DNA of 64,000 nt, taken from assembly GCA_963791085.1 (NCBI GenBank), contig CAWBQG010000003.1, forward strand, positions 119,447 through 183,446, given 5' to 3'. Positions 1-64,000 of this stretch are shown here, in pieces. The notes under the pieces were generated by a model that did not search any database, was not told the origin of the DNA, and saw only the letters and a program-made list of their open reading frames with translations. Positions within the stretch are counted from its first letter, which is position 1. Every line of letters begins with the position of its first letter. The translations under genes and the position numbers were made by a program. This DNA is from an uncultured Acidobacteriaceae bacterium. GTDB lineage: Bacteria > Acidobacteriota > Terriglobia > Terriglobales > Acidobacteriaceae.

Positions 1-148
1 GTGAAAGTGGCGAGTAAAGTGGAAAAGCCAGAAGGACAATAGGCCGCACGCCAGACCGCTTTCGTTCCTTTACTCTCACCTTTGTAACCGACTCCGTGTC
101 TAATCAGAGCAACTTTGCGCGAGAACCTCCTCAACCCCGGCCGTCATT

Positions 149-637
149 TTGTCGATAGGCTTATTAGGTCCAATGGCGATGCTTCGTTCCATGACGGTCC
201 GCCTCCTGGTAACGGTGTTGATTTGCGCGGCGTGGAGCCCTGTCTATGCGCAGGCCTCTGGTACCTCCACTACCAATAAGGCAAATTTGGTGGCTTTAGA
301 ACGGATTTGGGGCCAGGCTCAGGTCAATCGCGACGCGCGCACCGTGGCCGCGATGCTCGGGGAACATTTCGTGGACACGGAATACGACGGAGTTACAAAT
401 AACCGGAGCGCATTTCTCGCGGAAATCACGGATCCAGACTTCAAGCCGACTCTCATGACGATTGGTAACGTAACCGTGGAAGTGTATGGCAACGCGGCCG
501 TGATAACGGGCGATTATCACGCCAAGGGAACATACGGCAACAAGCCTTATGAGCATTTCGGCCGGTTCACCGATACCTGGGTGTATCAAGACGGCAAATG
601 GATATGTGTTGCCAGCCACTCCAGCCGCACGAGATAG
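149..637 (+). CDS. secreted NTF2-superfamily protein (DUF4440/SnoaL-like)
   Basis: 162-aa ORF with a signal-like N-terminus (LLVTVLICAAWSPVYAQA). The remainder resembles DUF4440/SnoaL-like proteins (LERIWGQAQVNRDARTVAAMLGEHF ... WVYQDGKWICVASHSS). The start is uncertain: TTG at 149, ATG at 173 or 191. Confidence 0.65.
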   Translation: MSIGLLGPMAMLRSMTVRLLVTVLICAAWSPVYAQASGTSTTNKANLVALERIWGQAQVNRDARTVAAMLGEHFVDTEYDGVTNNRSAFLAEITDPDFKPTLMTIGNVTVEVYGNAAVITGDYHAKGTYGNKPYEHFGRFTDTWVYQDGKWICVASHSSRTR

Positions 638-802
638 AAGGAGGAGGTGTACTCCCGGACAATTAAGGTTTGAGTGAATGGCAGCATGCCGTGCGCAAAT
701 TGCCATCGGCGCATCCCTGCCCTTGTGAGTTTGGACCCTGTCCTTGTGATAGCTGCGCGTTCCTGGCAGAACCCGTAGCATGCCCACATGGAGGCCCTCC
801 CC

Positions 803-3241
803 ATGAAACGCGTTGCCAGTCGCCGGTTTTTGGCGATCCTACCGACGGTTATTCTCCTGGCTCTTATTGCTCTCGTGGGAGCTGGCGGCGTCTCGGGTTC
901 GGGGCCGGTCGCTGGATCGCAACCTGCCGGGGCGGTTCCGATGAATGAACGGGCCGCTGATGCAATCAATGCCAGGGCAGGTAACTCCGCGAATGAACTG
1001 CCGCCTGCGGCGCCGCCGACTCAGGTATGGCCGGCGGCAACGAAGGCGGTGACCATCACCATTGACGCGCTGAGCAATCGGCACGCCATCAGTCCGTATG
1101 TGTATGGATTCGCTTATCCGAACTCGGCGGCCGACATTAGCGACAGCGGCGCCACCGAAGTGCGCTGGGGCGGAGACGCGACTTCGACATACAACTGGCA
1201 GCTCGAGACGTACAGTGCCGCAGCCGACTACTACTTCGAAGACTACGCGGCGGCGGGATTCAATAATGGCGGCGATGGCAGTTCCACGCAGTTCATCACG
1301 GACGTGAAGAACGCGGGCGGCACTCCGCTGATGACGATGGTGATGCTGCCCTGGGTGGCGCAGAGCCCGGAAACGTCGGTGACGCAGGGAGGGACGGACA
1401 ACTACCACTGGAGTTACTCGGTAGCGAGTTTTGGAGCGCAGTGCAGCGTCGATCCCTACAACACCGATGCAGGGGACGGCCTGAAAACCGATTGCTCGAC
1501 GCCCGTCACGACCAACGCGGCCACCACGGCCTATTACCCCTTGCTCGACGACAACAGCCAAACCTGCCCGGGAACGACCTGCGTGTATCGCAACACATGG
1601 GCGTCGGCGTTAGCCACAGCTTTTGGCTCGGCTCCGCATTTTTACGACATGGACAACGAGATCGAAATCTGGGGCAGCACGCATCGCGACGTGCATCCGC
1701 AGCCTTCGGCGTATGAAGAACTCCGTGACACCTACATTGCCGAGAGCCGGGCGCTGAAGGGATGGGATCCGGCGGCGATCCGGTTCGGGCCCATCACCTG
1801 TTGCTGGTGGTTTTACTGGAATGGCGCGAACAACAACGATAAGGGGGCGCACGCGGGCATCGACTTCGTGCCGTGGTGGTTGAACGAAGTTTACTGGCAG
1901 GACCAGATTGCGGGGACGCGGTCGGTCGACGTATTCGATCTGCACGCCTATCCGGACACGCCGGATACTTCGGGTTATACGCTGGCCCAGAAGCGGGCGC
2001 TGGCCCTGAAGATATTCCGTGATTACTGGGATCCGACTTTCGTCAGCCCGTCGTCTTCCATCAATCAGAAGTGGACGACGTTCATTCAGCCGAAGAAGAC
2101 GATTCCATTTCGCATACCGCGCATGCGCGCGATTGCGAACATGATTTATCCCGGCACGCCCATGAGTTTTACGGAGTGGAACGCGGCGGTTGCGGGCGAG
2201 TCGGACTTTTCGACGGCGCTGGGGGATGCGGATGCCTATGGAATCTTCGGGCGGGAGCGGATGTATCTGGCTTCGCGCTGGACGGCTCCGGTGAATACGA
2301 ACCCGAATTATCAGGCTTTGAAGCTCTATCGCAATTATGACGGTCAGCATCACACGTTTGCGGCGACGTCGGTTTCGGACACGAACAATGCCAGCGCGAA
2401 TCTGTTCAGCAGCTATGCCGCGATTGATCCGACGGGCACGACCATGACGGTGATGGTCGTGAACAAGGCACCCGCCACGACTTTTGCGGGGCAGTTCGCG
2501 CTCAGCGGTTTCACGCCGTCGCAGGTGACGGCGTACACGCTGTCGCAGAAGAACCCGACTGCGATTGTGGCATCGGCGGCCGGAGCGTGGTCTGCGAGCA
2601 TGAGCTTCGCTCCTTATAGCGCGACGCTGCTGGTGGTGACGGGATCGATGGCGAAGGCGCCCGAAGCGGAGTGGGATTTGAATCCGGATACGACGATGCT
2701 TCCGGCGGGAGGGACGGTGACACTGGCGCCGAAAATAGTTTCGGGATCGGGAGCGGTCGCGCTGGGCACGCCGACGTTTGATACCGGCATTACCGTGACT
2801 GTGACGGCAGGCACGATTACGTCGAGCCAGAATGGAGCGATTACGGTGTCGGCAGGCAGCAAGCCCGGCTTTTTCCGGTACACGGTTCCCGGCACGGACA
2901 GCTCGGGCGTGACCCAGGAGCAGAGCGGTTGGATCGTGGTGGGGAATCCTCCGGCGGCGTTCACCAAGCAAGGAGACGGGCAAACGGGCGCGCCGGGCAC
3001 GAATTTGATCTTGTCGGTGACGCTGGAGCCCAAGACATCGGGTGGAAGCGCTGCCGGGGCCACGGTGCTATTCACAACCGATGCGGGGACGCTTTCAAGC
3101 CGGCTGGTAACGACGGACGCTTCGGGGAATGCGGCGGTTGTGCTGACTCTGCCGTCGAGCGCGGGCGCGGTGCATGTGACGGCGGAGGGTCCGTACGGGT
3201 TGGGACATCCCGAGGTGACGTTTACGGAGACATCGCAATAG
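803..3241 (+). CDS. glycoside hydrolase family 44 protein with C-terminal Ig-like (Big_1-type) domains
   Basis: Long ORF 788..3241. GGAGG at 790-794 favours the ATG at 803 (MKRVASRRFLAILPTVILLAL signal). It carries the GH44-type motif 'VRWGGDATSTYNWQLE'. The C-terminal third is Ig-like repeats (GTITSSQNGAITVSA ..., SGNAAVVLTLPSSAGAVHVTAEG). Confidence 0.85.
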   Translation: MKRVASRRFLAILPTVILLALIALVGAGGVSGSGPVAGSQPAGAVPMNERAADAINARAGNSANELPPAAPPTQVWPAATKAVTITIDALSNRHAISPYVYGFAYPNSAADISDSGATEVRWGGDATSTYNWQLETYSAAADYYFEDYAAAGFNNGGDGSSTQFITDVKNAGGTPLMTMVMLPWVAQSPETSVTQGGTDNYHWSYSVASFGAQCSVDPYNTDAGDGLKTDCSTPVTTNAATTAYYPLLDDNSQTCPGTTCVYRNTWASALATAFGSAPHFYDMDNEIEIWGSTHRDVHPQPSAYEELRDTYIAESRALKGWDPAAIRFGPITCCWWFYWNGANNNDKGAHAGIDFVPWWLNEVYWQDQIAGTRSVDVFDLHAYPDTPDTSGYTLAQKRALALKIFRDYWDPTFVSPSSSINQKWTTFIQPKKTIPFRIPRMRAIANMIYPGTPMSFTEWNAAVAGESDFSTALGDADAYGIFGRERMYLASRWTAPVNTNPNYQALKLYRNYDGQHHTFAATSVSDTNNASANLFSSYAAIDPTGTTMTVMVVNKAPATTFAGQFALSGFTPSQVTAYTLSQKNPTAIVASAAGAWSASMSFAPYSATLLVVTGSMAKAPEAEWDLNPDTTMLPAGGTVTLAPKIVSGSGAVALGTPTFDTGITVTVTAGTITSSQNGAITVSAGSKPGFFRYTVPGTDSSGVTQEQSGWIVVGNPPAAFTKQGDGQTGAPGTNLILSVTLEPKTSGGSAAGATVLFTTDAGTLSSRLVTTDASGNAAVVLTLPSSAGAVHVTAEGPYGLGHPEVTFTETSQ

Positions 3242-3244
3242 GGC

Positions 3245-3325
3245 TGACCTCAGCGGCTAAAGCCGCTGGGGAAAAGTGCAGCACTTACCGCAGCGCTAAA
3301 GCGCTGCGCCACCCAAAATCAGAGA
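3245..3325 (+). repeat. composite REP-like hairpin repeat, family A (cctcagcggctaaagccgc ... cgcagcgctaaagcgctgcgccacccaaaatc)
   Basis: Two hairpins. The core 32-mer at 3289..3320 recurs at 60783..60815 (+) and 42684..42715 (inverted). A degenerate copy lies at 6345..6415. Confidence 0.8.
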
Positions 3326-3411
3326 TCGCAGGCGCGGCGCGCCTCGCAGATCGGGCGAGGCCCAGAACCCTAGCCGTTGGTTTCCGCTGGGTAGGTTAGT
3401 GATAAATCAAT

Positions 3412-3435
3412 AAGGCCGCTTTGGAAAGCGGCCTT
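3412..3435. terminator. bidirectional hairpin between convergent genes
   Basis: 'aaggccgct-ttggaa-agcggcctt', a 9-bp stem with T-rich flanks on both strands. It lies between the GH44 gene (+) and the 3472..3933 gene (-). Confidence 0.55.
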
Positions 3436-3471
3436 TGATTTCTTGCATACGACGGCGACGCTGGCAATCGT

Positions 3472-3933
3472 CTACTGCTTGTCGTAAACCGCGGTTTCTT
3501 CGACCTTCTTGCCCATCGCATCGGTTGCCTTGATGGTGACGGTGCGGGTCTTGCCGTCGGCAGAGACGACGATGCGAGCGGTGACCGTTGTCTTGCCGCC
3601 CTTTTTGTTGGTCAATTCCATGGTATTGCCGTTGATCTTCTTATACGAGCGCGAGTCTGACGCTGCATCGCCGGTGAGCGGATAGTCTTTGCCGTCAAAT
3701 TTTCCAGTCCACTCGTTGTGGGTCGGCTTGCCTTCAGCGTCGACGCCGTCGACGGTGACTTTGATGTTGTCTCCCACGGCTTCGTAAACGACGGTGTGAT
3801 TCTTGGGTGCTCCGGGGCTGAATTTGGATTTGGCTTCGTTCAGCTTCCAGGTGCCCATGATCGGGCTTGCAAAGCACATCGTCAGCCCCACAAAACAAGC
3901 CACAATCGTCAATGCGATATTTCTTGTCTTCAT
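3472..3933 (-). CDS. small secreted beta-rich hypothetical protein (lipocalin-like pattern)
   Basis: ORF 3472..4059. The internal ATG at 3933 is preceded by GGAGG (plus-strand cctcc at 3938-3942) and starts a signal peptide (MKTRNIALTIVACFVGLTMCFA). The mature part begins GTWKLNEAKSKF. Confidence 0.7.
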   Translation of the reverse strand: MKTRNIALTIVACFVGLTMCFASPIMGTWKLNEAKSKFSPGAPKNHTVVYEAVGDNIKVTVDGVDAEGKPTHNEWTGKFDGKDYPLTGDAASDSRSYKKINGNTMELTNKKGGKTTVTARIVVSADGKTRTVTIKATDAMGKKVEETAVYDKQ

Positions 3934-4202
3934 CTTCCCTCCTAGTTGGAAAATGCCGCAGGACTGCGGCGAGCCATCGTCGTCGTTTCGGACTTCGTTG
4001 TCAAGGCGGGGGAGTGGGCGAGCGGAACAACGGACGGGAGGTTGAAGCTGCATGGTCACGGCAACAGGGTTTACGCGGACTCTCGGAGCGCAAGGCGCGC
4101 TCGAAACCGTCGGCGAGGCGCCGGCGCTACGGCGCGAGAACGGGTGGAAACTTTATGGGGCAGCCAGTAGTCTAACTGAGTGACAGGTGTGCCTATTTTC
4201 GA

Positions 4203-5339
4203 ATGAGACTCTTCCGGGGTTCGATTGTATTCATTTTGATTGCAGTTGCCGGCGCGGCGAGTTTCGCCGCCGGCACGGAGGCGCCTTTGCCTGTTTTGCC
4301 TGCGCAATTTGGCGGCTGGCAGATGAATGCGACCGCGTCCAAGAGCGACGATGCGGCCGTAGCCGATGCGGCCAACGCGGACGTGCTCAAGGAATATGGT
4401 TTTCAGCACTTTGAGAAGGCGGAATACCGGCGCGACGACGGGCGCAAACTGGCCATCAAGGCGGCGGCGTTTGAAGACGCGAGCGGCGCGTATGGGGCAT
4501 TCACGTTCTACCGCACTCTGGAGATGCTCGAGGAAAAGATCGGCGGCGCGGGAAGCTCGTTTGGAAACCGCGTGCTGTTTTTCCAGGGAAACGTGCTGGT
4601 GGATGCGGTGTTCGACAAGCTGACGGCGATGTCGGCGGCGGAATTGCGCGAACTGGCGGGAGTGTTGCCGCGGCCGGTGGGCAGCGCGGGCAAGCTGCCT
4701 CCGCTGCGCAATTATCTGCCTATGCGGGGCTACGAGAAGAACACGGAAAAATATGTAATGGGACCGGCGGCGCTTGACCGCATGAATGCCCCGCTGGCCA
4801 GTTCGGTGGTGGATTTCAAGACGGATACGGAAGTGGTGCTCGGGAAGTACGGGGCGCAGTTGGGCGATGCGACCCTGATGCTGATCGAGTATCCGACTCC
4901 CCAGATTGCCGCGGAGAAGTTGCGGCAGATCGATGCTTCGCATCAAGTGACCACGCAGCAACCGGGAGTGGCGCCGATGGTGGATGTAGGCCCGTTCTTC
5001 GACAAGCGCACCGGGCCGATCGTGGTGATTGCGGCAGGACCGCTTTCGCAACGCGAAGCGCAAACACTAATGGGAGCGATCAGCTACGACGCCGACGTCA
5101 CGTGGAATGAGAACACGTATCTGACCAAGCGCGACAATCTGGCGAACCTGTTGTTCAACGTGATCGTGCTCTGCGGGATCGTGATCGGACTGGCGCTGGT
5201 GGTGGGAGCGGGGTTCGGAGGGGTCCGAATCGTGTTGAAGAAGGTTTTTCCGGGACGGGTGTTCGACCGTCCGGAGGACATGGAAATCATCTCGTTGCAC
5301 TTGGATGACCAAGTACGGGAGACGAATGGTGGACGCTAA
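4203..5339 (+). CDS. hypothetical protein with N-terminal signal/anchor and C-terminal transmembrane helix
   Basis: 378-aa ORF with normal composition. N-terminal hydrophobic segment IVFILIAVAGAASFAAG; C-terminal TM LLFNVIVLCGIVIGLALVVGAGFGG. The antisense 330-aa ORF is Arg-rich junk. Confidence 0.7.
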   Translation: MRLFRGSIVFILIAVAGAASFAAGTEAPLPVLPAQFGGWQMNATASKSDDAAVADAANADVLKEYGFQHFEKAEYRRDDGRKLAIKAAAFEDASGAYGAFTFYRTLEMLEEKIGGAGSSFGNRVLFFQGNVLVDAVFDKLTAMSAAELRELAGVLPRPVGSAGKLPPLRNYLPMRGYEKNTEKYVMGPAALDRMNAPLASSVVDFKTDTEVVLGKYGAQLGDATLMLIEYPTPQIAAEKLRQIDASHQVTTQQPGVAPMVDVGPFFDKRTGPIVVIAAGPLSQREAQTLMGAISYDADVTWNENTYLTKRDNLANLLFNVIVLCGIVIGLALVVGAGFGGVRIVLKKVFPGRVFDRPEDMEIISLHLDDQVRETNGGR

Positions 5340-5464
5340 GTGACTCAATCAAGGGCCGTTAAGCGCCGGAAGGCGATTTTGGTCCCGTTTTGGCCCCGTT
5401 TAACGGTTTGTGCACATGTTTCGTAAGTTGTTGAAAATAAGACCATTTAATTCATAAATTTTGC

Positions 5465-5494
5465 TTGACACCCTGCTTTTCCGGCTCATAAGAT
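5465..5494 (+). promoter_or_regulatory. sigma70-like promoter (TTGACA-N18-TAAGAT)
   Basis: -35 'ttgaca' at 5465-5470 and -10 'taagat' at 5489-5494, with an AT-rich UP-like region at 5400-5460. Confidence 0.45.
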
Positions 5495-5500
5495 TCCCGC

Positions 5501-5590
5501 AGAAAGTTCTGATGGGTTTTCAAGCTCCGTTAGGACTATTCTCCCTTGAAAGAAAAGGCCGCCCAAGTTGCCGGGTGGCCTTTTCGTTTG
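5501..5590 (+). ncRNA. candidate small RNA or short leader transcript (promoter-to-terminator unit, about 90 nt)
   Basis: It is bounded by TTGACA-N18-TAAGAT (5465..5494) and a GC-rich hairpin plus T-run (5553..5590). It contains no convincing ORF or RBS. The upstream 120 nt are AT-rich. Confidence 0.3.
5553..5590 (+). terminator. intrinsic terminator-like hairpin + T-run
   Basis: 'aaaaggccgccc-aagttgcc-gggtggcctttt cgttt', a 10-bp stem with one G-U pair. Confidence 0.5.
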
Positions 5591-5601
5591 AGCAATTGCC
5601 G

Positions 5602-5631
5602 GTTCTCAGTTTTCAGTTCTCAATAACGGCG
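5602..5631 (+). repeat. family F repeat 'gttctcagttttcagttctcaataacggcg'
   Basis: Near-identical to 63849..63878. Confidence 0.7.
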
Positions 5632-5819
5632 GACCTTACCGCGGGGCACGGAAACACGGAGAAAGACATTCGATTTGGTCCGTGACCGGCGCGAAGCACG
5701 GGAGCGCGGAGCACCTGTGCGCTGGAAACATGCAACTGAAACAGAACTGGGAACCCTTTACGTCTTGCGGACGTATTGTTATTGAGAACAGAAACTGGTG
5801 TTGCGACGGAGGGAGACCG

Positions 5820-6311
5820 ATGTTTTGCGATCAATGCGGAGCGCAGTTGCAGGCGGGGCAGGCACGTTGCGCACGATGCGGCAAGCCGGTGACGGGGCCT
5901 CTTGAGTATGGACGCAATCGGGTGCGGGAGCATGTGAAGCTGGTGGGTATTTTGTGGATGGCCTACTCGGCGCTGCATGTGGTGAGCGGAGTCTTCGTGC
6001 TTCTGGTGGGGAAGTTGGTGATTGTGAGGCTGGGCGCGATTCCGAACGGACCACCGCCGGAGGTGATGGCATGGCTGCCGACGCTGGTCAGTATGATCGG
6101 GTGGCTGATTCTGGCGAAGGCCGCAGCAGGAGTGATCACGGGCTGGGGTTTATTGCAGCGCGAAGAATGGGCGCGCGTGTTGGCGCTGGTGATGGGATTC
6201 GTCGCGCTGCTCAGCGTGCCGATTGGCACGGCGCTCGGGATTTATACATTGTGGGTCTTGTTGCCTTCGCAGTCGGAGGAGCAGTACAAAACGCTGGCGC
6301 AGGCAGCGTAA
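5820..6311 (+). CDS. zinc-ribbon domain membrane protein
   Basis: The ATG at 5820 is preceded by GGAGGGA. The N-terminus MFCDQCGAQLQAGQARCARCGKPV is a CxxC...CxxC zinc ribbon, followed by about 4 hydrophobic helices. Confidence 0.7.
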   Translation: MFCDQCGAQLQAGQARCARCGKPVTGPLEYGRNRVREHVKLVGILWMAYSALHVVSGVFVLLVGKLVIVRLGAIPNGPPPEVMAWLPTLVSMIGWLILAKAAAGVITGWGLLQREEWARVLALVMGFVALLSVPIGTALGIYTLWVLLPSQSEEQYKTLAQAA

Positions 6312-6344
6312 GGGCCCAGCACGATTGACCATTCAGCGGATGGC

Positions 6345-6415
6345 GCTCAGCGGCTGAGGCCGCCGATGATAAGGCGCCTCTTTACCGCAGCACTGAAGTA
6401 CTGCGCCACTCAAAC
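6345..6415 (+). repeat. family A-like REP hairpin repeat (degenerate)
   Basis: 'ctcagcggctgaggccgcc ... cgcagcactgaagtactgcgccactcaaaca'. Confidence 0.6.
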
Positions 6416-6473
6416 ATCCTTGAAGTTGCTGGACGGCGTCCCAGTTATGCGGTTTTGCGGGTAGAGTAGCTGG

Positions 6474-7661
6474 ATGAACTCGAAATCCGAAAAGGTCTCC
6501 GCGAACGCCGGGGCGCGTCGCCTGGCTGGTTCTCGCCTCGCCTATTTTGAGGAACTCCGCGAGCAGATGGTTGCCGCCATCCGCGAATTGGTGGAAATCG
6601 AGTCGCCCAGCGACAACAAAGCCGCGGTCGATCGCGTTGCGGAAGTGGCCGCCCGAAAATTTGCTGCGCTGGGCGGACAGGTGCGCCTGCATCGCACTCC
6701 AGATTTTGGCAATCATCTTCAAGTCGATTTCGGTGGAAGCGCAGGTGGCAAACCGGTTCTGCTGCTCGGCCACTACGACACGGTTTATCCGCTGGGCACG
6801 CTGGCGACGATGCCATGCCGGGTTGTGGACAGCAAACTCACGGGCCCGGGCGTGCTCGATATGAAGTCCGGGATCGCCCTGATGCTTTACGCACTTGCAG
6901 GGCTCAGGGAGTGGCATGGCGTGCTGCCGCGGCCGGTCACCGTTCTGCTGGTCTCCGACGAAGAAGTGGGCAGCAATTCGTCGCGCCCTGTCACGGAATC
7001 GCTGGCGAAAAGATCGGCCGCCGTGCTGGTCGTCGAGCCGTCCTATGGCTCCGAAGGTGCGGTGAAAACAGCGCGCAAAGGCGTAGGCGAGTATCAGATC
7101 AAAGTTACGGGCAAAGCATCCCATGCCGGGCTCGATTTCGAAAAAGGAGTCAACGCCATCGTGGAACTGGCGCGGCAGATTGAGAAGGTCACCGGTTTCA
7201 CCGATTTGGAGAAGGGCCTGACGGTGAACGTCGGCATCGTAAGCGGAGGATCCTGCACGAATGTTGTTCCGGCCGAAGCTATCGCGCAGGTCGACGTCCG
7301 CATCGCCCGTTTGAAGGACGCCGCCGGCATTGACAGGAAGATGCGCAACCTGCGTGCTTTCAACCGCAAGTGCAGGCTCGAAATCACCGGCGGCATAAAC
7401 CGGCCGCCCATGGAGCGCACGCCAGGAGTTGCCGCGCTTTACGCCAAAGCGGCTGCCTGGGCCCGCGACCTGGGTTGGAAGCTCGGGGAAGCTGCAGTTG
7501 GTGGCGGTTCCGATGGCAACTTTACGGCCAGTCTGGGGATACCGACGTTGGATGGTCTGGGCGCTGTCGGCGACGGCGCGCATGCGCCCCACGAACACAT
7601 TGTGATCGCGGAACTGCCGCGCCGGGCCGCCTTGATTGCCGGGCTCATCGAGTCCGCTTAA
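6474..7661 (+). CDS. M20 family metallopeptidase (carboxypeptidase G2-like)
   Basis: 395-aa ORF with M20 hallmarks: LLLGHYDTVYP, VLDMKSG, LLVSDEEVGS, GKASHAG, GGGSDGNF. Confidence 0.9.
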   Translation: MNSKSEKVSANAGARRLAGSRLAYFEELREQMVAAIRELVEIESPSDNKAAVDRVAEVAARKFAALGGQVRLHRTPDFGNHLQVDFGGSAGGKPVLLLGHYDTVYPLGTLATMPCRVVDSKLTGPGVLDMKSGIALMLYALAGLREWHGVLPRPVTVLLVSDEEVGSNSSRPVTESLAKRSAAVLVVEPSYGSEGAVKTARKGVGEYQIKVTGKASHAGLDFEKGVNAIVELARQIEKVTGFTDLEKGLTVNVGIVSGGSCTNVVPAEAIAQVDVRIARLKDAAGIDRKMRNLRAFNRKCRLEITGGINRPPMERTPGVAALYAKAAAWARDLGWKLGEAAVGGGSDGNFTASLGIPTLDGLGAVGDGAHAPHEHIVIAELPRRAALIAGLIESA

Positions 7662-7735
7662 ACCGGGCCTGCGGGGTCGCCTCAAACCATGTGACCGGAA
7701 TCACACTCGCCGGTGATAGAGGGTACGGGCGTACT

Positions 7736-7764
7736 TTGACGCGCCTTCTACACTAACCTAGAAT
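7736..7764 (+). promoter_or_regulatory. sigma70-like promoter upstream of tatA (TTGACG-N17-TAGAAT)
   Basis: 'ttgacg' at 7736-7741, a 17-nt spacer, 'tagaat' at 7759-7764, about 115 nt upstream of the tatA start. Confidence 0.5.
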
Positions 7765-7880
7765 TGATCTTGGGGATATTCGCCTGGCCCGGCGCGGGCG
7801 ACACTGCGCCGATTCAGGTTAACGGAATTCCCTGCGGTTTCGGTCGGACGTGTTCAGCCCGGGCCGCAATGGAGGAAGTT

Positions 7881-8054
7881 ATGGGTGAGGGTTTATTCCA
7901 GCCGCTGCATATTCTGCTGATTATCGGCATCGCGCTGCTGCTGTTTGGCCCCAGCAAGTTTGCCGACCTCGGCAAGGGTCTGGGCGAGGGCATTCGCAAC
8001 TTCAAGCAAGCGGTAAAAGAAGACGACAAGAAAGACGCCGAGAAGAAGTCCTAG
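7881..8054 (+). CDS. tatA: twin-arginine translocase subunit TatA/TatE
   Basis: The ATG at 7881 lies 5 nt after GGAGGA. The 57-aa product is MGEGLFQPLHILLIIGIALLLFGPSKFADLGKGLGEGIRNFKQAVKE, i.e. a TatA TM helix plus amphipathic helix. Confidence 0.85.
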   Translation: MGEGLFQPLHILLIIGIALLLFGPSKFADLGKGLGEGIRNFKQAVKEDDKKDAEKKS

Positions 8055-8158
8055 GCGCTTTGTAGCGGATTCTTCAATTCCGCTGACCGATTTGCGAAGC
8101 GAATCGGCCCGCTCGCTCAGGATGACGGGATACGATCCGCCGGTTTCAAACGCGCTTC

Positions 8159-8716
8159 TCAGAGCAACCGCGACTCCCGCAGCATTCGATACACCAGCGC
8201 GACCGGCAATCCGACCACATTGCTGTAGTCCCCTTCGATCCGAGGAATCCAGCGCGACGCGATCCCCTGGATCGCATAGGCCCCGGCCTTGTCCATCGGT
8301 TCGCCGGTCTTGACGTAATCGCCGATCTCCTTGCCGGAAATCTCGCTCATCGTGACCGAGGTGGTCTCGCTGCCCATGGAAGACCGGCCATCGGCCACCA
8401 AACAAACGCCCGTTATCACGCGGTGCGTGCGCGCGGAAAGCAGGCGCAGCATGCGCGCGGCATCGGCCGCATCCAGCGGCTTGCCAAGAATCTGGTCGTC
8501 GATCACTACCACGGTGTCCGCGCCAAGGACGGCAGCGTCGGGCCGCAGCCGCGCAACCACAAGCGCCTTCTCGCGCGCCAGGCGTTCGGCGCAGTCCTTC
8601 GCTTCTTCGCCCGGAAGAGGATCCTCGGCGATGTGCGCAGGTTGAACGACAAACGAAATTCCCGCGTTGCGCAGAAGTTCCTGACGGCGTGGCGAAGCGG
8701 AAGCAAGCACGAGCAT
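8159..8716 (-). CDS. maf: Maf-like nucleoside triphosphate pyrophosphatase (septum formation protein)
   Basis: 185 aa with a Maf-type N-terminus ([20 protein letters not shown]) and C-terminus ([10 protein letters not shown]...). Confidence 0.9.
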
Positions 8717-8864
8717 GGGAATATTGTACGGGTCGTTAGGGGCCCGCCGGGGCCGCGAATGGAATCGGGATTTACGCCAATCGCAACATCACGGGGGAGC
8801 CGCATTGAATCGGCGGCGCCGACTGATGCCGAAGAACCGGGAGGAACAGCGCGCCCTGGACGAG

Positions 8865-9086
8865 CTAGCCTTGGGTGCGGTCCAGGAATTCGGAGTGCCA
8901 TGCCATCTGGATGGCTTCGAGCTTCGCTTCGCTCGATTTTGCGGGGTCATCCTTAAAGCCGGGGAGCGCGAGCACGTACTTGTGCAGATCGGTGAAGCGG
9001 ACAGACAGCGGGTCAATTTCGGGATGACCTTCGGAGAGCAGAATTCCAAGATCCTCCGGATCGCTCCAAGTAAGTTCTTTTGGCAT
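8865..9086 (-). CDS. iscX: Fe-S cluster assembly protein IscX
   Basis: 73 aa, collinear with the E. coli IscX pattern (W.D...IG..L.......DP..VRFTD.H......F.DDP....E..LEAI...W). It is the last gene of the isc operon. Confidence 0.8.
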   Translation of the reverse strand: MPKELTWSDPEDLGILLSEGHPEIDPLSVRFTDLHKYVLALPGFKDDPAKSSEAKLEAIQMAWHSEFLDRTQG

Positions 9087-9108
9087 AACTGAGTGCCTCC
9101 CCGCCGCG

Positions 9109-9194
9109 TTGTCATGCTGAGCGTTAGCGAAGCATCCCTGCAGGGCTAACGAATCTGGTGGAGTAGAGATTCCTCACTTCGTTCGGAATGACAA
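9109..9194. repeat. MITE-like 86-bp element with 'ttgtcat...atgacaa' termini (family C) between fdx and iscX
   Basis: 'ttgtcatgctgagcgttagcgaagcatccctgcaggg...ggtggagtagagattcctcacttcgttcggaatgacaa'. The right half recurs at 62619..62693. A related left-half-like unit lies at 37935..37972. Confidence 0.7.
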
Positions 9195-9206
9195 TTTGCG
9201 AGATTC

Positions 9207-9620
9207 TTAGTGTTCTTCCGAAACGTAATTCCGGTTCCAGGCCGGAATTTCCACGACTACCTTACCCGGCTTTTGAATCACCGCTTGGCATCCGAGACGC
9301 GAGTTTAGCTGAAGGTCAGCGGCCATGTCGAGCTTGTCGGCTTCATCGTCTTCCATCTCGGAGATCAGATCCGCGCCCTCTTTAACCCAGACGTGACAGG
9401 TGGTGCAGGCGCAGTTGCCGCCGCAGGCGTGATCGAGGTGCACGCCGTAATTCAGTGCGACATCGAGAATCGACTGCTCTTTGCCATGATCCTTGTAGGG
9501 CAACTTGCCATGCTCGAAGGCGACGGTCTTGCCTTCAGGCAGGAAGGTGATCTCAACGGTGTTTTCGGTGGGAGCGTCGATAGTGGTGACTCCGGTGGAT
9601 TGTGTTTTTTCCTCAGACAT
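9207..9620 (-). CDS. fdx: ISC-type 2Fe-2S ferredoxin
   Basis: 137 aa with an adrenodoxin-type cluster motif (CGGNCACTTCHVWV ... RLGCQ). It lies between hscA and iscX. Confidence 0.9.
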   Translation of the reverse strand: MSEEKTQSTGVTTIDAPTENTVEITFLPEGKTVAFEHGKLPYKDHGKEQSILDVALNYGVHLDHACGGNCACTTCHVWVKEGADLISEMEDDEADKLDMAADLQLNSRLGCQAVIQKPGKVVVEIPAWNRNYVSEEH

Positions 9621-9629
9621 ATGACTCCA

Positions 9630-9690
9630 AAGGTTGCAAGGTTTTCAAAGTTTCAAGGTTCAAAGTCCAAACCCCCGTTGAAACCCGCTC
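9630..9690. repeat. 'gtttcaaRg' short-unit repeat (family B) between hscA and fdx
   Basis: 'aaggttgcaaggttttcaaagtttcaaggttcaaagtccaaaccc'. Confidence 0.7.
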
Positions 9691-11614
9691 CTACTTAAAT
9701 TCTGCCTTCGCCACCGGATGCCCGGCCTTTGGTCCTTCTTCCAGATCGGTATCATCCATGGCCTTGCCTTTGAGCGCGGCGGTGACGGCGGTATCCATCA
9801 TGAGCTCCGCTAGATGCATCGTTCCCTCGTTGAGCGCGTCAATCGCTTTGCGGATCCCCTGATAGTCGCTGCCATCGATCGCCGCGACCAGCGATTTTTC
9901 CAGGGCCTCCGCATTGGTTCGCTCGGCGCTCGTAAGTTCCTGCCATGCCGGATTCTTCTTTCCCTTGGCCAGCGCAGCGAGGATGGTCTCAGCTTCGCGG
10001 CGCGCTTCAATCACCTGGCGCTGGCGGAAATCCTCTTCGGCGAAATCGAACGACTCGAGCAGCATGTTCTCGACCTGCTCGTCGGTCAGGCCATAACTGG
10101 GCTGAACGTCGATCTCGGCTTCCTTGCCGCTGCGCTGCTCGCGGGCGGAAACGTGCAGAATGCCGTTGGCATCGATCAGGAATTTGACTTCGATGCGCGG
10201 CATGCCGGCAACCATGGGCGGCACGCCCTTCAGATCGAATCGGGCGAGCGAGCGGCAATCCCGCGCCAGTTCACGCTCGCCCTGCAACACATGGATTGCG
10301 ACGTTGGTCTGGCCGTCGACCTGCGTGGTGTAGTACTGCGTTGCCGAGGCCGGGATCGTCGAATTGCGCAGGATGATTTTATCGGTCACGCCGCCGGCGA
10401 CTTCGATGCCGAGCGAAAGCGGCGTTACGTCGAGCAGCAGCATCTCTTTGGTGACGGCCGAGCCACCACCGAGAATATTTGCCTGCACGGCCGCGCCGAG
10501 AGCTACCACTTCATCGGGATTCAGATCGGTATGCGGAGTACGTCCGAAGAGATCCTGCACCAGTTGGCGGACTTTCGGAATACGCGTGGATCCGCCGACC
10601 AGTACAATCTCGTCGATCTGCGCGGGCTGCAGACCAGCATCTTTCAAGGCCTGTTTAGTTGGCCCGACGGTGCGATCGATGACGGGCTGGATGAGCTGCT
10701 CGAACATTTCGCGGGTGATTTCGCGCTGATAATGGCCGCCGCCGGGCAGCTCCACATCCAGTTTGGTGGCGGGTTGCGATGAAAGTGCAATCTTGGCTTC
10801 GATCACAGCCTTGCGGATGCGCTGAATGGCTCTCGCCGTTGCGGCGGACGTCGAGCTTCAGGTCGCCTTGAATATCGTCGAGCGCAATGGCAATCAGCAG
10901 ATTATCGATATCGTCGCCACCGAGGTGCGTGTCGCCGTTGGTGGCGGCGACCTCGAAGATGCCGTCGTGGAGCTTGAGAATCGAAATGTCGAAAGTGCCG
11001 CCACCGAGATCGTAGACGGCGACGATTCCGTTCTTGTGTTTGTCGAGGCCGTAGGCAAGCGAAGCCGCGGTCGGTTCGTTGACGAGACGAAGCACGTCGA
11101 GTCCGGCGATGCGGCCGGCATCTTTTGTGGCTTGGCGCTGCGCATCGTTGAAATATGCGGGAACGGTGATGACGGCCTTCGTTACCGGGCCGCCGAAAAA
11201 ACGCTCGGCGTTGCGCTTCAGCTGGCGAAGGATGAGGGCCGAAATTTCGGGCGGCGTATAGGTGCGCTCGCCGATCCGGATGCGGAGAACTTCGCCGGGC
11301 TGCAGATCGTCGGCGAGACGAAAAGGAAACAGCTTCAGCTCGTCCCGGACATCTTCAAGGCCGCGCCCCATCAGCCGTTTCACGGAGTAGACAGCGCGCT
11401 CCGAAGTCTCGATCAGAAACTTGCGCGCCGCATTGCCGACGATGACTTGATTGTTGCCATCAAGCGCGACGACCGAGGGCACCAGATTCAACCCGTCTTC
11501 GCCCGGGATGACGGCGGGCGTCTCTCCTTGCATGAAGGCCACGAGAGAGTTCGTCGTGCCCAGGTCGATGCCGACAATGTGATCAGTAGTAGACATTTGT
11601 GATTTGTAATTCAC
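9691..11614 (-). pseudogene. hscA: Fe-S chaperone HscA (Hsp70 family), reading frame interrupted by a 1-nt shift
   Basis: Two overlapping minus-strand ORFs in different frames (10655..11614 and 9691..10806). Together they form a collinear HscA: N-terminal part [13 protein letters not shown] ... [12 protein letters not shown] ... [11 protein letters not shown]-terminal part (A)[17 protein letters not shown] ... VLVGGSTRIPKV. The frame switch must lie within 10828..10857. The start is GTG 11614 or ATG 11596. Confidence 0.85.
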
Positions 11615-11655
11615 CTTCGCCGCGCAGCCAGGCGGTTCTAATTACAAATTGAAAA
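11596..11655. repeat. AT-rich inverted repeat 'tttgtgatttgtaatt / aattacaaattgaaaa' spanning the hscB-hscA junction
   Basis: The 16-nt arms are complementary at 13/16 positions, around a GC-rich loop. The left arm abuts the ATG at 11596. Confidence 0.55.
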
Positions 11656-11669
11656 TTACCAATTGCAAA

Positions 11670-12407
11670 TTATTCCAGCGCCTCGTTCACGTCGCGCACC
11701 AGATTTCTCACGTAGTTCCTGCGGTTCAGCACGTCGAGCATCCGGGCCAGAATCTGTCTGCGATCGTCTTCGGTGCCGGTGTCAACCGCCGTGTCCCACT
11801 TGTTCCACTCGTGCTTCAGTTCGTTGAACAGGACGTCGTATTTTTCTTCCAGAGAAAGCTTGGCTTTCCCGATTTCCTCGAGCAGCGCGGGATCGTCCTC
11901 TCCCGTTTTTTTCTGCATCCGAAGCTCTTCGAGATGCATGTTGAGCTCAAAGACTTCCTCCAGCAGATCGGCGGGCACCACCTGTTTCTTCGGTTCTCCC
12001 GTACTACGCGCCTTCTCGGTGGCCTGTTTCGACTGTTCTTCGAGTTCCACACCTTCCAGGCGCAACAGGTATTCCGTCCGCTTGATGGGATCTTTCAAGG
12101 TGCGATAGGCATCGTTGAGCATGGAGCTTTGTTGGAGGCTCCAGGCGCGCTCCTGCTGAGCGGATTGCGCGAAGACGTCGGGATGCAAGCGCCGGCTGAG
12201 CGCGTAAAACTCCTTTTCCAGGATTGCGGTATCGAGCTGAAGTTTGCGCGGGAACCCGAAGAACGTAAAGTAATCCACCGGTACGGCGGGCTGCACTTTG
12301 CCGCACGCGCCGCAAAAGTGAGTGGCGCGCATGGTGCCGCACGACCAGCAACTGGTGCTCGATTCGCCGGGTACGATTAACGACGATTTTGATTCCGTAT
12401 TCGCCAT
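11670..12407 (-). CDS. hscB: Fe-S co-chaperone HscB with N-terminal CxxC...CxxC zinc-finger extension
   Basis: 245 aa with a J-domain (LSRRLHPDVF) and a C-terminal helical domain. The N-terminus is SCWSCGTMRATHFCGACG. It lies between iscA and hscA. Confidence 0.85.
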   Translation of the reverse strand: MANTESKSSLIVPGESSTSCWSCGTMRATHFCGACGKVQPAVPVDYFTFFGFPRKLQLDTAILEKEFYALSRRLHPDVFAQSAQQERAWSLQQSSMLNDAYRTLKDPIKRTEYLLRLEGVELEEQSKQATEKARSTGEPKKQVVPADLLEEVFELNMHLEELRMQKKTGEDDPALLEEIGKAKLSLEEKYDVLFNELKHEWNKWDTAVDTGTEDDRRQILARMLDVLNRRNYVRNLVRDVNEALE

Positions 12408-12555
12408 AAGAAATTCACATACAACAATAATCCACAGCGCTAAATTTAGAGCGGGACGTGTCGCCGGCCCACGAGAAACGGCTGGACAGCCGAGGGAGGC
12501 TGCTCCTGCATTGCTTGTGGTGGACGGGCGAGGGCGCCCGTCGCTCCATAATCAT

Positions 12556-12933
12556 CTAGGCCGAGAACGATGTCCCGCAGCCGCACGACTTCGTCGAGTT
12601 CGGATTCACGAAGACGAAGCCTTGCTGCATCAGCGTCTCCTGGTAGTCGAGGATCATCCCGTGGAGGTAGATAAACGACTTCGGATCGACAAACACGCGG
12701 ACGTCGCCGAATTGAAAGATGCGGTCGCGTTCGCGCGGCTGCGTGTCGAAGCGGATGTTATAGCTCAGGCCCGAACAGCCTCCGCCTTGCACGCCAAGGC
12801 GCAAGCCGCCCTGCTCGGGAGAAATCCCTTCCTTCTGCATGGCGGAGCGAATTTTGGCGATCGCCTTCTCGGTGACCTCGATGCCTTTGGCCGGGGCCGC
12901 GGGCGGAGCAATCGTTTTGAGTGTGTCTTCCAT
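12556..12933 (-). CDS. iscA: iron-sulfur cluster assembly accessory protein IscA (HesB family)
   Basis: The ATG at 12933 begins MEDTLKT. A-type carrier motifs are present: GGGCSGLSY and the C-terminal CGCGTSF. Confidence 0.85.
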   Translation of the reverse strand: MEDTLKTIAPPAAPAKGIEVTEKAIAKIRSAMQKEGISPEQGGLRLGVQGGGCSGLSYNIRFDTQPRERDRIFQFGDVRVFVDPKSFIYLHGMILDYQETLMQQGFVFVNPNSTKSCGCGTSFSA

Positions 12934-13039
12934 AAATCGGTTGCGAGTCGCGAGCCTCAAGTCACGGGAATCAAAATCATGACGCAACCTTCGAACAGGC
13001 GTGGTTGCTCGAAGTACGCCGCACGTGGCTCGCCGCCCT

Positions 13040-13453
13040 TTATCTCGCTTCCACTTCGGCCGGCTTCGCAGATTCCTGCTTTTTCTTCCAGTCGCCGATG
13101 GCGGCGCGAATCGCGTCTTCAGCCAGCACGGAGCAGTGAATTTTGACCGGCGGCAACGCCAATTCTTTCACAATCTCCGTGTTCTTGATCTCCAGTGCCT
13201 GATCAATCGTCTTGCCCTTCACCCACTCGGTGGCGAGCGAGGACGATGCAATAGCCGAACCGCAACCGAACGTTTTGAACTTTGCGTCTTCAATCACGTT
13301 GGTTTCCGGATTGACCTTGATTTGCAGCTTCATGACGTCGCCGCACTCGGGAGCCCCGACCAGGCCAGTCCCCACATCGCTGCTGGCCTTGTCCATGGAA
13401 CCCACGTTGCGCGGGTGGTTGTAGTGATCGATTACCTTATCGCTGTATGCCAT
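13040..13453 (-). CDS. iscU: Fe-S cluster assembly scaffold IscU
   Basis: 137 aa with canonical IscU sequence: MAYSDKVIDHYNHPRNVG, GAPECGDVM, FKTFGCGSAIASSS, LPPVKIHCSVLA. Confidence 0.95.
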   Translation of the reverse strand: MAYSDKVIDHYNHPRNVGSMDKASSDVGTGLVGAPECGDVMKLQIKVNPETNVIEDAKFKTFGCGSAIASSSLATEWVKGKTIDQALEIKNTEIVKELALPPVKIHCSVLAEDAIRAAIGDWKKKQESAKPAEVEAR

Positions 13454-13475
13454 TTCTTGCTCCTCACCCTTTTAC

Positions 13476-13592
13476 AGGTTTCAAAGTTTCAATGTCTCAA
13501 GGTTTCAACAGAACCCACCGGGTCGTCAGAGCTGCAAGAGCTTCACTACGCTCACTTTGAAACCTTGCAACCCTGAAACTTTGAAACCTTGC
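13476..13592. repeat. family B element: about 34-nt imperfect inverted arms of 'gtttcaaRg' units around a central segment (iscS-iscU spacer)
   Basis: The left arm 'caggtttcaaagtttcaatgtctcaaggtttcaa' pairs with the right arm 'tttgaaaccttgcaaccctgaaactttgaaaccttg'. Confidence 0.75.
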
Positions 13593-13594
13593 TT

Positions 13595-14884
13595 CTAATG
13601 CGCTTCCGCGGCCCATTTCACACTTTTCAAATCCACGCCTTCTTTCGCCATTTCATAGAGCGGCGAAAGCTCGCGCAGACGTTGCACGGTCTCGACCACG
13701 CGGTCGGCAACATAATCGACTTCGGCCTGGGTATTGAAGCGCCCAATGCCGAAGCGGATCGAACTGTGCGCCAGATCGTCTCCGGTGCCAAGAGCCTTTA
13801 ATACATAAGATGGCTCAAGTGTCGCGGAGGTGCAGGCCGACCCGCTCGAAACCGCGATATCGTTGATGCCCATCAGCAACGACTCGCCCTCGACATAGGC
13901 GAAGCTGATGTTCAGGTTGCCGGGCAACCGGTGTTCTGTCGAACCGTTGATGTAAATCTCGTCCAGGCGGCTCATAATGCTGTCTTTCAGGCGGTTGCGC
14001 AGGCCAGCCAGCTCGCAGGATTCCTGCGGCATTTCTTCCTGCGCGATCGCGCACGCCTTGCCCAGGCCGACAATGCCGGGAACGTTCAAGGTTCCGGAAC
14101 GCATGCCGCGCTCGTGGCCGCCGCCGTCAATTTGAGCGACCAACTGCACGCGCGGATTCTTGCGGCGCACATAGAGCGCTCCCGCGCCCTTCGGGCCGTA
14201 AAGCTTGTGGCCAGTGATGGAGGCGACGTCGATGTTCATCTTGTTTACATCGATGGGAACCTTGCCGATCGCCTGCACGGCATCGGAGTGGAAAACCACG
14301 CCGCGTTCACGGCACAACTTCCCAATCTCCGCCATCGGCTGAAGGATGCCGATTTCGTTATTGGCGGCCATGATCGTGACCAGGATCGTCTTGTCGTCCA
14401 TGGCGCGCTTCAGGTCGTCGAGATCGATGAGGCCGTCTTTTTGTACCGGCAGATAGGTCACGCGGAAGCCGAGTTTTTCGAGGTGCTTGCACGTGTCGAG
14501 TACAGCCTTGTGCTCGGTAACCTCGGTGATGATGTGGTTGCCTTTTTCGCGGTACATTTCAGCGACGCCCTTGATGGCCAGGTTGTCGCTTTCGGTCGCA
14601 CCTGAAGTAAAAATGATTTCCTTGGCCGAGGCGCCAATCAGTTTGGCGATGCGGTCGCGCGAGAGTTCAACCGCTTCCTCCGCCGCCCATCCGAAGGGAT
14701 GATTGCGGCTGGCAGCGTTGCCGAATTTCTCGGTGAAGTATGGAAGCATTTCTTCGAGCACGCGCGGATCCATCGGCGTGGTCGCGTGGTTATCCATGTA
14801 AATGGGCAGTTTTACACCGTCGGGGACGGTGCGCTGTCCGTTGTCTTGACTGCTGGGGGTCGCCGTCTTCACATCCGTACTCAT
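13595..14884 (-). CDS. iscS: IscS-type cysteine desulfurase
   Basis: 429 aa with class V aminotransferase / IscS motifs: [29 protein letters not shown]. Confidence 0.95.
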
Positions 14885-14899
14885 GATTACTCCTGCGCA

Positions 14900-14982
14900 G
14901 CCCCTGAAGGGGCATTTGTTTCCACCTTACGGCATCGCTAAAGCGATGCCCTGATACAAACCTGCTTTACTGCAAACCTGCT
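14900..14982 (+). repeat. hairpin repeats in the iscR-iscS spacer (family A2: ggcaYSgctRaagcSRtgccct...)
   Basis: 'gcccctgaaggggc' and 'ggcatcgctaaagcgatgccctgatacaaacc'. Related units lie at 63911..63957 and 60836..60875. Confidence 0.65.
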
Positions 14983-15450
14983 CTACGAAATCGTGACCAA
15001 ATCTGCCGGCTTGCTGATCGCTTGCTGCTTGACTTCGATCGTCTCCGGCTCTTCTTTCATCTGCGAAATCCGAATGTTTTTCAGCACCTGCTCGATGCTT
15101 TCATTCACTTTGCGCAGCGGCTCGCGGATGGTGCAGCGGTTGCTCTGGCCGCACTCGCCTCGCACCGTGACGCACGAAGTAATGAACAATGGGCCGTCGA
15201 TGGCCTTGATCACCTCGAAAGCCGAAATCGTTTTGGCGTCGCGCGCCAGCGTGTATCCGCCGTTGATGCCATGCTGCGAAGTCAGCAAGCCAGCCTTGGC
15301 CAGCCGCTGCAAAATCTTGGCCAGAGCTTCCTGCGGAATGCCGTAAGCCTCGGCAACATCCTTGGCGCTGCAGGCGCCGTCTGCCGCGCGCTCCGCCAGG
15401 TGCTTCATTGCCATCAGTCCGTAGTCGGCTTTCTTGGTCAGCTTTAGCAT
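14983..15450 (-). CDS. iscR: Rrf2 family transcriptional regulator, IscR-like
   Basis: 155 aa, starting MLKLTKKADYGLMAMKHLA with a winged HTH. Cys residues (ITSCVTVRGECGQSNRC) could ligate a cluster. It is the first gene of the isc operon. Confidence 0.85.
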   Translation of the reverse strand: MLKLTKKADYGLMAMKHLAERAADGACSAKDVAEAYGIPQEALAKILQRLAKAGLLTSQHGINGGYTLARDAKTISAFEVIKAIDGPLFITSCVTVRGECGQSNRCTIREPLRKVNESIEQVLKNIRISQMKEEPETIEVKQQAISKPADLVTIS

Positions 15451-15468
15451 CCCGGCACCGGCATTTCA

Positions 15469-15518
15469 AATGGCGACCAATACGGTCGGATAGAAGTACG
15501 ACTCTTTCGGTCGCCTTT
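15469..15518 (-). promoter_or_regulatory. two tandem IscR type-1-like boxes (GAC-N7-GTC cores)
   Basis: Minus-strand 'aaaggcgaccgaaagagtcgtactt' (15494..15518) matches the E. coli type-1 consensus ATASYYGACTRWWWYAGTCRRSTAT at 16/25 positions. 'ctatccgaccgtattggtcgccatt' (15469..15493) matches at 17/25. Both counts are by hand. The boxes lie directly downstream of the -10 element. Confidence 0.45.
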
Positions 15519-15519
15519 C

Positions 15520-15549
15520 ATTCTAAACGTATCGGCGGTCCGAGCGCAA
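15520..15549 (-). promoter_or_regulatory. candidate iscR operon promoter (TTGCGC-N18-TAGAAT)
   Basis: Read on the minus strand: -35 'ttgcgc' (15544-15549) and -10 'tagaat' (15520-15525), about 70 nt upstream of the iscR ATG. Confidence 0.45.
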
Positions 15550-15713
15550 GCTTGAGCAGCCAGCGGATGAAAATCGCTGGCGAGCGGTAAGTTTAGGGGG
15601 ATAAACGGCTTACGTCTTGGCTGGAACGTGAGTCTCAGTCCTGACAACGGTCGACAAGACCAACTCTAACCGGTCAGTGCCTGGTAACCAGCCGGGGGGC
15701 TTCCTTTGGGGAC

Positions 15714-15742
15714 TTGACATCTGGAGCGACCCGCCCCAAAAT
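15714..15742 (+). promoter_or_regulatory. promoter-like element (TTGACA-N17-CAAAAT)
   Basis: 'ttgaca' at 15714-15719 and 'caaaat' at 15737-15742, 58 nt upstream of the small ORF at 15800. Confidence 0.3.
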
Positions 15743-15799
15743 ACCGCCAATTTCGACAAATCAAACCACCACCCCCTCTTAAGAGCCGAATCACTCCGC

Positions 15800-16003
15800 A
15801 TGCAAATGATGCCGATGCAGCCGTCGCAGCCCCCCAAGCAGAAAATCAGCCGGGAACTTTGCAAGCATCCGCAGGTGCAGATCGTTTCCAGGGACGAGGA
15901 TTCCGAATACGTCGAATGCATGGAATGCGGCGACGTGTTCGAATCGAGCGAATTCAAGGATATGGCGATCGAGGAGAAGAAGGAACCAGAAGAAGAAGAG
16001 TAA
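15800..16003 (+). CDS. small acidic protein with C-x-H...C-x2-C zinc-ribbon-like motif (hypothetical)
   Basis: ATG at 15800 inside ORF 15677..16003. High third-position GC. Motif CKHPQ...CMECG, with an EEKKEPEEEE tail. A TTGACA-N17-CAAAAT promoter-like element sits at 15714..15742. Confidence 0.4.
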   Translation: MQMMPMQPSQPPKQKISRELCKHPQVQIVSRDEDSEYVECMECGDVFESSEFKDMAIEEKKEPEEEE

Positions 16004-16022
16004 CGAGCGCAACCGCCGTAGC

Positions 16023-16607
16023 TCATCGGGGCGCGGCGCTCAGTCTTGCCGCACGACCCCTGGTATAGGCAACGATCACAATGTGAATTGCAATCGCCGC
16101 ACCCAATCCAACTGCGTGGTGCAGCTGTCGGACTCCCGGTTGGCGGCTGGTCTCCAGCAGGGCCAACCCTCCCACGGGCAGGAACAGGCCGAGAGCGGTC
16201 CACAAGCCGGGATTGTATTCACGCCATATGGCGGCGGCGACGTGCAACAGCGCGTTCACGAGGACCAGATACACAATGCTCAATCCCCAACCGATGCCGA
16301 GATAGGTAGCGGCGTAGAGCGAGAGCAGCCCCACGCCCCAAACGCCCGGCAGATTGATCCACAGAACGGCGGCGTGGCTCAGGGCCTCAACCCCGCTAAA
16401 AATCTTCTCGTTCACAAAATTGCGGAAGCGGTCGCCGGTGTGTTCTTCAACCTGATGGAACATGTAAACCGGGAGCAGGGAATACGTGAGAAGCCACGCG
16501 GCGTCCGGGTGTTTCGGGAGCGCTGGCAACAGCAGCGTCAAAACGGTTGCGGTGCAAAGCGCCGCCGCCACCCAGTGTTCATTGAGCCAGCGCTCGATCA
16601 TGTCCAA
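16023..16607 (-). CDS. HXXEE domain-containing membrane protein
   Basis: 194 aa with multiple TM helices and the motif 'FHQVEEH'. Confidence 0.75.
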   Translation of the reverse strand: MDMIERWLNEHWVAAALCTATVLTLLLPALPKHPDAAWLLTYSLLPVYMFHQVEEHTGDRFRNFVNEKIFSGVEALSHAAVLWINLPGVWGVGLLSLYAATYLGIGWGLSIVYLVLVNALLHVAAAIWREYNPGLWTALGLFLPVGGLALLETSRQPGVRQLHHAVGLGAAIAIHIVIVAYTRGRAARLSAAPR

Positions 16608-16642
16608 AGTCTAAGGCAAGTCGCTCTCGCGATGGGCGAACG

Positions 16643-18775
16643 CTAGGTTTTGCGGCGGATGTCAATCACCAGGTTCCCGGCGCGATCCAGGTGAAACTGC
16701 TTTCCCGGTGGAATCACCGTGGTCGCGCTGTATTCGGTGATTATGGCTGGTCCTCTTAGTATGTGAGCCGTGGGAACTTCGCTGCGTTCATAGACCGGCG
16801 TGGTTTCCGGCTTCTCAAAGATGACGCGCGCCCGCTCTACGGGCTTCACTCCGGCGGCCGAACCGCGCACGACGGAGGCCGCGCGGACAGGAGCGGGCCA
16901 CCCCATCACGCCAAAGCGGGGCGTGCCGGGGACCCCGGTGTCCGTGCCACACAAACTCGGTGTTCGCAGCTTCGCGCGGAGTCGCACCGTAACCAACTCG
17001 ATCTCCCGGTCGGGGTGGTGATAGCCGTAGCGGCGTTGGTGCTCTTGGTGAAAGCGGGCGACGGCATCTCCGCCGGCGGGCACGTTGAGTTCGTAGCCTT
17101 GCCCGCGATAACGCAGGTCGAGTGTTCTTTCATAATGGACGGCTCGGTGGCTCTGCCATCGCTCCGCGGCGAATGACTTCCGCGCCGCCGCTTCCAGCTT
17201 GCGAAACTCTTTTTGAAGTTCGGCTCGCGGCACTCGCCGGTCCAGCCGCCAAAGCAGCGTGCGCGAGAAATCCTTGACCACATCGCTGACCAGAATCCCG
17301 AAGGCCGAGAGAGCGCCGGGCCGCGCCGGGATGATCACGGTGGGAATTGAGAGCGCCTCGGCGAGTTCGCAGGCATGAAGGCCTCCCGCGCCGCCAAATG
17401 CCACCAATGCAAAATCGCGCGGATCGTAGCCGCGTTCGATGGAGACGACGCGCAAGGCCCGCTCCATGTTTGCGTTGACCACGCGCAGCACGCCGCGCGC
17501 GAAATGCTCGAGTGTCATGTGTTGCTTTTTCGGTCCGTCTTTATTCGGTTGCTGTTTATCCAGACACTCTTTATCCAGCCACCCCTGCGCGATGCGGCGG
17601 GTTCGTTCCATATCAAGCGTGAACTCGCCGCCCAGAAAGCGGTCGGGCCGCAGCCGGCCCAAAATCAGATTGGCATCGGTGACGGTGGGCTGCGTGCCGC
17701 GGCCGTAGCAGATGGGACCCGGATCGGCGCCCGCCGATTCCGGACCGACGCGCAGCAGGCCGCCGGCATCGAAACGCGCCAGCGATCCGCCGCCTGCGCC
17801 CACGGTGTGAATTTCGAGCATGGGAACGCCGACGGGAAGTCCGGCTACTTCTGACTGATTGCCCGCGCTGATCTCGCCCTGAACGGCGGCAACGTCGGTC
17901 GAGGTGCCTCCCATGTCGAACGAAAGTATTTTCGCGAAGCCGCTTCTCGATGCGGCCGCGGCAGCGCCTACCAGACCGCCAGCGGGACCCGATAACACGG
18001 TGCGCACGGGTTCGCGCGCGGCAGACTCGAGCGCGGCGATTCCGCCGTTTGATTGCATGACGAAGATTCGCGACTTTGCCCTGGCAGTTGTTCCGATCTG
18101 CTCGACTCGCTCTGCAAGCTTTTCCATGTAGCGCTGCATCAGCGGTTGGAGGTAAGCGTTCACAACCACCGTGCTGGTGCGTTCGTATTCGCGGAACTCG
18201 GGGAGGATCTGATGAGAAACCGAAAGCGGCTTACCGGAATCGGCCAGCGCGGCGGCAACCCGCGTTTCGTTCGCGGTGTTCGCAAACGAAAACAAGAACG
18301 AGATTGCAATGGCTTCGGGCTGCGCTCGCAATACCGCTCGCCGCAGGCGCATTAATTCCGCGTCCGACGGACGCTCCAGCACTCGGCCTTCGGCATCGAC
18401 CCGTTCCTTGACGCCAAAGCGCATGTCGCGGGCGACGAGTGGCGGAATGCGGTCAAAAAAGAAATCGTAGAGACGCGGCCGTGCCTGTCTGCCAATCTCG
18501 ATGACATCTTCAAACCCAGCGGTGGTGATGAGCGCCACTCGTGCACCTTTTCGCTCGAGCAGCGCATTGGTCCCGACGGTCGTCCCATGCAGCAGCGTAA
18601 CGCCCGCTGCCACGCCGATTTTGGCTAGCGCGTCGCCGATTGCGCGCGACGGATCATCGGGCGTGGAAAATACCTTGAGAGTCTCGAGTTCGCCGCCTTC
18701 GACCCACACGCAGTCGGTGAAAGTTCCGCCGGTGTCAATGGCAATGCGGAGCGGGGGTTTGGCGGACCCGGGCAT
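16643..18775 (-). CDS. hydantoinase/oxoprolinase family protein (HyuA-type subunit)
   Basis: 710 aa with an N-terminus IAIDTGGTFTDCV and the motif FDMGGTSTDV. No HyuB-type partner is adjacent. Confidence 0.9.
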   Translation of the reverse strand: MPGSAKPPLRIAIDTGGTFTDCVWVEGGELETLKVFSTPDDPSRAIGDALAKIGVAAGVTLLHGTTVGTNALLERKGARVALITTAGFEDVIEIGRQARPRLYDFFFDRIPPLVARDMRFGVKERVDAEGRVLERPSDAELMRLRRAVLRAQPEAIAISFLFSFANTANETRVAAALADSGKPLSVSHQILPEFREYERTSTVVVNAYLQPLMQRYMEKLAERVEQIGTTARAKSRIFVMQSNGGIAALESAAREPVRTVLSGPAGGLVGAAAAASRSGFAKILSFDMGGTSTDVAAVQGEISAGNQSEVAGLPVGVPMLEIHTVGAGGGSLARFDAGGLLRVGPESAGADPGPICYGRGTQPTVTDANLILGRLRPDRFLGGEFTLDMERTRRIAQGWLDKECLDKQQPNKDGPKKQHMTLEHFARGVLRVVNANMERALRVVSIERGYDPRDFALVAFGGAGGLHACELAEALSIPTVIIPARPGALSAFGILVSDVVKDFSRTLLWRLDRRVPRAELQKEFRKLEAAARKSFAAERWQSHRAVHYERTLDLRYRGQGYELNVPAGGDAVARFHQEHQRRYGYHHPDREIELVTVRLRAKLRTPSLCGTDTGVPGTPRFGVMGWPAPVRAASVVRGSAAGVKPVERARVIFEKPETTPVYERSEVPTAHILRGPAIITEYSATTVIPPGKQFHLDRAGNLVIDIRRKT

Positions 18776-18916
18776 AAACAGGGAAGACTACCACGGGCGT
18801 GCCGAGCCCACCGAATCGGCAAGTGTCAGTATCGCAAACATAACGCCTTTCGCACGCGCACTGCCGTATTCTGAAAGCTGAGATCGCGAGCAGCGATCTC
18901 GGCACAGAGGTCCGAG

Positions 18917-20221
18917 GTGAACGGCAAAACCTGGAAGGCGTGGCTGGTGCCCGGCGGAGCGGTGTTGGCTGTCGCGGTGGCGCTCGTCAACAGTTCGCTG
19001 TTCGCCCAGGTCGCGTCTTCGCTCTCCTTTTATTACGTAGCCGTTTTTGCGGCCGGATTGCTCCTGGCCTGGCGGTTCAATTCCAGCCGCATTCTGTTTT
19101 CGCTGCTCACTCTTCTGCTCGCGCATCGCGCGGTCGATTTCTTTTCCGCGGGGCACGCGCACAGCGGCCCGGGCCGCACGGCTGTGACGCTGGCCGCGCT
19201 CCTGATCCCGCTCAACTTCATTGTGTTTGCCGCAATGCGCGAGCGCGGGCTCATCATCGCCGGCATCGCACCGCGCTTTGGTCTGCTCTTTTTGGAGTCT
19301 GTTGTCGTCGCCATTCTGTGCCGTCCGGAGAATAGCGTTGCCACGGCGCGGCCTCCCAACATGGCTGATGCTCCCGTTTGGGTGCTGGCCGGTCTGGCCG
19401 CAGCGGTCGCGCTGTTCATCTGGCGCTACGTACTGACCCGCAAGCCCATCGAGCCCGGCTTTGCCTGGTCGATGGCCGCTGTTTTCCTGTGGCTCGAGTT
19501 TGCACCGGTCGGCCGGGGCGCCGACGCTTATGTGGCCACCGCCGCGCTAATCATTGCGGCTTCGCTGATTGAGACTTCCTACGTGCTCGCTTACCACGAT
19601 GAACTTACCGGCATCCGCGGAAGGCGCGCCTTCAACGAAGCGCTGCTTTCGCTCGATGAGCAATACGCCATCGCCATTGTCGACATCGATCACTTCAAGA
19701 TCTTTAACGATACCTACGGGCACGACGTCGGCGACCAGGTTTTATGCATGGTGGCGTCGCGCATCTCGAAGGTCGCGGGCGGAGGCCAGGCGTTTCGCTG
19801 CGGAGGCGAAGAGTTCGCGGTAATTTTCCGCGGCACATCGGCTAAAGACGCCTTTGAGCACTTGGAGGCGCTGCGCAAAGTTATTGAGGGTTCATCGTTC
19901 CGCATGCGCGGCGGCGAACGAAGAACCGACCTGCGGGCGGAGGAGGCCGATCGCAGAAAAGCCACTGACCGCAGAAGGCCGGCGAAAAAGAAGGCCGCTG
20001 CGCCGTACGCTCTCATCCAGCCGCCCGACCGCTTATCGGTAACCGTGAGCATGGGCGTGGCCGAGCCCAGCACTCGCTATCGGCAACCCGAGCAGGTGAT
20101 TCAGGCGGCTGACCAGGCGCTGTATCGCGCCAAGCAAAAAGGGCGCAACCGCGTAGAACTGGCTTCCACCGCTCCGTTGTGGCTGGAACGAACGAAGCGG
20201 GTCAAGGCGTCGCGGCAGTAG
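18917..20221 (+). CDS. membrane-anchored diguanylate cyclase (GGDEF domain, GGEEF active site)
   Basis: 434 aa (GTG start). About 6 N-terminal TM helices, then DELTGIRGRRAF, IDIDHFKIFNDTYGH, FRCGGEEFAVIF, RAKQKGRNRV. Confidence 0.85.
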   Translation: MNGKTWKAWLVPGGAVLAVAVALVNSSLFAQVASSLSFYYVAVFAAGLLLAWRFNSSRILFSLLTLLLAHRAVDFFSAGHAHSGPGRTAVTLAALLIPLNFIVFAAMRERGLIIAGIAPRFGLLFLESVVVAILCRPENSVATARPPNMADAPVWVLAGLAAAVALFIWRYVLTRKPIEPGFAWSMAAVFLWLEFAPVGRGADAYVATAALIIAASLIETSYVLAYHDELTGIRGRRAFNEALLSLDEQYAIAIVDIDHFKIFNDTYGHDVGDQVLCMVASRISKVAGGGQAFRCGGEEFAVIFRGTSAKDAFEHLEALRKVIEGSSFRMRGGERRTDLRAEEADRRKATDRRRPAKKKAAAPYALIQPPDRLSVTVSMGVAEPSTRYRQPEQVIQAADQALYRAKQKGRNRVELASTAPLWLERTKRVKASRQ

Positions 20222-20252
20222 GGAACTCACGACTTTACCGTCTCGCTGCGCG

Positions 20253-21419
20253 CTACCAGTCGCGCAAATGGATGACGAGCAGCAGCACCGTCGCACCCAA
20301 TGGAAGCAACAATCCCGCCCGCAGGCTTCCGGTGCTTTGGGAGACGACACCTACCATCCAGGGAATCACGGCCGGGCCTACCGCCGCCAGCGAAAACATG
20401 ACGGCGCCGATGCTGCGCGCGGCCACTCCGAAGTGCGCCGAAAGCCGCGCGATGGTGATGGGATACAACGTGGCAAAACTTAGCCCCGTAATCAAAGCTC
20501 CGGCAATTACTCCCGGGAGCGCGGAAGCAACGAGCATCAAGACGATTCCAGCGGAGGCGGTGGCGAAGCCCGCCCGCAACACGCGCCGCTCGGAAACGTA
20601 AGAGAGAAACAAGGTGCCGAGGCCGCGCCCGGCGGTCAGCGCAGCCCAGAAAAACGCCGGCATCAGCGGCGCCCACTTTGCTTCCTGTGGACCCAACCGT
20701 GCGACGTAGGAGCCAATCCATCCGCCGACGGCGGTTTCCGCCCCGGGATACAAGAAAAACACGGCCGCAAAAAGCCAGATCACCGGATTGCGTGCAAGCT
20801 CCTGCCACCGGAGCTTGCCGCCCAATGGCGTCTCCGCCGCCGCTGCTGGGAAGGTCAATCCCCACATCCTGAATGCGAGCAACACCAGGAACAACGAGAC
20901 CGCGCCAAGGAAAACCGGCAGCATCTTATGCGCAGCCGCCCACGCCACCATCAACGAGCAAAACACCGCGCCCGCTCCCCAGAAGAAATTCAGAAGGTTG
21001 ACGGCGCTGGTGCGCGAATTCGGGCTGACCTCGGCAATCAGCAAGCTGTCGGTCGGAACGATGAGGCCGATTCCAAGGCCGTACACGCCCACCGAGACCA
21101 TCCCCAACCCCACCGATCCCGCGTAGAGCGTGGCCGCGCCGCCGGCCATGAGCAGCAAGCCCAGCAAAAATGCAGGGCGATATCCAAATTTGACGAGCAG
21201 AACGCCCGAGAGCTGCACGCCCACAACCGAAGCCAGAAACTGCACCAGAAACAGATTGCCCGCGTGCGTGTCATTGAGCGCCCAGCGCGCGATGAGCAGC
21301 GGCAGCATGGGCCCAAGCAGGGTCATCAGGATTCCGGTGGGTAGAAACGCAAGCTGGGCGGCGAGGATCAGCTTCTTATTTGTGGAAGGAGGAAGATGCT
21401 CGATTTGTGCGCTCGCCAT
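20253..21419 (-). CDS. MFS transporter
   Basis: 388 aa with about 12 hydrophobic helices and an MFS-like loop pattern. Confidence 0.85.
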   Translation of the reverse strand: MASAQIEHLPPSTNKKLILAAQLAFLPTGILMTLLGPMLPLLIARWALNDTHAGNLFLVQFLASVVGVQLSGVLLVKFGYRPAFLLGLLLMAGGAATLYAGSVGLGMVSVGVYGLGIGLIVPTDSLLIAEVSPNSRTSAVNLLNFFWGAGAVFCSLMVAWAAAHKMLPVFLGAVSLFLVLLAFRMWGLTFPAAAAETPLGGKLRWQELARNPVIWLFAAVFFLYPGAETAVGGWIGSYVARLGPQEAKWAPLMPAFFWAALTAGRGLGTLFLSYVSERRVLRAGFATASAGIVLMLVASALPGVIAGALITGLSFATLYPITIARLSAHFGVAARSIGAVMFSLAAVGPAVIPWMVGVVSQSTGSLRAGLLLPLGATVLLLVIHLRDW

Positions 21420-21662
21420 GCGGAAAAGTTGCCCCTCGAGATTTTCTTCTGCCGTTGAAGGTTAAGAGCTGTGCAGAGACTAAAGAACGAGGATAACCGA
21501 TGGGACGCGGCTCGATGCGAAAGGAAGATGAATTGTGAGGGGCAGACGCAGGCGGACGTTGCCCATAGGAAGACGGCCTGCCAGGCCCAAATCAAGCCAC
21601 GCTGATCTACAGAGAGCATCGGTGTCGCGGCCGGTTCGGTAGCGAACAGACTATCCCGCCGC

Positions 21663-21872
21663 TTACGTCGTGACCAGATATTTTTCGGGAGCGCCATCCC
21701 CCGCCGGTTCTTCTTCCCGCGCCGGCTCCAGCACATTGCGCGATTCAGCGATGCCGTTCTCAGCGGCGGTTTCGATCAGCTCCTCGAGAATGTCATCATC
21801 CTGTTTTTCCAGGTCCGCTTTCCACTCTGCTTCTTCTTCCAGATTCCAGGGCCACACCGCTGTTCTGTCCAT
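21663..21872 (-). CDS. small acidic hypothetical protein
   Basis: The ATG at 21872 is preceded by GGAGGAGG. The 69-aa product is very acidic (MDRTAVWPWNLEEEAEWKADLEKQDDDILEELIE...). It lies downstream of the acyl-CoA ligase. Confidence 0.45.
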   Translation of the reverse strand: MDRTAVWPWNLEEEAEWKADLEKQDDDILEELIETAAENGIAESRNVLEPAREEEPAGDGAPEKYLVTT

Positions 21873-21989
21873 CTTGAACCTCCTCCACTGCGGTTTCGAC
21901 GATCTTTCTTGAGTTATCCGGCACCCGAGTTTCATGTGTCCGACATGAGTAATGGCTTTTGAAGTTAGAGCAAACGACGAAATCACGTT

Positions 21990-23762
21990 CTATGCCACTG
22001 TGGCAACTTCCGCTTCCTCGTATAAGTCATCGATCTGCTTTCGATAACGTTCTTCGACGATCTTGCGGCGAAGTTTCAACGTTGGCGTAAGACTGCCGTC
22101 GTCTGTGCTGAATTCATCCGCCACCACCAGCACCTTTTTCAATGTTTCGTAACGGGCAAGCTTCTGGTTTACTTCCTGAACAATGCCGTCATAGAGAGTC
22201 TGAACTTTCGGGTTGCCAACCAATTCCCGCCGCGACGAGAAAGAGATATGGTTGGCGCGCGCCCAATCCTCAAGCAGACTAAAGCACGGAGAAATAATTA
22301 CCGACGCGAATTTCCTCCGGTCCCCCACCACCACTGCGGTTCCGATCAGAGCGTTCAGCTTGAGGGAATTCTCAACCGGTTGGGGCGCGATAAACTTCCC
22401 GCCCGAGGTCTTGAGCAAGTCTTTCTTACGATCGGTGACCGATAGAAATCCATCCTCATCCAGCATCCCGATATCCCCGGTTTTGAACCAGCCATCCACA
22501 AACGCGCTCCTGGTTTCCTCCGGGCGGTTCCAGTACGCTCGAAAGACCGAGGGACCGCGCACCAGAATTTCATGGTCTTCCGCGATCTGCACTTCGACAT
22601 TCGAGAGAAGCCGGCCCACTGTGCCCAGTTTGTGGGCGCGCGGCGTGTTCACGGCAATTACAGGCGAAGTTTCTGTCAGGCCGTATCCTTCGTGAATGCG
22701 GATCCCAATGCTCGCATACCACGCGGCCAGTTCACTGCCCAGAGGCGCTCCGCCCGAAACAAATACTTCAACGTTGCCGCCCATTCGCGCTCGCACCTGC
22801 GAATAGACCAACTTATTCGCCAGTTTCCAACTTAGAGACGTCGGCACCTCGCCTGCCAGGACCCTGTGTGCATGCGCACGGCCCACCGCGAGCGCCCAAC
22901 GGTAGATCGCTCGTTTGGGGAATTTCTTGGCCTTCTGTTCAACCTGGCCGTAAATTTTTTCGTAAACGCGCGGCACGCCCACGAAAAGCGTAGGCATCAC
23001 CTCCATAAGAGTCTGTGGCAGGTGTTCGAAGAAGGGGCAGTAGGCCAGAGTTACGCCGTGGTAGAGCAGCGCGAAATCGGCATGACGCGCGGTTACGTGC
23101 GACAGCGGCAAAAACGAAACACTGATCTGCCCAGGGTGAACATTGAAGCCCTCAAGCGAGCACAGAATGTTCGAGGTCAAATTTCCGTGCGTGAGCTGCA
23201 CCCCTTTAGAGATGCCCGTTGTTCCCGAGGTGTAAATGATGGATGCCAGGTCGTCTGCGGCGACGGCGCGCGCGCACGCATCCAGATCGGGGTCGAATTC
23301 AGCTGAACCTTCCTCCATTAACCGGCGCATGGGCGCCGCATCGGCAGTGTCCAGTGCATCCATCACCACTACCCGTTCCACCGCCGTCTGGTCCTTGATG
23401 GAAAGGACTTTCTTCAATTGTGCCTCGGTGGAAACGACCACAACCTTCGCCCCGGAATCGCACAAAATGTAGGCTGTCTGCTGAGCGGTCAAGGTGGCAT
23501 AGATGGGAACAACCGCAACGCCCAGTTGAAAAGATGCGAAGTCCGCTACGGCCCACTCCGGCCGATTCTCACTCAGGATCGCGAGCCGGTCTCCTTTCGT
23601 CAGCCCCCACTTGCGGAGCCCTCGCGCCACGCCCGCCACATGCCGATAGAACTGGCGCGAACTGACGGGAGTCCATCGGCCCGACTCACGAGTCAGCATC
23701 ACCCGCTCGTGCCTGCGGTCCACAATCGCCGAAAAGATGTCGTTAAGGGTTCGAGGCGTCAT
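21990..23762 (-). CDS. long-chain fatty acid-CoA ligase (AMP-dependent synthetase)
   Basis: 590 aa with AMP-binding motifs: IIYTSGTTGISKGV, GYGLTETS, TGDIG, GKFIAPQ. Confidence 0.9.
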   Translation of the reverse strand: MTPRTLNDIFSAIVDRRHERVMLTRESGRWTPVSSRQFYRHVAGVARGLRKWGLTKGDRLAILSENRPEWAVADFASFQLGVAVVPIYATLTAQQTAYILCDSGAKVVVVSTEAQLKKVLSIKDQTAVERVVVMDALDTADAAPMRRLMEEGSAEFDPDLDACARAVAADDLASIIYTSGTTGISKGVQLTHGNLTSNILCSLEGFNVHPGQISVSFLPLSHVTARHADFALLYHGVTLAYCPFFEHLPQTLMEVMPTLFVGVPRVYEKIYGQVEQKAKKFPKRAIYRWALAVGRAHAHRVLAGEVPTSLSWKLANKLVYSQVRARMGGNVEVFVSGGAPLGSELAAWYASIGIRIHEGYGLTETSPVIAVNTPRAHKLGTVGRLLSNVEVQIAEDHEILVRGPSVFRAYWNRPEETRSAFVDGWFKTGDIGMLDEDGFLSVTDRKKDLLKTSGGKFIAPQPVENSLKLNALIGTAVVVGDRRKFASVIISPCFSLLEDWARANHISFSSRRELVGNPKVQTLYDGIVQEVNQKLARYETLKKVLVVADEFSTDDGSLTPTLKLRRKIVEERYRKQIDDLYEEAEVATVA

Positions 23763-23852
23763 ATAGCAGACCTCCCTCGCTGTGAAACTCCCGACAAGTC
23801 GCTTTTCATGAGCGCACCTCAGCGACTTATGGCTCTATCAGTGCCCAATAGG

Positions 23853-24548
23853 CTACTTCAAATGCCCCCAGCGGAACGTCGGTCCCGTGGAGAATCGCCA
23901 ATAGTTCTGCCGGGATGCCAGAATGTTAGAAAACAAATGCGTATTCACATAGTCAGTGGCAAACCGCCATCCTAGTGGCCGCGTTATGTTGATATCGAAC
24001 CCGCCGCCCAAGCCAACGAATAGCTGGGTGTCAGTCTGGTGGGAGCTGGGAACAGGGATATTAAGTACGTCGAACAGAGTGCCCAACCCCAACGGGAAAG
24101 TGATGTTTGCCACCTCGTGAATTCCGCCCAGGCCGGGACGCGCAAAAAACGTAACTCTATCCCACTTCCGAAAATAAAACTGCGGGCCGGCGGCGAAAGT
24201 ATATGTCGTTGATCGGAACGGCACGTTAATCGAGCTTGCGCCACCAGGTACCAATCCCGACTGGTTAATCGCACCTGCATAGACCGTTTCGCTTCCATTG
24301 ATGGTCCCGGCGCCACTGATCACAGAGTCGCCGATAGCGCTGAAATCCCCGCCCAGGCCAAGCCATGGTTTCACCGTGACGCCGAAATCACCTTCGAACC
24401 CACGTTCCGTCAAGTTTCTGGCCGGGCTGATCAGGTAATCGAATCCCGTAAAAAGCGTATAGCGGTTAATATCAGTCCGCTGGGCCAAAGCAGGCAGACA
24501 CAAAATAATTGCGAGGCTGCAAAACACCGCACACGGTATTGCTTTCAT
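23853..24548 (-). CDS. outer-membrane beta-barrel protein (small porin/OmpW-size)
   Basis: 231 aa with a signal peptide (MKAIPCAVFCSLAIILCLPALAQ) and an alternating beta-strand pattern rich in G/F/Y. Confidence 0.7.
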   Translation of the reverse strand: MKAIPCAVFCSLAIILCLPALAQRTDINRYTLFTGFDYLISPARNLTERGFEGDFGVTVKPWLGLGGDFSAIGDSVISGAGTINGSETVYAGAINQSGLVPGGASSINVPFRSTTYTFAAGPQFYFRKWDRVTFFARPGLGGIHEVANITFPLGLGTLFDVLNIPVPSSHQTDTQLFVGLGGGFDINITRPLGWRFATDYVNTHLFSNILASRQNYWRFSTGPTFRWGHLK

Positions 24549-24580
24549 GCTCCACCTCAGGAGATTTATCTATTAAATGA

Positions 24581-26167
24581 CTAAGCAACGACTAAGTCTG
24601 CTGCCGGATCGTTTATCTTACTTGTTGACACTGGTTCCGCGACTCGTTGTGCGCGCCGTACTGGCCGACTGGGCGCTGTTCCAACTGCCGCAAATGCGGT
24701 TTGTGCCGCTGCGTCCGGCGCTGCCTTCCGCCTTCGGGCTGTGCGCTTCTTTTCCGGCGGCTTGATCCCGGCGGCATCGCGCAGTTCACCGAAGCTCTCT
24801 TCAAGCAATATCTCCAGCTTCCGCAAATCCGGCGCTGCCTGCGCATCTCCGCTGAAACCGAAGTACGCCATTCCGTTGTAACTCAAAATGGCGCAATTGA
24901 CGGCCATCTCGCCTCCGACCGGAACATACGGATAGCAATGCAGCATTTTGTGTCCGAACAGATAAAGCGGCCACTGCGGACCGGGCACATTCGTGCAGAC
25001 CAGATTGAAAGGTGTGATCGGCAACCGGCTCGCCAGTGGCCCCATCAATCCCTGCACCGAGGTCGGAAACATGCCGATCAATCCTCCGGCCAAACTTACT
25101 AACTCGGCGGCATGCACTCGCTTGAGAAATTCGGTTCGCTTGTGTGCCGCAGCAAGCAAGTGTAGCGGCCGGCGGATATCCAGCGGAATGGTAACTGGAA
25201 CCAGCGAGATCCGATTGCCGAGTTCCGACGGGCTGCTTTTCCCCCGCAGGCTGACTGGGACCATGATGCGCAGCAATCTCCCCTTCACGCTATCGCCATG
25301 TAACTCGCAGTAGCGCCGAATCGTCGCCGTGACGATCGCGAGAATGACGTCGTTTACGCTGGTCTTACATTTGTGCCGGATGGCTTTGATCTCCTCGAGC
25401 GGAATCTGAGTGAAACAGAACTTCTGCGGTCCCTGGTAAAGAACGTTGAACCGTAGCCGCTCCGTAAACGCCGTGAGTTCAGGGAACAGGCCGGCAAACT
25501 CGCGAGTGTCCAGGTCGCTGCCGTTGGCCGCCGCGCGCTCCGCCATGCTTAGCAGATCGCCCAGCGCCGAGAGAATTCGTTTGAGAAAGTCCGAATATGT
25601 CTCCACAAACCCCGTTGTAAGTGACGTCAGTGGGTCGCGAGGCGGCGGAACACGGAATTTAAGCTTTTTTCTGGGAAGACGCGGCGCTTCCGGGTTCGCA
25701 TCCAGAAGTACGTTCATGATACCCACGCCGGCGATTCCATCGGCCAGGCAGTGGTGCAACCGGAAGATAAGTGCGCTCCGACCGCCTTTTAATCCCCTCA
25801 CAAGCGTGATATCCCATAACGGGTGTTGTCGATCCATTACCGTGCCGAAAAGTTTTCCGGCCAGCGTTTTCAGTTCCGTGTCGGTGCCGTGTTTGAGTCT
25901 TACTTCACGCACATGGCGGTCGAGTGCAAAATTTGGATCGTACTCCCAGGTGGGGAGACCCAGGCCGAAAGGCGCGGGCACCACACGTTTCAGATAACGC
26001 GGCAGGAGCGGCAGCTTCGACTCGATAAACTGAACGCAGTCTGCAAATGAAACTTCACCTTCGAACACGCAGATGCTCGCCACATTGAGCGGCATGCCTT
26101 CCCGCTCCAGATGCAGGAAGACCGTGTCCCCCCAGGAAAGGCGGTCGCTCTGTTGATCGTTCTGCAT
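24581..26167 (-). CDS. wax ester synthase/diacylglycerol acyltransferase (WS/DGAT) family protein
   Basis: 528 aa with the catalytic HHxxxDG motif (RLHHCLADGIAG) and a downstream NVPGP motif. The Lys/Arg/Ala-rich C-terminal tail of about 65 aa is unusual. Confidence 0.9.
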   Translation of the reverse strand: MQNDQQSDRLSWGDTVFLHLEREGMPLNVASICVFEGEVSFADCVQFIESKLPLLPRYLKRVVPAPFGLGLPTWEYDPNFALDRHVREVRLKHGTDTELKTLAGKLFGTVMDRQHPLWDITLVRGLKGGRSALIFRLHHCLADGIAGVGIMNVLLDANPEAPRLPRKKLKFRVPPPRDPLTSLTTGFVETYSDFLKRILSALGDLLSMAERAAANGSDLDTREFAGLFPELTAFTERLRFNVLYQGPQKFCFTQIPLEEIKAIRHKCKTSVNDVILAIVTATIRRYCELHGDSVKGRLLRIMVPVSLRGKSSPSELGNRISLVPVTIPLDIRRPLHLLAAAHKRTEFLKRVHAAELVSLAGGLIGMFPTSVQGLMGPLASRLPITPFNLVCTNVPGPQWPLYLFGHKMLHCYPYVPVGGEMAVNCAILSYNGMAYFGFSGDAQAAPDLRKLEILLEESFGELRDAAGIKPPEKKRTARRRKAAPDAAAQTAFAAVGTAPSRPVRRAQRVAEPVSTSKINDPAADLVVA

Positions 26168-26209
26168 GGCGTCTCTCCTAATCAGGGCGCCGCGCGGCCA
26201 AAGCGCACT

Positions 26210-26491
26210 TCAGTTCTCGAAAGAAAAGCGCCGCGTCAATTTCATCAGCTTGAGCACTTTATAAACCTCAACGTTCACGGCGCGTAAGACGACCCTGACC
26301 CCTACCGCGTCAGCCCTTCGGATAAACTCTTCCATCGCGCGGAGCGTGCTCGAATCCACCCGGCGCACGGCAGAGAAATCCACAATCAAGTCCCCGGTCG
26401 CGGCGTCGAGCTTTTCTCCGGCCTCTCGCAAAACCGCGGCCACGCGCTTTTCATCGATCTTTAACGACATCGCAATCATCGACATATGCAC
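26210..26491 (-). CDS. STAS domain protein (anti-sigma-antagonist/MlaB-like fold)
   Basis: 93 aa (DFSAVRRVDSSTLRAMEEFIRRADAVGVRVVLRAVNVEVYKVLKLMKL). It starts 8 nt after the adhE stop. Confidence 0.7.
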   Translation of the reverse strand: MHMSMIAMSLKIDEKRVAAVLREAGEKLDAATGDLIVDFSAVRRVDSSTLRAMEEFIRRADAVGVRVVLRAVNVEVYKVLKLMKLTRRFSFEN

Positions 26492-26499
26492 CGCCGCGG

Positions 26500-29166
26500 T
26501 TACACGGTTTGTTGTTCGGGTATGTCAGCAGGTTTGGCAACGCCTCGGCCCTCATACGCTTTCCAAAGCAGTTCGGCCAGTTCGCTCATTAGGGGCATGC
26601 GCGGATTCGAGCGCCACGACGGATCTTCAAAAGTGGCCTTCACGAGGTCGGGAATCGCCCGCTCGAATTCTTCCTTCGAAATGCCCATCTCGGCGATTGA
26701 TCGTGGAAAGTTCAAGTCATCGAGCAATTGTTCCGTTGCCTCGATCAGTTTCTTGACTTTTTCTTCCACCGTATGACCGCCTAGTCCGAGTAAGTCTGCG
26801 ACCGTAGCGTACTTTTTATGCGCCACATAACCCTGCGTATAAGGCGACGGCATGAACTTGGCAGGAACTGCGGCGTTATAGGCAATTACATGCGGCAACA
26901 TGAGCGCATTGGCCCGGCCGTGCGCGACGTTAAAACGCGCCCCAAAAGCATGCGCTAGCGCGTGATTGACTCCCACTGACGCGTTTGAGAATGCCATTGC
27001 CGCGATGCAGGCGGCGTTGTGCATCATCGAGCGGGCCTCTTCATCGCGTGGATGCTCATAGGCGATCGGCAGGTACTTAAATGCCAGCCGAATCGCCTGC
27101 ATGGCGTTGGCATCGGTATAAGGCGATGCATAATTCGACACGCCAGCTTCCAGCGCGTGAGTCAGGCAATCGATGCCGGTGTCGGCCGTCAGGCCTTTCG
27201 GCATCGACATGACAAACTGCGGATCAACAATCGCCACGTCCGGAGTTAGCGAGTAATCGGCAAGTGTCACCTTGCGCCCACTCGACTTATCGGTCAGTAC
27301 CGCAAATGGAGTAACTTCGCTGCCGGTTCCGCTGGTTGTAGCAATCGCAATCATCCGTGCCCGGCTTGCTTTTTCGGTCGGAAACTGAACCACTCGTTTG
27401 CGGAGATCGAGAAAAGGCGCCGCCAACCCTTGCAGGTCAGCCTCGGGCGATTCATACTTAAGCTTCATGATCTTCGCCGCGTCGATAACCGACCCGCCGC
27501 CGAGCGCAATGATCTGGTCCGCTTTGTAGAAGTTGAGTGTCTCCACTCCCTGCGAGATGACCTTGATCTCAGGCTCCGCATCCGGAATGACTAGCACGTG
27601 AACGTGAGTGTCCGCGCCAATGTTTCGCCGGACGATATCTACGTGGCCGATTTGCTCGAGGCCCGGACTGGTGACGATGATGGTCGAGCGGGAGGGAAAC
27701 TGCCGCACGTTTTCCACCGCGTTCATGTTGAAGTAGATCTGATTCGGAATTCGGAACCACATATGGTTTTGTGTCCTGCGGGCGACGCGCTTGATGTTCA
27801 GATAGTGATAAACGTTGACGTTGTCGGTTGTGCTGTTACCGCCTCCGGTCCCGCATCCGAAAGAGAACGTCGGCACGAGATCGTTGTAAACCGCGCCCAG
27901 CGCTCCAATTGAGCCCGGCGAATTCACAATGATTCGCCCTGCGTTGATCACTTCGCTGAACTTGCGGATCACCTCATCGTTGCGCGAGAAAACAACCGCG
28001 GTGTGCCCAAGCCCTCCGGCATGATTTACGTCCACGCACACCTGGAGTGCCTCGCTCACCGACTTCGCGCGATAGACCGCGAGCACCGGGAATAGCTTTT
28101 CGGCCGAAAGCGGATGCTCCCGACCCACGCCTCGAATCGGCGCAATCAGAAGTTTGGTATTTGGCTTCACCGCGAGACCAATGAAGCGCGCGATATCGGT
28201 AGCCTTCTGCCCAACGGCCATAGGCTGCATAAATCCGGTCTGCGGATCAATCACCGTGCGCTCCAGCAGCGCGGTTTCTTTCTCGTTGCAGATGTGCGCG
28301 CCCAGGTCGGCAAATGTTTTCAGGGCGGCATCATAAATCTCGTCGTCGATCACCACCGTCTGCTCGGAAGCGCAAATGGTCCCGTTATCGAATGTTTTCG
28401 AAATAATAATGTCGACCACGGCCGCATTCAGATCCGCGGATTTTTCCAGGTAAACTGGCGTGTTCCCCGGTCCCACACCCAACGCCGGCTTGCCCGAACT
28501 GTAAGCGGCTTTTACCGCGCCCGGCCCGCCCGTGGCGTCGATCATGGCCACGTCTTTGTGCCGCATCATGTAGACGTTGTCGGGGATCGTGGGCGATTCC
28601 AGGCAGCTAAAAACCCCCTCCGGCGCGCCTTGCTTCACTGCCGTCTCGTACATGATTCTCACGGCCTCGGCGCAACAGCGCCACGCTTTCGGGTGCGGGC
28701 TGAAGATAACCGCGTTCCGCGTCTTCATCGCCACGATGCACTTGAACAAGACCGTGGAAGTGGGGTTCGTAATCGGCGTAATTGAAAACAAGACGCCGAT
28801 CGGGTCCGCTATCTCCACTAAATTCCGCTCGGGAAACTCGCGAATCACACCGACTGTGCGCTTGTCCTTGACATAGTTATAGACAAACTCGCTGGCCACC
28901 ATGTTCTTGATGACCTTGTCTTCCATCACGCCAAGCCTGGTTTCCTCAACCGCCAGCCGCGCCAGATGCTGAGCCTGCTCAAGTCCCGCCAGCACCATCG
29001 ATTTGACGATGCGATCCACGTCCTCCTGTGTAAATTGGGTAAAAACAGCGGCGGCGGTTTTTGCCTGACTAACCAGGTTCTCCAGGTAAGCAGTTCGTTC
29101 CGGACTGAGGCTGTCCGCGGCGGATGGACCGTGCGCTTGCTCCTTCACCGCTTCACTCGCGATCAT
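26500..29166 (-). CDS. adhE: bifunctional acetaldehyde-CoA/alcohol dehydrogenase AdhE
   Basis: 888 aa. N-terminal aldehyde dehydrogenase half (TNPTSTVLFK, FDNGTICASEQ) and C-terminal Fe-ADH half (GGGSVIDAAK, GVNHALAHAFG). Confidence 0.95.
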   Translation of the reverse strand: MIASEAVKEQAHGPSAADSLSPERTAYLENLVSQAKTAAAVFTQFTQEDVDRIVKSMVLAGLEQAQHLARLAVEETRLGVMEDKVIKNMVASEFVYNYVKDKRTVGVIREFPERNLVEIADPIGVLFSITPITNPTSTVLFKCIVAMKTRNAVIFSPHPKAWRCCAEAVRIMYETAVKQGAPEGVFSCLESPTIPDNVYMMRHKDVAMIDATGGPGAVKAAYSSGKPALGVGPGNTPVYLEKSADLNAAVVDIIISKTFDNGTICASEQTVVIDDEIYDAALKTFADLGAHICNEKETALLERTVIDPQTGFMQPMAVGQKATDIARFIGLAVKPNTKLLIAPIRGVGREHPLSAEKLFPVLAVYRAKSVSEALQVCVDVNHAGGLGHTAVVFSRNDEVIRKFSEVINAGRIIVNSPGSIGALGAVYNDLVPTFSFGCGTGGGNSTTDNVNVYHYLNIKRVARRTQNHMWFRIPNQIYFNMNAVENVRQFPSRSTIIVTSPGLEQIGHVDIVRRNIGADTHVHVLVIPDAEPEIKVISQGVETLNFYKADQIIALGGGSVIDAAKIMKLKYESPEADLQGLAAPFLDLRKRVVQFPTEKASRARMIAIATTSGTGSEVTPFAVLTDKSSGRKVTLADYSLTPDVAIVDPQFVMSMPKGLTADTGIDCLTHALEAGVSNYASPYTDANAMQAIRLAFKYLPIAYEHPRDEEARSMMHNAACIAAMAFSNASVGVNHALAHAFGARFNVAHGRANALMLPHVIAYNAAVPAKFMPSPYTQGYVAHKKYATVADLLGLGGHTVEEKVKKLIEATEQLLDDLNFPRSIAEMGISKEEFERAIPDLVKATFEDPSWRSNPRMPLMSELAELLWKAYEGRGVAKPADIPEQQTV

Positions 29167-29447
29167 TACTGCCTCCCTTCCGAACTGCGGGGAACCTCGC
29201 CGGCGTGAGCGCGTCTACTTGGAAATCAAATGTCCGAAGTAAAATGCCGGCGTCGAATCTTCGTCTATGACGGCGGCACTAATCTCTTGATCGCCTCAAA
29301 GCGCAAAATTACAAGGGATTAGCGACAGCGTGTGAGGAAAGTTCGGCGATGCAGATTCCGGGGCTCCGGCGGGCACCATACGTCAGCCTCGCTACCAAAG
29401 TAGAGCCCCTTCGGTGGAGTTGGTCTACAACGTGTGTCACACCTGAA

Positions 29448-29463
29448 TGTGACTATTATCACG
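29448..29463. promoter_or_regulatory. CRP/FNR-family-like site TGTGA-N6-TCACG in the adhE upstream region
   Basis: 'tgtgactattatcacg' matches TGTGA-N6-TCACA at 9/10 positions, about 290 nt upstream of the adhE ATG. Confidence 0.25.
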
Positions 29464-29542
29464 GGCTAACCGCAGATAGGCCGTGACCTACTAAGTCGCC
29501 GCTGGCTGAACTAAGGGCCGCTTGGTTTTCGAGGGGCAGGAG

Positions 29543-29557
29543 TGCTGCGGTGCAGCA
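29543..29557. promoter_or_regulatory. PhaR-type palindromic operator TGCTGC-ggt-GCAGCA (adhE leader/promoter region)
   Basis: Perfect 6+3+6 palindrome, identical in its arms to the sites at both phasin-like promoters. It lies 377 nt upstream of the adhE ATG. Confidence 0.5.
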
Positions 29558-29642
29558 TAAGTCATGCACGCACGGCGTTAGTTGCAGACTCAACACGCGC
29601 ATGGTGATCACCACGCGACTTAGCGGACATGCCAGGTTATTA

Positions 29643-29655
29643 GCTGCAATGCAGC
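29643..29655. promoter_or_regulatory. second, shorter palindrome GCTGC-aat-GCAGC upstream of adhE
   Basis: Same 5+3+5 core as the 15-mers, 100 nt further upstream. Confidence 0.35.
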
Positions 29656-29872
29656 GCAAGAATTGTTTTGCGGCGGGCCCATGGAAAGGAATCCGATTTG
29701 GCGTCCAGCTGATTGCGAAACAGGGGTTTCGCCTCATCCGTCGTGGAAGTCATGGAAATTTGTTGCAGAAACCAAGGGGTATTGCGGAAGGGCAGTCTGG
29801 GGCATTCTTTTCCCCTCATCACCGGCGTTCTCGACGAGGTTGCCGAGCAACGGTCGCCCCGCATGGGCAGCT

Positions 29873-30160
29873 TCAGAACATTACGCAGGCTTCGTTGACC
29901 CGATCCAGCACCCGTTGCAGCAGCGCGAGTTTCCGCTCGAGTTCCGCCTTCCGTGCAGCATCCGTCTCCCGGGCGATTTGCTCCTTCATGCTGTTCTTCT
30001 TGCCCGCAAGCAACTCTCCCGTCTGTTCGAGTTCGCCGGCGTCGAGCCGCAGATCATGGGCCATGACCTTTGTCAAAATTTCGTTGTATTGTCGCGGGTC
30101 GCCTTCTAGCAGAACATTCGCCAGCAGTTTCAGTTCGTCCGTTTCCAGGTGGAATTGCAT
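29873..30160 (-). CDS. hypothetical coiled-coil protein
   Basis: The ATG at 30160 is preceded by GAGGGGGAG. The 95-aa product starts MQFHLETDELKLLANVLLEG. Family not recognised. Confidence 0.5.
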   Translation of the reverse strand: MQFHLETDELKLLANVLLEGDPRQYNEILTKVMAHDLRLDAGELEQTGELLAGKKNSMKEQIARETDAARKAELERKLALLQRVLDRVNEACVMF

Positions 30161-30352
30161 GGCTCCCCCTCTCAACTCGAAAAATGCTTCATAGAAATTA
30201 GATCACGGTAACCCGCGAGGTGTCAGTGACGACCATCATCGGAGCACAGTCCGGCCGTACTTCTTCCAGGAATTCTCGATGAGGTGGAATTGGGTTGATG
30301 ACGCCGCAGGCGCGGGCGCGGGAAAGAACGAATTGCAGCGGTTCCTCCCGGT

Positions 30353-30913
30353 CTACTGCCCAAGCAGGCCTTTTTTCAGAGCCGCAGTGGGCGGCTTTGG
30401 CCCAAGCCACACGGAGAAGAGCGCTTGGCCGAAGCTCGGGCCGTCGATCACCAGCCTCTCCTTGCCATTGATGGCGAACGTCGTGCCCATGCCGGGGACG
30501 CAGGTGAAGATCATCTGATCGCCCTCCTTGAGCGGTTCAAGGGCGCCCAGCATCCGGTCGATGTCCGCCTTCATCGTCCTCTCAGCGTCCGGCGCGTTGT
30601 CGCGAAACGATTCGTCGAACGCCTCCGCCATCTGGTTCTTGCTTACGCTGCGCATGAACTGCAGGACGATCCGCTTGGGTTCATCGGCCTTGAGGATTGC
30701 GCCGGGATCCGCGGACTTCTGCGTCAGGTAGAGTCCTGCAACGTAAACCTTAACCATGTATTTCGTGCGCAATCCCATGCCATTGAGCACCAGCGACGTT
30801 CTCCCCACCTGTACCGTATCCGGCATGGACACGCCCGCCAGTTCGGCAGCGTATAGATTGCAGATCGACGCCAGCGCGAACGCGACCGCCAACGAAATAA
30901 CCGTGCTTCGCAT
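30353..30913 (-). CDS. secreted chalcone isomerase-like family protein
   Basis: 186 aa with a signal peptide and a pattern typical of bacterial CHI-like proteins (LVLNGMGLRTKYMVKVYVAGLYL ... FSVWLG). Confidence 0.8.
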   Translation of the reverse strand: MRSTVISLAVAFALASICNLYAAELAGVSMPDTVQVGRTSLVLNGMGLRTKYMVKVYVAGLYLTQKSADPGAILKADEPKRIVLQFMRSVSKNQMAEAFDESFRDNAPDAERTMKADIDRMLGALEPLKEGDQMIFTCVPGMGTTFAINGKERLVIDGPSFGQALFSVWLGPKPPTAALKKGLLGQ

Positions 30914-31081
30914 GTGTATCCCTCAGTAAACGGGCCTGCGAGACGAGATCGTACCACAGGCAAACCTGCCGTCCGAGCCACCTCTTAGTCCGAGGCTGGC
31001 TCCATGAATACCTGAACGAACTCGACTCTTGTTGATAAAATGAGCGGCGAGCGGCGAGTCGGAAACCCAAAAGGGAGGCGG

Positions 31082-32344
31082 ATGGAGAACGCGATCGGTC
31101 TCGTGATGACCGGCGGAGGCGCCAGGGGTGCCTATCAAGCCGGAGTTCTGAAGCGCATCGGTGAGCTGAAAGCGATCGAGGCCCACGGCAATCCTTTTCC
31201 TTTGATCGGAGGCGCGTCCGCCGGCGCAGTGAATGGCAGTGCGCTCGCCGCCGGTTGCGACGATTTCTCCTCCGCAACCCGTCTTCTCGCCGAAATGTGG
31301 GCGGGGCTCCAACCCTCCGATGTCTTCCGCTGCGATTTCGTAACGCAGGCGCACAATTCCCTCACCTGGATTCTGGATCTTTCATTTGGCGGGATTACCG
31401 GCGGAGGCCATGCCCGATCCTTATTAGATGCCGCTCCACTGCGGCACTTCCTGGGGCGGCATCTCGATTGTGACCGCATTCAAGCCAACATCAAGTGCGG
31501 CAACCTCTATGCTCTGGCCATTTCGGCGACCAACTTCAACTCCGGAAAGAGCTATCTTTTCATTCAGGGCGCCAAAGGGCACCCCATGTGGCAGCGTAGC
31601 CGGAGGGTGACGGTAGCGGCCAAAATTACGGTTGACCACATTTGCGCGTCCGCCGCCATTCCACTGATCTTCGAGCCGGTGCAACTCAAGATCCCAAGGG
31701 GATCAGCTTTCTTCGGTGACGGTTGCGCTCGCCTTCAACAACCTCTCAGCCCGGTCATCCGCCTGGGAGCGAAGAAGGTTTTCGCCATCGGCGTCCGCTG
31801 TGACAGCCAGCAACCCCTGGAAGTAAGCGCAGTTGAGAAAAGTCCCTCGCTCGCGCAGGTGATGGGAGTTCTCTTCAACGTGATCTTCCTCGACCATCTC
31901 GCCACCGATCTGGAGCACTTGGAGCGGCTGAATCATCTGCTCGAACATGGCCAGATCGTGAAGCACGACGTGGAAGAGTGCGAAACAATCCGCCCCTTGC
32001 GGACGTTTGTCATCACCCCATCCGTCATCTTGTCGGATGTGGCAGAGCGCCATCAAAAAGACATGCCCTCTCTGGTTCGGTACTTTGTCAACAGCTTGGG
32101 ACGGGATTCGGATTCCTGTGCGGACTTGATGAGTTACTTGCTCTTCACTTCAAAGTACACCCGCGAGTTGATTGACGTCGGCTATCGCGACGCCGACGAG
32201 CGAATCGATGAAATCGAAGACTTCCTATATTCCTCGGACGGTGGGGAAAGCCGGAAGATCGCCGCCAATGCGGCGAAAGGTGGGATCAAGCCACCTGCGG
32301 ACCTGAACGCCGATGGACCGGGTAACGTAAACCGGTTCTTGTGA
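31082..32344 (+). CDS. patatin-like phospholipase family protein
   Basis: The ATG at 31082 follows GGAGGCGG. Motifs: oxyanion GGGARGAYQAGV, nucleophile GASAGA, and FFGDGC (catalytic Asp region). Confidence 0.85.
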   Translation: MENAIGLVMTGGGARGAYQAGVLKRIGELKAIEAHGNPFPLIGGASAGAVNGSALAAGCDDFSSATRLLAEMWAGLQPSDVFRCDFVTQAHNSLTWILDLSFGGITGGGHARSLLDAAPLRHFLGRHLDCDRIQANIKCGNLYALAISATNFNSGKSYLFIQGAKGHPMWQRSRRVTVAAKITVDHICASAAIPLIFEPVQLKIPRGSAFFGDGCARLQQPLSPVIRLGAKKVFAIGVRCDSQQPLEVSAVEKSPSLAQVMGVLFNVIFLDHLATDLEHLERLNHLLEHGQIVKHDVEECETIRPLRTFVITPSVILSDVAERHQKDMPSLVRYFVNSLGRDSDSCADLMSYLLFTSKYTRELIDVGYRDADERIDEIEDFLYSSDGGESRKIAANAAKGGIKPPADLNADGPGNVNRFL

Positions 32345-32586
32345 GCGAGCAGCCTTCCGGCATGCGGAAATCGCGCCGCCGGATAGTTGAAGCTGGAAAT
32401 AAAATCGCGTCCTCGGACGAATGACTTGATTCGTTCGAAAAAGTGCCTCGAATCGAACGACCATTCGCCCGAAGACGCCTCGCCGGAGTCAACGATCTTT
32501 CTCCAGACGATAATGGGCTGGCGTTTTCGGCAACACGCATCGCCACAGACCGAAAAAGCTCGCCCTGCCTCGTTATTGCCGTCGCA

Positions 32587-33513
32587 TCAGGCGGTCGCCG
32601 CGACCGGAGGCTTTCTGGTGGCCCGCACTGGACGCTTGGCGCTCCGCTCCGTCTTGCCCGTTCGCGCGTGTCCATTCACAGGCCTTACGACGGCATCCAT
32701 CACTGCCCGCTGCGCGTCCACGTAGCTCTTCACAGTCTCCCGCGCCAACTCGCCCAGTGGGACGAACGGGAACGGCTGCAGAAGGTCCAGGGTCTTGCCT
32801 GCAGTTTTCACATAGGCGTTCATTTGCTGCCCTGCAACGTCGGCCAGCTTCTTTTGGGCCTCGATGAACGAGTCTGTCGCCTGTCGCGCAATCTCCGCCA
32901 GTTCGGTCTTCTTCATCTTCTTCGCACCGTTGGCGCTCTTCCCGCGGGTTGCGTTGGAGGTCTCTTCGGCGATCACGTCCAGAAAACGCTTCTGCGCCTT
33001 GACGAAGGTCTCCATGCTTTCGCGGGCCAGATCCACCACGTGCTCCGGCTGGTATGGCTTGCGGGCTTTGGCGGCCTCCACCCAGACATGATTCTGCTTG
33101 CCGGCGATCTTCAGGAACCCCTCTTGCATCTCAATGAAGGTGTCCACGCTGCGCCGCAGCAGATCAATGGCGGCATGGCGCCGCGGGCACTCGCCGATAC
33201 GTTCCTTGACCCCGGTCATCAGAATTTCGTTCTGCTCCTTGCCGAGATCGAGAAGCACCTTCTGTCCTTCGAGAAAGTTTTCCATGCCCTCGCCCGCCAT
33301 TTCGTTGAGGATGGTCGTGGGCGAACGATGGGGATCCGATAGTTGCTGCCGCAGGACGTCCATCACGCTGGCATTCTGCCGCATCGCCAGATCCAGCAGG
33401 ATCCGCTGCGTGCCGAAGAAAGCCTGTGCTCCCTGCTGCGCCCAACCGGAAAGAAGCGACAACACCGACGCTTCCTTTTGCGGAGTGGGTTCGTGCTTTG
33501 TTGCCGCTGCCAT
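32587..33513 (-). CDS. phasin-like repeat protein (paralog 1)
   Basis: 308 aa with six copies of an amphipathic motif, x-F-x3-Q-x3-L-D (e.g. ENFLEGQKVLLDLGKEQ, ETFVKAQKRFLDVIAEE, DSFIEAQKKLADVAGQQ), and a basic C-terminal tail. It is divergent from phaR and preceded by a strong promoter plus a palindromic operator. Confidence 0.7.
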   Translation of the reverse strand: MAAATKHEPTPQKEASVLSLLSGWAQQGAQAFFGTQRILLDLAMRQNASVMDVLRQQLSDPHRSPTTILNEMAGEGMENFLEGQKVLLDLGKEQNEILMTGVKERIGECPRRHAAIDLLRRSVDTFIEMQEGFLKIAGKQNHVWVEAAKARKPYQPEHVVDLARESMETFVKAQKRFLDVIAEETSNATRGKSANGAKKMKKTELAEIARQATDSFIEAQKKLADVAGQQMNAYVKTAGKTLDLLQPFPFVPLGELARETVKSYVDAQRAVMDAVVRPVNGHARTGKTERSAKRPVRATRKPPVAATA

Positions 33514-33528
33514 ATGAGTTCCTCCGAT

Positions 33529-33543
33529 TGCTGCGTTGCAGCA
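33529..33543. promoter_or_regulatory. PhaR-type palindromic operator TGCTGC-gtt-GCAGCA at the phasin-like gene 1 / phaR divergent region
   Basis: Perfect palindrome, 8 nt downstream of the -10 of the phasin-like promoter and just upstream of its RBS. Confidence 0.65.
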
Positions 33544-33551
33544 TCAGCTAA

Positions 33552-33580
33552 ACTATACGAGGTCAAGGGACTTGTGTCAA
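33552..33580 (-). promoter_or_regulatory. sigma70-like promoter of phasin-like gene 1 (TTGACA-N17-TATAGT)
   Basis: On the minus strand: 'ttgaca' (33575-33580), a 17-nt spacer, 'tatagt' (33552-33557). Confidence 0.55.
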
Positions 33581-33623
33581 GATATTCCGGGTCGCTTGTG
33601 CACAGCAACATAGGCGGGGAACC

Positions 33624-34157
33624 ATGAAGCCTTCCGCAGTCGTCATCAAGAAATACGGGAATCGCCGCTTGTACGACACCACTGGCAGCCGCTACGTCAA
33701 CCTCGACGACCTGGCCGCGCTCGTTCGAGCAGGTCAGGAGGTCCGCGTCGTCGATGCGAAAACCGGCCAGGACCTGACCCGCGTCACGCTGACGCAAATC
33801 ATTACCGAGGACGCTAAGGATAAGCCGACCGGCCTGCCGCTCGAACTGTTGCGTCAGTTGATCATCGCCTCCGATGAAGTGCGGCAGGAATTCCTCATGT
33901 GGTATCTGAAATCCGCGTTTGACACCTACGAGAAGGTGCATGATACGGTGCAGCACCGCTTGAGTGAAGTTCAGTCCGCCATCCTCTCTCCGGTAGACAT
34001 GATGAAGCGCTTCCTCGGTACAGCGGTGCCATCGTCTCCGCAAGCCGGCGTGGAGCCCGAAGTGGATGCCCTGCGCAAGCGGGTCGCGGAACTCGAGGCG
34101 CGACTGGAAAAGCCCGCGCGCGGCAAAGGCAAACGTAAATCCCGCAAGAAGCGTTGA
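33624..34157 (+). CDS. phaR: polyhydroxyalkanoate synthesis repressor PhaR
   Basis: 177 aa with a PhaR N-terminal DNA-binding signature (IKKYGNRRLYDT..S.YV.L.DL) and a basic tail (GKGKRKSRKKR). Confidence 0.9.
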   Translation: MKPSAVVIKKYGNRRLYDTTGSRYVNLDDLAALVRAGQEVRVVDAKTGQDLTRVTLTQIITEDAKDKPTGLPLELLRQLIIASDEVRQEFLMWYLKSAFDTYEKVHDTVQHRLSEVQSAILSPVDMMKRFLGTAVPSSPQAGVEPEVDALRKRVAELEARLEKPARGKGKRKSRKKR

Positions 34158-34315
34158 GCGCGCATCTGTCACGAGACCGCTCAACCTGACACGAGTGCCG
34201 GGGATGTCAACTTCGATATCTGTTTGGCCGGCAGAAGAGAGCGGTATAATCCCGCAGCACGCCAATCGCCCTCTCCGCGCGGCAACGCGAGGACAGAGGC
34301 CAGCGCAGGACGAAC

Positions 34316-35128
34316 TTGCAGCGCAAACAGAAAAGGACAACAAAACGTCATTCAACGATCGGACAGCGCAGGCGTCCTCGTCGGCAACTCCGCCCGGAAG
34401 CGAACACCTCCCTCTGGACCGAGGCGCTGCTCGGAGCTGAAATCCTCATCCTTCACGCCGCTCCTGTGTTCTACGGCCTGGGCGTGCCGCACGGCGATGG
34501 CTCCGCGGTTGTCATCATTCCCGGGTTTCTCGGCACCGATCTCTACCTGACGGAGCTGCATGCATGGCTGCGCCGCATTGGATACCAGCCGTATTTTTCC
34601 GGGATCGGCATGAATGCAGAATGTCCGAACCTGCTCATCCAGCGCCGTCTGAATCAGACCATCGACAGGGCGTTGGCCGAGACGGGGCGCAAGATTCATC
34701 TGATTGGCCATAGCCTGGGAGGAGTCATCGCCCGCTCGGTGGCGGGCGAGCGGCCGAACGATGTTGCTTCAGTAATTACCCTGGCTGCGCCCATCCGCGG
34801 CATGGTTGCGAATCGCGCTGTTCGCCGCGCCGCCGAAGCTGTTCGCCTCCGCATTCTTGAGGAGCACGGCCGAGGCGTGCTGCCCGATTGTTACACCGGC
34901 CAATGTACCTGCAATTTCCTGAATTCGCTCCGTCGCAAAGTCCCCGCCGCGATGGGCGAGACCGCCATTTTCACACGCAACGACGGCGTTGTGGACTGGC
35001 GCAACTGTCTGACGAGAGACCCTGAAAAAGACGTGGAAGTCCCCGGCACTCACATCGGAATGGCATTCAATCCAGCGGTATATGCGGTGGTCGCCGAGCG
35101 GCTGGCCCGGGCGCATTCGGCCGGGTAG
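34316..35128 (+). CDS. alpha/beta hydrolase (lipase/esterase-like)
   Basis: Nucleophile elbow GHSLGG, with an upstream PGFLGTD loop. The first available start is TTG 34316, giving a very basic N-terminus. The real start is uncertain. Confidence 0.75.
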   Translation: MQRKQKRTTKRHSTIGQRRRPRRQLRPEANTSLWTEALLGAEILILHAAPVFYGLGVPHGDGSAVVIIPGFLGTDLYLTELHAWLRRIGYQPYFSGIGMNAECPNLLIQRRLNQTIDRALAETGRKIHLIGHSLGGVIARSVAGERPNDVASVITLAAPIRGMVANRAVRRAAEAVRLRILEEHGRGVLPDCYTGQCTCNFLNSLRRKVPAAMGETAIFTRNDGVVDWRNCLTRDPEKDVEVPGTHIGMAFNPAVYAVVAERLARAHSAG

Positions 35129-35147
35129 CGTGATCGCTGCGGACTGC

Positions 35148-36089
35148 TCAGCCAACCATCTCCAGCACCGCGCCGGCGGTGGTTTCTAAACTTTCTGCCG
35201 GTGCGCCCGCAATCTCAATAACAAGCGACGCCGATGCCAGGCTGTTGTTCAGGACCTCGAACGCGCTCGTGCAATCAGTCTTTAAATAAGGAAGGCGATG
35301 CAGGCTCGGACCGCGTCCGTCAATCGAAGCTTCCAGGCGGAGCCCATTTCGTCCGCCGCAGCGAAAATTCCACTGCATGCCGGTGCGGATGTCGCCGTGT
35401 TCCCGCAAATCGCGGAGGACATGCTTCTCGCCACCGTGCCAGAGCACCGCTTTGCGGAATACCAGTCCAAATGGCATCTCGTAGACCAGGGCCTCAAACG
35501 TGGTTGCGGGCCGGCCGGCGCGAGGAAAATATGCGTGGGTCCAGGTCCAGAAGTTGCGATGCCGGTATCCGCAGTTGTGTCCCTGCAAGCCGAACCCGAG
35601 CGCGTCGCCCGCAAAGCTCCAGCCGTCCAGCGTGATCTCGCCGGAAAAAATCGCATCGGAGTGCGGCGTCCGCGAAAAGCCAATCCAGCCTTTGTTGCTC
35701 AACGTCACACGAAACGTGGAACGGTAACGCAGGTTCCAGCCGATCGTATGCCCGTCGACCACCAGCGCTCCCCGGCACGAGTCTTCTTCGATGCCGTTTT
35801 CGCCAACGTGAAACTGAAAGGGAGCCTGTCCTCTTCGGCTGAGGTCTAGCGACTGCAGCGGAAATCCCTGAATGAAGCTCTGCGGCTGCCCGCCCGCCGG
35901 AAACCATGTCGCCCACACCTGCACGGGCATTCCGCGCGGATTTCCGGCGCAGCCGCCGCGCCCGGGATTCATCAGCAAGTAACGAAACCACCAGGCGCCG
36001 CTGCCGTCGGCCAGTCCCATACGAAGAAACCAGACTTCATAGCGGCGCCGAACCGACAATGACGAAAATACTTCGTTTAGAGTGGCCAA
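35148..36089 (-). CDS. hypothetical protein, tentatively tocopherol-cyclase-like family
   Basis: 313 aa (TTG start). From memory, it resembles tocopherol cyclases: an N-terminal YEVWFLR...WWFRYLLMNP (cf. FFEGWY.R...F.YS.ENP), a central GHNCGYRHRNFWTWTHAYF (cf. EKNWG..FP..W.W.Q.N.F), and a C-terminal TAGAVLEMVG. The family call needs an HMM search. Confidence 0.5.
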   Translation of the reverse strand: MATLNEVFSSLSVRRRYEVWFLRMGLADGSGAWWFRYLLMNPGRGGCAGNPRGMPVQVWATWFPAGGQPQSFIQGFPLQSLDLSRRGQAPFQFHVGENGIEEDSCRGALVVDGHTIGWNLRYRSTFRVTLSNKGWIGFSRTPHSDAIFSGEITLDGWSFAGDALGFGLQGHNCGYRHRNFWTWTHAYFPRAGRPATTFEALVYEMPFGLVFRKAVLWHGGEKHVLRDLREHGDIRTGMQWNFRCGGRNGLRLEASIDGRGPSLHRLPYLKTDCTSAFEVLNNSLASASLVIEIAGAPAESLETTAGAVLEMVG

Positions 36090-36221
36090 GGATTTTCACG
36101 CTCCACGTAATGCAAGAAACGACATAGGAACTGTCTCACGGACGGATCGCACACGCCGTGATAGCTGTTACTGCGCTTCCGGGCCCCGGAGACTATAGTG
36201 TGAAGATCGAGACTCACCTCT

Positions 36222-37889
36222 ATGCTGGATGCGTCCGCCATCGCCGCGGGCTTTGGCCAGCTCGCCCCCGGCCAGTTGCGCGCCGCCCTCGAGAGCTTCT
36301 TGCCCCAGGGCGTCCCGGCCGCCGATAAAGTCAGCGTCATCGAAACCGGCCTGCGCAGCCCTGCCGGCCAGGCCATGCGCGACGTAATGGCGCGATGGAT
36401 CGTCGATGAAATCGTTCCGGTGGATACGCTCGTTCCCGAAGCTTATGTCAAGTGGCGTCCGCCTGTAAGGGACGCCATGATGTTTGTGGTGGCGCGACTT
36501 TCCCCGGCGCGCCTCGCCCCAAAACTTCTGGAGCAGATTGATCTTCCCGCCAACACGCTGGCCGAAGTGCGGCTGCTGCGCTTGATCGCGAAGGTGCCGG
36601 GCCTGCAAAAGCTGGGCCAGGTTATCGCGCGCAATCAGCATCTTCATCCGGCTCTGCGCAAGGCGCTTGCCCGGCTCGAAAACGGGATTCGCGACGTCCG
36701 GCCGGAACAGATTCATGCCATCATTCAGCGCGATCTGGGGAAGAGGATCGAAACGTACGCCATCGAGATCGCCCCTGCCATCCTCTCGGAGGCCAGCGTC
36801 AGCGCGGTTGTGCGCTTCAGCTGGCGAAATCCCGAGACCGGACGCCGCCAGCGTGGCGTCTTCAAAGTCCTGAAGCCTCACATCCCCGAGTATTTCGCCG
36901 AAGACATGGACTATCTGCAAGGGCTGGCCCAATATTTCGGAGATCGGCACCACCGCTATGGATTTCCTGCGCACCTCATTCCTGATACCTTCCGCAAAGT
37001 CCGGCGCTTGCTCCGGCACGAAGTCAATCTTGTCCGCGAACAGAAGACGCTGGTCGAAGCGGAAACTCTCTATCGGTCGATGCCCGGTGTTCGTGTGCCG
37101 CAGGTGATCGCCCCTTTGTGCGCGCCCACCATCACAGCGCTCACTGAGGAACGCGGGATCAAGGTAACGAGCGCGGCCGCCCGCTTGCCTGTCGCGCGCC
37201 GCCGAAAAGTGGCCGAGCAGCTCATCGAAGCTCTCGTCGCCGTGCCTTTGTTTGCGGCCACGCCCGATGCGATCTTCCACGGCGATCCTCATGCCGGCAA
37301 CCTGCTCTACAACAACCGCACCGGCGATTTGGTCATCCTCGACTGGGCCCTGCGGGAGCGACTGGGCCGCGAGCAGCGCCGGCATCTGGCGCTCCTGTTT
37401 CTGATGGTCAGCTTGCGCGATCCTCTCGGCGCCAGCGCCGCGATCGGCGCGCTCAGTCAGCAGCCCACAAGAATGCATTCGACTCGGGGAAAAATGCTGC
37501 GCCAGTCGGTAACGGAATTTCTGGGCGAGATGCCGCCCTCCCATTTGCCCAGTGCCGCCGACTCCATGCGCCTTCTCGAACGGGTCGCGATGAAAGGCGT
37601 CAGGTTTCCCGCCTCGCTCGTCATGCTGTCAAAGGTGATGTTCACGCTCGAAGGCATACTGGCCGACATCGTTGGGTCGGACACGGGTATGGGCTTCGCC
37701 ATCGCGCGTCGCGTCGCCCGCCGCTGGCTTGCCAATCGCTCCGCGTTCCGCTCGCCGCTCCGAACACGGGACTGGCTGACGCTGCAGTGCAGCGCGTTGC
37801 TCTACACCAGCCGCCTGTGGATCGATTGGGAGCAAGCGATGCTGAGGCGTTTTCTGACACACCGTTCCAAAGCGTTGCCAGCTGCCTGA
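36222..37889 (+). CDS. ABC1/UbiB (AarF) atypical kinase family protein
   Basis: 555 aa with ABC1 motifs: VFKVLKP, FHGDPHAGNLLY, ILDWA. Confidence 0.9.
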   Translation: MLDASAIAAGFGQLAPGQLRAALESFLPQGVPAADKVSVIETGLRSPAGQAMRDVMARWIVDEIVPVDTLVPEAYVKWRPPVRDAMMFVVARLSPARLAPKLLEQIDLPANTLAEVRLLRLIAKVPGLQKLGQVIARNQHLHPALRKALARLENGIRDVRPEQIHAIIQRDLGKRIETYAIEIAPAILSEASVSAVVRFSWRNPETGRRQRGVFKVLKPHIPEYFAEDMDYLQGLAQYFGDRHHRYGFPAHLIPDTFRKVRRLLRHEVNLVREQKTLVEAETLYRSMPGVRVPQVIAPLCAPTITALTEERGIKVTSAAARLPVARRRKVAEQLIEALVAVPLFAATPDAIFHGDPHAGNLLYNNRTGDLVILDWALRERLGREQRRHLALLFLMVSLRDPLGASAAIGALSQQPTRMHSTRGKMLRQSVTEFLGEMPPSHLPSAADSMRLLERVAMKGVRFPASLVMLSKVMFTLEGILADIVGSDTGMGFAIARRVARRWLANRSAFRSPLRTRDWLTLQCSALLYTSRLWIDWEQAMLRRFLTHRSKALPAA

Positions 37890-37934
37890 ACGCTGGCGCA
37901 CCCACGAGAGGATCTGGTTGCGCTAACTAAGTCC

Positions 37935-37972
37935 GTCATCCCGACCGGAGCGAAGCGGAGTGGAGGGACCTC
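37935..37972 (+). repeat. family C-related unit 'gtcatcccgaccggagcgaagcggagtggagggacctc'
   Basis: It shares the gtcat-...-agcgaagc- pattern with 9111..9140. Confidence 0.5.
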
Positions 37973-38039
37973 GTGTCTTCAACGACTCTCATTCTTGATG
38001 AGGCCCCTTCAATATGCCGATTATCTCCGGGGTACTACA

Positions 38040-38792
38040 TTACGCCGGCACAACCTTGGGCCGGCGAACTGCGCGCCGCTGGCTGTGTTTGGCCTTGGCC
38101 ACGACCTTCCTGCCCGGCTTGACAAGCTCCCCGATCCGGGACGCCTCCTTCTCGACAAAGTTCTTCACGCTTTCGCTGGTGAGGTTCGCCATCGGCAGCA
38201 AGCGGGAAGGCGACATCATTTCGGCCGTTCGAGTGGCCACGTCCAGGTTGACGTTCATCTGCTGGCCCACGACGTCGAGCAGCCTTTTCTGCGCCTCGAC
38301 AAAGGCGTTTCCTGCTTCGCGAGCCAGTTGCGTCAGTTCGGTTTTTTTCGCAGTCTTGCCGTCGTGCTCGTGCTTGCCCCGCGTCGCTTTCGCGGTTTCC
38401 TGCGCCACCACGTCGAGGAACTTTTTTTGCGCGCGCGTAAAGGTCTCGACCCCCTCGCGGGCAAACTCCACCAACTGGGCCGAGCGCGATCCCTTGGCTC
38501 CCTTTTCCGGCTCCAGCATCCGGAGCGCCTGTTTGCTGGTGGTGGTCAGCAGCTCTTGCTGCATCCCGATGAGTGTATCGAGGCCCCGCCGTACAAGATC
38601 GGTCGCTGCAACCGCCGGCAGAAAGCCGCCGACTCGTTCTTTTACACCGTTGAAGATGATGTCGTTCTCTTGTTGTGCCAGGTTAAGAAGAGTGCGCTGC
38701 GTTTCCACAAGGCTCGATGTTCCCTCGACGGCCAGCTCAGTCAACAACGACAGAGGCGAGTGCCCATTGTGGAGATTGGTATGGGTCGGCAT
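38040..38792 (-). CDS. phasin-like repeat protein (paralog 2)
   Basis: ATG at 38792 (MPTHTNLH). It is collinear with 32587..33513 (ETFTRAQKKFLDVVAQETAKATRGK...KKTEL...AFVEAQKRLLDVVGQQMN) and has a basic tail. It has the same promoter/operator architecture. Confidence 0.7.
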   Translation of the reverse strand: MPTHTNLHNGHSPLSLLTELAVEGTSSLVETQRTLLNLAQQENDIIFNGVKERVGGFLPAVAATDLVRRGLDTLIGMQQELLTTTSKQALRMLEPEKGAKGSRSAQLVEFAREGVETFTRAQKKFLDVVAQETAKATRGKHEHDGKTAKKTELTQLAREAGNAFVEAQKRLLDVVGQQMNVNLDVATRTAEMMSPSRLLPMANLTSESVKNFVEKEASRIGELVKPGRKVVAKAKHSQRRAVRRPKVVPA

Positions 38793-38806
38793 AAGTGCCC
38801 TCCAAA

Positions 38807-38821
38807 TGCTGCAATGCAGCA
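38807..38821. promoter_or_regulatory. PhaR-type palindromic operator TGCTGC-aat-GCAGCA at phasin-like gene 2
   Basis: Perfect palindrome, again exactly 8 nt downstream of the -10 and just upstream of the RBS. Confidence 0.65.
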
Positions 38822-38829
38822 TTGACACT

Positions 38830-38858
38830 AATATAGTATTCGCGCCGCTGCCCGTCAA
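38830..38858 (-). promoter_or_regulatory. sigma70-like promoter of phasin-like gene 2 (TTGACG-N17-TATATT)
   Basis: On the minus strand: 'ttgacg' (38853-38858), a 17-nt spacer, 'tatatt' (38830-38835). Confidence 0.55.
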
Positions 38859-39037
38859 GAGTTGTCTTCAGCCCATTGCGTTGCATCAATATGCAGCCTC
38901 GTGTGTCCTGAAACGGGAGGTGATTCGTCACATTTCCTTCGTGACCCAGCGCATATTCCTGCCGGTTCCGCCGCGCTACTCTGATTCCACTCCCAGCGAC
39001 CACTGACGGTCCGCTCCCCTCCAGAAAGAGATTTGCC

Positions 39038-39643
39038 ATGCGTGTCTTGCGGCGAGTGTTCTTGGCCGCTCTATTCCTGATCGTGTTCTGCCCCTGGAGC
39101 CTCGCGGCCTCCGGTGAATCCGATCAGGCCGTCGCGGAACGCGTCTTGGGTCCGCAATGGAAGCACCTTTCGTGCCGGGCGGGGATGGTATTTGCCGGCA
39201 CGGTGCTCGCCGACCGGGTACAAACCGCGCGAACCGACCGCAACGTGCCATCCATCGCGATGCGGTTCCGCGTGGACCGCGCGATTGCCGGCGTCGAGCC
39301 CGGACAGGTTCTGACCATCCAGGAATGGACCGGCGCGTGGTCGATTCAACCGCCCATGCGCCGAGGCGAGCGCTTCCTCCTCTTTCTATATCCGCTCAGC
39401 CGCCTCGGTCTGACCAGCCTGGTCGGGGGATCGCAGGGGCAGATTCCGCTGGATCCAACTGGCAGATACATCCTCGGCCACCGCCTGTGGGCTTCAGCCC
39501 GCATGCAAAATGCAGCGCAGCCGACTGCGTCGTTGGCTCGCGGGTCGGCCAGTGCTGCCTGCGCAACTCACACTCCGGCGGACCGCGCTCCCGTCACGCT
39601 GGACCAACTGGAGCGGGCGATCCGCTCGGCGCGAGGCGAGTGA
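39038..39643 (+). CDS. secreted hypothetical protein
   Basis: 201 aa with a signal peptide (MRVLRRVFLAALFLIVFCPWSLAASG). Its stop is 3 nt before the next gene. Confidence 0.6.
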   Translation: MRVLRRVFLAALFLIVFCPWSLAASGESDQAVAERVLGPQWKHLSCRAGMVFAGTVLADRVQTARTDRNVPSIAMRFRVDRAIAGVEPGQVLTIQEWTGAWSIQPPMRRGERFLLFLYPLSRLGLTSLVGGSQGQIPLDPTGRYILGHRLWASARMQNAAQPTASLARGSASAACATHTPADRAPVTLDQLERAIRSARGE

Positions 39644-39646
39644 GCC

Positions 39647-42600
39647 ATGCGAACTCGAATCATGACCGCCGCGCTGCTCGCCATTCTCACTCCCGTCACT
39701 CTCCGTGCCGGGGGCCCGGCTTTCATCGCCGGATCCGGCTACGATCCCGGAGTCGAGGGCCAGCCGCTCGTATGGGCGAACGCGTCGGTGCAGTACTACA
39801 CCGATCAGGGCGACCTCAGTCCCATCCTCACCAATGCGCAGGCGGATGCGTTCGTCGCCGCCGCGATCACTCCGTGGACCACCGCCGTCGGCGTCGGCCT
39901 CACCGTTAGCCAAGCGGGTCATCTGGCCGAGGACGTCACCGGCAGCAACATCCAGGTCACCGATGGCGCGATCAGGGCGCCCGCCGACATCACTCCTTCC
40001 GCGACCACGACGCCGCTCGGCATCGTCTACGACTATGACGGCACCGTCACCGATGCCATCCTCGGCGAAGGCGCAGGCGACCTCGAGGATTGCTTCACCA
40101 ACGCCGTCTATGGCGGCCCCGACAACTTCGCCGCCAGCGGCAACATCGTCCATGCTCTCGCCGTAATCAATGGAGTCTGTGCTTCCGCCAGTGCGCAACT
40201 CCCGGATGTGCAATACCGCCTGGTGCGCGTGCTCGCGCGCATCTTTGGACTTGGCTGGTCGCAGGCGAACATCAACGTCCTCACCAACGACCCGCCGCCA
40301 ACCGAGGACGACTACGCGGGCTTTCCCGCAATGCACTTTGCCGACCCGATCAGCTGCGTGCCCATCAGCCGTTGCTATCCCAATGCCGCCGTTCCCAAGC
40401 TCGATGACGTTACGGCGCTTGCGGCGTTGTACCCCGCCTCCAGCGGCAATCCGCAGCCAACCGGCGGACTCTGGGGCAATGTCTACTTCACCGACGCTTC
40501 CGGGAATGCCGCGCAAATGATGCAGGACGTCAACGTTGTAGCTCGCCTGATCGTCAACGGTCAGCCCTCGCGTCAATCCGTTGTGACTTCGGTCTCCGGA
40601 TATGCTTTTGTCGGCAACGCCGGCAACATCATCACCGGATACCTGAACCCAAACGGACAGCCGTTTAACAGCTTCGGCTCGAGCGATCCTGCACTCGAAG
40701 GCTTTTTCAGCCTGGGCCAGCTGATGATCCCCAGCGGCCAGACCTCGGCCTTATATCAACTCAGCGTCGAGGCGCTCGATCCGGACTGGTCGATGGGTGT
40801 GGGGCCCTACGCGCCCACCCAGGTCGCGCCCTCAGGTTCGTTTGCTCCGGTAGTCGTCACCGTAGTCAGCGGAACGAATCCCGAGCGCGACATCCTGATG
40901 GCGGGGAGCGAAATTGCCCAATCCCATCCCGGAAGCGGCTCGAGCTACCAGAATCCCGCGCCTTTGCCGCAAGGCGGCAGTTGGGGCTCGTGGATCTCGG
41001 GTTATGGCGCGGCCGATTTCTTCCAGTTCAATGCGCAAGCCAACCGTACCGCGTCGGTCACGGTGACGGCGTACGACGAATCCGGCAATCCTACCGAATC
41101 CAAGCTGCTGCCGGTCATTGGAATCTGGGAACTGAGCGACCTGAACGGCAACCCTGCGCCCGCCGCCACGCCTTCACCATTCAATTCGACGACGTTTGCC
41201 GTGACTCGCCTCAATGCCCAGTTCAGCACCTCCGAACCGTTCCGCGTCGGCGTGGCCGATTACCGCGGCGACGGACGTCCCGACTATTTTTACCAGGCCA
41301 GCGTCCTCTATTCGGATACGCTTACCCCCGCACGCCTCAGCGTGGCCGGAGGCGTAACCACGCTCGAAGGAATCGGCTTTCAATCCGGACTACAGGTAAG
41401 CGCGGGCGAAAATAACGGCACTGTGCTGACCCAATCCGCAACCCGGATGCAGGTGGCGCTGCCGCCGGCCGTGCAGGATGGCGCGGCCACGATTCAGGTC
41501 GCGAATCCGGTGAGCGGTTCGTTCTCGCAAATGATTGGCGCGCTCACGTATGGCGCGGCCGCGACCGATCTGCTTCTGCTTCTGCAAGGCGTCGAGCCGG
41601 CAACTCCCGCAGGAGCGCAGGCGCCGAATTTGATCCGCGTGCGCGCGACCGCCTCCGATCGAGTCACGCCCGTGAATGGAGCAACCATTGCGTGGAGTTC
41701 AACCAACGGCGTTGAATTCTCAGCTTGCGGCGCCGCAACTTTCTGTTCCGTCCTCACCGACCAAGCCGGAGAAGCTTCCACCTGGGGCCACGGGGCCCGG
41801 CACAATCACGGCACAGCTCGCGCCCGCTTCCTATTCGTCCGCCCAGACGCAGCAAACTACGCTGGTCGGATCCGAGAGCGCTCTCGATCTCGCCGCCATC
41901 GCCGCCACGCACTGGATCGCGAAGGGCGCAACCCTCGCGGTTCCGCTCACGGTCGAAGCGCTCGACCTCGGGGTGCCGCAAGCGAACGTGGCCATCCAAT
42001 TCACGGTCGTCAACGGCACGGCTTCTCTTTCTTCGACGACTGCAACCACCAGCAGCGCGGGACTGGCCAGCGTGACCGCGCAAGTCGCAAACCTCAGTGC
42101 CACCGTGCAGGTGAGCGCTTGCGTTTCTCCCGCCAATGCTCCCTGCCAGACCTTCACGTTGTTCGCCGTCCCGGCTTCTTCGTGGACGCTGGAACCGGTG
42201 AGCGGAACCCTTCAGGTCGTCCCCAATGGCCAGCCCTTTCAGCCGTTGGCGATGCGCGTGACCGACGGCTCGTCGGCCGACAATCCCGTGATGGGAGTCA
42301 ATGTCACCTTTGTGACCACGCTCGAACGCAACCCGCAGCCGCCCGGCGGAGGTCCACCTGCGGGCGGCGATGTCCAGGGACAGGATGACGCGCCCATTAT
42401 CCTCGGAACGTCGCAAACGCAAATCGTTACCGGACAGGATGGACTCGCGTCCATCACGCCGAGCGTCGGCAACCTCGGCCCGTGCGACGCGTTCATCGCT
42501 GTGACTGCGGGAAGCGCGACCGCTCAGTTTGAACTCGAGAGCGTCGACCCGCTGCCCTCGGAAACGCAGCCGCCCCAGAAAAAGGCCGGATGGGAACCGC

Positions 42601-42647
42601 CCCGAATTGCAGTGTCCCCGAAGCCACGCACGGCCCCGGAGAATTGA
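39647..42647 (+). pseudogene. large surface protein (degenerate matrixin-like domain + IPT/TIG + Big_1-like domains), frame interrupted
   Basis: ORF 39647..42388 loses protein-like sequence after ...SVLTDQAGEAST(W), near 41785. ORF 41676..42647 in another frame continues with ATGPGTITAQLAPASY... and more Ig-like repeats. The junction lies in G/C runs at 41783..41800. Confidence 0.75.
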
Positions 42648-42758
42648 TTTTGGATAGCGCAGCGCTTCACCGGTGTTGTACTTGATTTTGGGTGGCGCAG
42701 CGGTTTACCGCTGCGATAACTGGCGTGTTCTCATCGGCGGCTTTAGCCGCTGAGGCAG
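42648..42758 (-). repeat. family A composite repeat, inverted orientation, core duplicated
   Basis: 'gattttggatagcgcagcgc...' plus 'gattttgggtggcgcagcggtttaccgctgcg' plus 'cggcggctttagccgctgagg'. Confidence 0.8.
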
Positions 42759-43168
42759 GCTCGAGGAACCCCATGAAAGCCATCTATGAAAGACGCTGAA
42801 CGCGCCAGCAACTGCCATAGACCGGCAAACACAAACCCCAAAACGCTCGAGAAGAAACGATGAAACGACTCTCTGCCGCACTCGCGCAACCTAACAGCGG
42901 GGAGTGGACGTGATTAAGTTCTGAGGAGCCGAGTAGCGCCTTGCGAGGTTGCCCCGCCCTTCGCGTTCGTTGCGAAGGGTGGGATATCCTGCACAGGGCC
43001 GCACCCGTCTACCTTCGTATACCCCTCTTAAGAGGACTTGATAAAACTCTCGACTTGCCCATCAAATAAAAGACGAGCGAACCGAGCTTCGCAAACGCAG
43101 GACTCAGCTCTTTGACAACAGAACCGAACACGAGAGCGCCCCAGGCGCTGCCGTGAAGAGAAGACGGA

Positions 43169-43281
43169 CTAACTCCTTATTCCGTAATACTTTACCTCTA
43201 ACTTCTTTGTCCGGAATACTTTGCGGGGAAGATCGCGCTAAGTCTATGATTCCAATAGACCGGGCGTGGGGGGGTACCCCC
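43169..43281 (+). repeat. about 115-nt dispersed element, family D (contains repeated 'ggaatactt' subunits)
   Basis: 'ctaactccttattccgtaatactttacctctaac...ccggaatactttgcgggg...tatgattccaatagaccggg...ggtaccccc'. About 75% identical to the reverse complement of 51711..51825 (alignment by eye). Confidence 0.75.
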
Positions 43282-43309
43282 TGCCAGGCCGGAACCATCC
43301 ACCCATCCT

Positions 43310-45490
43310 TTATTTCTTCGTCGCAGCGCCCGGTCCAATCCATTGATCGACCCAGTCGTTGACCGTCTTCCACCAGAGCTGCGAATTCTGCGGCTTCAGC
43401 ACCCAGTGGCCTTCGTCGGGGAAGTAGAGCATTTTCGACGGCACGCCCATCGTCTGCAGAGTGGTGAAAAGCTGGAAGCCTTCGCTCACGTCGAGGCGGT
43501 AGTCGAGTTGCCCGTGCACGACCAGCGTCGGCGTCTTGAAATTCTTCGCCGCGTTGCGCGGAGACCACCTCTCATACATCTCCGGATTCGTGTACGGCGT
43601 GCCCTTGAACTCCCACTGGTTGAACCAGAGTTCTTCGGTCGTGCCCCAGGCCGAAACGAGGTTGAACATGCCGTCGTGCGAGACGATGCACTTGAAGCGG
43701 TCGGTGTGGCCGAGCACCCAGTTGGCCGCGTATCCACCGTAGCTCGCGCCCAGCGCGCACTCGCGGTCTTTGTCGATAAACGGATAAGTCTTCTCCGCGT
43801 AGTCGAGCCCCTTCATCAGGTCTTCAAACGGAGCCCCGCCCCAGTCGCCATTGATCGCGTCAACAAACTTCTGCCCGTATCCAGTCGAGCCGTGGAAGTT
43901 GATCATGATGGCCACGTATCCATTGGCAGCAAAGAGTTCCGGATTCCAGCGATACGACCAGTCGTCGTCCCAGGCTCCCTCGGGCCCGCCGTGGAGGAGG
44001 AACTTCACGGGATATTTCTTGGAAGCATCAAAGTTCGGCGGCTTGACGAGGAAGCCTTCGACTTTGTCGCCGTGAGCGCCGGTGAACCAGAAGGGTTCGA
44101 GCGGAGACATGGCGACTTGCGAGAGAACGGCGTCGTTGAAAAGCGTCAGCTTATGCGGAGGCGGCGGAGGAAGGTGACCGCACGGGTTGTCGCGCCCGTT
44201 GGGGCAAAGAAGGGAGCTGTATATCGCATTCGGCTCCTGGACAGAGTTGTTTGTAAAAAGGATGTCTTGGCCATCTGAAGTGACCACCAAATCATCGGAC
44301 GTGGCCATTATCAAAAGCGGAACTTCGAGTCGCTCGCCGGTTGCCACCAAGACGGAATAAACGGGAGATCTCCCCTGATCCTCGGCGCTGAAAAAAATCC
44401 GCGTCGAAAACGGTGACCACGTGAAGGTACCCACCCAGCCGTCAAAACCTTCGGTCAGGTTCTTCTTCTCACCCGTCTTGCGGTCGTACTGCATCAGCCG
44501 GAAGCGGTCGCTCTCGTATCCCGGACGCTGCTGGGCGCGGTAGGCGATGTACTTGCCATCGGGCGAATAGAGCGGAGTCGAGTCGCTGGCGGGGTTGTCG
44601 GCGGTGATGTTCTTCGTCTTGGCCAGCACGTCGGCAGGCGTGGCGTTCGCGGGCCAGTTCACCGGAACGGTCCACAGATCGTTGTTCGTCGAAGTGGCTT
44701 CGACCTTGTCGTGATTCGAGGTGTAGCAAATCTCCTGCCCGTCAGGCGAAAAGGCATAGTCATCCTGCCCGCCGAGCGAGAACTCGGGAGAGTCGTGATC
44801 GCCGGGAGTCAGATCGCGCACTGCACCGCGGTCAGCGGAAGTGACGAGGATGTGCGTGCGTTTTCCTGCCTTGTAGGCGTTCCAATGGCGGTAGAGCAGC
44901 CGATCAAAAACCAGCGCTTTGACTTTCGAGTCTTCGGTTTCCTTCGTTTTTTTCGCGTTACAGGCGAGTTCAGCGTCAGGAGCGCCGTCGCATTCGGGAT
45001 AAACGTCCGACGTGAAGAGAATGTTCTTGCCGTCAGGCGACCAGAGTTCGCCTCCGGCTTCGGTCGCGATCGACGTGAGTTTATGTGCGCCGTTGACCGC
45101 GCCCGCAGCGCCATCGAAATCCGCAATCCAGACCTGCGAGCCGCCTTCTCGATTCGAGATGAACGCAAACCGCTTCCCATCCGGATCCCAGCGCGGACGG
45201 TCTCCATCTTGATCGGCAATGAGAATGTGCTCGGCGGCTGCTCCGCCTCGGACGGGCGAGGCACTCGTCGCTCCACTATCCAGCGGCACGATCCAGATGT
45301 GTGGAGTCTTCGTGTTGGCCGCCAGATCCACATCCACTGCGCTGAACAGCACCCACTTGCCGTCGGGCGAAGGCACCGGCTCGCCGACGCGCTTCAGCTT
45401 CATCATGTCTTCAAAGGTGAAGGGATGCTTGGCTTGGGAAAATGCGGGAAGGGAGAAACAAAGGACAAGCAGAAACACGAGACGGCGCAT
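43310..45490 (-). CDS. S9 family peptidase (beta-propeller + prolyl oligopeptidase/acylaminoacyl peptidase domain)
   Basis: 726 aa with a signal peptide. The catalytic domain carries GASYGGY (nucleophile) and a C-terminal GHW region. Confidence 0.9.
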   Translation of the reverse strand: MRRLVFLLVLCFSLPAFSQAKHPFTFEDMMKLKRVGEPVPSPDGKWVLFSAVDVDLAANTKTPHIWIVPLDSGATSASPVRGGAAAEHILIADQDGDRPRWDPDGKRFAFISNREGGSQVWIADFDGAAGAVNGAHKLTSIATEAGGELWSPDGKNILFTSDVYPECDGAPDAELACNAKKTKETEDSKVKALVFDRLLYRHWNAYKAGKRTHILVTSADRGAVRDLTPGDHDSPEFSLGGQDDYAFSPDGQEICYTSNHDKVEATSTNNDLWTVPVNWPANATPADVLAKTKNITADNPASDSTPLYSPDGKYIAYRAQQRPGYESDRFRLMQYDRKTGEKKNLTEGFDGWVGTFTWSPFSTRIFFSAEDQGRSPVYSVLVATGERLEVPLLIMATSDDLVVTSDGQDILFTNNSVQEPNAIYSSLLCPNGRDNPCGHLPPPPPHKLTLFNDAVLSQVAMSPLEPFWFTGAHGDKVEGFLVKPPNFDASKKYPVKFLLHGGPEGAWDDDWSYRWNPELFAANGYVAIMINFHGSTGYGQKFVDAINGDWGGAPFEDLMKGLDYAEKTYPFIDKDRECALGASYGGYAANWVLGHTDRFKCIVSHDGMFNLVSAWGTTEELWFNQWEFKGTPYTNPEMYERWSPRNAAKNFKTPTLVVHGQLDYRLDVSEGFQLFTTLQTMGVPSKMLYFPDEGHWVLKPQNSQLWWKTVNDWVDQWIGPGAATKK

Positions 45491-45543
45491 GCGGCGATCT
45501 CCTTGGTGGGAACAGGAGAGTGTAGCAAAGAGCAGGTGTCCGT

Positions 45544-45627
45544 GTTTCGAGGATGCAGAGTTTCAAAGTCGGCGGCGCTGCCGACCCGATTCCTCGCAAC
45601 CTTGAGATTCTGAAACCTTGAAACCTG
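45544..45627. repeat. family B element with central GC hairpin (tcggcggcgctgccga)
   Basis: 'gtttcgaggatgcagagtttcaaag ... cctcgcaaccttgagattctgaaaccttgaaac'. Confidence 0.7.
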
Positions 45628-45629
45628 CT

Positions 45630-45938
45630 TCACCCAAGCTCTTCCAGCATCGTCGTCATCTCCGATTGCGCGTGCGCGTTGCCGGTGCGGCGGGCCGACG
45701 CGATGCCATCCACCAGCATGCGCTTGGCTTCGGGGACACGATCAGCGCCGGCCAGAGTCTGCGCGGCCATGAAGTAGCCAGGAGTGTAGTCTGGATTTTT
45801 CTCGAGCAGCGTCTTGAATTCGGCGAGGGCGTGCTCGACGTCGCCGGCTTTGGAGTGCTCCAGCGCCAGCCCGTAGCGCGCAAAAGCATCGCCGGGATTG
45901 CTGGCCAGAATTTCGGTCAACATCGCAATACGGTCCAT
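45630..45938 (-). CDS. tetratricopeptide repeat protein
   Basis: 102 aa with a TPR-like helical pattern (ARYGLALEHSKAGDVEHALAEFKTLLEKNPDY). Confidence 0.7.
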   Translation of the reverse strand: MDRIAMLTEILASNPGDAFARYGLALEHSKAGDVEHALAEFKTLLEKNPDYTPGYFMAAQTLAGADRVPEAKRMLVDGIASARRTGNAHAQSEMTTMLEELG

Positions 45939-46070
45939 AAGTGAGGTCTCAAGTCACGCGTCTCAGGCCAGGAAGAAGTGTCCAATGCTGTTTGCCGGTC
46001 CAAAACGCCAATTGCTAATTCTTACCACGCCTCCCGGGCGTTACAATAAAATTTCTTCGAGGAAGAAAAG

Positions 46071-46487
46071 TTGGCTTGCCCTTATTTTATTCCGCGTGAA
46101 GTTGTGAACGACGGCTCGTGGCCGCACCCTTCGCGTTTGCCGTTGGGCGCGGGATGGAGCGGCGCGTGCAGCGCAACTGGACAGGAAATAACGCCCGCTG
46201 GAACGCACATCCGTGAATTCTGCAATCTCGGTTGTGCCACCGCATGTCCACATCTTCCTCCCGAGCGCGATTGGGATGCTGTCCGCTTTTCGGTCGCGGG
46301 TTCGAGCGGGGAACAGATCACGCTCCGCTACGCCTGCGAATTGCGCCATGCTCCCGTGACGCATGGGACACTGACTTACGACTTATCGGGAGAGAGTTGG
46401 ACGAGTACGCATCCGGATGCAAGAATTAACAGGCTGGCGGCCAGTTATCTGCATGCTTACCGAGTCCGCCGGAACGGCGTTCTCTGA
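46071..46487 (+). CDS. Cys-rich hypothetical protein
   Basis: 138 aa. The TTG start follows GAGGAAG. N-terminus MACPYFIPRE; further cysteines at CNLGCATACP. Family not recognised. Confidence 0.5.
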   Translation: MACPYFIPREVVNDGSWPHPSRLPLGAGWSGACSATGQEITPAGTHIREFCNLGCATACPHLPPERDWDAVRFSVAGSSGEQITLRYACELRHAPVTHGTLTYDLSGESWTSTHPDARINRLAASYLHAYRVRRNGVL

Positions 46488-46492
46488 CAGTT

Positions 46493-47002
46493 ATGAATCA
46501 AGTTGACAAAGTAAAGTTAGATCCGCGGCCGGTGCGGGAATCGATCTCGGAAATGGCCGAGATCATTTTGCCGAACGACGCCAACCCCCTGAATGCGCTT
46601 CTCGGCGGCCGACTCATGCACTGGATCGACCTGGCGGGCGCGATGGCTGCTCATCGGCACTCGCGCCAGTGGGTGGTGACGGCTTCCATCGACCACCTGG
46701 ATTTTCTGGTGCCCGTGCGCGTCGGCGATCTTATTATTCTGCGTTCGTCGGTGAATCGCGCGTTCCGCACTTCCATGGAGGTTGGCGTGAAAGTGTGGGT
46801 GGAGAACTATCGCGCCGAGGAAAAGCAGCATGTAAGTTCCGCGTATCTGACCTTTGTAGCCATCGATGCCGCCGGGAATCGTCTGCCGGTGCCGCCGGTG
46901 ATTGCCGAAACTGCCGACGAGAAGCGACGCTACGAAGACGCCGCGCGCCGGCGTGAAATTCGCAGGGTGGAAGCCGAACGCAGAAAAGCGGGACGCCGGT
47001 AA
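46493..47002 (+). CDS. acyl-CoA thioesterase (hotdog fold, YciA-like)
   Basis: 169 aa with motifs LPNDANPLNALLGGRLMHWIDLAG and VVTASIDHLDF. Confidence 0.85.
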   Translation: MNQVDKVKLDPRPVRESISEMAEIILPNDANPLNALLGGRLMHWIDLAGAMAAHRHSRQWVVTASIDHLDFLVPVRVGDLIILRSSVNRAFRTSMEVGVKVWVENYRAEEKQHVSSAYLTFVAIDAAGNRLPVPPVIAETADEKRRYEDAARRREIRRVEAERRKAGRR

Positions 47003-47107
47003 AGGTCGGGTGATCGGCCTCGCATCGGCAAGGATGGGGCACGCTGACTGTTGTCGTAGTAATTACGCATGTGGGCTCGCGCAGTGGGATGATTCGAGGC
47101 TTTTTCT

Positions 47108-48469
47108 ATGGAAAGCGCACTTCTGATTCACCGTCTTCACTTCGCCTTTACGGCAACCTTCCACTACCTTTTTCCGCAACTCACCATGGGTCTTGCCTTG
47201 CTGATCGTTGTGCTCAAGACGATCGCGCTGCGGCGGAAGGATCGCGTGTACGACGAGGCGGCACGCTTCTGGGCCAGGATTTTCGGGATTAACTTCGTGC
47301 TCGGGGTTGTGACCGGCATTCCCATGGAATTTCAGTTCGGCACGAACTGGGCAGTGTTTTCGAGATTTGCGGGCGGGGTGATCGGACAGACGCTGGCCAT
47401 GGAGGGCATGTTTGCCTTCTTCCTTGAGTCGGCGTTTCTGGGATTGTTTCTCTACGGAGAGAAACGGCTAAGCCCGCGCGCGCACTGGCTGTCGGCGGTC
47501 GCAGTCTTTGTGGGTTCGTGGCTGTCAGGATATTTCATTATCGCCACGGATGCTTTCATGCAGCATCCCGTCGGTTATTTCACCGCGCCGGACGGCAGCC
47601 TGCAGCTCGCGAGCTTCTGGGATTTCGTGTTGAACCGCTGGGCGCTCTGGCAATATGCGCACAACATGAGCGGTGCGGCGATCACGGGTGCGTTCGCCAT
47701 GACGGCGGTCGGCGCGTTTTATTTGCTATCTGGGAAGTGGACCGAGCATGGCCGCATCTTCGTGAAAGCGGGAGTCGTGGTGGGCTGCGTGTTCACCATC
47801 TTGCAGGTTTTCCCAACGGGCGACAGGCAGGGCAAAATGGTCGCCGATCATCAACCGGTAACTCTGGCGGCGATGGAAGGATTGTTCCACGGCCAGAATG
47901 CGGCGCCTCTGCTCCTCCTCGGCCAGCCGAACGAACTCGAAGGCAAGATTGAGAACCCGATTGAAGTGCCGGGCATGTTGAGCATGCTGACCTACCAACG
48001 CTGGAACGCCAACGTGCAAGGGCTCGACGCGTTTCCCAAAGACGATTGGCCGGGCAATATTCCGCTCCTCTATTACAGCTATCACATCATGGTCGGGCTG
48101 GGGACGTTTTTCATCGCGGTGATGGTGATTGCGTTGTTTCTGCTATGGCGCGGCAAAATATTCAACGCGCGGTGGATGCTCTGGATTCTCATGCTTTCGG
48201 CGCCTTTCCCTTACATCGCCAACACTGCCGGATGGATGACCGCTGAATTGGGACGCCAGCCCTGGCTGGTGTATGGGCTGATGCGCACCGAAAACGGTTA
48301 CTCTAAGGTCGTTTCGGCCGGCAACGGTATGTTTACGCTTCTCGGTTTCATGGGCATGTACACTGTGCTTGGAATTCTGTTCCTGTTTCTGGTGCGCAGG
48401 GAAATTGAACTTGGTCCCGCAGGGGATGGATCTGCGGCTCAACCCTATTCCTCGACGGAAGCGAGGTAA
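47108..48469 (+). CDS. cydA: cytochrome bd ubiquinol oxidase subunit I
   Basis: 453 aa with CydA motifs: RLHFAFTATFHYLFPQLTMG, GWMTAELGRQPW. Confidence 0.95.
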   Translation: MESALLIHRLHFAFTATFHYLFPQLTMGLALLIVVLKTIALRRKDRVYDEAARFWARIFGINFVLGVVTGIPMEFQFGTNWAVFSRFAGGVIGQTLAMEGMFAFFLESAFLGLFLYGEKRLSPRAHWLSAVAVFVGSWLSGYFIIATDAFMQHPVGYFTAPDGSLQLASFWDFVLNRWALWQYAHNMSGAAITGAFAMTAVGAFYLLSGKWTEHGRIFVKAGVVVGCVFTILQVFPTGDRQGKMVADHQPVTLAAMEGLFHGQNAAPLLLLGQPNELEGKIENPIEVPGMLSMLTYQRWNANVQGLDAFPKDDWPGNIPLLYYSYHIMVGLGTFFIAVMVIALFLLWRGKIFNARWMLWILMLSAPFPYIANTAGWMTAELGRQPWLVYGLMRTENGYSKVVSAGNGMFTLLGFMGMYTVLGILFLFLVRREIELGPAGDGSAAQPYSSTEAR

Positions 48470-48471
48470 CT

Positions 48472-49509
48472 ATGGCCAGGCTGTGGTTCTGGATTGTCGC
48501 GGTGATGGTGACCGCGTACGCCGTGCTGGACGGTTTCGATCTCGGCGCGGGCGTGATCTATCTGCTCGTGGCCAAGACCAACGACGAACGGCGGCGCGTG
48601 CTGCGCGCCATCGGCCCCGTATGGGATGGCAACGAGGTCTGGCTGCTGGCGGCGGGCGGTACGCTGTACTTTGCGTTTCCCTTGCTCTATGCGTCAAGTT
48701 TCAGCGGATTCTATCTTCCGCTGATGATCGTCCTGTGGCTGCTGATGCTGCGCGCCGTCGGTATTGAATTTCGCGTGCACATCGACAATTCCATCTGGCG
48801 GGATTTGTTTGACGTGGTCTTTGCCCTTTCAAGCATTCTGCTGTGCGTATTTCTAGGCGCGGCGCTGGGCAATGTGGTACGCGGTGTTCCACTTGATGCG
48901 ACCGGCTATTTTTTCGAGCCGCTCTGGACGAATTTCAAACTCGGGCCACAGACGGGAATTCTCGACTGGTACACCATTCTCACGGGCGTAGTGGCGCTGG
49001 TGACGCTGACGGCGCACGGCGCGCACTATGTCGCACTCAAGACCGACCAGGATCTTGGCCGGCGCGCCCGGGGCCTCGCACTGCTCTTATGGCCGTTGCA
49101 ATTCTTCCTGACGTGCGTTGCATTGATCGTCACCTACTTCATACGGCCAGAAGTCATGGCGAACTACCAGATGCATGCCATCGGGATTCTTGTGCCAATC
49201 ATCGTTTTCGCCAGCCTGGCGACGATGTTGTGGGCGGCTCCCAAAGGAAAAGAGAAAACTGCGTTCGTAGCCTCAACCCTCTATATCGTGGGGATGCTGG
49301 TTGGAGCGGCGTTTGCGCTCTATCCCATCGTTCTTCCCTCGCGTGATCGCGAACACGACCTTACCATTTGGAATACGAGTGCGGGCGTCCATGGCCTGAA
49401 CGTGGGCTTGGTTTGGTGGACGCTCGGCGCGATGCTGGCCGTGGCATACTTTGTATTCATCTATCGAATGTTCCGCGGCAAGGTGCAACTGGGAGAAGGG
49501 CATTATTAA
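48472..49509 (+). CDS. cydB: cytochrome bd ubiquinol oxidase subunit II
   Basis: 345 aa. It starts 2 nt after the cydA stop. Motifs: DGFDLGAG, WDGNEVWLL. Confidence 0.95.
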   Translation: MARLWFWIVAVMVTAYAVLDGFDLGAGVIYLLVAKTNDERRRVLRAIGPVWDGNEVWLLAAGGTLYFAFPLLYASSFSGFYLPLMIVLWLLMLRAVGIEFRVHIDNSIWRDLFDVVFALSSILLCVFLGAALGNVVRGVPLDATGYFFEPLWTNFKLGPQTGILDWYTILTGVVALVTLTAHGAHYVALKTDQDLGRRARGLALLLWPLQFFLTCVALIVTYFIRPEVMANYQMHAIGILVPIIVFASLATMLWAAPKGKEKTAFVASTLYIVGMLVGAAFALYPIVLPSRDREHDLTIWNTSAGVHGLNVGLVWWTLGAMLAVAYFVFIYRMFRGKVQLGEGHY

Positions 49510-49638
49510 CACCTAACATCGGATGAGCGATTGATCGAATCATTGTTGTTTTGCAGCAGATGGTCCGATCCGCACCTTCGTCCTCCCGTATAATCAACGC
49601 TTCGGCCGATTTGCGGCCGCTTCTGAAAGAGGATTCCT

Positions 49639-50487
49639 GTGAGCGCCCATTCTCATCATCCTGGCCAGCAACAGCCCACTCCGCAACCCTTGCCCGGCGT
49701 GAACGCGATCATCGCGGTCGGTTCCGGAAAAGGCGGAGTCGGCAAAACCACGCTTGCTGTAAATCTCGCCATCGCCCTGACAAAAATGGGCTACAAAGTC
49801 GGCCTGCTCGACGCCGATGTCTATGGCCCAAACGTTCCTCTGATGCTTGGAACGAATGAGCAACCTAAAGCGATGGGAGAAAATCAGATCGCTCCGATTC
49901 TGTCCAACGGGCTTAAGGTGATTTCGGTTGGATTCCTGAACCCAGGCGACAAGCCGCTGATCTGGCGCGGACCGATGCTGCATTCGATCATCCGTCAGTT
50001 TCTGGGATCTGTGCAGTGGGGAGAGCTTGACTATCTTGTGATTGACTTGCCTCCGGGAACGGGCGACGTGGCGCTCTCGCTCATCCAAACGGTGCCGCTG
50101 ACTGGATCGATCGTGGTTTCCACGCCTTCCGATGTGGCCTTGCAGGATGCCCGCAAAGCCATCGAGATGTTCCGCCAGATGAAGGTCGATATCGTGGGCG
50201 TGGTCGAGAACATGAGTTACTTTGTGTGTCCGCATTGCGAGCATGAGATCGACATCTTCTCGCGCGGCGGCGCGGAAAAGACCGCGAAGCAGTTCGATGT
50301 GGCTTTTCTCGGCAATATTGAACTGGATCCGGAGATTCGCAAGGCGGGAGACGGCGGAACGCCCGCGGTGCTGCAGGGCGAAGACTCGCCGCACGCGAAG
50401 TCGCTGTTCGAGTTTGCGCGAAAAGTTGTGGCGCGAGTCGAAGAGATCAAATCGAGCAGCTCGGAAGGCGTGATCCAGATTCAGTAG
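49639..50487 (+). CDS. apbC: Mrp/NBP35 family Fe-S cluster carrier ATPase (ApbC)
   Basis: 282 aa. The GTG start follows AGAGGA. Motifs: P-loop GSGKGGVGKTT and the CPHC cluster-bridging motif. Confidence 0.9.
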   Translation: MSAHSHHPGQQQPTPQPLPGVNAIIAVGSGKGGVGKTTLAVNLAIALTKMGYKVGLLDADVYGPNVPLMLGTNEQPKAMGENQIAPILSNGLKVISVGFLNPGDKPLIWRGPMLHSIIRQFLGSVQWGELDYLVIDLPPGTGDVALSLIQTVPLTGSIVVSTPSDVALQDARKAIEMFRQMKVDIVGVVENMSYFVCPHCEHEIDIFSRGGAEKTAKQFDVAFLGNIELDPEIRKAGDGGTPAVLQGEDSPHAKSLFEFARKVVARVEEIKSSSSEGVIQIQ

Positions 50488-50490
50488 ACG

Positions 50491-51648
50491 CTAGGCCTGT
50501 CCTTTGCGAAACCTTCCTAACCGATAGTGTGCGTTCGCCTCTTCGTCTTTCAAGAGCGACCGCGCGACCATTTCGCCGAGCGCGGGACCGTGCTTGAAGC
50601 CGTGGCCTGAACCGCCGCCGACAATCCAAACATTTTCATTTGCGGGATGGCGATCGACGATAAAACTGTGGTCGGTCGTGTCTTCGTATTGGCAGACGCG
50701 TGTCTCGATCAGCGGCGCGTCTTTCAATCCTGGAAATCGGTACCCCAGATAACGGCGCGCTTCGGCCAGACGATCCTGGCTGACCACGCGCTCGCCATTC
50801 GTAGGATCGAACTTCGGACCGCGTGTGTCGTCGGCTACCTTGAAGCCGCGTCCTTGATTTCCGGGAATGCCATACATGAAGCGATCGCTATGATCGGCCC
50901 AGACGGGAATATTTGATTCGTCGTAGCGCGAATCGCCCGCTGGAGTTCCAAAGAAAAAGACTTCTTGTTTGGTCGAGGCAAAGTGTGGGCCAATCGTGTG
51001 CGGAAAAAGTTTGCCGAGCCACGGACCGCACGCAAATACATAGCGGTCGGCGGTGAGCGCCGATTCATCCGATAGAAGCAACTGCTTCCACGTTCCGCCA
51101 TCAAATTGCTGCGTACGCGGTTCGTGGGTCACCACTGCTGCCTGCCGATATTCGCCGCCTTCGCCGATGAAATGTTCAACCACGGCTTGCGCCGATGCGC
51201 GAGCCAACAGGTATCCGCTCTCGGGTTCGTAGATTCCCCATTCGACCTTGTCGAAGTTGATCTGCGGCCAGCGCCGCATCATCTCTCTGGTCGAAAGCTG
51301 CTCGAACGGAATGCCCGCGTCTTTCAACAGCGGCAGCGAGCCGCGTTCGAATTCACCCGAGCCTTCGACCATCCACAAGACGCCAATCGGGAAGAAAAAG
51401 TTCCGTTTCCACTGGCGCTCATTTTCTTTCCACAGTTCGAGAGCGCGAGCGGCAAGTTTCGTGTACGGCTGATCTGGGCCATACGCGCCTCGAATCACGC
51501 GCGTCTCGCCGCCGGAAGAGGAGCGCGAATTTCCTGGTCCCCAAGCATCGACGAGAGTGACCCGTGCTCCGCTGCGCAGTAGATAGAGAGCGGTCCATCC
51601 GCCGAAGGCGCCTGCGCCGATCACGACGATGTGAGGTTTGCCGGGCAT
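50491..51648 (-). CDS. FAD-dependent oxidoreductase (DAO/sarcosine-oxidase-like)
   Basis: 385 aa with an N-terminal Rossmann motif (IVVIGAGAFGGWTA) and GGSGHGFKHGP near the C-terminus. Confidence 0.85.
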   Translation of the reverse strand: MPGKPHIVVIGAGAFGGWTALYLLRSGARVTLVDAWGPGNSRSSSGGETRVIRGAYGPDQPYTKLAARALELWKENERQWKRNFFFPIGVLWMVEGSGEFERGSLPLLKDAGIPFEQLSTREMMRRWPQINFDKVEWGIYEPESGYLLARASAQAVVEHFIGEGGEYRQAAVVTHEPRTQQFDGGTWKQLLLSDESALTADRYVFACGPWLGKLFPHTIGPHFASTKQEVFFFGTPAGDSRYDESNIPVWADHSDRFMYGIPGNQGRGFKVADDTRGPKFDPTNGERVVSQDRLAEARRYLGYRFPGLKDAPLIETRVCQYEDTTDHSFIVDRHPANENVWIVGGGSGHGFKHGPALGEMVARSLLKDEEANAHYRLGRFRKGQA

Positions 51649-51710
51649 GCCGCGCAGTATATCGTGACCTTATTTCTTAGCTAATTTGGCGATGTTCACT
51701 GGCTAGTACT

Positions 51711-51825
51711 GGGTACCCCCTCCCCCTATCCCGGTCTAATAGAATCATGACTTTAGAGCGTGTTTCCTTCCAAAGTATTCATCCGATTAGACTTAGATGG
51801 AAAGTATTCCGAAATAAGGAGTTAG
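51711..51825 (-). repeat. family D element, inverted copy
   Basis: Its reverse complement reads 'ctaactccttatttcggaatactttccatctaag...gatgaatactttggaagg...catgattctattagaccggg...ggtaccc'. Confidence 0.75.
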
Positions 51826-52223
51826 CTCCACGAAACAAGCTGAAAATGAGTTTGGGGCAGTTTCGGGATGCGTCCTGGCCAGTGGACACACTACGAAACT
51901 GCCCCAATCAGATTTCTATTTTCGCGCAGGTTGGGTGGGAAGTCTGTGATGGGTGCACGGGATTTTTGTGATGAAAAATCGCGGTGCTGGCCACCCGCTT
52001 ACAAGCGAATAATGGGCGAACAAAATATTTTTTAGAATACAGGCATGTACGTACAAGCTGCCTACAGACAACAAATGAAAGCGGTTCTGAGATTTCCTGG
52101 AGGTAAAAGGGGGCTTGACAAGGTGTGCTATGGACAATCGCGGCTGGCATGCGTGCCTCTATGTGGGCGACCGCTCCGAGGGCGAGGCGCCCTCGGAACC
52201 GCCGGCAAGGTGCCGGCGCTACA

Positions 52224-52280
52224 CCCAGGTCTCGCAAAGCGCAAGACCCTTCGACAGGCTCAGGGCAGGCTCTGGGGCAC
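52224..52280 (+). repeat. 57-nt repeat, family E ('cccaggtctcg.aaagcgc.agacccttcgacaggctcagggcaggctctggggcac'), copy 1
   Basis: 55/57 identical to 55677..55733 and in the same orientation. It contains a 'ggtctcg...cgagacc'-type hairpin. Confidence 0.85.
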
Positions 52281-52349
52281 CCGGCGCAGTTGTCTTCACT
52301 TTTAGCGACGTTTCCGCTTCTACGTGTACGGAATAAATGACGAAATGTC

Positions 52350-55300
52350 TCATCTTAAGGGTTCGATCCTCAATTTAGAGCGAACCCCTCCATTGAGATG
52401 ATCCGTAGTGAGGTAAGGAACTTCGCGCACAATTCGCACAGCCTGATGTCGTTCGTCGGAAGGACGCGCGTGTCGTTCACGTGGTAAACCAAGCCTGCGT
52501 TCATTTTGCAACGGTAGCGGCTCAGAGATCGAAGTTAGGTCAACGACTGTGATTCCATTGCCGGTCCCGGTTATGGCAACCAGAACATTGTCCGTACCGT
52601 CGTCGACCAGTGCGTCGTAGTTAGGCGAGAGTGCAACTGGGAGCGAGACTCGGTCTTGCAGGTTGCCGAATCCGTTGGCGAAAACATCGATCCCGTTTGT
52701 GGAGGGCTGAAAGATTAAGCGCCCATCGGGGCTCATTTTGGCGCCGTAGACATAGAGAATATTCAGATTTTCCCGGTCATTCATCGCGTAGTACGATTCC
52801 TGGTTCAGGTCGTAATCGTAGATGTAAAAGCCCGCAGTTAGCTGCATTTGGTTGCTGGATAGTGCCAATTCGTAGTTGGCACAACAGTTGCGATAATAAG
52901 GTGCGTACATCTGGTTAGTTGAAGTATCTATGCTGAATAGTTGGCCGTCGTCATTAAAAAAGACCTCGGAGTTATCCGGGCTGATTAGTGTTCGAAGATA
53001 GACGTCACTTGGTTCGTTGGGACCCTCTTCATAAGCTATGATCTGGCCCGTATTCGTATTTAGCCCAAAAAACTGCGAAGGAAGGCCGTACCCCCCAACG
53101 ATTCCCGAGGCAACTGTTGCGAAGTACACCATTCCGCTATCGTTAACCGAGACTCCGCAGGGAACCGCGGCACTGCCCAACTGGGCGATTACCACGAACG
53201 TCTGCACCGAAGTTGGGCTTGCAGGATTGAGAACGTAAATCGCGCCAGCGCTGGTATCGGCGATAGCCATCATGCTGCCGTTCGGCGAGAGCGCAATCCC
53301 CCACAACCTTTGTGTTGCTCCTGCAGGAGCAGGGATGCTGATCGGGGGCAGCCACTTGCCTTCAGTCCGCGAGAAAACCTGGACTTGGCTTGTGTCCGTA
53401 AAGTAATAGAGGTCGGTATACGGGTCGTATATGCCTTGCACGAGCGTTGATCCCGCTAGCGCGAATTGCTGCGTTGCTGGCAGATAAGCCAAGGCGTTCG
53501 ATGCCGTCGCACCTCCCGCGCTGGAGGTGACGCGCACGTTCACTGTTGTGCCGCTGACGCCCGGCGGAATAGTGTAGGCCAGACCCTGCAAGGGAAATGG
53601 CGGCGTCACGCCGTACGCGTTCCAAGCAAATCCTGTCACCTGGGCCGCGATGCCATTCACTGTCACTACAAGATCGGATGGAATCGCATCCGAATAGAGT
53701 GGCCCAAAACCATAGCCGTAGATAAGTCCGGTCCCACCGCCCTCTGCAGTGGCCATGTTCGGCGTTACCTCCAGGATGGTTGGGCCGTAACTGAAGGCTT
53801 CAGGCAGAAGCTGCATTCCACCGTCGAAAGTGAATGCGTAGACATCGACCGGTCCCGCTTGACCTGGAGGTGTTGTTGCATAAATATATCCCGCCCCTTC
53901 CGAGATCGTGAGCGACTGCTGCGAACCGAAATAGATACCCATTAACGAACCGACTGCATTCGGATCGGACCATTTCGTCGCTGTTCCACCTGAAACCGGC
54001 CCTGTTGCGGGGTTGAGGTATCCGTTCGTGAACTGCGTGCCGAGCTGACCAGTTTGCAGCGCGGAGAGGTCGACAAAACCGATGCCCTCTTCCATCGGGC
54101 CAACATATAGGCCTGTTCCATCTGTGGCCAGAAGATATGGGCTGCTAGGAGAGGTGAACGACGTGCCGCCGCTGATCGATTGAACGTCCATCTGCGGTGC
54201 CCAGCCTATAAGTTGTTGCGTTGCAAGATCGTACGCATAGATGTACTGGTAAGCGGCTGAGGAGAGGAACAGCGTTGTCGAATCGGGACTTATGCTGAGA
54301 GTACCACCACTGGCTATATCGAATTGCGAAACTAAAGCAAGAGTCTGCGCGTCAAACACGTCTGCAACAGAGGGATTTCCCTGAGTGAGCAGCTCGGTCG
54401 TCATGACGATATACTTTCCGTCCGGTGTAACGAGAATGTCGTATAGAGAATCCGCGAACAACCCCCCTTCTGAAGTGGAAACGACCGCGCCGGTTGAGGC
54501 ATTCATTTCGCGCAGGCCAGAATCTCCGAAGATGATCTGAGTGCGATCTGCGCTGAGCATGAAGCCGGTGATGGAATCATCGTCACCACCCCAGAGCGTA
54601 AGAGAGTTATTAGTTGGATTCCAGAGCGCAATGTTCGGCGCACCGTCAAAGGGGCCTGGGGCGGTCGCTCCTCCTATCAACGCTAATCGGCCATCCGCCA
54701 ACGGCAATGCCGCGTATGCGAAGAAACCATGGGGACCAATTTCCGACGCGGGATACCGCTGAGTAACGGTCATCCCCACAGGATCGACTGCGTAAACGTC
54801 GCCGATAATTGTTCCGACGTAGAGCATCGTGTGATCGGGAGTTTGGTCAATCCCATAAGCGCCGGGAACTCCAATGCTTGATATCGTCATTTCCGATGCG
54901 CCGTCCACCACAATGACTCGATTCGAGGAAGGATCCGTTACAAAATACCGTGCTGTGCTCGTGTGATAGACGATCCAGTGCTCATTCAGCCAGGCGAAAT
55001 ATTCCGTGGCCGCATCAGTCCGAACGTAGCGCGTACGAACAGGCAATCCGCTAGACGTGCCGTTCACCGTGAGACTTAGTGCTGCCTTGTGCGTACCAAT
55101 GTCGGCAGTGCCGACGAAAGTAATCGTGGAGCTGGTGGTCGGCGCGGAGGCCACAGCGGTAAATGTTACTTGCTGTGGTGTACCCACGACGAGGGTAAAG
55201 GTGGTTGGCGATGCCTGAACGCCGATTGGAAGCCCTGTCACTTGGACACTGATCGAGGACGAGAAGCTATTCACCGGTACCGCTGAAACGGAAACAGAAG

Positions 55301-55454
55301 CTGAAGTGCCGGCGTTCATGGACTGGCTCGTTGGGTTCACTGCCAAACTGAAGTCGGATACCGGTGGAGGACTTTGTGACCCGCCGCCAGCGCCGCTTCC
55401 GCACCCCGCTACCACGAGAACAAGCAGCGCGACCGCGAGAGCGTGCCCTTTCAT
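52350..55454 (-). CDS. large lipoprotein with Ig-like, beta-propeller and IPT/TIG domains
   Basis: ORF 52350..55484. The ATG at 55454 gives MKGHALAVALLVLVVAGC, a lipobox. It has an IPT/TIG-like segment (PTILEVTPNMATAEGGGTGLIYGYGFGP ... VNVRVTSSAGGATAS). GC is noticeably lower than in neighbouring genes. Confidence 0.8.
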   Translation of the reverse strand: MKGHALAVALLVLVVAGCGSGAGGGSQSPPPVSDFSLAVNPTSQSMNAGTSASVSVSAVPVNSFSSSISVQVTGLPIGVQASPTTFTLVVGTPQQVTFTAVASAPTTSSTITFVGTADIGTHKAALSLTVNGTSSGLPVRTRYVRTDAATEYFAWLNEHWIVYHTSTARYFVTDPSSNRVIVVDGASEMTISSIGVPGAYGIDQTPDHTMLYVGTIIGDVYAVDPVGMTVTQRYPASEIGPHGFFAYAALPLADGRLALIGGATAPGPFDGAPNIALWNPTNNSLTLWGGDDDSITGFMLSADRTQIIFGDSGLREMNASTGAVVSTSEGGLFADSLYDILVTPDGKYIVMTTELLTQGNPSVADVFDAQTLALVSQFDIASGGTLSISPDSTTLFLSSAAYQYIYAYDLATQQLIGWAPQMDVQSISGGTSFTSPSSPYLLATDGTGLYVGPMEEGIGFVDLSALQTGQLGTQFTNGYLNPATGPVSGGTATKWSDPNAVGSLMGIYFGSQQSLTISEGAGYIYATTPPGQAGPVDVYAFTFDGGMQLLPEAFSYGPTILEVTPNMATAEGGGTGLIYGYGFGPLYSDAIPSDLVVTVNGIAAQVTGFAWNAYGVTPPFPLQGLAYTIPPGVSGTTVNVRVTSSAGGATASNALAYLPATQQFALAGSTLVQGIYDPYTDLYYFTDTSQVQVFSRTEGKWLPPISIPAPAGATQRLWGIALSPNGSMMAIADTSAGAIYVLNPASPTSVQTFVVIAQLGSAAVPCGVSVNDSGMVYFATVASGIVGGYGLPSQFFGLNTNTGQIIAYEEGPNEPSDVYLRTLISPDNSEVFFNDDGQLFSIDTSTNQMYAPYYRNCCANYELALSSNQMQLTAGFYIYDYDLNQESYYAMNDRENLNILYVYGAKMSPDGRLIFQPSTNGIDVFANGFGNLQDRVSLPVALSPNYDALVDDGTDNVLVAITGTGNGITVVDLTSISEPLPLQNERRLGLPRERHARPSDERHQAVRIVREVPYLTTDHLNGGVRSKLRIEPLR

Positions 55455-55587
55455 AGTGACCACCAAAGCAGTTTTCGCCAGCAAACTTAACTAACTGACT
55501 TACATCCTGTTGTCAAGTTGGAAACAGCAATGTCACAGTAATGTGTGACGGCCAGCACGACAGGAGATAGTACCTGCGTCTTTTCAT

Positions 55588-55627
55588 AAAAAAACATACC
55601 CCGCGGCCCGATTTCGGTTTCGGGGTA
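55588..55627 (-). terminator. intrinsic terminator on the minus strand without an obvious upstream minus-strand gene
   Basis: On the minus strand: 'taccccg...cggggta' stem (55597-55627) followed by 'tgttttttt' (55596-55588). Confidence 0.45.
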
Positions 55628-55676
55628 CCAGGTGCTTGCGCGGGGCGATTTTGGAAGGTGGACGCGTCTGTGGAAT

Positions 55677-55733
55677 CCCAGGTCTCGAAAAGCGCGAGAC
55701 CCTTCGACAGGCTCAGGGCAGGCTCTGGGGCAC
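55677..55733 (+). repeat. 57-nt repeat, family E, copy 2
   Basis: Direct repeat of 52224..52280. The two copies bracket the 1034-aa lipoprotein gene. Confidence 0.85.
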
Positions 55734-55840
55734 GCAGCTCTGGAGCACCCGGCAACCGCAAAAATCGACTTCTCGCCTGGTCGATGGTACGATATCCGCC
55801 ATTTTGTGGGACATAATGTAAATAACTGTGGGGCGTCGAA

Positions 55841-57474
55841 GTGAGAATAGGAACATTAGCAGGATTGGCCATGAGGTGCGGTCTGACTTTGGGGATTGCA
55901 CTTTCCTTGTGCGCAGCGCAGGACAAGGCCACGCCGACGCCCAGCGCCCTTGCGGAACGATCCTACGATCCGGATCTGCTTTCCTTTGACGAACTCGTCG
56001 CCCTTGCTTCAACTGCCAAACCAGAAGCCGATCTGGGTATGCGCCTCAATGCGCTCCTGAACACGCCCTTCCTGCATCAGGAGACGGCAGCCGCGGCCAT
56101 CCTCCCCCGGCGGCCGAGCGTAGGGGGGATCGGCCCAGTTCTTCGGGTTGGTCTGTGGAACATCGAGAGAGGTCTGAACCTCGATCTGATTCGATCTGCA
56201 CTCAGCGATTCCAGCGGGTTTCTGCGCGACATCAACGCCCAGGATCGTACGAGCCTTCGAAAAAGGAAGCCGTCGAATCGCAACTGGCCACGCTGCAAGG
56301 TGTCGATGTTCTGGTTCTGAACGAGGCGGACTGGGGCATGAGGCGAACCGGGTATCAAGATGTGACCCGTGAACTGGCTGCCGCGCTGCACATGAATTAC
56401 GCCTACGGAGTCGAGTTCGTGGAAGTGGATCCGGTGTTCGAGTTGGGGACAGAGCAAGTGCATCTGCCGGATGCGCAGCAGGATCGACAACTGCAACAAG
56501 ATGTGCAGGTGGATCGGCAGCGATATCACGGTCTACACGGGACGGCCATCCTGAGCCGCTATCCAATCGACCGTGCGCGCATCCTTCGTCTGCCAGTCTG
56601 CTATGACTGGTACGGAAAGGAGTACAAAGCCATCTCCAAACTCGAACAGGGGAGGCGATGGTCGGCGCACAAATTGTTTCGGGAGCGAGTGGAGCGCGAA
56701 CTGCGCCAGGGCGGACGAATGGCGCTGATTGCCGATATCTCTGTGCCCGACTTACCCACCGGTCAGGCCACAATCGTGGCGACGCACCTGGAGAATAAAT
56801 GTCCGCCGGAGTGCCGCCGGCGCCAGATGCAGGCGTTGCTGGCGGAGTTGAAAGCGGACACAAATCCAGTCGTCGTCGCCGGCGATCTGAACACGACGAG
56901 CCGTGACAATACACCCACGTCGATCCGCAACGAGATCATGACGCGTGTTACAGACTACAAATTCTGGGTTGGCCAGGCAGTTTCCCACTTCCACCCGCTT
57001 GGAATTTTCCAATACGCACTCTCGCCGGTTCGTTACTTTCACGGACACAACGACCCGACCGCGTTTCATCTGCCGATTCTGTGGGACAACCGGGAGAAGC
57101 CCCTGTTTAGGACTATGGAGAAGTTCCGCTTTGACGACGGTCACGCGTTCGATTTTCGAGGCGAGCGGGAACGGACGCGTCCGCCGAAGAGTCGCACGCT
57201 CGCCGACAGCAACCAGCGGGGCGGAAAAGGTTTTGCTCCTACATACGCCTTCACTCGCGACTTCGGAGGACTCGTCGGCCGGTTCAAACTGGACTGGATC
57301 TTTGTGAAGCCATTTACCGAGAATCCGCGTCGCGCGGGACAGAGCTACCGGTTTGCTCCGCATTTCCCGGTGACGATGCGCGAATTGAACGAGTCCGTTA
57401 CGGATCGCATCTCGGACCACCCACCGATGACCGTCGATTTGCCGCTGACGGAACCGGCAAAGCTGGCGCCTTGA
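55841..57474 (+). pseudogene. endonuclease/exonuclease/phosphatase (EEP) family protein, frame interrupted at an A5 run
   Basis: ORF 55841..56320 (signal peptide, ...LRVGLWNIERGLNLDLI...DINAQDRTSLRK) and ORF 56155..57474 (KKEAVESQLATLQGVDVLVLNEADWG ... SDHPPMTVDL) are collinear parts of one EEP protein. The frames meet at 'cgaaaaagg', 56258..56266. The start is GTG 55841 or ATG 55871. Confidence 0.75.
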
Positions 57475-57854
57475 AAAGGTAAACGCGAGAAGCACTGTGA
57501 CTGCGGTTCAGCGGCAACAAGGACTAAGTGGTCAGAGAAGGGCGTGGACAATAAACAAGATAAGTGGTGGAAGGCAGCGGGAGTCGGATTGCTCTATCGC
57601 GATGTTACGTCAAGGGACCCTCTTGAGGCGCCGCCAATTCCGCGGCCTTCATTGATTCACTTGCCCCTGTCTTCCGCGCTACGACTGCAACTCTTTGCAG
57701 ATTGACAGGGGCAACAACCGCCGAGCACAATGTTGGACACGTTTTGAGCACATCCTTTGTCCGATGCCCAGAACCTCATTTCCCATACCGGCTTTTTGCA
57801 TGGTATTGGGCACCACCTGGAACTACGATGTGGCCAAGGACTTGAGTTAGGTGC

Positions 57855-60233
57855 GTGCGAAAAATACCGCGTCCAGAAAAGACCAATGTGCAAGACCGTC
57901 CGGTGCATCCGAACCCTGATCGGGTGCAACCAGTTCAGGCGCCCGCCCCACTGGTTGGGATTCGCGATGCCGTCCCCTTTGTAGCGATCTGGCTGTCCGT
58001 TTTTTTGGCCTACTGGCCCGCGCTCCGGGGAGGCCTAGTTTGGGACGACACGTTCCATATCACTGCGCCGCAGTTGCGATCTTTCCACGGTCTGTGGCGC
58101 GTCTGGTTTCAGCTGGGCGCCACTCAGCAATACTATCCGCTGCTGCACAGTGCATTTTGGATTGAGCACCGTTTGTGGGCCGACGCCGTAATCGGCTACC
58201 ATCTTGCGAACGTCACGCAGCATGCCCTGGCAGCCTGTCTCGTCGTGCTGATCGTGCGACGCCTCGGACTGCCGGGCGCGTGGTTAGCGGGCTTGATCTT
58301 TGCGTTGCACCCGGTGTGCGTGGAAACAGTAGCCTGGATTTCAGAGCAAAAGAGCACGCTCTCGGCGGTGTTCTACCTAGGGTCGGCGCTGACTTACCTG
58401 CGTTTCGATCGGACCCGCCGGAAATCCGACTACCTGTGGGCACTCGGGCTGTTTTTCCTGGCCCTGCTCAGCAAAACCGTGACCGCAACGCTTCCGCCGG
58501 TGTTGCTGGTGATTTTCTGGTGGCAGCGGGGCAGGCTTGACTGGCGGCGCGACGTGCGACCTTTGGTGCCGTGGTTTGTGATCGGCGCGAGCGCGGGCAT
58601 GTTTACGGCATGGGTGGAAAAGACCTACATCGCCGCCCACGGCGCAACTTATAATCTCACGTTTGGCCAACACCTCCTGCTGACCGGCCGGATAATCTGC
58701 TTTTACGCCGGCAAGCTAGCGTGGCCGTCCAACCTGATCTTCACATACCCGCGCTGGCAACTGGATCCTACCGCCTGGAGCCAATATCTGTACCCGCTAG
58801 CGGTTGCAGTGGTATCCCTTGGCCTCTGGCGGCTCGCGAGGCGATACCGCGGACCTCTCGCGGGGTTTCTGATCTTCTCCGGAACCCTGTTCCCGGTGCT
58901 GGGGTTCTTCAATGTTTATCCCTTTCGATTCTCTTACGTCGCCGACCACTTCCAATACCTAGCCTCTCTAGGAATGATTGTGCCGGTTGCCAGCGTGCTC
59001 GCGGCCACGATCCAGCGGGTCTCTCCCGGCAAAGCGAGTGCGGCAGCTCTGGTTGTATTGCCAGCGATTCTCGGGGGGTTGACGTGGCGGCAGAGCGCCA
59101 TGTACGTCGACAGCGAGACATTGTACCGGACAACTGTGGCACGCAACCCGGCGAGTTGGATGGGGCACAATAACCTGGGAGTATTGTTGTTACAAGTCCC
59201 AGGCCGGCGGCCAGAGGCCATCGCCGAATTCCAGGCAGCGTTGCGGATTGCCCCCGACTACGTGGAAGCGCACAACAACCTGGGACTCGCGCTGGCACAA
59301 ACTCCCAACGGTCTACCGGAAGCAATTTCGGAGTATCAAGCTGCTCTGCGCATACAGCCCGACAACGCGGAAGCGCATGACTCAATGGGCGCTGCGCTCA
59401 TGGACCCCGCCTTCGCCTTGACGGCGAATAGTCTCGACGGATTGGATACCCAACAGAAGCGGATGGACGCGGCCCGCCGACACTGGGAGTATGCTTTGGG
59501 ACTGCGCCGGCGGTTCTTGCAGGGGCATCCGGAAGCGCCGCCGCAGAAGGGCATAGCCACGGAGCTGAACAACCTGGGTTTCGTGGATCGACTCCAGAAC
59601 CGTACAGAAGATGCACGCAAGCACTATGAGGAAGCCTTAAATGTCTACCGGCAGCTTGCGCAGCAGGACCCAGACGCGTACCTACCCTTATTGGCGGCGG
59701 CCCTGGACAACCTGGGAGCCATGGAGCGACTCCAGAACCGGATGGATGAGGCCAGCCAGCACGACGCGGAGGCCTTGACGATCCGCCGCCAACTGGCGCG
59801 GCAGAATCCCGCCAAGTACCTCCCGGGCATGGCCATGACGTTGAACGACCTCGGGCTGGTGGAAAGACTCCAGAACCGCCTGGACGACGCCCGCCAGCAC
59901 GATGAAGAATCCCTGAAGATTGATCGTCAACTGGCGCAGCAGGACCCGGGAAAGTACGGATCATATGTGGCAGGGACGTTGATTAACTTGGGGAATCTGG
60001 ACGTTCTCCAGAACCGAACGGATGAAGCCCGGAAGCACTATGAGGAGGCTTTGAAGATTCAGTCTCAACTGAGGCAGCAGAATCCGGCTAAGTACGTGTC
60101 GGACATGGTCACGACGTTGAACAACCTGGGGAATCTGGATCTACTCCAAAAGCGGAAGGACGAAGCACAACAGCATTTCGAGCAGGCGTCCGAGTTGCGC
60201 CGTCAACTGGCGCAGCGGAATCCGGACAAGTAA
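57855..60233 (+). CDS. membrane protein with TMTC/DUF1736-like polytopic N-terminal domain and C-terminal TPR repeats
   Basis: 792 aa. About 10 TM helices (WPALRGGLVWDD ... HPVCVETVAWISEQKS), then classical TPRs (AEFQAALRIAPDYVEAHNNLGLAL), then five tandem 42-aa TPR-like repeats. Confidence 0.85.
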   Translation: MRKIPRPEKTNVQDRPVHPNPDRVQPVQAPAPLVGIRDAVPFVAIWLSVFLAYWPALRGGLVWDDTFHITAPQLRSFHGLWRVWFQLGATQQYYPLLHSAFWIEHRLWADAVIGYHLANVTQHALAACLVVLIVRRLGLPGAWLAGLIFALHPVCVETVAWISEQKSTLSAVFYLGSALTYLRFDRTRRKSDYLWALGLFFLALLSKTVTATLPPVLLVIFWWQRGRLDWRRDVRPLVPWFVIGASAGMFTAWVEKTYIAAHGATYNLTFGQHLLLTGRIICFYAGKLAWPSNLIFTYPRWQLDPTAWSQYLYPLAVAVVSLGLWRLARRYRGPLAGFLIFSGTLFPVLGFFNVYPFRFSYVADHFQYLASLGMIVPVASVLAATIQRVSPGKASAAALVVLPAILGGLTWRQSAMYVDSETLYRTTVARNPASWMGHNNLGVLLLQVPGRRPEAIAEFQAALRIAPDYVEAHNNLGLALAQTPNGLPEAISEYQAALRIQPDNAEAHDSMGAALMDPAFALTANSLDGLDTQQKRMDAARRHWEYALGLRRRFLQGHPEAPPQKGIATELNNLGFVDRLQNRTEDARKHYEEALNVYRQLAQQDPDAYLPLLAAALDNLGAMERLQNRMDEASQHDAEALTIRRQLARQNPAKYLPGMAMTLNDLGLVERLQNRLDDARQHDEESLKIDRQLAQQDPGKYGSYVAGTLINLGNLDVLQNRTDEARKHYEEALKIQSQLRQQNPAKYVSDMVTTLNNLGNLDLLQKRKDEAQQHFEQASELRRQLAQRNPDK
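59565..60230 (+). repeat. five tandem 126-nt (42-aa) coding repeats inside the TPR gene
   Basis: Units of the type LNNLGxxxxLQNRxDEARxHYEEALxIxRQLAQQxPxKYxxxxAxT. Confidence 0.8.
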
Positions 60234-60407
60234 CTTACCGAATTTGGCAGGTACGCTGACCAGTCCCGGTATGAGAATTTGCTACCCCAACCTGCTAGCC
60301 GAAAGCGTACGTCGCGAGCGCTGCCCCTACCTGCGAGCGCGCAGGGCCCCGTCTGTGGTCAATGGGGGGCGGCTTTGGAAGCCTCTGTCTCCTAACCCGC
60401 GCCATCC

Positions 60408-60436
60408 TTGACACCCTTCTCCGGGCTCCCTAGAAT
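60408..60436 (+). promoter_or_regulatory. near-consensus sigma70-like promoter (TTGACA-N17-TAGAAT) with no adjacent ORF
   Basis: 'ttgaca' at 60408-60413 and 'tagaat' at 60431-60436. The next gene (hrcA) starts 465 nt downstream. Confidence 0.45.
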
Positions 60437-60744
60437 CGAAAATGGAGTAGTGGAATCGTAATCTAAGCCTCTGCATCTAAAGTATTTAGGAGGGCGCTTC
60501 CGACTCCTGCTCATGGCGAAGAGCGCGGATCAGCGGAGCATCCTTAATTTGGTTCAGTCAACTTTCCCACCCTAACGTCGCAAAAGGCGCGAGGTTAGGA
60601 TGGGGCACCCTCGAGGATGCAGGTGCAAGCCTCGGGGATTTACAACTGGTTTCATAAGGGGATGTCACGAGGGAGAAGCTCTCATTTTTGGGGGCGTCTG
60701 GCGGCACGGCTAAGCAGTTTGCTGAAAAACTCGGCGGAGATACC

Positions 60745-60875
60745 TCGGGGGCTAAAGCCCTGGCAGAAAAAAAGGGCTTTATCGCAGCGCTGAAAGCGCT
60801 GCGCCACCCAAAATCGAGTTTTTCAGCAAGCTAAATCCGTGCCCTGCCCAAAACCTATTTATGAAAACTGTTGTA
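60745..60875 (+). repeat. family A composite repeat followed by an A2-type unit
   Basis: 'cctcgggggctaaagccctgg...cgcagcgctgaaagcgctgcgccacccaaaatc...ccgtgccctgcccaaaacctatttatgaaaac'. Confidence 0.8.
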
Positions 60876-60901
60876 GGTCGTTGTAAGCACCTTGGGGACA
60901 T

Positions 60902-61945
60902 ATGCCACCAGGACCAGCGGGCGGGCGGGAACGTGAAATCCTGACCGCGATTGTCGAGACCTTTATTGCCAGCGGAGAGCCGGTGGGGTCGCGCACGATT
61001 GCGCGCGCGAGTCGCGAGGGGCTGAGTGCGGCTACGATTCGCAACGTGATGGCCGATCTGACCGAGGCGGGGTATCTCGATCAGCCGCACACTTCGGCGG
61101 GGCGCGTGCCGACTCCGGAGGCTTACCGGTATTACGTGGAGCAACTGAGCGGCGAGGCGCATCTGTCGCGCGAGAACGAGAGCATTATTCAGGATACGCT
61201 GACCGGGGTCACCGATGTGCAGGAGTTCATGGAGCGGACCTCGCACGTGCTGTCGCTGGTTTCGCACAGCGTGGGCGTGACGATTGCAACGAGCGGGCCG
61301 CGCAATGCGCTGGAGCACGTTTACTTCTCGCGACTGGGCGATCAGAAAGTGCTGGCGGTGGTGGTGACGCGGTCGGGCGTGGTGCGCGACCGGGTGCTGC
61401 GGCTGGATATTGCGCAGGGCGATCTGGACGTGGCGGCGCGCTACCTGAACGACAATTTTCGCGGCTGGACGATGGAGGACATGCGCTCGGAACTGGCGCG
61501 TCGCATTGAAGGCGAGCGCAGCGAGTACGACCGGCTGATGCAGTCGCTGGAACAGCTGTACAAGCAGGGAGCGCTGGCGGCGAGCGACGGCACCGAAGCG
61601 GTATTCGTGGAAGGCGCGGCCAATCTGCTGACCGGCGAAGAGGACCACCAGCGGCTGCAGGATCTGCTGCGCACTTTGGAAGAGAAAGAAAAAGTGGTGA
61701 AGCTGCTGGGCGCGTATCTCGACACGAAGCAGGAAGCGGTGCGCGTGGTGATCGGGCTGGATGAGGCGCTGCCGGCGTCATCGTTGCAGAATTTTGTGCT
61801 GATTGGAGCGCCGGCGCGAGTGGGCAAGGAAGTTGTGGGCTCGCTGGCGGTGATTGGGCCAACGCGACTGGATTATCAGCACACGATGTCGGCGGTGTCG
61901 TATATCGCGCGGCTGTTTGACAGACTATTGAACGAATCGGAGTAA
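60902..61945 (+). CDS. hrcA: heat-inducible transcription repressor HrcA
   Basis: 347 aa with N-terminus REREILTAIVETFIASGEPVGSRTI and RNVMADLTEAGYL. Confidence 0.9.
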   Translation: MPPGPAGGREREILTAIVETFIASGEPVGSRTIARASREGLSAATIRNVMADLTEAGYLDQPHTSAGRVPTPEAYRYYVEQLSGEAHLSRENESIIQDTLTGVTDVQEFMERTSHVLSLVSHSVGVTIATSGPRNALEHVYFSRLGDQKVLAVVVTRSGVVRDRVLRLDIAQGDLDVAARYLNDNFRGWTMEDMRSELARRIEGERSEYDRLMQSLEQLYKQGALAASDGTEAVFVEGAANLLTGEEDHQRLQDLLRTLEEKEKVVKLLGAYLDTKQEAVRVVIGLDEALPASSLQNFVLIGAPARVGKEVVGSLAVIGPTRLDYQHTMSAVSYIARLFDRLLNESE

Positions 61946-61953
61946 TTGGCAGT

Positions 61954-62595
61954 ATGGCGAAAGTCAATGGAAAGAGCGAGGCGGCCAAGCTCGACCTGGA
62001 ACACGAGCTTCCGGCCGGGGAGAGCGGCGAGGAAACCGGCGCTGCGGCTGCGGTGCCTGCGGCTACGGGCGCGATTTCGGAAGTCGAGAAGCTGAAGGCC
62101 GAGCGGGAGGCGCTGCTCGACCGGCTGGCGCGGCTGCAGGCCGAGTTTGACAATGCGCGGAAGCGCGCGGTTCGCGAGCAGCAGGAGTTCCGCGAATATG
62201 CGGCCGCGGACGTGATCAAGGGATTGTTGCCCGCGCTCGATAGCTTTGAGCGGGCGCTGAAAGCGTCGCAGAACCCACCGAAGCAGAACTTGGGTGGGGC
62301 ACACGGCTCGGGTAGGGCACCCGCATCTACAGTTGGACCCGAGGCTGGCGAGTTCCGCAGCGGAATCGAACTTATTTACCGGCAGTTTCAGGATGCGTTG
62401 CAGAAGGCGGGAGTGCAGGCGATCGTGAGCGTGGGGCAGCCGTTCGATCCGCGGATTCACGAAGCGATCGAAATGGTCGATACAACGGAAGTGCCGGATC
62501 ATCATGTGATGGACGAATTGCAGAGGGGGTATAAGTTCAAGGATCGGCTGCTGCGTCCGGCGATGGTGCGGGTGGCGCGGAATGCGGGCGGGTAG
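61954..62595 (+). CDS. grpE: nucleotide exchange factor GrpE
   Basis: 213 aa with a coiled coil (LARLQAEFDNARKR) and a C-terminal GYKFKDRLLRPAMV. Confidence 0.9.
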   Translation: MAKVNGKSEAAKLDLEHELPAGESGEETGAAAAVPAATGAISEVEKLKAEREALLDRLARLQAEFDNARKRAVREQQEFREYAAADVIKGLLPALDSFERALKASQNPPKQNLGGAHGSGRAPASTVGPEAGEFRSGIELIYRQFQDALQKAGVQAIVSVGQPFDPRIHEAIEMVDTTEVPDHHVMDELQRGYKFKDRLLRPAMVRVARNAGG

Positions 62596-62618
62596 TGCGT
62601 GGATTCGTGAGCGGAGTT

Positions 62619-62693
62619 GGTGGAGCATGAGATTCCTCGCCCACTCGCTCTGCTCGGGCTCGGAATGACAAGCGAAAGTGAAGGAATGACAAC
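62619..62693 (+). repeat. family C repeat (right-half type, terminal 'ggaatgacaa' duplicated) between grpE and dnaJ
   Basis: 'ggtggagcatgagattcctcgcccactcgctctgctcgggctcggaatgacaagcgaaagtgaaggaatgacaa'. Confidence 0.7.
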
Positions 62694-62713
62694 AGGGAAG
62701 ATCAGGGGGAATT

Positions 62714-63844
62714 CTGGCCGCTAACACAAGGCGTGATTATTACGAGGTACTGGGCGTTACGCGCGCGGCTACCGAGGTGGAAATCAAGAGCGCGTATCGC
62801 AAGCTGGCGATGACGTACCATCCGGACCGCAATCCGAATAATCCAGACGCGGAAGACAAGTTCAAAGAGATAACGGAAGCCTACGCAATTCTGGCGGACG
62901 GCGAGAAGCGATCTCTCTATGATCGCTTTGGCCACGCGGGTGTGGGCGGAGGTGCGTCGGGGCCGGCGGGATTTGATCCCGTCATCTTCCAGGATTTCGG
63001 CGACATTTTCGGCGAGTTCTTCGGGTTTGGCGATTTGTTCGGCGCAGGCGGCCGGCGCCGCAGCCGGGCTCAGCGCGGGGCGGACCTGCGCGAGGACCTG
63101 CATCTCGAATTTGAGGAAGCTATCTTCGGCGTCGAGAAGCAGGTGAAGGTCCGACGCCACGAGACTTGCGACACGTGCCGCGGGGTGGGAGCGGCTCCGG
63201 GCAAGGCTCCGGTCACGTGCCGGTCATGCGAAGGCCGCGGCCAGGTTCGCTATCAGCAGGGATTTTTCAGCATCGCGCGAACCTGCTCGACCTGTCAGGG
63301 CTCGGGCGCCGTCATCACCGATCCGTGCCCGAAGTGCAAGGGCGAGGGACGGCAGTTGCGCGAGCGCATCGTCGAAGCAAAAGTGCCCGGCGGAGTGGAA
63401 GACGGAACGCGCATTCGCTTTGGCGGCCTGGGCGAGGCGGGGGCATTCGGAGGCCCGGCTGGCGATTTGTACATTGTGCTGCATGTCAAAGAGCATCTTT
63501 TTTTCGAGCGCGAGGGCAACGACCTGCACTGCGTAGTACCAATTTCGTTCGCGCAAGCCAGCTTGGGTACCGAGATCATGGTGCCTACGCTCGAAGGCGA
63601 GCACAGATTGAAAGTGCCGGAAGGCACGCAATCGGGAACGGCGTTTCGCATCCGGAGCAAAGGCGTGCCGGTACTCAACGGGCACGGCAAGGGCGATCTT
63701 TTCGTCGAGGTGCGCATTCAAACGCCCGGAAAACTCACGAAGAGACAACGCGAGCTTCTGACCGAATTGGCAGAACTGACACCGGTCGAAAACAAGCCAC
63801 AGCGGCGCTCGCTGCTGGGGCGCGTGAAGGATATGTTTGCGTAG
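62714..63844 (+). CDS. dnaJ: molecular chaperone DnaJ (probable non-canonical CTG start)
   Basis: The tracked ORF starts at GTG 62777 (MEIKSAYRKLAMTYHPDRN). The frame is open from 62690 and encodes (L)AANTRRDYYEVLGVTRAATEV, i.e. J-domain helix I, upstream. The only candidate starts there are CTG 62714 and ATT 62711. Also present: a G/F region, four CxxCxG zinc motifs and the C-terminal domains. Confidence 0.85.
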   Translation: MAANTRRDYYEVLGVTRAATEVEIKSAYRKLAMTYHPDRNPNNPDAEDKFKEITEAYAILADGEKRSLYDRFGHAGVGGGASGPAGFDPVIFQDFGDIFGEFFGFGDLFGAGGRRRSRAQRGADLREDLHLEFEEAIFGVEKQVKVRRHETCDTCRGVGAAPGKAPVTCRSCEGRGQVRYQQGFFSIARTCSTCQGSGAVITDPCPKCKGEGRQLRERIVEAKVPGGVEDGTRIRFGGLGEAGAFGGPAGDLYIVLHVKEHLFFEREGNDLHCVVPISFAQASLGTEIMVPTLEGEHRLKVPEGTQSGTAFRIRSKGVPVLNGHGKGDLFVEVRIQTPGKLTKRQRELLTELAELTPVENKPQRRSLLGRVKDMFA

Positions 63845-63848
63845 GACA

Positions 63849-63997
63849 GTTCTCAGTTGTCAGTTCTCAGTAACGGCGAGTAACATTTGCGCATTTCTGG
63901 CGGCCGCGGATGGCACGGCTGAAGCCGTGCCCTACCCAGAACCTATTTACGAAACCGGCGCTAATCATAAAGACCGAGAACTGGCCTCTGAGAACTG
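63849..63997 (+). repeat. A2-type hairpin unit flanked by inverted 'gttctcag' arms (family F)
   Basis: 'gttctcagttgtcagttctcagtaacggcg' (63849..63878), 'ggcacggctgaagccgtgccctacccagaacctatttacgaaacc', then 'cgagaactggcctctgagaactg' (63975..63997). A family F copy also lies at 5602..5631. Confidence 0.7.
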
Positions 63998-64000
63998 CGA

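What the first reader, a model, noticed from the sequence alone, without database searches (positions are those of the whole stretch)
21663..38858. 17-kb candidate neutral-lipid inclusion-body system: PhaR plus phasin-like coat proteins wired to a wax-ester/TAG pathway, with no PHA synthase in view
Seen in sequence: one contiguous block holds three functional groups. (a) A tight minus-strand array adhE - STAS - WS/DGAT - small OM beta-barrel - long-chain acyl-CoA ligase - small acidic protein, with gaps of 8, 42, 32, 90 and 117 nt. (b) A secreted CHI-like (fatty-acid-binding-fold) protein, a patatin lipase and an alpha/beta hydrolase. (c) phaR, two paralogous phasin-like repeat proteins, a tocopherol-cyclase-like protein and an ABC1/UbiB kinase. 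The same perfect 15-bp palindrome marks both phasin-like promoters and the adhE leader (separate finding). Established knowledge: WS/DGAT enzymes make wax esters and triacylglycerol, which are stored in cytoplasmic lipid bodies. PhaR and phasins are known as the regulator and coat of PHA granules. Inference: the PhaR/phasin logic here may control and coat a neutral-lipid body rather than, or in addition to, a PHA granule. In that reading the block also encodes uptake/activation (OMP, ligase), synthesis (AdhE?, WS/DGAT), mobilisation (patatin, hydrolase) and droplet-associated regulation (ABC1 kinase). I know of no described bacterial system with this combination, but I cannot search the literature here.
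Basis: partly seen in the sequence, partly recalled or inferred. Interest (0 to 1): 0.8.

Follow-up and report, generated by a model that had tools for sequence, protein, structure and literature searches.

The report
PhaR-phasin-like module tied to wax-ester genes
In uncultured soil and peat Acidobacteria, the repressor and coat-protein logic known from bioplastic (PHA) granules sits next to wax-ester/fat-making genes in about a hundred independent genomes and contigs, with no PHA synthase nearby, which suggests an undescribed kind of bacterial fat-droplet system.

Summary
The block encodes FACL, OMP, WS/DGAT (HHCLADG intact), STAS, a true AdhE, CHI-like, patatin, PhaR, a lipase-like hydrolase, an ABC1 kinase and two paralogous six-helix amphipathic proteins (Phl1, Phl2) that match no Pfam family. 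The "tocopherol cyclase" label is unsupported: a weak model suggests an AttH/CrtC-like fold.

The palindrome TGCTGC-N3-GCAGCA contains the published PhaR operator core TGCRNYGCA. It lies 8 nt after strong -35/-10 boxes of both Phl genes. An exact copy is found in 104 of 105 related loci, essentially only at Phl promoters.

The window comes from a Terriglobales MAG. In 80 species-level relatives, PhaR|Phl1 and the lipase-like gene are invariant neighbours, and AdhE-STAS-WS/DGAT lies within 10 kb in 58 of 73 full-flank loci. A clade only 26-30% identical carries a compact PhaR | Phl-GNAT-WS/DGAT-lipase module in 7 of 7 loci.

No PhaC-type catalytic box occurs in the 1.83 Mb examined, but whole genomes could not be searched.

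A PhaR box upstream of adhE is lineage-specific (4 of 67). The adhE leader instead carries a conserved CRP/FNR-like site.

Best reading: a PhaR-sensed, phasin-like-coated neutral-lipid body. It is a new variant of a known logic and is untested experimentally.

The parts
21663..21872 (-). Small acidic ORF (about 70 aa from the internal Met). Not a conserved member of the system.
   Evidence: Translation. No Pfam hit. Found in only 2 of 80 related loci, and there in a different orientation.
21990..23762 (-). Long-chain-type acyl-CoA ligase (FACL). Inferred to activate fatty acids.
   Evidence: AMP-binding E=2e-77 plus AMP-binding_C_3. Present in 38/80 loci, usually after the OMP gene. The OMP-FACL pair also lies near PhaR|Phl in the distant locus L087.
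23853..24548 (-). Small outer-membrane beta-barrel with a signal peptide. Inferred uptake channel for hydrophobic substrates.
   Evidence: OMP_b-brl at 28.9 bits against a cutoff of 28.7. Present in 35/80 loci, directly after WS/DGAT. No PDB sequence match.
24581..26167 (-). [quoted passage not shown]
   Evidence: WS_DGAT_cat E=2e-45 and WS_DGAT_C E=2e-27. Aligns to Marinobacter WS/DGAT 6CHJ (E=4e-36) with HHCLADG at the HHxxxDG catalytic motif. Present in 58/73 full-flank loci.
26210..26491 (-). Single-domain STAS protein, always between AdhE and WS/DGAT. Role unknown; could be a partner-switching or lipid-binding adaptor.
   Evidence: STAS E=5e-11. Weak anti-sigma antagonist and MlaB similarities. 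Present in 59/73 full-flank loci, 15-40 nt from its neighbours.
26500..29166 (-). Bifunctional AdhE (CoA-acylating aldehyde dehydrogenase plus Fe-alcohol dehydrogenase). Inferred supplier of the alcohol for ester synthesis, or recycler of it.
   Evidence: NCBIfam PRK13805 equivalog, 1147 bits against a cutoff of 951. Pfam Aldedh + Fe-ADH. 84-90% identical orthologues in 59/73 full-flank loci.
29437..29463 (-). Conserved CRP/FNR-type composite site YGTGA-N6-TCACA-N6-YGTGA in the adhE leader, about 290 nt before the ATG.
   Evidence: Sequence. YGTGA-N6-TCACR lies upstream of adhE in 42/66 loci, mostly at 287-313 nt. That is 43 of the 71 occurrences in 1.59 Mb. It sits in a conserved block of about 110 nt. 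No Rfam match.
29543..29557 (.). PhaR box TGCTGCGGTGCAGCA, 377 nt upstream of the adhE ATG. A second, weaker box (GCTGCAATGCAGC) lies at 29643-29655.
   Evidence: A box at a similar distance (326-377 nt) from adhE occurs only in L009, L010 and L017 among 67 adhE loci.
29873..30160 (-). 95-aa ORF of unknown function, specific to this genome.
   Evidence: Called as a gene in the NCBI MAG. No Pfam or NCBIfam hit. Absent from the 80 relatives.
30353..30913 (-). Secreted CHI-like (Chalcone_3) protein. Accessory.
   Evidence: Chalcone_3 E=9e-51. N-terminal signal-like sequence. Found only in this genome's own contigs L001/L002, and in 0/80 relatives.
31082..32344 (+). Patatin-like lipase. Accessory.
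   Evidence: Patatin E=4e-18. Present next to Phl1 in 16/80 loci.
32587..33513 (-). Phl1, a phasin-like protein with six long amphipathic helices and a basic disordered tail.
   Evidence: No Pfam family above threshold; PHA_synth_III_E E=3.7e-4. AF2 gives pLDDT 64 with helices 17-57, 65-106, 110-149, 156-190, 202-244 and 253-276. Hydrophobic moments 0.33-0.53, z=1.5-3.6. 2470 homologues, all annotated 'hypothetical'. 6/38 diverse members weakly hit Phasin_2.
33147..33161 (.). Intragenic near-palindrome CGCTGCGCCGCAGCA inside Phl1 (codons LLRRS).
   Evidence: A near-palindrome at this position was seen in 56 of the related loci. In the 61 relatives where the DLLRRS codons could be located, codon usage there is constrained: Leu CTG 85% against 43% elsewhere, and Ser always AGC/AGT.
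33529..33543 (.). PhaR operator in the divergent Phl1/phaR intergenic region.
   Evidence: Exact TGCTGCGTTGCAGCA. Contains the TGCRNYGCA core of the published PhaR sites. Lies 16 nt before the Phl1 ATG and 81 nt before the phaR ATG. An exact box is present in 104/105 loci.
33552..33580 (-). Sigma-70-type promoter of Phl1, TTGACA-17-TATAGT.
   Evidence: 11/12 match, ending 8 nt before the operator. The same layout is seen in L019, L096 and 8/8 distant loci.
33624..34157 (+). PhaR-type repressor.
   Evidence: PHB_acc_N E=1.4e-27, 96 bits. TIGR01848 at 97.1 bits, below the equivalog cutoff of 109.45. No PHB_acc (PF05233) hit. Divergent neighbour of Phl1 in all 80 relatives and in every distant locus that includes the sequence upstream of Phl.
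34316..35128 (+). Lipase-like alpha/beta hydrolase (GHSLGG box). Start codon uncertain.
   Evidence: PGAP1, Palm_thioest, LCAT and LIDHydrolase-type hits. Nearest PDB sequences are family I bacterial triacylglycerol lipases, E about 1e-6. Present in 65/65 full-flank loci and in the distant modules.
35148..36089 (-). 313-aa all-beta protein of unknown function. Possibly an AttH/CrtC/kievitone-hydratase-like fold.
   Evidence: No Pfam or NCBIfam hit. 2598 homologues, 75-82% identical. AF2 pLDDT is only 51. Foldseek gives 7A0Q at E=7.5e-7 and 2ICH at 1e-5, TM about 0.4. Present in 58/65 loci.
36222..37889 (+). ABC1/UbiB atypical kinase.
   Evidence: ABC1 E=4e-25. Present in 46/65 loci. Also follows the lipase gene in distant locus L090.
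38040..38792 (-). Phl2, a paralogue of Phl1 that lacks the first helix.
   Evidence: 41% identical to Phl1. TIGR01841 phasin E=0.043. Present in 42/65 loci.
38807..38821 (.). PhaR operator of Phl2.
   Evidence: Exact TGCTGCAATGCAGCA, 15 nt before the ATG. A box lies 12-16 nt before the Phl2 ATG in most relatives that carry Phl2; a few lie at 26 nt.
38830..38858 (-). Sigma-70-type promoter of Phl2, TTGACG-17-TATATT.
   Evidence: 10/12 match, ending 8 nt before the operator.

Best explanation
This is a storage-lipid (wax-ester and/or triacylglycerol) body system of uncultured Terriglobales. It re-uses the PhaR/phasin logic of PHA granules.

Shown here:
- A PhaR-family repressor gene sits divergently next to Phl1.
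- Both Phl genes have strong sigma-70-type promoters whose transcription start is covered by a PhaR-type operator.
- Phl1 and Phl2 are abundant-type amphipathic helical-repeat proteins remotely related to phasins.
- This core (PhaR, Phl, lipase-like hydrolase, often ABC1 kinase and a 313-aa beta protein) is genomically welded to a WS/DGAT array. The array is AdhE-STAS-WS/DGAT-OMP-acyl-CoA ligase, usually with an acyl-CoA dehydrogenase, a GMC oxidoreductase and ETF genes.

Inferred:
- The ligase makes acyl-CoA from fatty acids taken up through the OMP or recycled.
- AdhE reduces acyl-CoA to the alcohol. In one distant lineage a 'male-sterility' (NAD_binding_4) reductase and an aldehyde dehydrogenase lie beside the module where AdhE lies here, and may do that job.
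- WS/DGAT esterifies the alcohol, or diacylglycerol, with acyl-CoA.
- The nascent hydrophobic droplet titrates PhaR off its operators, so Phl1 and Phl2 are made in proportion to droplet surface and coat it.
- The basic tails of the Phl proteins may tether droplets to the nucleoid.
- The lipase-like hydrolase (plus patatin in some genomes), the GMC oxidoreductase, AdhE running in reverse, and ACAD/ETF mobilise the store.
- ABC1 acts as a droplet-associated regulator, as on cyanobacterial and plastid lipid droplets.
- The synthesis array normally has its own CRP/FNR-type control. In this genome it additionally carries PhaR boxes.
For: Family assignments.

Operator:
- Exact boxes at 29543, 33529 and 38807, against 0.3 expected.
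- They contain TGCRNYGCA, the core of the R. eutropha motif YTKNTGCRNYGCANMAR (PMC12849132) and of the S. meliloti motif YGCRNYGCR (PMC12542648).
- The boxes start 8 nt after the TATAGT and TATATT -10 hexamers.
- The same -35/-10/box/SD/ATG layout is seen in L019, L096 and 8/8 loci of 26-31% identical homologues.
- An exact box is present in 104/105 loci, 1-3 per locus, at Phl promoters.

Synteny:
- 313 species genomes encode a Phl relative.
- In the best 80: PhaR 80/80 and ABhyd 77/80. In full-flank loci: WS/DGAT 58/73, AdhE 59/73, STAS 59/73.
- At least 9 of the 15 'negative' loci show the array starting just beyond the 10-kb flank.
- Only about 7-9% of Acidobacteriota genomes carry WS/DGAT at all (PMC10351704; bioRxiv 10.1101/2024.12.02.626346).

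Independent clade:
- PhaR | Phl-GNAT-WS/DGAT-lipase in 7/7 loci long enough, flanked by housekeeping genes.
- L090 has PhaR | Phl-lipase-ABC1 next to a NAD_binding_4 reductase (E=4e-43) and an aldehyde dehydrogenase.

Phl properties:
- Six amphipathic helices and a basic tail.
- Weak Phasin_2, PHA_synth_III_E and ApoB100_C similarities within the family.

No PHA genes:
- None in the window.
- No G-x-C-x-G-G box in any ORF of 250 aa or more across 1.83 Mb.

Precedents:
- PhaR binds hydrophobic surfaces non-specifically (Yamashita 2006, cited in PMC3570403).
- A Rhodococcus ruber phasin was isolated from lipid inclusions (PMC5658603).
- In Rhodococcus, lipid droplets titrate the repressor MLDSR of the coat protein MLDS (PMC5504291).
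- ABC1 kinases and a DGAT are on cyanobacterial lipid droplets (PMC12223511).
Against: - No experiment exists, and no cultured strain with the module was found.
- phaC elsewhere in these genomes could not be searched, so a PHA granule as the true or additional target remains possible.
- Phl1 and Phl2 do not reach any phasin model threshold. Foldseek finds only generic coiled-coil and BAR hits.
- PhaR scores below the NCBIfam equivalog cutoff and lacks a detectable PHB_acc domain.
- In 63 of 67 adhE loci no PhaR box precedes the adhE-WS/DGAT array, so direct co-regulation is not general.
- In L096 a strong terminator-like hairpin follows Phl, so read-through into WS/DGAT is not assured.
- AdhE is an ordinary acetaldehyde/ethanol-type AdhE by sequence. 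Its chain-length preference is unknown.
- Many neighbours (ACAD, GMC, ETF, lipases) are catabolic.
Confidence: 0.55

Rival explanations
1. A catabolic island for exogenous hydrophobic esters and alcohols (plant wax, cutin or suberin derived). Substrates enter via the OMP. The lipase and patatin split them. The GMC oxidoreductase and AdhE (alcohol to aldehyde to acyl-CoA) oxidise them, and ACAD/ETF burn them. The Phl proteins act as apolipoprotein-like solubilisers or buffers of hydrophobic substrate rather than as coats of a dedicated storage organelle. WS/DGAT only buffers transient excess.
For: - The conserved neighbours are largely catabolic: ACAD in 51/80 loci, GMC oxidoreductase in 32/80, plus ETF and Fe-S oxidoreductase.
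- Family I lipase-like hydrolase.
- Malate synthase and isocitrate lyase lie near the module in L087/L088.
- Some Phl relatives weakly hit ApoB100_C.
Against: - The compact distant module holds only PhaR, Phl, GNAT, WS/DGAT and lipase, with no catabolic genes.
- WS/DGAT is a synthetic enzyme with an intact active site.
- The Phl proteins have no signal peptide.
- Storage and mobilisation genes are expected to co-localise anyway, so this rival overlaps with the main model.
Confidence: 0.2
2. An ordinary PHA-granule regulatory module (PhaR plus divergent phasins) whose PHA synthase lies elsewhere in the genome. The lipid genes are neighbours because medium-chain PHA is fed from fatty-acid beta-oxidation (ligase, ACAD, enoyl-CoA hydratase).
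For: - PhaR domain, PhaR-type operator and weak phasin similarities.
- A MaoC dehydratase is seen near one distant module.
- phaC could not be searched genome-wide.
- A few Acidobacteria do carry class III PhaC (PMC8312272).
Against: - No PhaC-type box in 1.83 Mb around 105 modules.
- The enzyme that is repeatedly welded to PhaR|Phl is WS/DGAT, in two clades that are 26-30% identical.
- PHA was not detected, and the PHA pathway was incomplete, in all 50 Acidobacteriota MAGs of another study (PMC8100337). Those belonged to other classes.
- The lipase-like partner resembles TAG lipases, not PHA depolymerases.
Confidence: 0.15
3. The palindrome is not a protein operator. It is a 5'-terminal RNA hairpin (6-bp stem, 3-nt loop) that stabilises the mRNA or controls translation of the Phl mRNAs. 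PhaR adjacency is incidental.
For: - The element starts at about +1 of the transcript and lies 15-46 nt before the ATG.
- The arm changes TGCTGC/GCAGCA to TACTGC/GCAGTA are compensatory.
- A similar codon-constrained element lies inside Phl1.
Against: - It matches the experimentally defined PhaR core TGCRNYGCA.
- It always sits beside phaR, in the shared divergent region.
- Compensatory change is equally expected for a dimer-binding DNA palindrome.
- Known PhaR sites also cover the transcription start and occur inside phasin ORFs (PMC12849132).
Confidence: 0.05

Closest known systems
PhaR-PhaP (phasin) circuit of PHA granules (Cupriavidus necator, Paracoccus denitrificans, Sinorhizobium meliloti)
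   Same: - A PHB_acc_N DNA-binding regulator, divergent from or adjacent to the coat-protein gene.
- An operator palindrome with the TGCRNYGCA core that covers the promoter and transcription start.
- An intragenic site in the coat gene.
- Amphipathic helical coat proteins in several paralogues.
   Different: - No PHA synthase in any neighbourhood.
- The linked polymer or ester-forming enzyme is WS/DGAT.
- The regulator scores below the PhaR equivalog cutoff and has no PHB_acc domain hit.
- The coat proteins are 250-310 aa six-helix repeat proteins that fail the phasin HMM thresholds.
- A lipase-like hydrolase takes the place of PhaZ.
MLDS/MLDSR of Rhodococcus jostii RHA1 lipid droplets (PMC5504291)
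   Same: - A neutral-lipid droplet with a major coat protein that carries a basic C-terminal DNA-binding tail.
- A repressor with a palindromic operator whose effective concentration is set by sequestration on droplets.
- This is the same logic as proposed here.
   Different: - The proteins are unrelated: MLDSR is an XRE-type HTH, and MLDS is not phasin-like.
- The host is an actinobacterium.
- No WS/DGAT, AdhE or lipase genes are welded to that operon.
Wax-ester pathways of Marinobacter and Acinetobacter (fatty acyl-CoA reductase plus WS/DGAT)
   Same: - WS/DGAT with the HHxxxDG motif (6CHJ is the best PDB match).
- An acyl-CoA ligase and an acyl-CoA-reducing step encoded nearby.
   Different: - The reductase here is a canonical AdhE. 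A FAR-type NAD_binding_4 enzyme appears only in a distant lineage.
- No dedicated coat protein or droplet-sensing regulator is known in those gammaproteobacteria (my own knowledge).
Cyanoglobules / plastoglobules (PMC12223511)
   Same: ABC1-family kinases and a DAG-acyltransferase-type enzyme are associated with a prokaryotic lipid droplet, together with lipid-modifying enzymes.
   Different: - No fibrillin or PG18 homologue was seen.
- The 313-aa protein is not a recognisable tocopherol cyclase.
- Regulation here is by PhaR.
- The organism is a non-photosynthetic heterotroph.
Engineered fatty-acid ethyl ester ('microdiesel') pathway: FadD + AtfA + an ethanol-forming enzyme (my own knowledge; see review PMC3896788, listed but not read)
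   Same: The same three activities (acyl-CoA ligase, WS/DGAT, alcohol-forming dehydrogenase) are encoded together.
   Different: Here the array is natural and conserved. The alcohol product of this AdhE is unknown.

Membership tests
PhaR (PHA synthesis repressor) | N-terminal PHB_acc_N DNA-binding domain | tested here: met
   PF07879 E=1.4e-27, 96 bits against a cutoff of 25.
PhaR (PHA synthesis repressor) | Scores above the NCBIfam TIGR01848 equivalog cutoff | tested here: not met
   97.1 bits against a cutoff of 109.45.
PhaR (PHA synthesis repressor) | PHB_acc (PF05233) repeat domain after the DNA-binding domain | tested here: not met
   No hit even at E<=10.
PhaR (PHA synthesis repressor) | Palindromic operator with a TGCRNYGCA core at the phasin promoter and at its own promoter | tested here: met
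   compared with PMC12849132 and PMC12542648.
PhaR (PHA synthesis repressor) | Binds PHA granules and is released from DNA | not testable with these tools
   Needs biochemistry.
Phasins (Pfam Phasin_2 / TIGR01841 and relatives) | Significant match to a phasin HMM | tested here: not met
   Phl1 has none. Phl2 hits TIGR01841 at E=0.043, 14.3 bits against 30.2. Only 6/38 diverse relatives hit Phasin_2, best E=3.8e-5.
Phasins (Pfam Phasin_2 / TIGR01841 and relatives) | Amphipathic alpha-helical architecture | tested here: met
   Six helices (AF2, pLDDT 64). Hydrophobic moments above shuffles.
Phasins (Pfam Phasin_2 / TIGR01841 and relatives) | Expression under a PhaR operator | tested here: met
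   The operator lies at the transcription start of both genes. This is sequence evidence only.
Phasins (Pfam Phasin_2 / TIGR01841 and relatives) | Co-occurrence with a PHA synthase and location on PHA granules | tested here: inconclusive
   No PhaC-type box in 1.83 Mb of neighbourhoods. Whole genomes and protein localisation were not testable.
WS/DGAT | Both Pfam domains and the HHxxxDG catalytic motif | tested here: met
   HHCLADG aligns to HHSLVDG of 6CHJ.
AdhE (bifunctional acetaldehyde-CoA/alcohol dehydrogenase) | Full-length match above the equivalog cutoff | tested here: met
   PRK13805, 1147 bits against 951.
Tocopherol cyclase | Match to Pfam Tocopherol_cycl (PF14249) | tested here: not met
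   No Pfam or NCBIfam hit at E<=10. A low-confidence model resembles kievitone hydratase and AttH instead.
ABC1/UbiB atypical kinase | ABC1 domain above threshold | tested here: met
   PF03109 E=3.8e-25, 88.9 bits against 22.9.
Family I bacterial triacylglycerol lipases | G-H-S-x-G nucleophile elbow and sequence similarity to solved lipases | tested here: inconclusive
   GHSLGG is present. The PDB hits (1QGE, 1HQD, 1EX9) reach only E about 1e-6 over about 100 residues. The full catalytic triad was not mapped.
Actinobacterial lipid-droplet proteins (TadA/HBHA, MLDS) | Sequence homology to TadA or MLDS | not tested
No related Pfam hit was seen.

The most novel reading that the evidence does not exclude
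The PhaR | Phl | WS/DGAT | lipase module defines a previously unrecognised, PhaC-independent lipid-droplet organelle of Gram-negative soil and peat bacteria. In it a PhaR-family repressor senses neutral lipid instead of PHA. The AdhE-driven reduction of acyl-CoA to alcohols, under a CRP/FNR-type switch, makes wax-ester (or ethyl-ester) synthesis a fermentative electron sink under anoxia. That would be a bacterial counterpart of Euglena's wax-ester fermentation.
Probability: 0.15. Interest if true: 0.9.

Novelty: new variant of a known kind. Interest (0 to 1): 0.72.

Why it matters
1. Structural and regulatory proteins of neutral-lipid bodies are essentially unknown in Gram-negative bacteria. 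This module offers concrete candidates: a coat, a sensor-repressor with a defined operator, a lipase and a kinase.

2. Neutral-lipid storage in Acidobacteriota, among the most abundant soil bacteria, is described as unexplored (PMC10351704). The cluster predicts wax-ester or TAG storage in peat and soil Terriglobales, which bears on soil carbon budgets and on how bacterial neutral-lipid fatty acids are interpreted.

3. PhaR (pfam07879) has been used as a genomic proxy for PHA producers (bioRxiv 10.1101/2024.12.02.626346). In Acidobacteria that proxy may instead mark WS/DGAT systems.

4. A natural AdhE + WS/DGAT + acyl-CoA ligase operon, plus a droplet-responsive promoter/operator pair, are useful parts for lipid bioengineering.

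Tried and rejected
- Pfam and NCBIfam scans of Phl1, Phl2 and the 313-aa protein at E<=10. No phasin or tocopherol-cyclase membership.
- Profile search of the Phl family against PDB sequences. Nothing found.
- Foldseek of the Phl1 model. Only non-significant coiled-coil and BAR hits.
- AF2 of the 313-aa protein. Low confidence (pLDDT 51), so the AttH/kievitone-hydratase match is only a lead. A profile search against PDB gave nothing.
- PDB sequence searches for the OMP and the CHI-like protein. Nothing found.
- Rfam on the adhE leader. No family.
- Metagenome scan with a 16-sequence distant alignment.
- Genome-wide phaC search. It was replaced by a motif scan of all fetched DNA and by literature.
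- Search for a cultured host via cluster members. Only MAG-derived 'hypothetical proteins'.
- Rejected idea: that Phl1 is directly followed by adhE in relatives. The typical 4.1-kb gap holds an acyl-CoA dehydrogenase and a GMC oxidoreductase.
- Rejected idea: that PhaR boxes generally precede adhE.
- Rejected idea: the '+'-strand 299-aa, 330-aa, 276-aa and similar ORFs overlapping Phl1, PhaR or Phl2 are shadow ORFs with no family hits.

Full report
SOURCE AND GENE MAP

The window matches contig JBAVVY010000157.1 of MAG GCA_049697535.1. Homologues of its unknown proteins are labelled Terriglobales or Candidatus Sulfotelmatobacter, so the source is Acidobacteriota.

On the minus strand:
- acyl-CoA ligase, 21990-23762
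- small OM beta-barrel, 23853-24548
- WS/DGAT, 24581-26167. Both domains are present. HHCLADG aligns with the catalytic HHSLVDG of Marinobacter WS/DGAT 6CHJ (E=4e-36).
- STAS, 26210-26491
- a genuine AdhE, 26500-29166 (PRK13805 equivalog, 1147 bits against a cutoff of 951)

The intergenic gaps are 8, 42, 32 and 90 nt, as stated.

Further along lie:
- a 95-aa ORF, 29873-30160(-)
- a secreted CHI-like protein, 30353-30913(-)
- patatin, 31082-32344(+)
- Phl1, 32587-33513(-)
- PhaR, 33624-34157(+)
- a lipase-like alpha/beta hydrolase, 34316-35128(+)
- a 313-aa unknown, 35148-36089(-)
- an ABC1 kinase, 36222-37889(+)
- Phl2, 38040-38792(-)

The rest of the 64 kb holds no phaC, phaA or phaB.

WHAT DID NOT HOLD

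The 313-aa protein has no Tocopherol_cycl hit, nor any other family hit, even at E<=10. Its AF2 model is poor (pLDDT 51). Foldseek still ranks kievitone hydratase (7A0Q, E=7.5e-7), AttH (2ICH) and Fsa2-type pericyclases first. I therefore call it a possible AttH/CrtC-like double-barrel protein, no more.

Phl1 and Phl2 are real paralogues (41% identity), but neither reaches a phasin model threshold:
- Phl1 hits PHA_synth_III_E at E=3.7e-4.
- Phl2 hits TIGR01841 at E=0.043.
- Among 38 diverse relatives, 6 weakly hit Phasin_2 (best 3.8e-5), 5 hit ApoB100_C and 2 hit PHA_synth_III_E.

The family is at most a remote relative of phasins.

AF2 predicts six long helices and a disordered basic tail (pLDDT 64). 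The helices are amphipathic. Fold and sequence searches against PDB are uninformative. Every database copy is annotated 'hypothetical protein' and derives from metagenomes or MAGs.

THE PALINDROME IS A PhaR OPERATOR AT THE TRANSCRIPTION START

TGCTGC-N3-GCAGCA occurs exactly at 29543, 33529 and 38807. A one-mismatch copy lies inside Phl1. Only 0.3 matches are expected.

Its centre fits TGCRNYGCA. That is the conserved core of the R. eutropha consensus YTKNTGCRNYGCANMAR (PMC12849132) and of the S. meliloti motif (PMC12542648).

The only two strong sigma-70-like promoters in 29.1-39.1 kb are TTGACA-17-TATAGT (33580-33552) and TTGACG-17-TATATT (38858-38830). Each ends 8 nt before a box, and each box is followed by a Shine-Dalgarno sequence and the Phl1 or Phl2 ATG. 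The box therefore covers about +1 to +16, as does site BS2 of R. eutropha phaP1.

The same layout is present in L019, in L096 and in 8/8 loci of homologues only 26-31% identical.

An exact TRCTGC-N3-GCAGYA is found in 104 of 105 fetched loci, 1-3 per roughly 20 kb, at Phl promoters.

The Phl1 box lies in the 110-nt divergent region shared with phaR, so autoregulation is likely. That step is inferred.

COMPARATIVE GENOMICS

A scan of one genome per species found 313 genomes with a Phl1 relative. The best 80 are all uncultured Terriglobales. tblastn of the window proteins gave these counts:
- PhaR 80/80
- lipase-like hydrolase 77/80 (65/65 with a full upstream flank)
- the 313-aa protein 58/65
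- ABC1 46/65
- Phl2 42/65
- AdhE 59/73, STAS 59/73 and WS/DGAT 58/73 with a full downstream flank

At least 9 of the 15 'negatives' show OMP-ligase, or the start of adhE, at the very edge of the flank. The array is then simply a little further away.

The usual order is Phl2, ABC1, 313-aa protein, lipase, PhaR | Phl1, then an acyl-CoA dehydrogenase (51/80), a GMC oxidoreductase (32/80), a small membrane ORF, then AdhE-STAS-WS/DGAT-OMP-ligase. ETF and an Fe-S oxidoreductase are often nearby.

In this window the dehydrogenase and GMC genes are replaced by patatin, CHI-like and the 95-aa ORF. CHI-like and the small acidic ORF are essentially private to this genome.

Because only about 7-9% of Acidobacteriota genomes carry WS/DGAT at all, finding it within 10 kb in about 80% of loci is far from chance.

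AN INDEPENDENT CLADE

Homologues 26-30% identical to Phl1 were traced to contigs and to a metagenome scan.

In the P0376 clade every locus long enough (7/7) reads PhaR | Phl-GNAT-WS/DGAT-lipase-like hydrolase. After the 130-nt Phl-GNAT spacer, the gaps in L096 are 24 and 32 nt. In L096 the module is flanked by housekeeping genes (tsaD, mscS, fpg).

Other lineages show:
- PhaR | Phl-lipase (L085)
- PhaR | Phl-lipase, with OMP-ligase and glyoxylate-shunt genes nearby (L087)
- PhaR | Phl-lipase-ABC1, next to a 'male sterility' NAD_binding_4 reductase (E=4e-43) and an aldehyde dehydrogenase (L090)

In L090 a FAR-type enzyme thus lies beside the module where AdhE lies here, which favours fatty-alcohol formation as the role of that step.

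No ORF of 250 aa or more in the 1.83 Mb fetched carries a PhaC-type G-x-C-x-G-G box. The single hit is a shadow extension of hisH.

REGULATION OF THE SYNTHESIS ARRAY

Among 67 related adhE loci, only L009, L010 and L017 have a box at a similar distance (326-377 nt). All three have patatin between Phl1 and adhE. Direct PhaR control of the array is therefore lineage-specific.

The adhE leader instead contains a conserved block of about 110 nt with a composite YGTGA-N6-TCACA-N6-YGTGA element about 290 nt before the ATG (window 29437-29463). It is present in 42/66 loci and accounts for 43 of the 71 occurrences in 1.59 Mb. TGTGA-N6-TCACA is the CRP/FNR-family consensus (my own knowledge). No Rfam family matches.

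In L096 a strong terminator-like hairpin follows Phl. In L019 none does. Read-through from the Phl promoter is therefore possible but not general.

This resembles the PHA paradigm, in which synthesis genes and PhaR-controlled phasins are regulated separately.

MECHANISM

Shown: the families, the operator and promoter anatomy, and the conserved linkage.

Inferred:
1. Acyl-CoA comes from the ligase.
2. The alcohol comes from AdhE (or from a FAR-type reductase in other lineages).
3. WS/DGAT makes wax ester or TAG.
4. The growing hydrophobic surface sequesters PhaR. PhaR is reported to bind hydrophobic surfaces non-specifically (Yamashita 2006, cited in PMC3570403).
5. Phl1 and Phl2 are derepressed and coat the droplet. 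Their basic tails may bind DNA, as does the Lys-rich tail of the Rhodococcus droplet protein MLDS (PMC5504291).
6. The family-I-lipase-like hydrolase, patatin, the GMC oxidoreductase, AdhE in reverse and ACAD/ETF mobilise the store.
7. ABC1 acts as on cyanoglobules (PMC12223511).

Precedent for phasins on neutral lipid exists: the R. ruber phasin was isolated from lipid inclusions (PMC5658603).

RIVALS

(a) A mainly catabolic island for exogenous waxes and alcohols, in which the Phl proteins act as apolipoprotein-like solubilisers. Many neighbours are catabolic, but the minimal distant module has none. Confidence 0.20.

(b) A normal PHA system with phaC elsewhere. This cannot be excluded, because whole genomes could not be searched. 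The literature shows PhaC is rare in the phylum, but that evidence is indirect. Confidence 0.15.

(c) The palindrome as an RNA hairpin. This is disfavoured by the match to defined PhaR sites. Confidence 0.05.

COMPARISON AND NOVELTY

The system works like PhaR/PhaP, and like MLDSR/MLDS.

On membership: the regulator is a PhaR-family protein that is sub-equivalog and lacks PHB_acc. The Phl proteins are not members of any defined phasin family. The ester-forming enzyme is WS/DGAT, not PhaC.

My literature searches found no description of a PhaR/phasin-type module coupled to WS/DGAT. Neutral lipids in Acidobacteriota are called unexplored. I rate it a new variant of a known kind.

Interest is 0.72. 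The comparative evidence is unusually consistent and makes bacterial lipid-droplet biogenesis in Gram-negative soil bacteria directly testable. However, there is no experimental support, and the phaC question remains open.

Noticed in passing
window 29437-29463 (minus strand), and about 290 nt upstream of adhE in 42/66 related loci: A conserved CRP/FNR-type composite palindrome, YGTGA-N6-TCACA-N6-YGTGA, lies inside a conserved block of about 110 nt in the long adhE leader. It suggests that the AdhE-STAS-WS/DGAT array has its own regulator, possibly responsive to redox or oxygen. No Rfam family matches.
   Followed up: partly
window 33147-33161; same position in Phl1 orthologues of the related loci: An intragenic near-palindrome (CTGCTGCGGCGCAGC, codons LLRRS) resembles the PhaR box. 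In the 61 loci where the codons could be located, synonymous usage there is constrained: Leu CTG 85% against 43% elsewhere, and Ser always AGC/AGT. It could be an intragenic PhaR site, as predicted in R. eutropha phaP1, or an RNA element.
   Followed up: partly
window 9691-11614 (minus strand): An Hsp70/DnaK-like gene is split into two overlapping ORFs (HSP70 positions 1-250 and 262-598). This points to a frameshift, a pseudogene or an assembly error. The strong Pfam 'NAD-GH' hits on the plus strand (9814-11602) are antisense-translation artefacts of this gene.
   Followed up: partly
L090 6122-8913 (GCA_036704645.1): In a distant lineage the PhaR | Phl-lipase-ABC1 module lies next to a NAD_binding_4 ('male sterility', fatty acyl-CoA reductase-type) protein and an aldehyde dehydrogenase. 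These lie beside the module where AdhE lies in the Terriglobales loci.
   Followed up: partly
L092, L093, L095, L096 (8986-9552), L098: A GNAT acetyltransferase always sits between Phl and WS/DGAT in the compact distant module. Its role is unknown; candidates include protein acylation or another acyl transfer.
   Followed up: no
window 34317-34325, and the PhaR-lipase intergenic region of 30/80 loci: A bare TGCRNYGCA core (TGCAGCGCA) lies at the annotated TTG start of the lipase-like gene. It may be a weak PhaR site, or it may be chance. The start codon of this gene is also uncertain, since orthologues are about 240-255 aa.
   Followed up: no
L052 4080-4673 and 32 other loci, just upstream of and divergent from Phl2: A recurrent helical ORF of about 155 aa with no family match neighbours Phl2 in 33/80 relatives but is absent from the window. 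A 260-300 aa unknown (L041 7780-8679) recurs in 19 loci.
   Followed up: no
window 47108-49509 and 60902-63844: Cytochrome bd oxidase subunits I and II (a microaerobic respiration marker) and an hrcA-grpE-dnaJ heat-shock operon lie in the flanks. They appear unrelated to the finding.
   Followed up: no

Follow-up and report, generated by a model that had tools for sequence, protein, structure and literature searches.

What is the role of a bifunctional AdhE encoded in one array with a WS/DGAT-family O-acyltransferase and an acyl-CoA ligase, and could it replace a missing fatty acyl-CoA reductase (FAR)? The array was found in a 64 kb stretch of DNA (hereafter, the window) from a Terriglobales (Acidobacteriota) MAG. 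It has the HHxxxDG acyltransferase in common with the classical wax ester pathway of Acinetobacter and Marinobacter (FAR/Acr1 and WS/DGAT); unlike in that pathway, however, no SDR-type fatty acyl-CoA reductase was found among the scanned ORFs of the window. A Pfam scan of about 45 ORFs of the window revealed no NAD_binding_4/FAR-type domain, in agreement with the first-pass annotation, in which no FAR/Acr1-type reductase was visible.

Organization and conservation of the array

The genes encoding AdhE, a STAS protein, WS/DGAT, a putative outer-membrane barrel, and an acyl-CoA ligase were located co-directionally on the minus strand (Table 1). The gaps read from the sequence were, in gene order from adhE, 8 nt (14 nt with the ATG start of the STAS gene), 42, 32, and 90 nt. 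The coordinates, the domain matches, and this 8–90 nt spacing confirmed the five genes as first described. No terminator-like sites were detected by a sequence scan at any of the gene junctions of the array.

Table 1. Coordinates of the array, its upstream region, and the neighboring genes within the window.
Feature	Position	Strand	Remarks
Long-chain-type acyl-CoA ligase, FadD11-like	21990–23762	−	590 aa
Putative outer-membrane beta-barrel protein	23853–24548	−	231 aa
WS/DGAT-family O-acyltransferase	24581–26167	−	528 aa
Small single-domain STAS protein	26210–26491	−	91–93 aa; partner of adhE
adhE, bifunctional CoA-acylating aldehyde dehydrogenase/Fe-alcohol dehydrogenase	26500–29166	−	888 aa
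Conserved non-coding promoter block	29350–29470	−	Alignment of 37–40 upstream regions
Palindrome GTGATAATAGTCAC (GTGA-N6-TCAC), CRP/FNR-type putative operator	29449–29462		296 nt upstream of the adhE start codon
Conserved neighborhood, outside the transcription unit	31040–37889		Pfam/NCBIfam
Patatin lipase	31040–32344	+	Pfam/NCBIfam
Phasin-like repeat protein	32587–33513	−	Pfam/NCBIfam
PhaR	33624–34157	+	Pfam/NCBIfam
LCAT/PGAP1-like alpha/beta hydrolase	about 34292–35122	+	Pfam/NCBIfam
146-aa protein, no family assigned	35151–35588	−	
ABC1/UbiB-type kinase	36222–37889	+	Pfam/NCBIfam

Loss of the adjacency in related genomes had been named beforehand as a refutation of the link between these genes; the adjacency was retained. 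Of 80 species genomes selected through WS/DGAT, 78 had adhE, STAS, and WS/DGAT in collinear order, and in the reverse test, with loci selected through AdhE, WS/DGAT followed adhE–STAS in 58 of 65. With about 150 independent related loci sharing it, all from one order-level clade, this gene order far exceeds what chance would produce. Gaps were operon-like across about 140 loci, with median values of 3 nt between the adhE stop and STAS and 36 nt between STAS and WS/DGAT. Short junctions without terminator-like sites, together with the conserved adjacency, support the operon-like coupling proposed earlier. The flanks of the trio varied (at least five different upstream and at least three different downstream neighbors), and gene order was kept while WS/DGAT identity dropped to 65–68%. 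This gene string, conserved among many uncultured Acidobacteria of soil and peat, is a previously undescribed arrangement; no mention of adhE together with a STAS domain was found in the searched literature.

Both parts of the trio also occurred separately: operator-bearing adhE–STAS without WS/DGAT was found in 7 of the 65 loci, which argues against the proposed tie of AdhE to an ester pathway, and WS/DGAT without adhE–STAS was found at loci L053 and L077. The cassette was surrounded by genes for PhaR, a phasin-like protein, lipases, beta-oxidation (ACADs/ETF), and ABC1, and the neighborhood families recurred near it in 41–59 of the 80 genome loci. Cytochrome bd was also encoded in the window.

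AdhE, its STAS partner, and the putative operator

AdhE contained Aldedh, Fe-ADH, and ADH_Fe_C domains and scored 1147 bits against the NCBIfam equivalog PRK13805 (cut-off 951). It aligned end-to-end with E. coli AdhE (43% identity, 864 columns, 20 gap positions); the catalytic cysteine (C265, C246 in E. coli) and all four iron ligands (D666/H670/H735/H749, D653/H657/H723/H737 in E. coli) were retained. Thus, it has the two-domain architecture, catalytic cysteine, and iron ligands in common with the fermentative, spirosome-forming AdhE of E. coli and clostridia. The identity of adhE across 158 related loci was 80–91%. Judging by these comparisons, AdhE looks like an ordinary, canonical acetyl-CoA/ethanol enzyme and not a substitute fatty-acyl reductase, the role initially suggested for it, of which there was no sign.

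The STAS gene encodes 93 aa from a GTG start, while the public annotation starts it at the ATG at 26485 (91 aa). The protein matched PF01740 (E = 5e-11, Pfam), and the best PDB matches of its AlphaFold model (pLDDT 81) were the anti-sigma-factor antagonists TM1081/RsbV/SpoIIAA/RsbS, with TMq of about 0.7. In fold and size it corresponds to the single-domain STAS proteins SpoIIAA/RsbV and MlaB. SpoIIAA/RsbV, however, have a phosphorylatable serine, whereas about half of the array-type proteins carry proline or alanine there (of 154 orthologues, 66 have S, 38 P, 35 A, and 10 T at the position of the SpoIIAA phospho-Ser). With 358 representatives among 1.84 billion, this is a small family restricted to its clade.

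Among loci selected through AdhE, STAS followed adhE in every one with at least 240 nt of downstream sequence, and it was absent from WS/DGAT loci without adhE; it travels with AdhE, not with lipid genes. No Mla-type genes adjoined STAS, and neither anti-sigma kinase, PP2C phosphatase, nor Mla genes were present among the annotated frequent neighbor families. The tie to adhE and the lack of adjoining Mla-type genes speak against an MlaB-kind lipid adaptor, as which the protein had been tentatively proposed. It is probably an AdhE-specific accessory or regulatory protein without classical serine-phosphorylation control.

The palindrome upstream of adhE was highly conserved. The exact GTGA-N6-TCAC occurred twice in the window (0.65 expected). 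Of 69 related genome loci, 65 had it within the 900 nt preceding adhE, with about 0.01 expected per 900 nt, and so did all five stand-alone adhE–STAS loci with enough upstream sequence. The promoter block comprised the putative operator, a third GTGAC, TTGTAGACC..N..TCTACTTTGG, CGAGGCTGA, and GTGCCCGCCGGA; the element TTGTAGACC..N..TCTACTTTGG is possibly a -35/-10 pair or a second inverted repeat. The block had no Rfam match, and apart from the DNA palindrome RNAalifold detected no conserved RNA fold in it. It was separated from the adhE ATG by a leader of about 230 nt. A long leader that is not translated and a regulated promoter are also features of E. coli adhE, which is, however, monocistronic, whereas adhE of the array is always followed by its dedicated STAS and usually then by WS/DGAT. 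In peat incubated under anoxia, up-regulation of an acidobacterial adhE was reported (PMC6018796); that MAG belongs to subdivision 3, so the support is indirect.

WS/DGAT and the replacement of adhE–STAS by HMG-CoA reductase

WS/DGAT contained both Pfam domains (PF03007 and PF06974), an invariant HHCLADG motif, and a basic, Pro-rich C-terminal tail, and scored 340 bits against TIGR02946 (cut-off 310). It was only about 25% identical to the characterized Marinobacter and Acinetobacter enzymes with solved structures (6CHJ, 7NXG). A missing FAR would be relevant only to a wax ester product; a triacylglycerol-making WS/DGAT needs no fatty alcohol. Neutral-lipid storage in Acidobacteriota has been described as unexplored (PMC10351704).

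The barrel match to PF13505 was borderline (28.9 bits, cut-off 28.7), and its N-terminus, MKAIPCAVFCSLAIILCLPALAQ, was signal-peptide-like. By tblastn, about 45 of the 80 genome loci had the barrel, and by ORF clustering 37, nearly always with the ligase downstream. The ligase, downstream of WS/DGAT in 44 of the 80, contained AMP-binding (PF00501, 2e-77) and AMP-binding_C_3 (PF23562) domains; its best NCBIfam match was the FadD11-like model NF038343, at 363 bits, below the 950 cut-off of the model.

In relatives, a bona fide HMG-CoA reductase (HMGR) repeatedly occupied, in situ, exactly the slot of adhE–STAS, often overlapping the WS/DGAT start. It belongs to class I, the biosynthetic, reductive class, and, in a comparison with Arabidopsis HMGR1 (8ECG) that used the residue numbering of the human enzyme, none of the HMG-binding and catalytic residues examined was lost; thus, it is not a remodelled fatty-acyl reductase. 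An HMGR at this position fits the idea that thioester-to-alcohol chemistry matters upstream of WS/DGAT. Of the self-contained ligase-reductase-esterase pathway proposed at first, this part received support, a CoA-thioester-to-alcohol reductase filling the slot in relatives as well; the fatty-acyl role of AdhE did not. The palindrome was present at one of six HMGR-type loci, so one common signal fails to account for both types.

Of 193 positions at least 95% conserved in AdhE-type WS/DGATs, none was lost in all four HMGR-type enzymes, and the pocket-proximal motifs were identical in L163. WS/DGAT is thus not retuned when the upstream reductase changes.

Possible roles of the array

We tentatively favor, at slightly under even probability, a co-transcribed overflow module with ethanol formation and neutral-lipid synthesis as parallel processes; the five genes would form one regulated transcription unit of two separable modules. 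The first would comprise the CRP/FNR-type operator, adhE, and its dedicated STAS gene, AdhE converting acetyl-CoA and 2 NADH to ethanol and CoA. In the second (WS/DGAT, the barrel, and the ligase), fatty acids would be activated and stored as neutral lipid, most simply triacylglycerol. With the first module directly upstream of the second, amid storage-granule, lipase, and beta-oxidation genes, one signal, probably low oxygen or the energy/redox state, would open two parallel sinks. Both would take up acetyl-CoA or acyl-CoA and reducing power and release free CoA, with no obligatory metabolite handed from AdhE to WS/DGAT. The canonical AdhE, the trio intact between varying flanks, the modularity, the operator, the tight junctions, the unchanged WS/DGAT, and the storage neighborhood argue for this reading. 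Against it stands the repeated occupation of the slot by HMGR: such non-homologous displacement usually signals a shared pathway role, and mevalonate formation is a poor overflow sink.

A precedent for this reading is the WS/DGAT gene tgs1 of M. tuberculosis, which is hypoxia-induced and belongs to the DosR regulon. The mymA operon of M. tuberculosis includes genes for a lipase, a short-chain dehydrogenase, and an alcohol dehydrogenase (adhD); the latter is a zinc enzyme, whereas the array has a CoA-acylating AdhE. The mymA operon encodes no STAS protein. This stress-induced operon (Rv3083–Rv3089) combines two WS/DGAT-family Tgs proteins with the acyl-CoA synthetase FadD13 (PMC4895118), a combination resembling that of the array. 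The AraC-type regulator VirS and acid control mymA, for which a role in the cell envelope, and not in storage or fermentation, has been proposed.

The main rival, which we regard as rather unlikely, is a natural fatty acid ethyl ester pathway with ethanol from AdhE and acyl-CoA from the ligase joined by WS/DGAT. Ethyl esters would then store carbon and reducing power in a neutral, non-diffusible form, or cap acyl-CoA, and more generally the enzyme encoded in the slot upstream of WS/DGAT would supply its alcohol substrate. Three functions are common to the array and the engineered "microdiesel" E. coli (pdc-adhB as the ethanol module, atfA, and fadD; PMC3100327), although that pathway is man-made, while the ethyl ester product of the natural cassette is putative. 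Ethanol is a known substrate of WS/DGAT enzymes (PMC8787340), the operon is closely packed and conserved, and the enzyme displacing adhE–STAS carries out what is formally the same reduction, thioester to alcohol, and its translation is coupled to that of WS/DGAT. However, ethanol and mevalonate are very different, yet WS/DGAT is unchanged with either reductase. It has M/S/G at the positions matching Marinobacter L356/A360/M405 and none of the reported short-alcohol-selectivity substitutions (A360I, L356A/F/V, M405W/F), weak evidence in an alignment of about 25% identity. The stand-alone adhE–STAS loci also speak against ethyl esters, as does the free diffusion of ethanol, because of which adjacency is not needed for its supply.

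That the adjacency is inherited synteny of two unrelated genes in one lineage, without functional meaning, is improbable. The restriction to a single clade and the separate occurrence of each module would fit; however, the trio stayed intact through several reshufflings of both flanks, with operon-like gaps and at WS/DGAT identities down to 65–68%.

We consider it very unlikely that AdhE reduces long-chain acyl-CoA to fatty alcohol in place of FAR, with WS/DGAT making wax esters. Formally the chemistry is correct, the scanned ORFs contained no FAR-type domain, and the same alcohol class from AdhE and an HMGR-family enzyme would explain the unchanged WS/DGAT. Nevertheless, the equivalog score, the few gaps, and the retained catalytic and metal residues of AdhE, the intact residues of HMGR, and the stand-alone adhE–STAS loci argue against it, and use of C12–C18 acyl-CoA is not known for any AdhE.

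Equally hard to credit is an oxidative AdhE converting ethanol of neighboring fermenters to acetyl-CoA and 2 NADH for fatty acid synthesis and storage by WS/DGAT: the reaction is reversible, fermentation in peat commonly yields ethanol as an intermediate, and the storage-lipid neighborhood would fit, but the cassette is without ethanol uptake or dedicated respiratory genes, up-regulation was reported in anoxia (PMC6018796), where ethanol oxidation has no electron sink, and the enzyme displacing AdhE is of a biosynthetic, reductive class.

Composition and conservation of the adhE–STAS–WS/DGAT cassette

The five-gene array proposed by the first-pass annotation was found on the minus strand of the window, in the order adhE, STAS gene, WS/DGAT, gene of a putative outer-membrane barrel, and acyl-CoA ligase. 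The gaps, beginning from adhE, were 8 (14 with the ATG of public gene callers), 42, 32, and 90 nt; a plausible ribosome-binding site was present at each junction, and a terminator scan detected no site in any of them. Nor was a fatty acyl-CoA reductase (FAR) seen in the window: about 45 ORFs spread over the 64 kb were compared with Pfam, and none encoded a FAR-type (NAD_binding_4) protein.

Coordinates of the cassette, its upstream elements, neighbouring genes, and the HMG-CoA reductase genes of related loci (L-numbers, loci from other genomes or metagenomes)
Feature	Position	Strand	Remarks
adhE	26500-29166	-	888 aa
STAS gene	26210-26491	-	91-93 aa
WS/DGAT	24581-26167	-	528 aa
Signal-peptide protein, borderline outer-membrane beta-barrel match	23853-24548	-	231 aa
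Acyl-CoA ligase	21990-23762	-	590 aa
GTGA-N6-TCAC palindrome	29449-29462		~300 nt upstream of adhE start codon
Conserved non-coding promoter block	29350-29470		starts with the GTGA-N6-TCAC palindrome
Chalcone-isomerase-like protein (PF16036), signal peptide	30353-30913	-	between patatin and adhE
Phasin-like 308-aa protein, xxF(V)EAQKRLLDV-type repeats	32587-33513	-	paralogue ~38106-38816 (-)
4HBT-family thioesterase, then cytochrome bd oxidase subunits I and II (high-affinity oxidase)	46493-49509	+
Class I HMG-CoA reductase (predicted)	L077:5325-6545		upstream of WS/DGAT
Class I HMG-CoA reductase (predicted)	L163:5001-6224		upstream of WS/DGAT
Class I HMG-CoA reductase (predicted)	L165:5001-6200		upstream of WS/DGAT
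Class I HMG-CoA reductase (predicted)	L166:5001-6191		upstream of WS/DGAT
Class I HMG-CoA reductase (predicted)	L167:5001-6227		upstream of WS/DGAT
Class I HMG-CoA reductase (predicted)	L172:4001-5233		upstream of WS/DGAT

Judged from its domains and catalytic residues, AdhE is a canonical bifunctional acetaldehyde-CoA/alcohol dehydrogenase. Its N-terminal CoA-acylating aldehyde dehydrogenase domain (PF00171, residues 28–417) retained the catalytic cysteine (FDNGTICASEQ, aligned with C246 of E. coli), and the metal ligands of the Fe-alcohol dehydrogenase domain, D666, H670, H735, and H749, corresponded in a pairwise alignment to D653, H657, H723, and H737 of the E. coli enzyme. The protein scored 1147 bits against the NCBIfam equivalog NF010378 (cut-off of 951). 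Aligned with E. coli AdhE, it showed 43% identity over 864 columns, with gaps at 20 positions; no hint of a remodelled substrate tunnel was seen in its sequence.

The WS/DGAT contained the domains PF03007 and PF06974, the invariant catalytic HHxxxDG motif (HHCLADG), and a basic C-terminal tail, and scored 340 bits against TIGR02946 (cut-off of 310). It shared about 25% identity with its Marinobacter and Acinetobacter counterparts; in the weak alignment obtained at this identity, M, S, and G occupied the positions equivalent to L356, A360, and M405 of Ma1, and no short-alcohol selectivity signature was found at the positions where engineering raises selectivity. The acyl-CoA ligase had PF00501 (2e-77) and PF23562 domains, and its top NCBIfam matches were all below their cut-offs (FadD11, 363 bits vs. 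950; PRK06187, 266 vs. 476).

A WS/DGAT-based scan (WS/DGAT alignment, one genome per GTDB species) gave 268 GTDB hits, of which 80 loci were examined; each of them lies in a MAG of uncultured Acidobacteriaceae, Sulfotelmatobacter, or Terriglobia. In tblastn searches with the window proteins as queries, AdhE (80–91% identity), STAS (38–66%), and WS/DGAT (68–86%) were collinear in 78 of these loci, so the adjacency is kept in related genomes. An AdhE-based metagenome scan added 80 further loci: the STAS gene followed adhE in every one having at least 240 nt downstream, and of the 65 loci with 700 nt or more downstream, 58 had WS/DGAT next, the other 7 having adhE–STAS followed by unrelated genes. 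Across about 140 loci, the median gap was 3 nt between the adhE stop and the STAS start, and 36 nt between the STAS stop and the WS/DGAT start.

The flanks were less conserved than these three genes. Upstream of adhE, a cholesterol-oxidase equivalog, a 129-aa membrane protein, a patatin, an acyl-CoA dehydrogenase, or others were encoded. Downstream of WS/DGAT, about half of the loci contained the barrel and the ligase, others the ligase alone, and a third variant a membrane FeS/CCG oxidoreductase with EtfB, EtfA, and acyl-CoA dehydrogenase. Thus, the trio has outlasted repeated rearrangement around it. All related loci are MAG-derived, and a few taxonomic labels are doubtful: a typical acidobacterial cassette was also found in MAGs labelled Dormibacterota, Binatia, and Verrucomicrobiia (L027, L047, and L081), probably through mis-binning or mis-labelling rather than transfer.

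In the two exceptions of the genome set, L053 and L077, WS/DGAT was present and both adhE and STAS were absent. The STAS gene therefore belongs with adhE and not with the lipid genes. The predicted structure of the STAS protein (pLDDT of 81) had its best Foldseek matches among anti-sigma-factor antagonists (3F43, 6M36, 1H4Y, and 6JHK; TMq of 0.67–0.75), and the protein scored 24.9 bits against TIGR00377 (cut-off of 53.45). The predicted fold is like that of SpoIIAA/RsbV; however, the phosphorylatable Ser/Thr is not conserved. At the corresponding position after the conserved Asp, 154 orthologues had S in 66 cases, T in 10, P in 38, A in 35, and other residues in 5, i.e., Pro or Ala in about half, and a phospho-switch was rejected for this reason. 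Neither an anti-sigma kinase nor a PP2C phosphatase was found among the annotated frequent neighbour families, although a partner may lie at another place in the genome. An MlaB-like lipid adaptor, as suggested earlier for this protein, was not borne out either: Mla genes (MlaF/E/D) were not seen in the window neighbourhood or among the annotated neighbour families of the related loci, and the gene co-occurs with adhE. The family is small, with 358 representatives among 1.84 billion in a STAS profile search; the best 150 of the 358 matches were all 61–161 aa long, and neither an AdhE–STAS fusion nor a fusion to any other domain was detected among them (Rosetta-stone test). This small STAS protein is strictly linked to AdhE, and no such AdhE accessory protein was found in the literature searched.

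HMG-CoA reductase in the position of adhE–STAS

In L077, an HMG-CoA reductase gene replaced adhE–STAS between the gene of the 129-aa protein and WS/DGAT. When ten homologues of this reductase were looked up, its gene was seen immediately preceding WS/DGAT in six distinct contexts, in many cases with an overlap at the WS/DGAT start. The reductase matched PDB 6HR7 with an E value of 1e-89, and all checked catalytic and HMG-binding residues were conserved in comparison with Arabidopsis HMGR1 (8ECG), the residues having been chosen by the numbering of the human enzyme. On this comparison, it is a genuine class I HMG-CoA reductase (HMGR). In the six HMGR-type stretches (L077, L163, L165, L166, L167, and L172), the WS/DGAT is the orthologous one and the rest of the locus is identical; no other mevalonate-pathway genes were seen there.

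The gene order of L163 was exactly that of the AdhE-type loci L073 and L078, except for the swap of AdhE and HMGR. Its WS/DGAT was 84.5% identical to the enzymes of these two loci vs. 53–74% to those of other HMGR-type loci. Since this WS/DGAT is nearer to the AdhE-type than to the other HMGR-type enzymes, as judged from raw identities and a neighbour-joining tree built without support values, the exchange appears to have occurred more than once. We failed to find WS/DGAT residues telling AdhE-paired from HMGR-paired enzymes: not one of the 193 positions conserved at 95% or more in AdhE-type WS/DGATs was missing from all four HMGR-type enzymes. The motifs close to the pocket were the same in the L163 enzyme as in the AdhE-type. 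In terms of sequence, WS/DGAT is unchanged whichever reductase is its partner. The in-place exchange raises the question of what both reductases share from the viewpoint of WS/DGAT.

Operator and promoter block upstream of adhE

The non-coding block upstream of adhE begins with a palindrome, GTGA-N6-TCAC, which has the half-site arrangement of CRP/FNR-type operators (TGTGA-N6-TCACA type). Of 69 genome loci, 65 had this exact operator in the 900 nt preceding adhE (chance expectation, about 0.01 per 900 nt), and it was also present in all five stand-alone adhE–STAS loci with enough upstream sequence. It was retained in L053, where WS/DGAT alone remains, and occurred in one of the six HMGR-type loci. 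Rfam had no match in the 1.3 kb preceding adhE, and RNAalifold on 39 leaders predicted no conserved RNA structure apart from the DNA palindrome; a riboswitch or structured leader was therefore dropped, and the block is regarded as a DNA element.

No gene for a DNA-binding CRP/FNR protein was identified among the window ORFs scanned. A CRP-like ORF that precedes adhE in L105 was rejected as the regulator of the operator: it proved to encode a cNMP-binding membrane protein and occurred in this locus only. The whole window contained two exact copies of GTGA-N6-TCAC vs. 0.65 expected. Two ORFs begin downstream of the second copy (7691-7704, GTGACCGGAATCAC), one of 450 aa on the minus strand (6333-7685), at a distance of 6 nt and with no Pfam match, the other of 96 aa on the plus strand (7764-8054), at 60 nt; both could share the regulon of the operator.

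Possible functions of the cassette and its surroundings

The comparative data favour two modules, operator-adhE–STAS and WS/DGAT with acyl-CoA supply, which would usually form one transcription unit. Our views on co-transcription, the inducing signal, the lipid product, the chain-length range of AdhE, and the role of STAS are drawn from comparative genomics. In the simplest mechanism, AdhE and WS/DGAT would act in parallel: the former would dispose of acetyl-CoA and NADH as ethanol and the latter of acyl-CoA as neutral lipid, each step freeing CoA and both being driven by one signal. The tgs1 gene of M. tuberculosis, which is hypoxia-induced, is taken as a precedent. So is an acidobacterial adhE, reported to be induced under anoxia (PMC6018796); the supplementary files of that paper contain no gene-level data for AdhE or WS/DGAT.

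The displacement by HMGR is the main fact poorly explained by parallel action, and it keeps in play the upstream reductase as an alcohol supplier; with AdhE in this role, fatty acid ethyl esters would result. The slot upstream of WS/DGAT would then be reserved for a reductase converting a CoA-thioester to an alcohol (AdhE with STAS or class I HMGR, swapped more than once), the alcohol would be handed to the acyltransferase, fatty acid ethyl esters and, in the HMGR-type relatives, mevalonate acyl esters would serve as neutral overflow or storage lipids, and STAS would be a new AdhE accessory factor. HMGR taking the same slot speaks for this proposal, which as a whole we consider rather unlikely. 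The fatty acid ethyl ester pathway has so far been only an engineered design (PMC3100327); if the ester-forming proposal were true, abundant peat and soil Acidobacteria would possess a natural counterpart of the engineered biofuel ("microdiesel") pathway. The least supported explanation is that of the first-pass annotation, AdhE as a stand-in fatty-acyl reductase for wax esters, because AdhE and HMGR both look canonical for small substrates, adhE–STAS also occurs alone, and a WS/DGAT making triacylglycerol needs no fatty alcohol.

A zinc alcohol dehydrogenase is also encoded in the mymA operon of M. tuberculosis. With two Tgs proteins and FadD13, this is the closest known operon (PMC4895118); literature searches returned nothing relevant to a natural adhE–WS/DGAT operon, an AdhE-associated STAS protein, or an HMGR–WS/DGAT pair. 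Neutral-lipid storage in Acidobacteriota has been explicitly termed unexplored (PMC10351704). In peat and acidic soil, few bacteria are as abundant as Terriglobales and Sulfotelmatobacter-like Acidobacteria, and little has been learned about their carbon storage and anoxic physiology. A conserved, regulated ethanol/neutral-lipid operon, as predicted here, offers a testable handle on how they manage carbon and reducing power under a rising water table.

The surroundings of the cassette are a carbon-storage and lipid-turnover region. In the window and most related loci, a PhaR-type regulator, a phasin-like repeat protein, an LCAT/PGAP1-like hydrolase, a patatin, and an ABC1 kinase were encoded nearby, and in other genomes acyl-CoA dehydrogenases and ETF. 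The phasin-like protein, whose sole family match was a weak one to the PHA synthase class III E subunit, adjoins PhaR, recurred in the vicinity of the cassette in 59 of 80 genomes, and is a candidate for a surface protein of granules or lipid droplets. The chalcone-isomerase-like protein was found in none of the related loci; in plants, proteins sharing this fold bind fatty acids. Cytochrome bd oxidase, encoded 18 kb from the cassette, fits a microoxic lifestyle; GTGA-N6-TCAC was absent upstream of the thioesterase/cytochrome bd genes.

Several further genes recurred in other loci, the first two described here being absent from the window. A 129-aa predicted two-helix membrane protein with no family assigned (L037:6595-6984 and 20 other loci; also L053:9453-9839, L077:4825-5286, and L163:4500-4886) was encoded in many loci between the operator and adhE, HMGR, or WS/DGAT. 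A GMC oxidoreductase (L016:4977-6656 and 42 other genome loci) scored 872 bits against the NCBIfam cholesterol oxidase equivalog (cut-off of 850); 43 of 80 genomes had this family upstream of adhE, and in 26 no other large gene was nearer on that side. Where the barrel and ligase are missing, WS/DGAT was followed by a 705-aa membrane FeS/CCG (HdrD/GlpC-like) oxidoreductase (L041:11623-13740 and 21 other loci) and then by EtfB, EtfA, and acyl-CoA dehydrogenase, which looks like a putative ETF:quinone route for beta-oxidation.

Follow-up and report, generated by a model that had tools for sequence, protein, structure and literature searches.

In an acidobacterium from peat soil, a short inverted repeat very probably allows a PhaR-family repressor to shut off two genes for coat proteins of storage granules, as judged from sequence comparison. 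Here, we describe this palindrome, TGCTGC-N3-GCAGCA, in a 64-kb stretch of the genome (the window) and in the 20-kb neighbourhoods of relatives, which together made up the scope of the motif scan and include 80 related Terriglobales loci from separate GTDB species (n=81 including the window). We assign a probability of roughly 0.85 to the palindrome being a high-affinity operator of the PhaR-family repressor encoded in the same locus (Table 1).

An exact search of the window for TGCTGCNNNGCAGCA returned precisely the three perfect copies reported in the first-pass annotation, all of them intergenic. Shuffled sequences held 0.02 copies on average, the same order as the earlier estimate of fewer than 0.01, and none of 100 shuffles reached three. 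The shorter core GCTGC-N3-GCAGC has six matches against 0.13 expected, namely the three perfect boxes and the cores at 29643, 37781 and 33148-33160; the first two of these single cores had been recorded before, while the last, inside the Phas1 coding region, had been overlooked. The wider TGCRNYGCA core occurs 20 times in the 64 kb, with 11 occurrences within 29.5-39.5 kb, and the consensus of the box family is TGCTGCA-N-TGCAGCA. The core inside the ABC1 kinase gene was rejected as a PhaR site and is a by-product of coding, because the peptide that it encodes, TLQCSAL, is invariant while the Leu, Cys and Ser codons vary freely.

Table 1. Coordinates of genes, promoters and predicted PhaR boxes in the 64-kb window
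Feature	Position	Strand	Description
adhE-STAS-WS/DGAT genes	24581..29166	-	likely operon running on into OMP and acyl-CoA synthetase genes
WS/DGAT	24581-26167		domain match
STAS	26210-26491		domain match
AdhE	26500-29166		domain match
Third perfect box (candidate)	29543..29557	.	exact match; within a 700-bp intergenic region, 377 nt ahead of the adhE ATG
Degenerate box aGCTGCAATGCAGCg	29642..29656	.	core 99 bp from third perfect box
Phas1	32587..33513	-	308 aa; six ~46-residue amphipathic helix repeats
Possible intragenic PhaR site in Phas1	33147..33161	.	codons 118-122 (LLRRS); one mismatch
Phas1 primary PhaR box (putative) TGCTGCGTTGCAGCA	33529..33543	.	exact match; fits TGCRNYGCASMA
Phas1 promoter	33552..33580	-	-35 TTGACA 33575-33580, 17-nt spacer, -10 TATAGT 33552-33557
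Phas1 secondary, weaker PhaR box (candidate) ttgTGCacaGCAaca	33596..33610	.	conserved block TGTGCa..GCA.CAT
phaR	33624..34157	+	PhaR-family regulator, 177 aa; PF07879 E 1.4e-27
alpha/beta-hydrolase gene promoter	34245..34259	+	TATAAT and residual right half-site GCAGCA
ABC1 kinase gene	36222-37889
Rejected core in ABC1 kinase gene	37781..37793		coding by-product
Phas2	38040..38792	-	250-aa Phas1 paralog, 41% identity; 4-5 of the same repeats
Phas2 primary PhaR box (putative) TGCTGCAATGCAGCA	38807..38821	.	exact match
Phas2 promoter	38830..38858	-	-35 TTGACG 38853-38858, 17-nt spacer, -10 TATATT 38830-38835
Phas2 secondary box catTGCgttGCAtca	38874..38888	.	upstream of Phas2 -35; core 67 bp from primary core

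Both phasin-like genes share the promoter architecture that had been described for them, and we found it again at each: on the minus strand, the -35 and -10 elements are followed by 8 nt, the box, GGAGG and the ATG (at 33513 for Phas1 and 38792 for Phas2). These promoters are the best and second-best sigma-70-like matches (11/12 and 10/12, respectively) in the scanned region 29100-39100. Across species, TTGACA is in register at 67 of 81 Phas1 loci and TATAGT at 54 of 81. Both primary boxes are placed as expected for a repressor site: they begin ~2 nt after the predicted transcription start, and the Phas1 box covers roughly +3 to +17 of the minus-strand transcript predicted there.

Phylogenetic footprinting, proposed in the first-pass annotation, located the exact box at the orthologous position of the Phas1/phaR intergenic region in 80 of 80 related Terriglobales species, and at the Phas2 promoter wherever a related locus carries Phas2 (46 of 46). 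The 12 arm positions are invariant across these promoters and the centre obeys R-N-Y, while the adjoining 17-nt spacer drifts (major-base frequency only 0.57 for Phas1 and 0.44 for Phas2). On these comparative grounds, the two boxes at the phasin-like genes are evidently real regulatory sites.

Further boxes, missed at first reading, lie near phaR, upstream of Phas2, at the hydrolase promoter of relatives and possibly inside Phas1. The core of the secondary Phas1 box is 67 bp from the primary core; the midpoint of the box falls at about -58 relative to the predicted Phas1 start and precedes the phaR ATG by 21 nt. This box overlaps the phaR leader and is similar to the PhbF motif of H. seropedicae, TG[N]TGC[N]3GCAA (PMC3206438). 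TGC-N3-GCA is present at +66 to +68 in 80 of the 81 Phas1 loci, against a background of 0.0185 per such window. For Phas2, the strict form is found at +65 to +68 in 13 of 47 loci, with degenerate versions in some others. The intragenic Phas1 site has at most one mismatch in the majority of related loci, and its codons have an entropy among the lowest that the gene shows in columns for Leu, Arg and Ser, a pattern suggestive at most of a PhaR site within the coding region. In relatives, TNNTGCAGTGCAGCA directly follows the TATAAT of the hydrolase promoter downstream of phaR (three or fewer mismatches in 35 related loci); its left half is absent in the window and in two relatives (L004 and L005), and the box has decayed in the window. 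The PhaR regulon of Bradyrhizobium diazoefficiens also holds a hydrolase, a PHB depolymerase (PMC6201568).

The third perfect box is a candidate PhaR site, and its target is uncertain. It lies upstream of the adhE-STAS-WS/DGAT array, which continues through the OMP and acyl-CoA synthetase genes with intergenic gaps of 8, 42, 32 and 90 nt, and whose adhE-STAS-WS/DGAT order is seen in most related loci having these genes (about 50 of 80). Whereas the earlier proposal of a PhaR-type operator in repressor position at both phasin-like promoters stands, given the invariance and the fit to footprinted PhaR sites, its assignment of this array to the regulon appears weakly supported, because, of 54 related loci with adhE, only three (L010, L030 and L055) retain a near-perfect box. 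These three have it in the interval that separates adhE from a divergent patatin gene, at a distance of about 155-170 nt from the latter, which makes the target ambiguous. The chances are about even that the box does not regulate the array; it may be a displaced leftover of a patatin promoter, or a distal or decoy site. Insertion of a CHI-like gene and a 95-aa ORF, neither with a counterpart in any related locus, may have caused the displacement; a separate conserved element, GTGA-N6-TCAC, lies upstream of adhE (29449-29462, in 29 of 54 loci), and the box lacks the -35/-10/8-nt register of the phasin-like genes. Against this, the window copy is perfect (12/12 versus 11/12 in relatives), a perfect site is expected by chance only 0.02 times per 64 kb, and a second core lies 99 bp away; this degenerate box has no counterpart in related loci. 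In addition, no plus-strand gene is left within 1.4 kb, so that adhE is the only nearby candidate target.

Characterised PhaR sites closely match the primary boxes. In B. diazoefficiens USDA110, DNase I footprints give the consensus TGCRNYGCASMA, and the predicted sites at phaZ3 and nifR, both PhaR-repressed, read TGCAGTGCAGCA (PMC6201568). Each of the three perfect sites in the window agrees exactly with the 12-mer TGCRNYGCASMA (TGC-GTT/AAT/GGT-GCA-GCA), and TGCAGTGCAGCA is the same 12-mer as the core of many acidobacterial boxes. The first-pass annotation was right to name CTGC-N3-GCAG as an alphaproteobacterial PhaR site: PMC12542648 and PMC3206438, citing Chou & Yang 2010, give it for Rhodobacter sphaeroides FJ1, and the window boxes contain it complete. 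Sinorhizobium meliloti AniA/PhaR has the motif YGCRNYGCR, and its sites such as TTGCTGCATTGCGAT and CCGCAATGCAGCAAT share half-sites with the window boxes (PMC12542648). The PhaR site of Cupriavidus necator (Ralstonia eutropha) H16, YTKNTGCRNYGCANMAR, is a palindrome with a one-nucleotide centre (PMC12849132). As in the PhaR-PhaP system of that species, we find a repressor of the PHB_acc_N type and degenerate palindromic sites whose centre, TGCRNYGCA, is conserved around a single middle nucleotide. Also shared are a site at the (here predicted) phasin transcription start with another upstream of the -35, as at phaP1, and extra predicted sites within phasin (here phasin-like) ORFs (PMC12849132, PMC3206438).

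There are also differences. The sites of B. diazoefficiens, a PHB-accumulating alphaproteobacterium, are asymmetric 12-mers flanking or overlapping the -35, whereas those here are symmetric 15-17-mers at the predicted transcription start. The S. meliloti motif is AT-rich in its arms and mostly flanks the -35, and its regulon is large, at about 50 promoters, while our view is of the locus alone. Compared with C. necator H16, the palindrome here has longer arms that mirror each other perfectly (TGCTGCA-N-TGCAGCA), its second box keeps a constant distance of 66-68 bp, PhaR is without a PHB_acc domain, the targets fall outside every phasin family and no PHA synthase lies near the locus.

It is very improbable that some other transcription factor, with its gene outside the locus, uses the palindrome as its operator and that phaR is nearby by coincidence. 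PhaR binding to the box is so far predicted, and the conservation of a second palindrome, GTGA-N6-TCAC, implies that other regulators act at the locus; however, every base of the recognition triplets and of the GCA extension is the same in the box as in footprinted PhaR sites, and the box lies within the phaR intergenic region in 80/80 species and has a secondary partner overlapping the phaR leader. We give equally little credence to the element acting mainly as RNA, through a stem-loop at the 5' end of the Phas1 and Phas2 mRNAs that stabilises the transcript or tunes translation: the predicted transcription of the box (+3 to +17) would yield a 6-7 bp hairpin (-7.1 and -9.3 kcal/mol) leaving the RBS free, but the folding energy is unexceptional (z = -1.1 and -1.4; 30 and 21 of 200 shuffles fold equally well), the motif also occurs outside leaders (secondary boxes at about -58, the hydrolase -10 region of relatives, far upstream of adhE), and 126 promoters have the same 12 arm bases and show zero compensatory changes, the mark of base-specific protein recognition and not of structure.

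The regulator has an N-terminal DNA-binding domain, a C-terminal coiled coil specific to the lineage and a basic tail, and its gene is transcribed divergently from Phas1, 80 bp from the box. It scores 97.1 bits against TIGR01848, under the cutoff of 109.45, and no PHB_acc domain (PF05233) was found even at E<=10; because of this divergence, its ligand and behaviour may differ. Homologs number in the thousands; the 120 listed are 79-99% identical, and the named ones among them belong to Terriglobia/Acidobacteriia. Neither target gene matches the phasin families, and "phasin-like" is a guess at function rather than family membership. Phas1, a presumed inclusion-coat protein, has the repeat pattern F-x3-Q-[KR]-x-[LF]-L-D-[LV], a hydrophobic moment of z = 5.0 and an all-helical AF2 model (pLDDT 39). 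Searches of Pfam and NCBIfam placed it in no family, with PhaE alone appearing sub-threshold (20.3 bits), and among the best 120 of its 2470 homologs the source names shown are all "hypothetical protein" or another generic label.

We infer that the PhaR of the window binds these boxes, represses both genes and is titrated by the inclusion. A PhaR oligomer would bind the primary box at Phas1 and Phas2 as well as the weaker box upstream, and the two boxes would jointly block RNA polymerase; since the upstream Phas1 box also covers the phaR leader, the same complex would autoregulate phaR. Autoregulation via a weaker site at phaR has been reported, and in R. sphaeroides and S. meliloti the storage polymer sequesters PhaR, whose repression targets include phasin and depolymerase genes (PMC12542648). 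By analogy with these proteobacterial regulators, hydrophobic storage inclusions would, as they appear, bind PhaR and draw it off the DNA, the amphipathic coat proteins would then be made, and PhaR would rebind the DNA when these have coated the inclusion surface.

The regulon appears evolutionarily labile at its edges, with the adhE/patatin intergenic box present only in the window and three relatives, and the hydrolase-promoter box in many relatives and not in the window. A functional analogy for a neutral-lipid reading of the locus is offered by MLDSR/MLDS of the actinobacterium Rhodococcus jostii RHA1, in which a lipid-droplet-associated regulator controls the adjacent gene for an abundant droplet-surface protein; its protein families and operator are not known to be related to those of the PhaR locus, nor is any sequence relationship to PhaR known. 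The type of circuit described here is already known, and what varies is that PhaR has no PHB_acc domain, the targets come from an unannotated coat-protein family, the lipid context is one of WS/DGAT and no PhaC lies nearby; the locus is one of wax-ester/fat storage rather than of bioplastic (PHB).

The palindrome TGCTGC-N3-GCAGCA (scan pattern TGCTGCANTGCAGCA; hereafter the box) has exactly three copies in the 64-kb window (29543-29557, 33529-33543 and 38807-38821), as the first-pass annotation had reported, against a mean of 0.02 in dinucleotide-preserving shuffles, none of which (0/100) reaches three copies. The shorter core GCTGC-N3-GCAGC is found six times against 0.13 expected, including the copies at 29643 and 37781 that had been listed before and one at 33148 that had been overlooked. 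Two of the perfect boxes lie at the genes for Phas1 and Phas2, paralogous presumed inclusion-coat proteins for which the term phasin-like is a functional guess. On the minus strand, the Phas1 promoter reads TTGACA, 17 nt, TATAGT, 8 nt, the box, GGAGG and the ATG at 33513, and the Phas2 promoter reads TTGACG, 17 nt, TATATT, 8 nt, the box, GGAGG and the ATG at 38792. Direct reading and a consensus promoter scan both bear out this previously described anatomy, the two promoters being the top sigma-70-like matches in 29100-39100 (11/12 and 10/12). With 8 nt between the -10 hexamer and the box, both predicted promoters have the box at the predicted transcription start; taking that start 7 nt past the -10 hexamer, the box covers about +3 to +17 at both genes.

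Genes of the locus, with identities assigned by Pfam and NCBIfam
Feature	Position	Strand	Basis
Long-chain acyl-CoA synthetase	21990-23762	-	Pfam/NCBIfam
Outer-membrane beta-barrel protein	23853-24548	-	Pfam/NCBIfam
WS/DGAT	24581-26167	-	Pfam/NCBIfam
STAS	26210-26491	-	Pfam/NCBIfam
AdhE	26500-29166	-	1147 bits vs equivalog model
95-aa coiled-coil ORF	29873-30160	-	
Chalcone-isomerase-like protein	30353-30913	-	Pfam/NCBIfam
Patatin	31040-32344	+	Pfam/NCBIfam
Phas1	32587-33513	-	
PhaR	33624-34157	+	PF07879
ABH, lipase-like alpha/beta hydrolase	34316-35128	+	Pfam/NCBIfam
Unknown 313-aa protein	35148-36089	-	
ABC1/UbiB-type kinase	36222-37889	+	Pfam/NCBIfam
Phas2	38040-38792	-	

The comparison set comprised 80 loci from different species, all obtained from one PhaR scan of species-representative genomes and carrying a PhaR with 75-89% identity to that of the window. 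The named closest PhaR relatives belong to Terriglobia/Terriglobales, many of them labelled Candidatus Sulfotelmatobacter. Gene order is kept across these relatives: a divergent Phas1/phaR pair is common to 80/80 loci, 75 carry ABH, 69 the 313-aa gene and 49 ABC1, with Phas2 following ABC1 in 46, and 47-52 of the 80 have adhE, STAS and WS/DGAT within 10 kb. The order adhE-STAS-WS/DGAT is repeated in most relatives carrying these genes, and in the window the cluster from acyl-CoA synthetase to adhE (21990-29166) has gaps of 8, 42, 32 and 90 nt. Additionally, the phaR-Phas1 module was seen on two contigs of one MAG in two cases (L018 and L030 in CAWEAB01; L011 and L082 in DATFNP01), which may reflect duplication of the module or a mixture of strains in the bin. 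Elsewhere in the window, the plus-strand ORFs 9814-10782 and 10826-11602 (region 9691-11614) match NAD-GH (PF10712) with longer ORFs antisense to them, and this match may come from antisense translation of a real minus-strand gene.

Footprinting of orthologous promoters, which the first-pass annotation had proposed, recovered the exact box in 80/80 loci at the Phas1 start, approximately 95 nt upstream of the phaR ATG, and a second exact copy at the Phas2 promoter in 46/46 Phas2-bearing loci, so that comparative evidence gives good support to its core interpretation of PhaR boxes at the coat-protein promoters. Aligning the promoters on the box shows no variation at any of the 12 arm positions and a centre of R-N-Y, giving the family consensus aTGCTGCA-N-TGCAGCAat. 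The Phas1 -35 and -10 hexamers are also well conserved (major-base frequency 0.86 and 0.83), whereas the 17-nt spacer is variable (0.57 at Phas1, 0.44 at Phas2) and the sequence past the box drifts as well (approximately 0.5). Invariant arms next to a drifting spacer indicate that the primary box, i.e. the copy at the predicted transcription start, is a base-specific protein-binding site.

Experimentally defined sites of PhaR and its relatives share features with the box. The Rhodobacter sphaeroides site, cited in PMC12542648 and PMC3206438, is CTGC-N3-GCAG, which confirms the alphaproteobacterial site that the earlier annotation had named. In Bradyrhizobium diazoefficiens, DNase I footprints give TGCRNYGCASMA, and the predicted sites at the PhaR-repressed phaZ3 and nifR are TGCAGTGCAGCA (PMC6201568). 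The motif of Herbaspirillum seropedicae PhbF is TG[N]TGC[N]3GCAA (PMC3206438), that of Sinorhizobium meliloti is YGCRNYGCR (PMC12542648), and the Cupriavidus necator sites, YTKNTGCRNYGCANMAR, are degenerate palindromes with a one-nucleotide centre (PMC12849132). Each of the three perfect window sites is an exact fit to TGCRNYGCASMA and includes CTGC-N3-GCAG, and TGC/GCA triplets 3 nt apart (TGCRNYGCA) are found in these sites and in both secondary boxes, the weaker copies located 66-68 bp upstream. This fit to known PhaR sites, together with a PF07879 regulator gene 80 bp from the Phas1 box, leads to the reading of the palindrome as a PhaR operator, to which we assign a probability of about 0.85.

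It is possible that the box acts instead as a 5' hairpin in the RNA, as predicted folding reaches -7.1 and -9.3 kcal/mol. However, these energies are unremarkable (z = -1.1 and -1.4), the 126 promoters contain zero compensatory changes or covariation, and the same motif is found again at non-transcribed positions. That a different transcription factor owns the palindrome is unlikely, given that the box matches PhaR footprints base for base and that its linkage to phaR is universal across the loci.

The operator reading extends to a two-box arrangement. A weaker, conserved secondary box, TGTGCa..GCA.CAT, lies at 33596-33610, centred 21 nt before the phaR ATG, and the 110-bp Phas1/phaR intergenic region of the window contains both boxes. 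The spacing between secondary and primary cores is 66-68 bp in 80 of 81 loci (the 80 relatives plus the window), where the chance of any TGC-N3-GCA in such an interval is 0.0185. With a centre near -58 in the Phas1 promoter and a position over the phaR leader, a secondary box at this fixed spacing suggests cooperative two-site repression plus phaR autoregulation. Upstream of Phas2, the secondary box (38874-38888) has 67-bp spacing as at Phas1, with a strict core in 13/47 loci and degenerate forms in some others. At phaP1 of C. necator, one PhaR site is located at the start and another upstream of the -35 (PMC12849132).

Other predicted sites vary among species. In 35 relatives (among L008-L082, approximately 10570-10690 in their loci), the ABH promoter has a TATAAT directly abutting TNNTGCAGTGCAGCA with at most three mismatches, whereas in the window (34245-34259) and in its closest relatives L004 and L005 the right half-site alone is left. 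The PhaR regulon would thus include the hydrolase across much of the family, though probably not in this window, and its predicted membership accordingly shifts within the family. The ABH 5' leader (34260-34316, and after the ABH box in relatives) also holds a conserved inverted repeat, gcc..ccgcg...gacgcg..ggc, preceding a conserved AGGACGAAC-TTG start region, which points to structure in the leader and to translation from a TTG codon. Inside Phas1, the site at 33147-33161 encodes LLRRS (codons 118-122) with codon entropy among the lowest of the gene's Leu/Arg/Ser columns; low codon entropy is also found at highly conserved Phas1 residues elsewhere, and as a PhaR operator this site is suggestive only. 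The core at 37781 was discarded as an operator candidate and is a coding by-product: it codes for the invariant ABC1 peptide TLQCSAL, the Leu, Cys and Ser codons of which vary freely (for Leu, CTG, CTT, CTA, CTC, TTG and TTA across 48 loci).

The third perfect box (29543) is situated in the 700-bp intergenic region upstream of adhE, 377 nt from that gene, with a second core 99 bp off. Based on the chance expectation of 0.02 for a perfect match, it is very probably a real PhaR site. The odds that it controls the adhE-STAS-WS/DGAT operon, which had earlier been counted in the regulon, are about even: the window box itself speaks for that assignment, but only 3/54 adhE loci (L010, L030 and L055) keep a near-perfect box (11/12) upstream of adhE, and in these it lies between adhE and the divergent patatin gene, approximately 155-170 nt from the patatin start. 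In the window, the chalcone-isomerase-like gene and the 95-aa ORF stand between box and patatin; the 80 related loci contain no counterpart of either, and the region 29873-30913, between adhE and patatin, looks like an insertion specific to this lineage. The patatin-promoter block of the three relatives (GAAGTCCTAGACGGC) is absent near the locus in the window.

A different palindrome, GTGA-N6-TCAC, is located at 29449-29462 within the conserved upstream block of adhE itself and occurs upstream of adhE in 29/54 loci, approximately 240-300 nt away in relatives. It is also seen upstream of the Phas2 promoter, at a fixed distance of +92 nt from the Phas2 box, in 36/46 loci (background 0.13 per kb), the window's Phas2-side copy having a shorter spacer (GTGA-N4-TCAC, near 38920), and it resembles a target of a Rex- or CRP-type regulator common to adhE and the Phas2 region. 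The surrounding block of approximately 100 nt (29358-29462) has 72-81% identity in L010, L014, L037, L040, L055, L079 and L082 and includes complementary GTAGAC...GTCTAC segments; possible interpretations are an adhE leader with RNA structure and a complex promoter.

The regulator itself matches PF07879 (PHB_acc_N) over residues 7-65 (E 1.4e-27, 96 bits, cutoff 25, 59/61 profile positions). Its score against the TIGR01848 equivalog model is 97.1 bits, under the 109.45 cutoff, with 104/107 profile positions aligned, and the PHB_acc domain PF05233 gave no match even at E<=10. PF07879 likewise stands without another domain in all 120 PhaR homologs listed. A PDB sequence search with PhaR returned nothing meaningful (best E 0.4).

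Phas1 and Phas2 are 41% identical to each other and have no match to the phasin families (PF05597, PF09361 and related; NCBIfam), in Pfam even at E<=10; Phas1 has a sub-threshold match to PhaE (PF09712; 20.3 bits, cutoff 25.7). Their family numbers 2,470 homologs, and the names shown for the best 120 are all 'hypothetical protein' or similarly generic. Both proteins are built from repeats of approximately 46 residues with the motif F-x3-Q-[KR]-x-[LF]-L-D-[LV], six in Phas1 and four to five in Phas2, and their helical hydrophobic moment is far over that of shuffled controls (z = 5.0 and 4.4, respectively). The AlphaFold2 model of Phas1 (37-sequence alignment) is all-helical at low confidence (pLDDT 39, pTM 0.27) and was judged too poor for a fold search, and a PDB sequence search with a Phas1 profile gave nothing meaningful (best E 0.05). 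Judged from these sequence and model features, Phas1 and Phas2 behave like surface-active coat proteins outside the known phasin families, i.e. amphipathic alpha-helical proteins that, from the operator at their promoters, would be under PhaR control.

Which storage body this module serves is a separate matter. We tentatively consider, at somewhat less than even odds, that in this Terriglobales lineage (Ca. Sulfotelmatobacter and relatives) it senses and coats wax ester or triacylglycerol droplets and no longer PHB. This is based on a PhaR under the TIGR01848 cutoff and without PF05233, on the conserved neighbours WS/DGAT, AdhE, lipase-like hydrolase, patatin, ABC1 kinase and acyl-CoA synthetase, and on acyl-CoA dehydrogenase, GMC oxidoreductase, isocitrate lyase and malate synthase near the locus in relatives. 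The predicted PhaR targets, a new amphipathic family with 46-residue repeats and in many species a lipase-like hydrolase, leave the neutral-lipid reading open. A further lead, not proof, is that no PhaC-like sequence was found nearby: Pfam detected no PhaC domain in the annotated ORFs of the window, the families that recur among 77 neighbour ORFs (16 loci) do not include PhaC, and the best tblastn E with a C. necator PhaC query was 0.44 across the window and the 80 loci (<=10 kb). Against it, proteobacterial PhaR regulons extend past PHB genes too.

A bona fide AdhE directly upstream of the wax-ester synthase could, speculatively, be an alcohol source for ester synthesis and possibly an anaerobic electron sink. 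In relatives, isocitrate lyase and malate synthase of the glyoxylate shunt lie within 10 kb of phaR (e.g. L008:459-1922), where large acyl-CoA dehydrogenases and multihaem cytochromes also recur and a GMC oxidoreductase is among the neighbours; the glyoxylate shunt and acyl-CoA dehydrogenase genes are consistent with a fatty-acid and acetate economy at the locus.

A PhaR box at coat-protein promoters is a known kind of system. Compared with the known examples, this locus comes from a new phylum, and its operator is longer and symmetric; the two-box architecture is fixed, the PhaR lacks the PHB_acc domain, the target protein family is new and the gene context is that of neutral lipids. To our knowledge, almost nothing is known on transcriptional control or carbon storage in Acidobacteriota, and our literature search on PHA, PhaR or phasins in Acidobacteria or Sulfotelmatobacter found no relevant paper. 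The analysis provides a precise candidate operator for an Acidobacteriota regulator, TGCTGCA-N-TGCAGCA plus a weaker box 66-68 bp away, and assigns a testable function to a family of approximately 2,470 members without an informative name among the best 120 homologs. In soil surveys, phaR is used as a proxy for PHA storage and is present in 16% of Acidobacteria isolates (10.1101/2024.12.02.626346); its location here in a WS/DGAT neutral-lipid locus means that this proxy may mislead. If the neutral-lipid reading is true, phaR would be an unreliable marker of PHA storage in soil Acidobacteriota, and the Phas1/Phas2 family would provide the first candidate lipid-droplet coat proteins of the phylum. 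Neutral-lipid storage in Acidobacteriota has been described as unexplored (PMC10351704), and the locus represents a concrete entry point to it.
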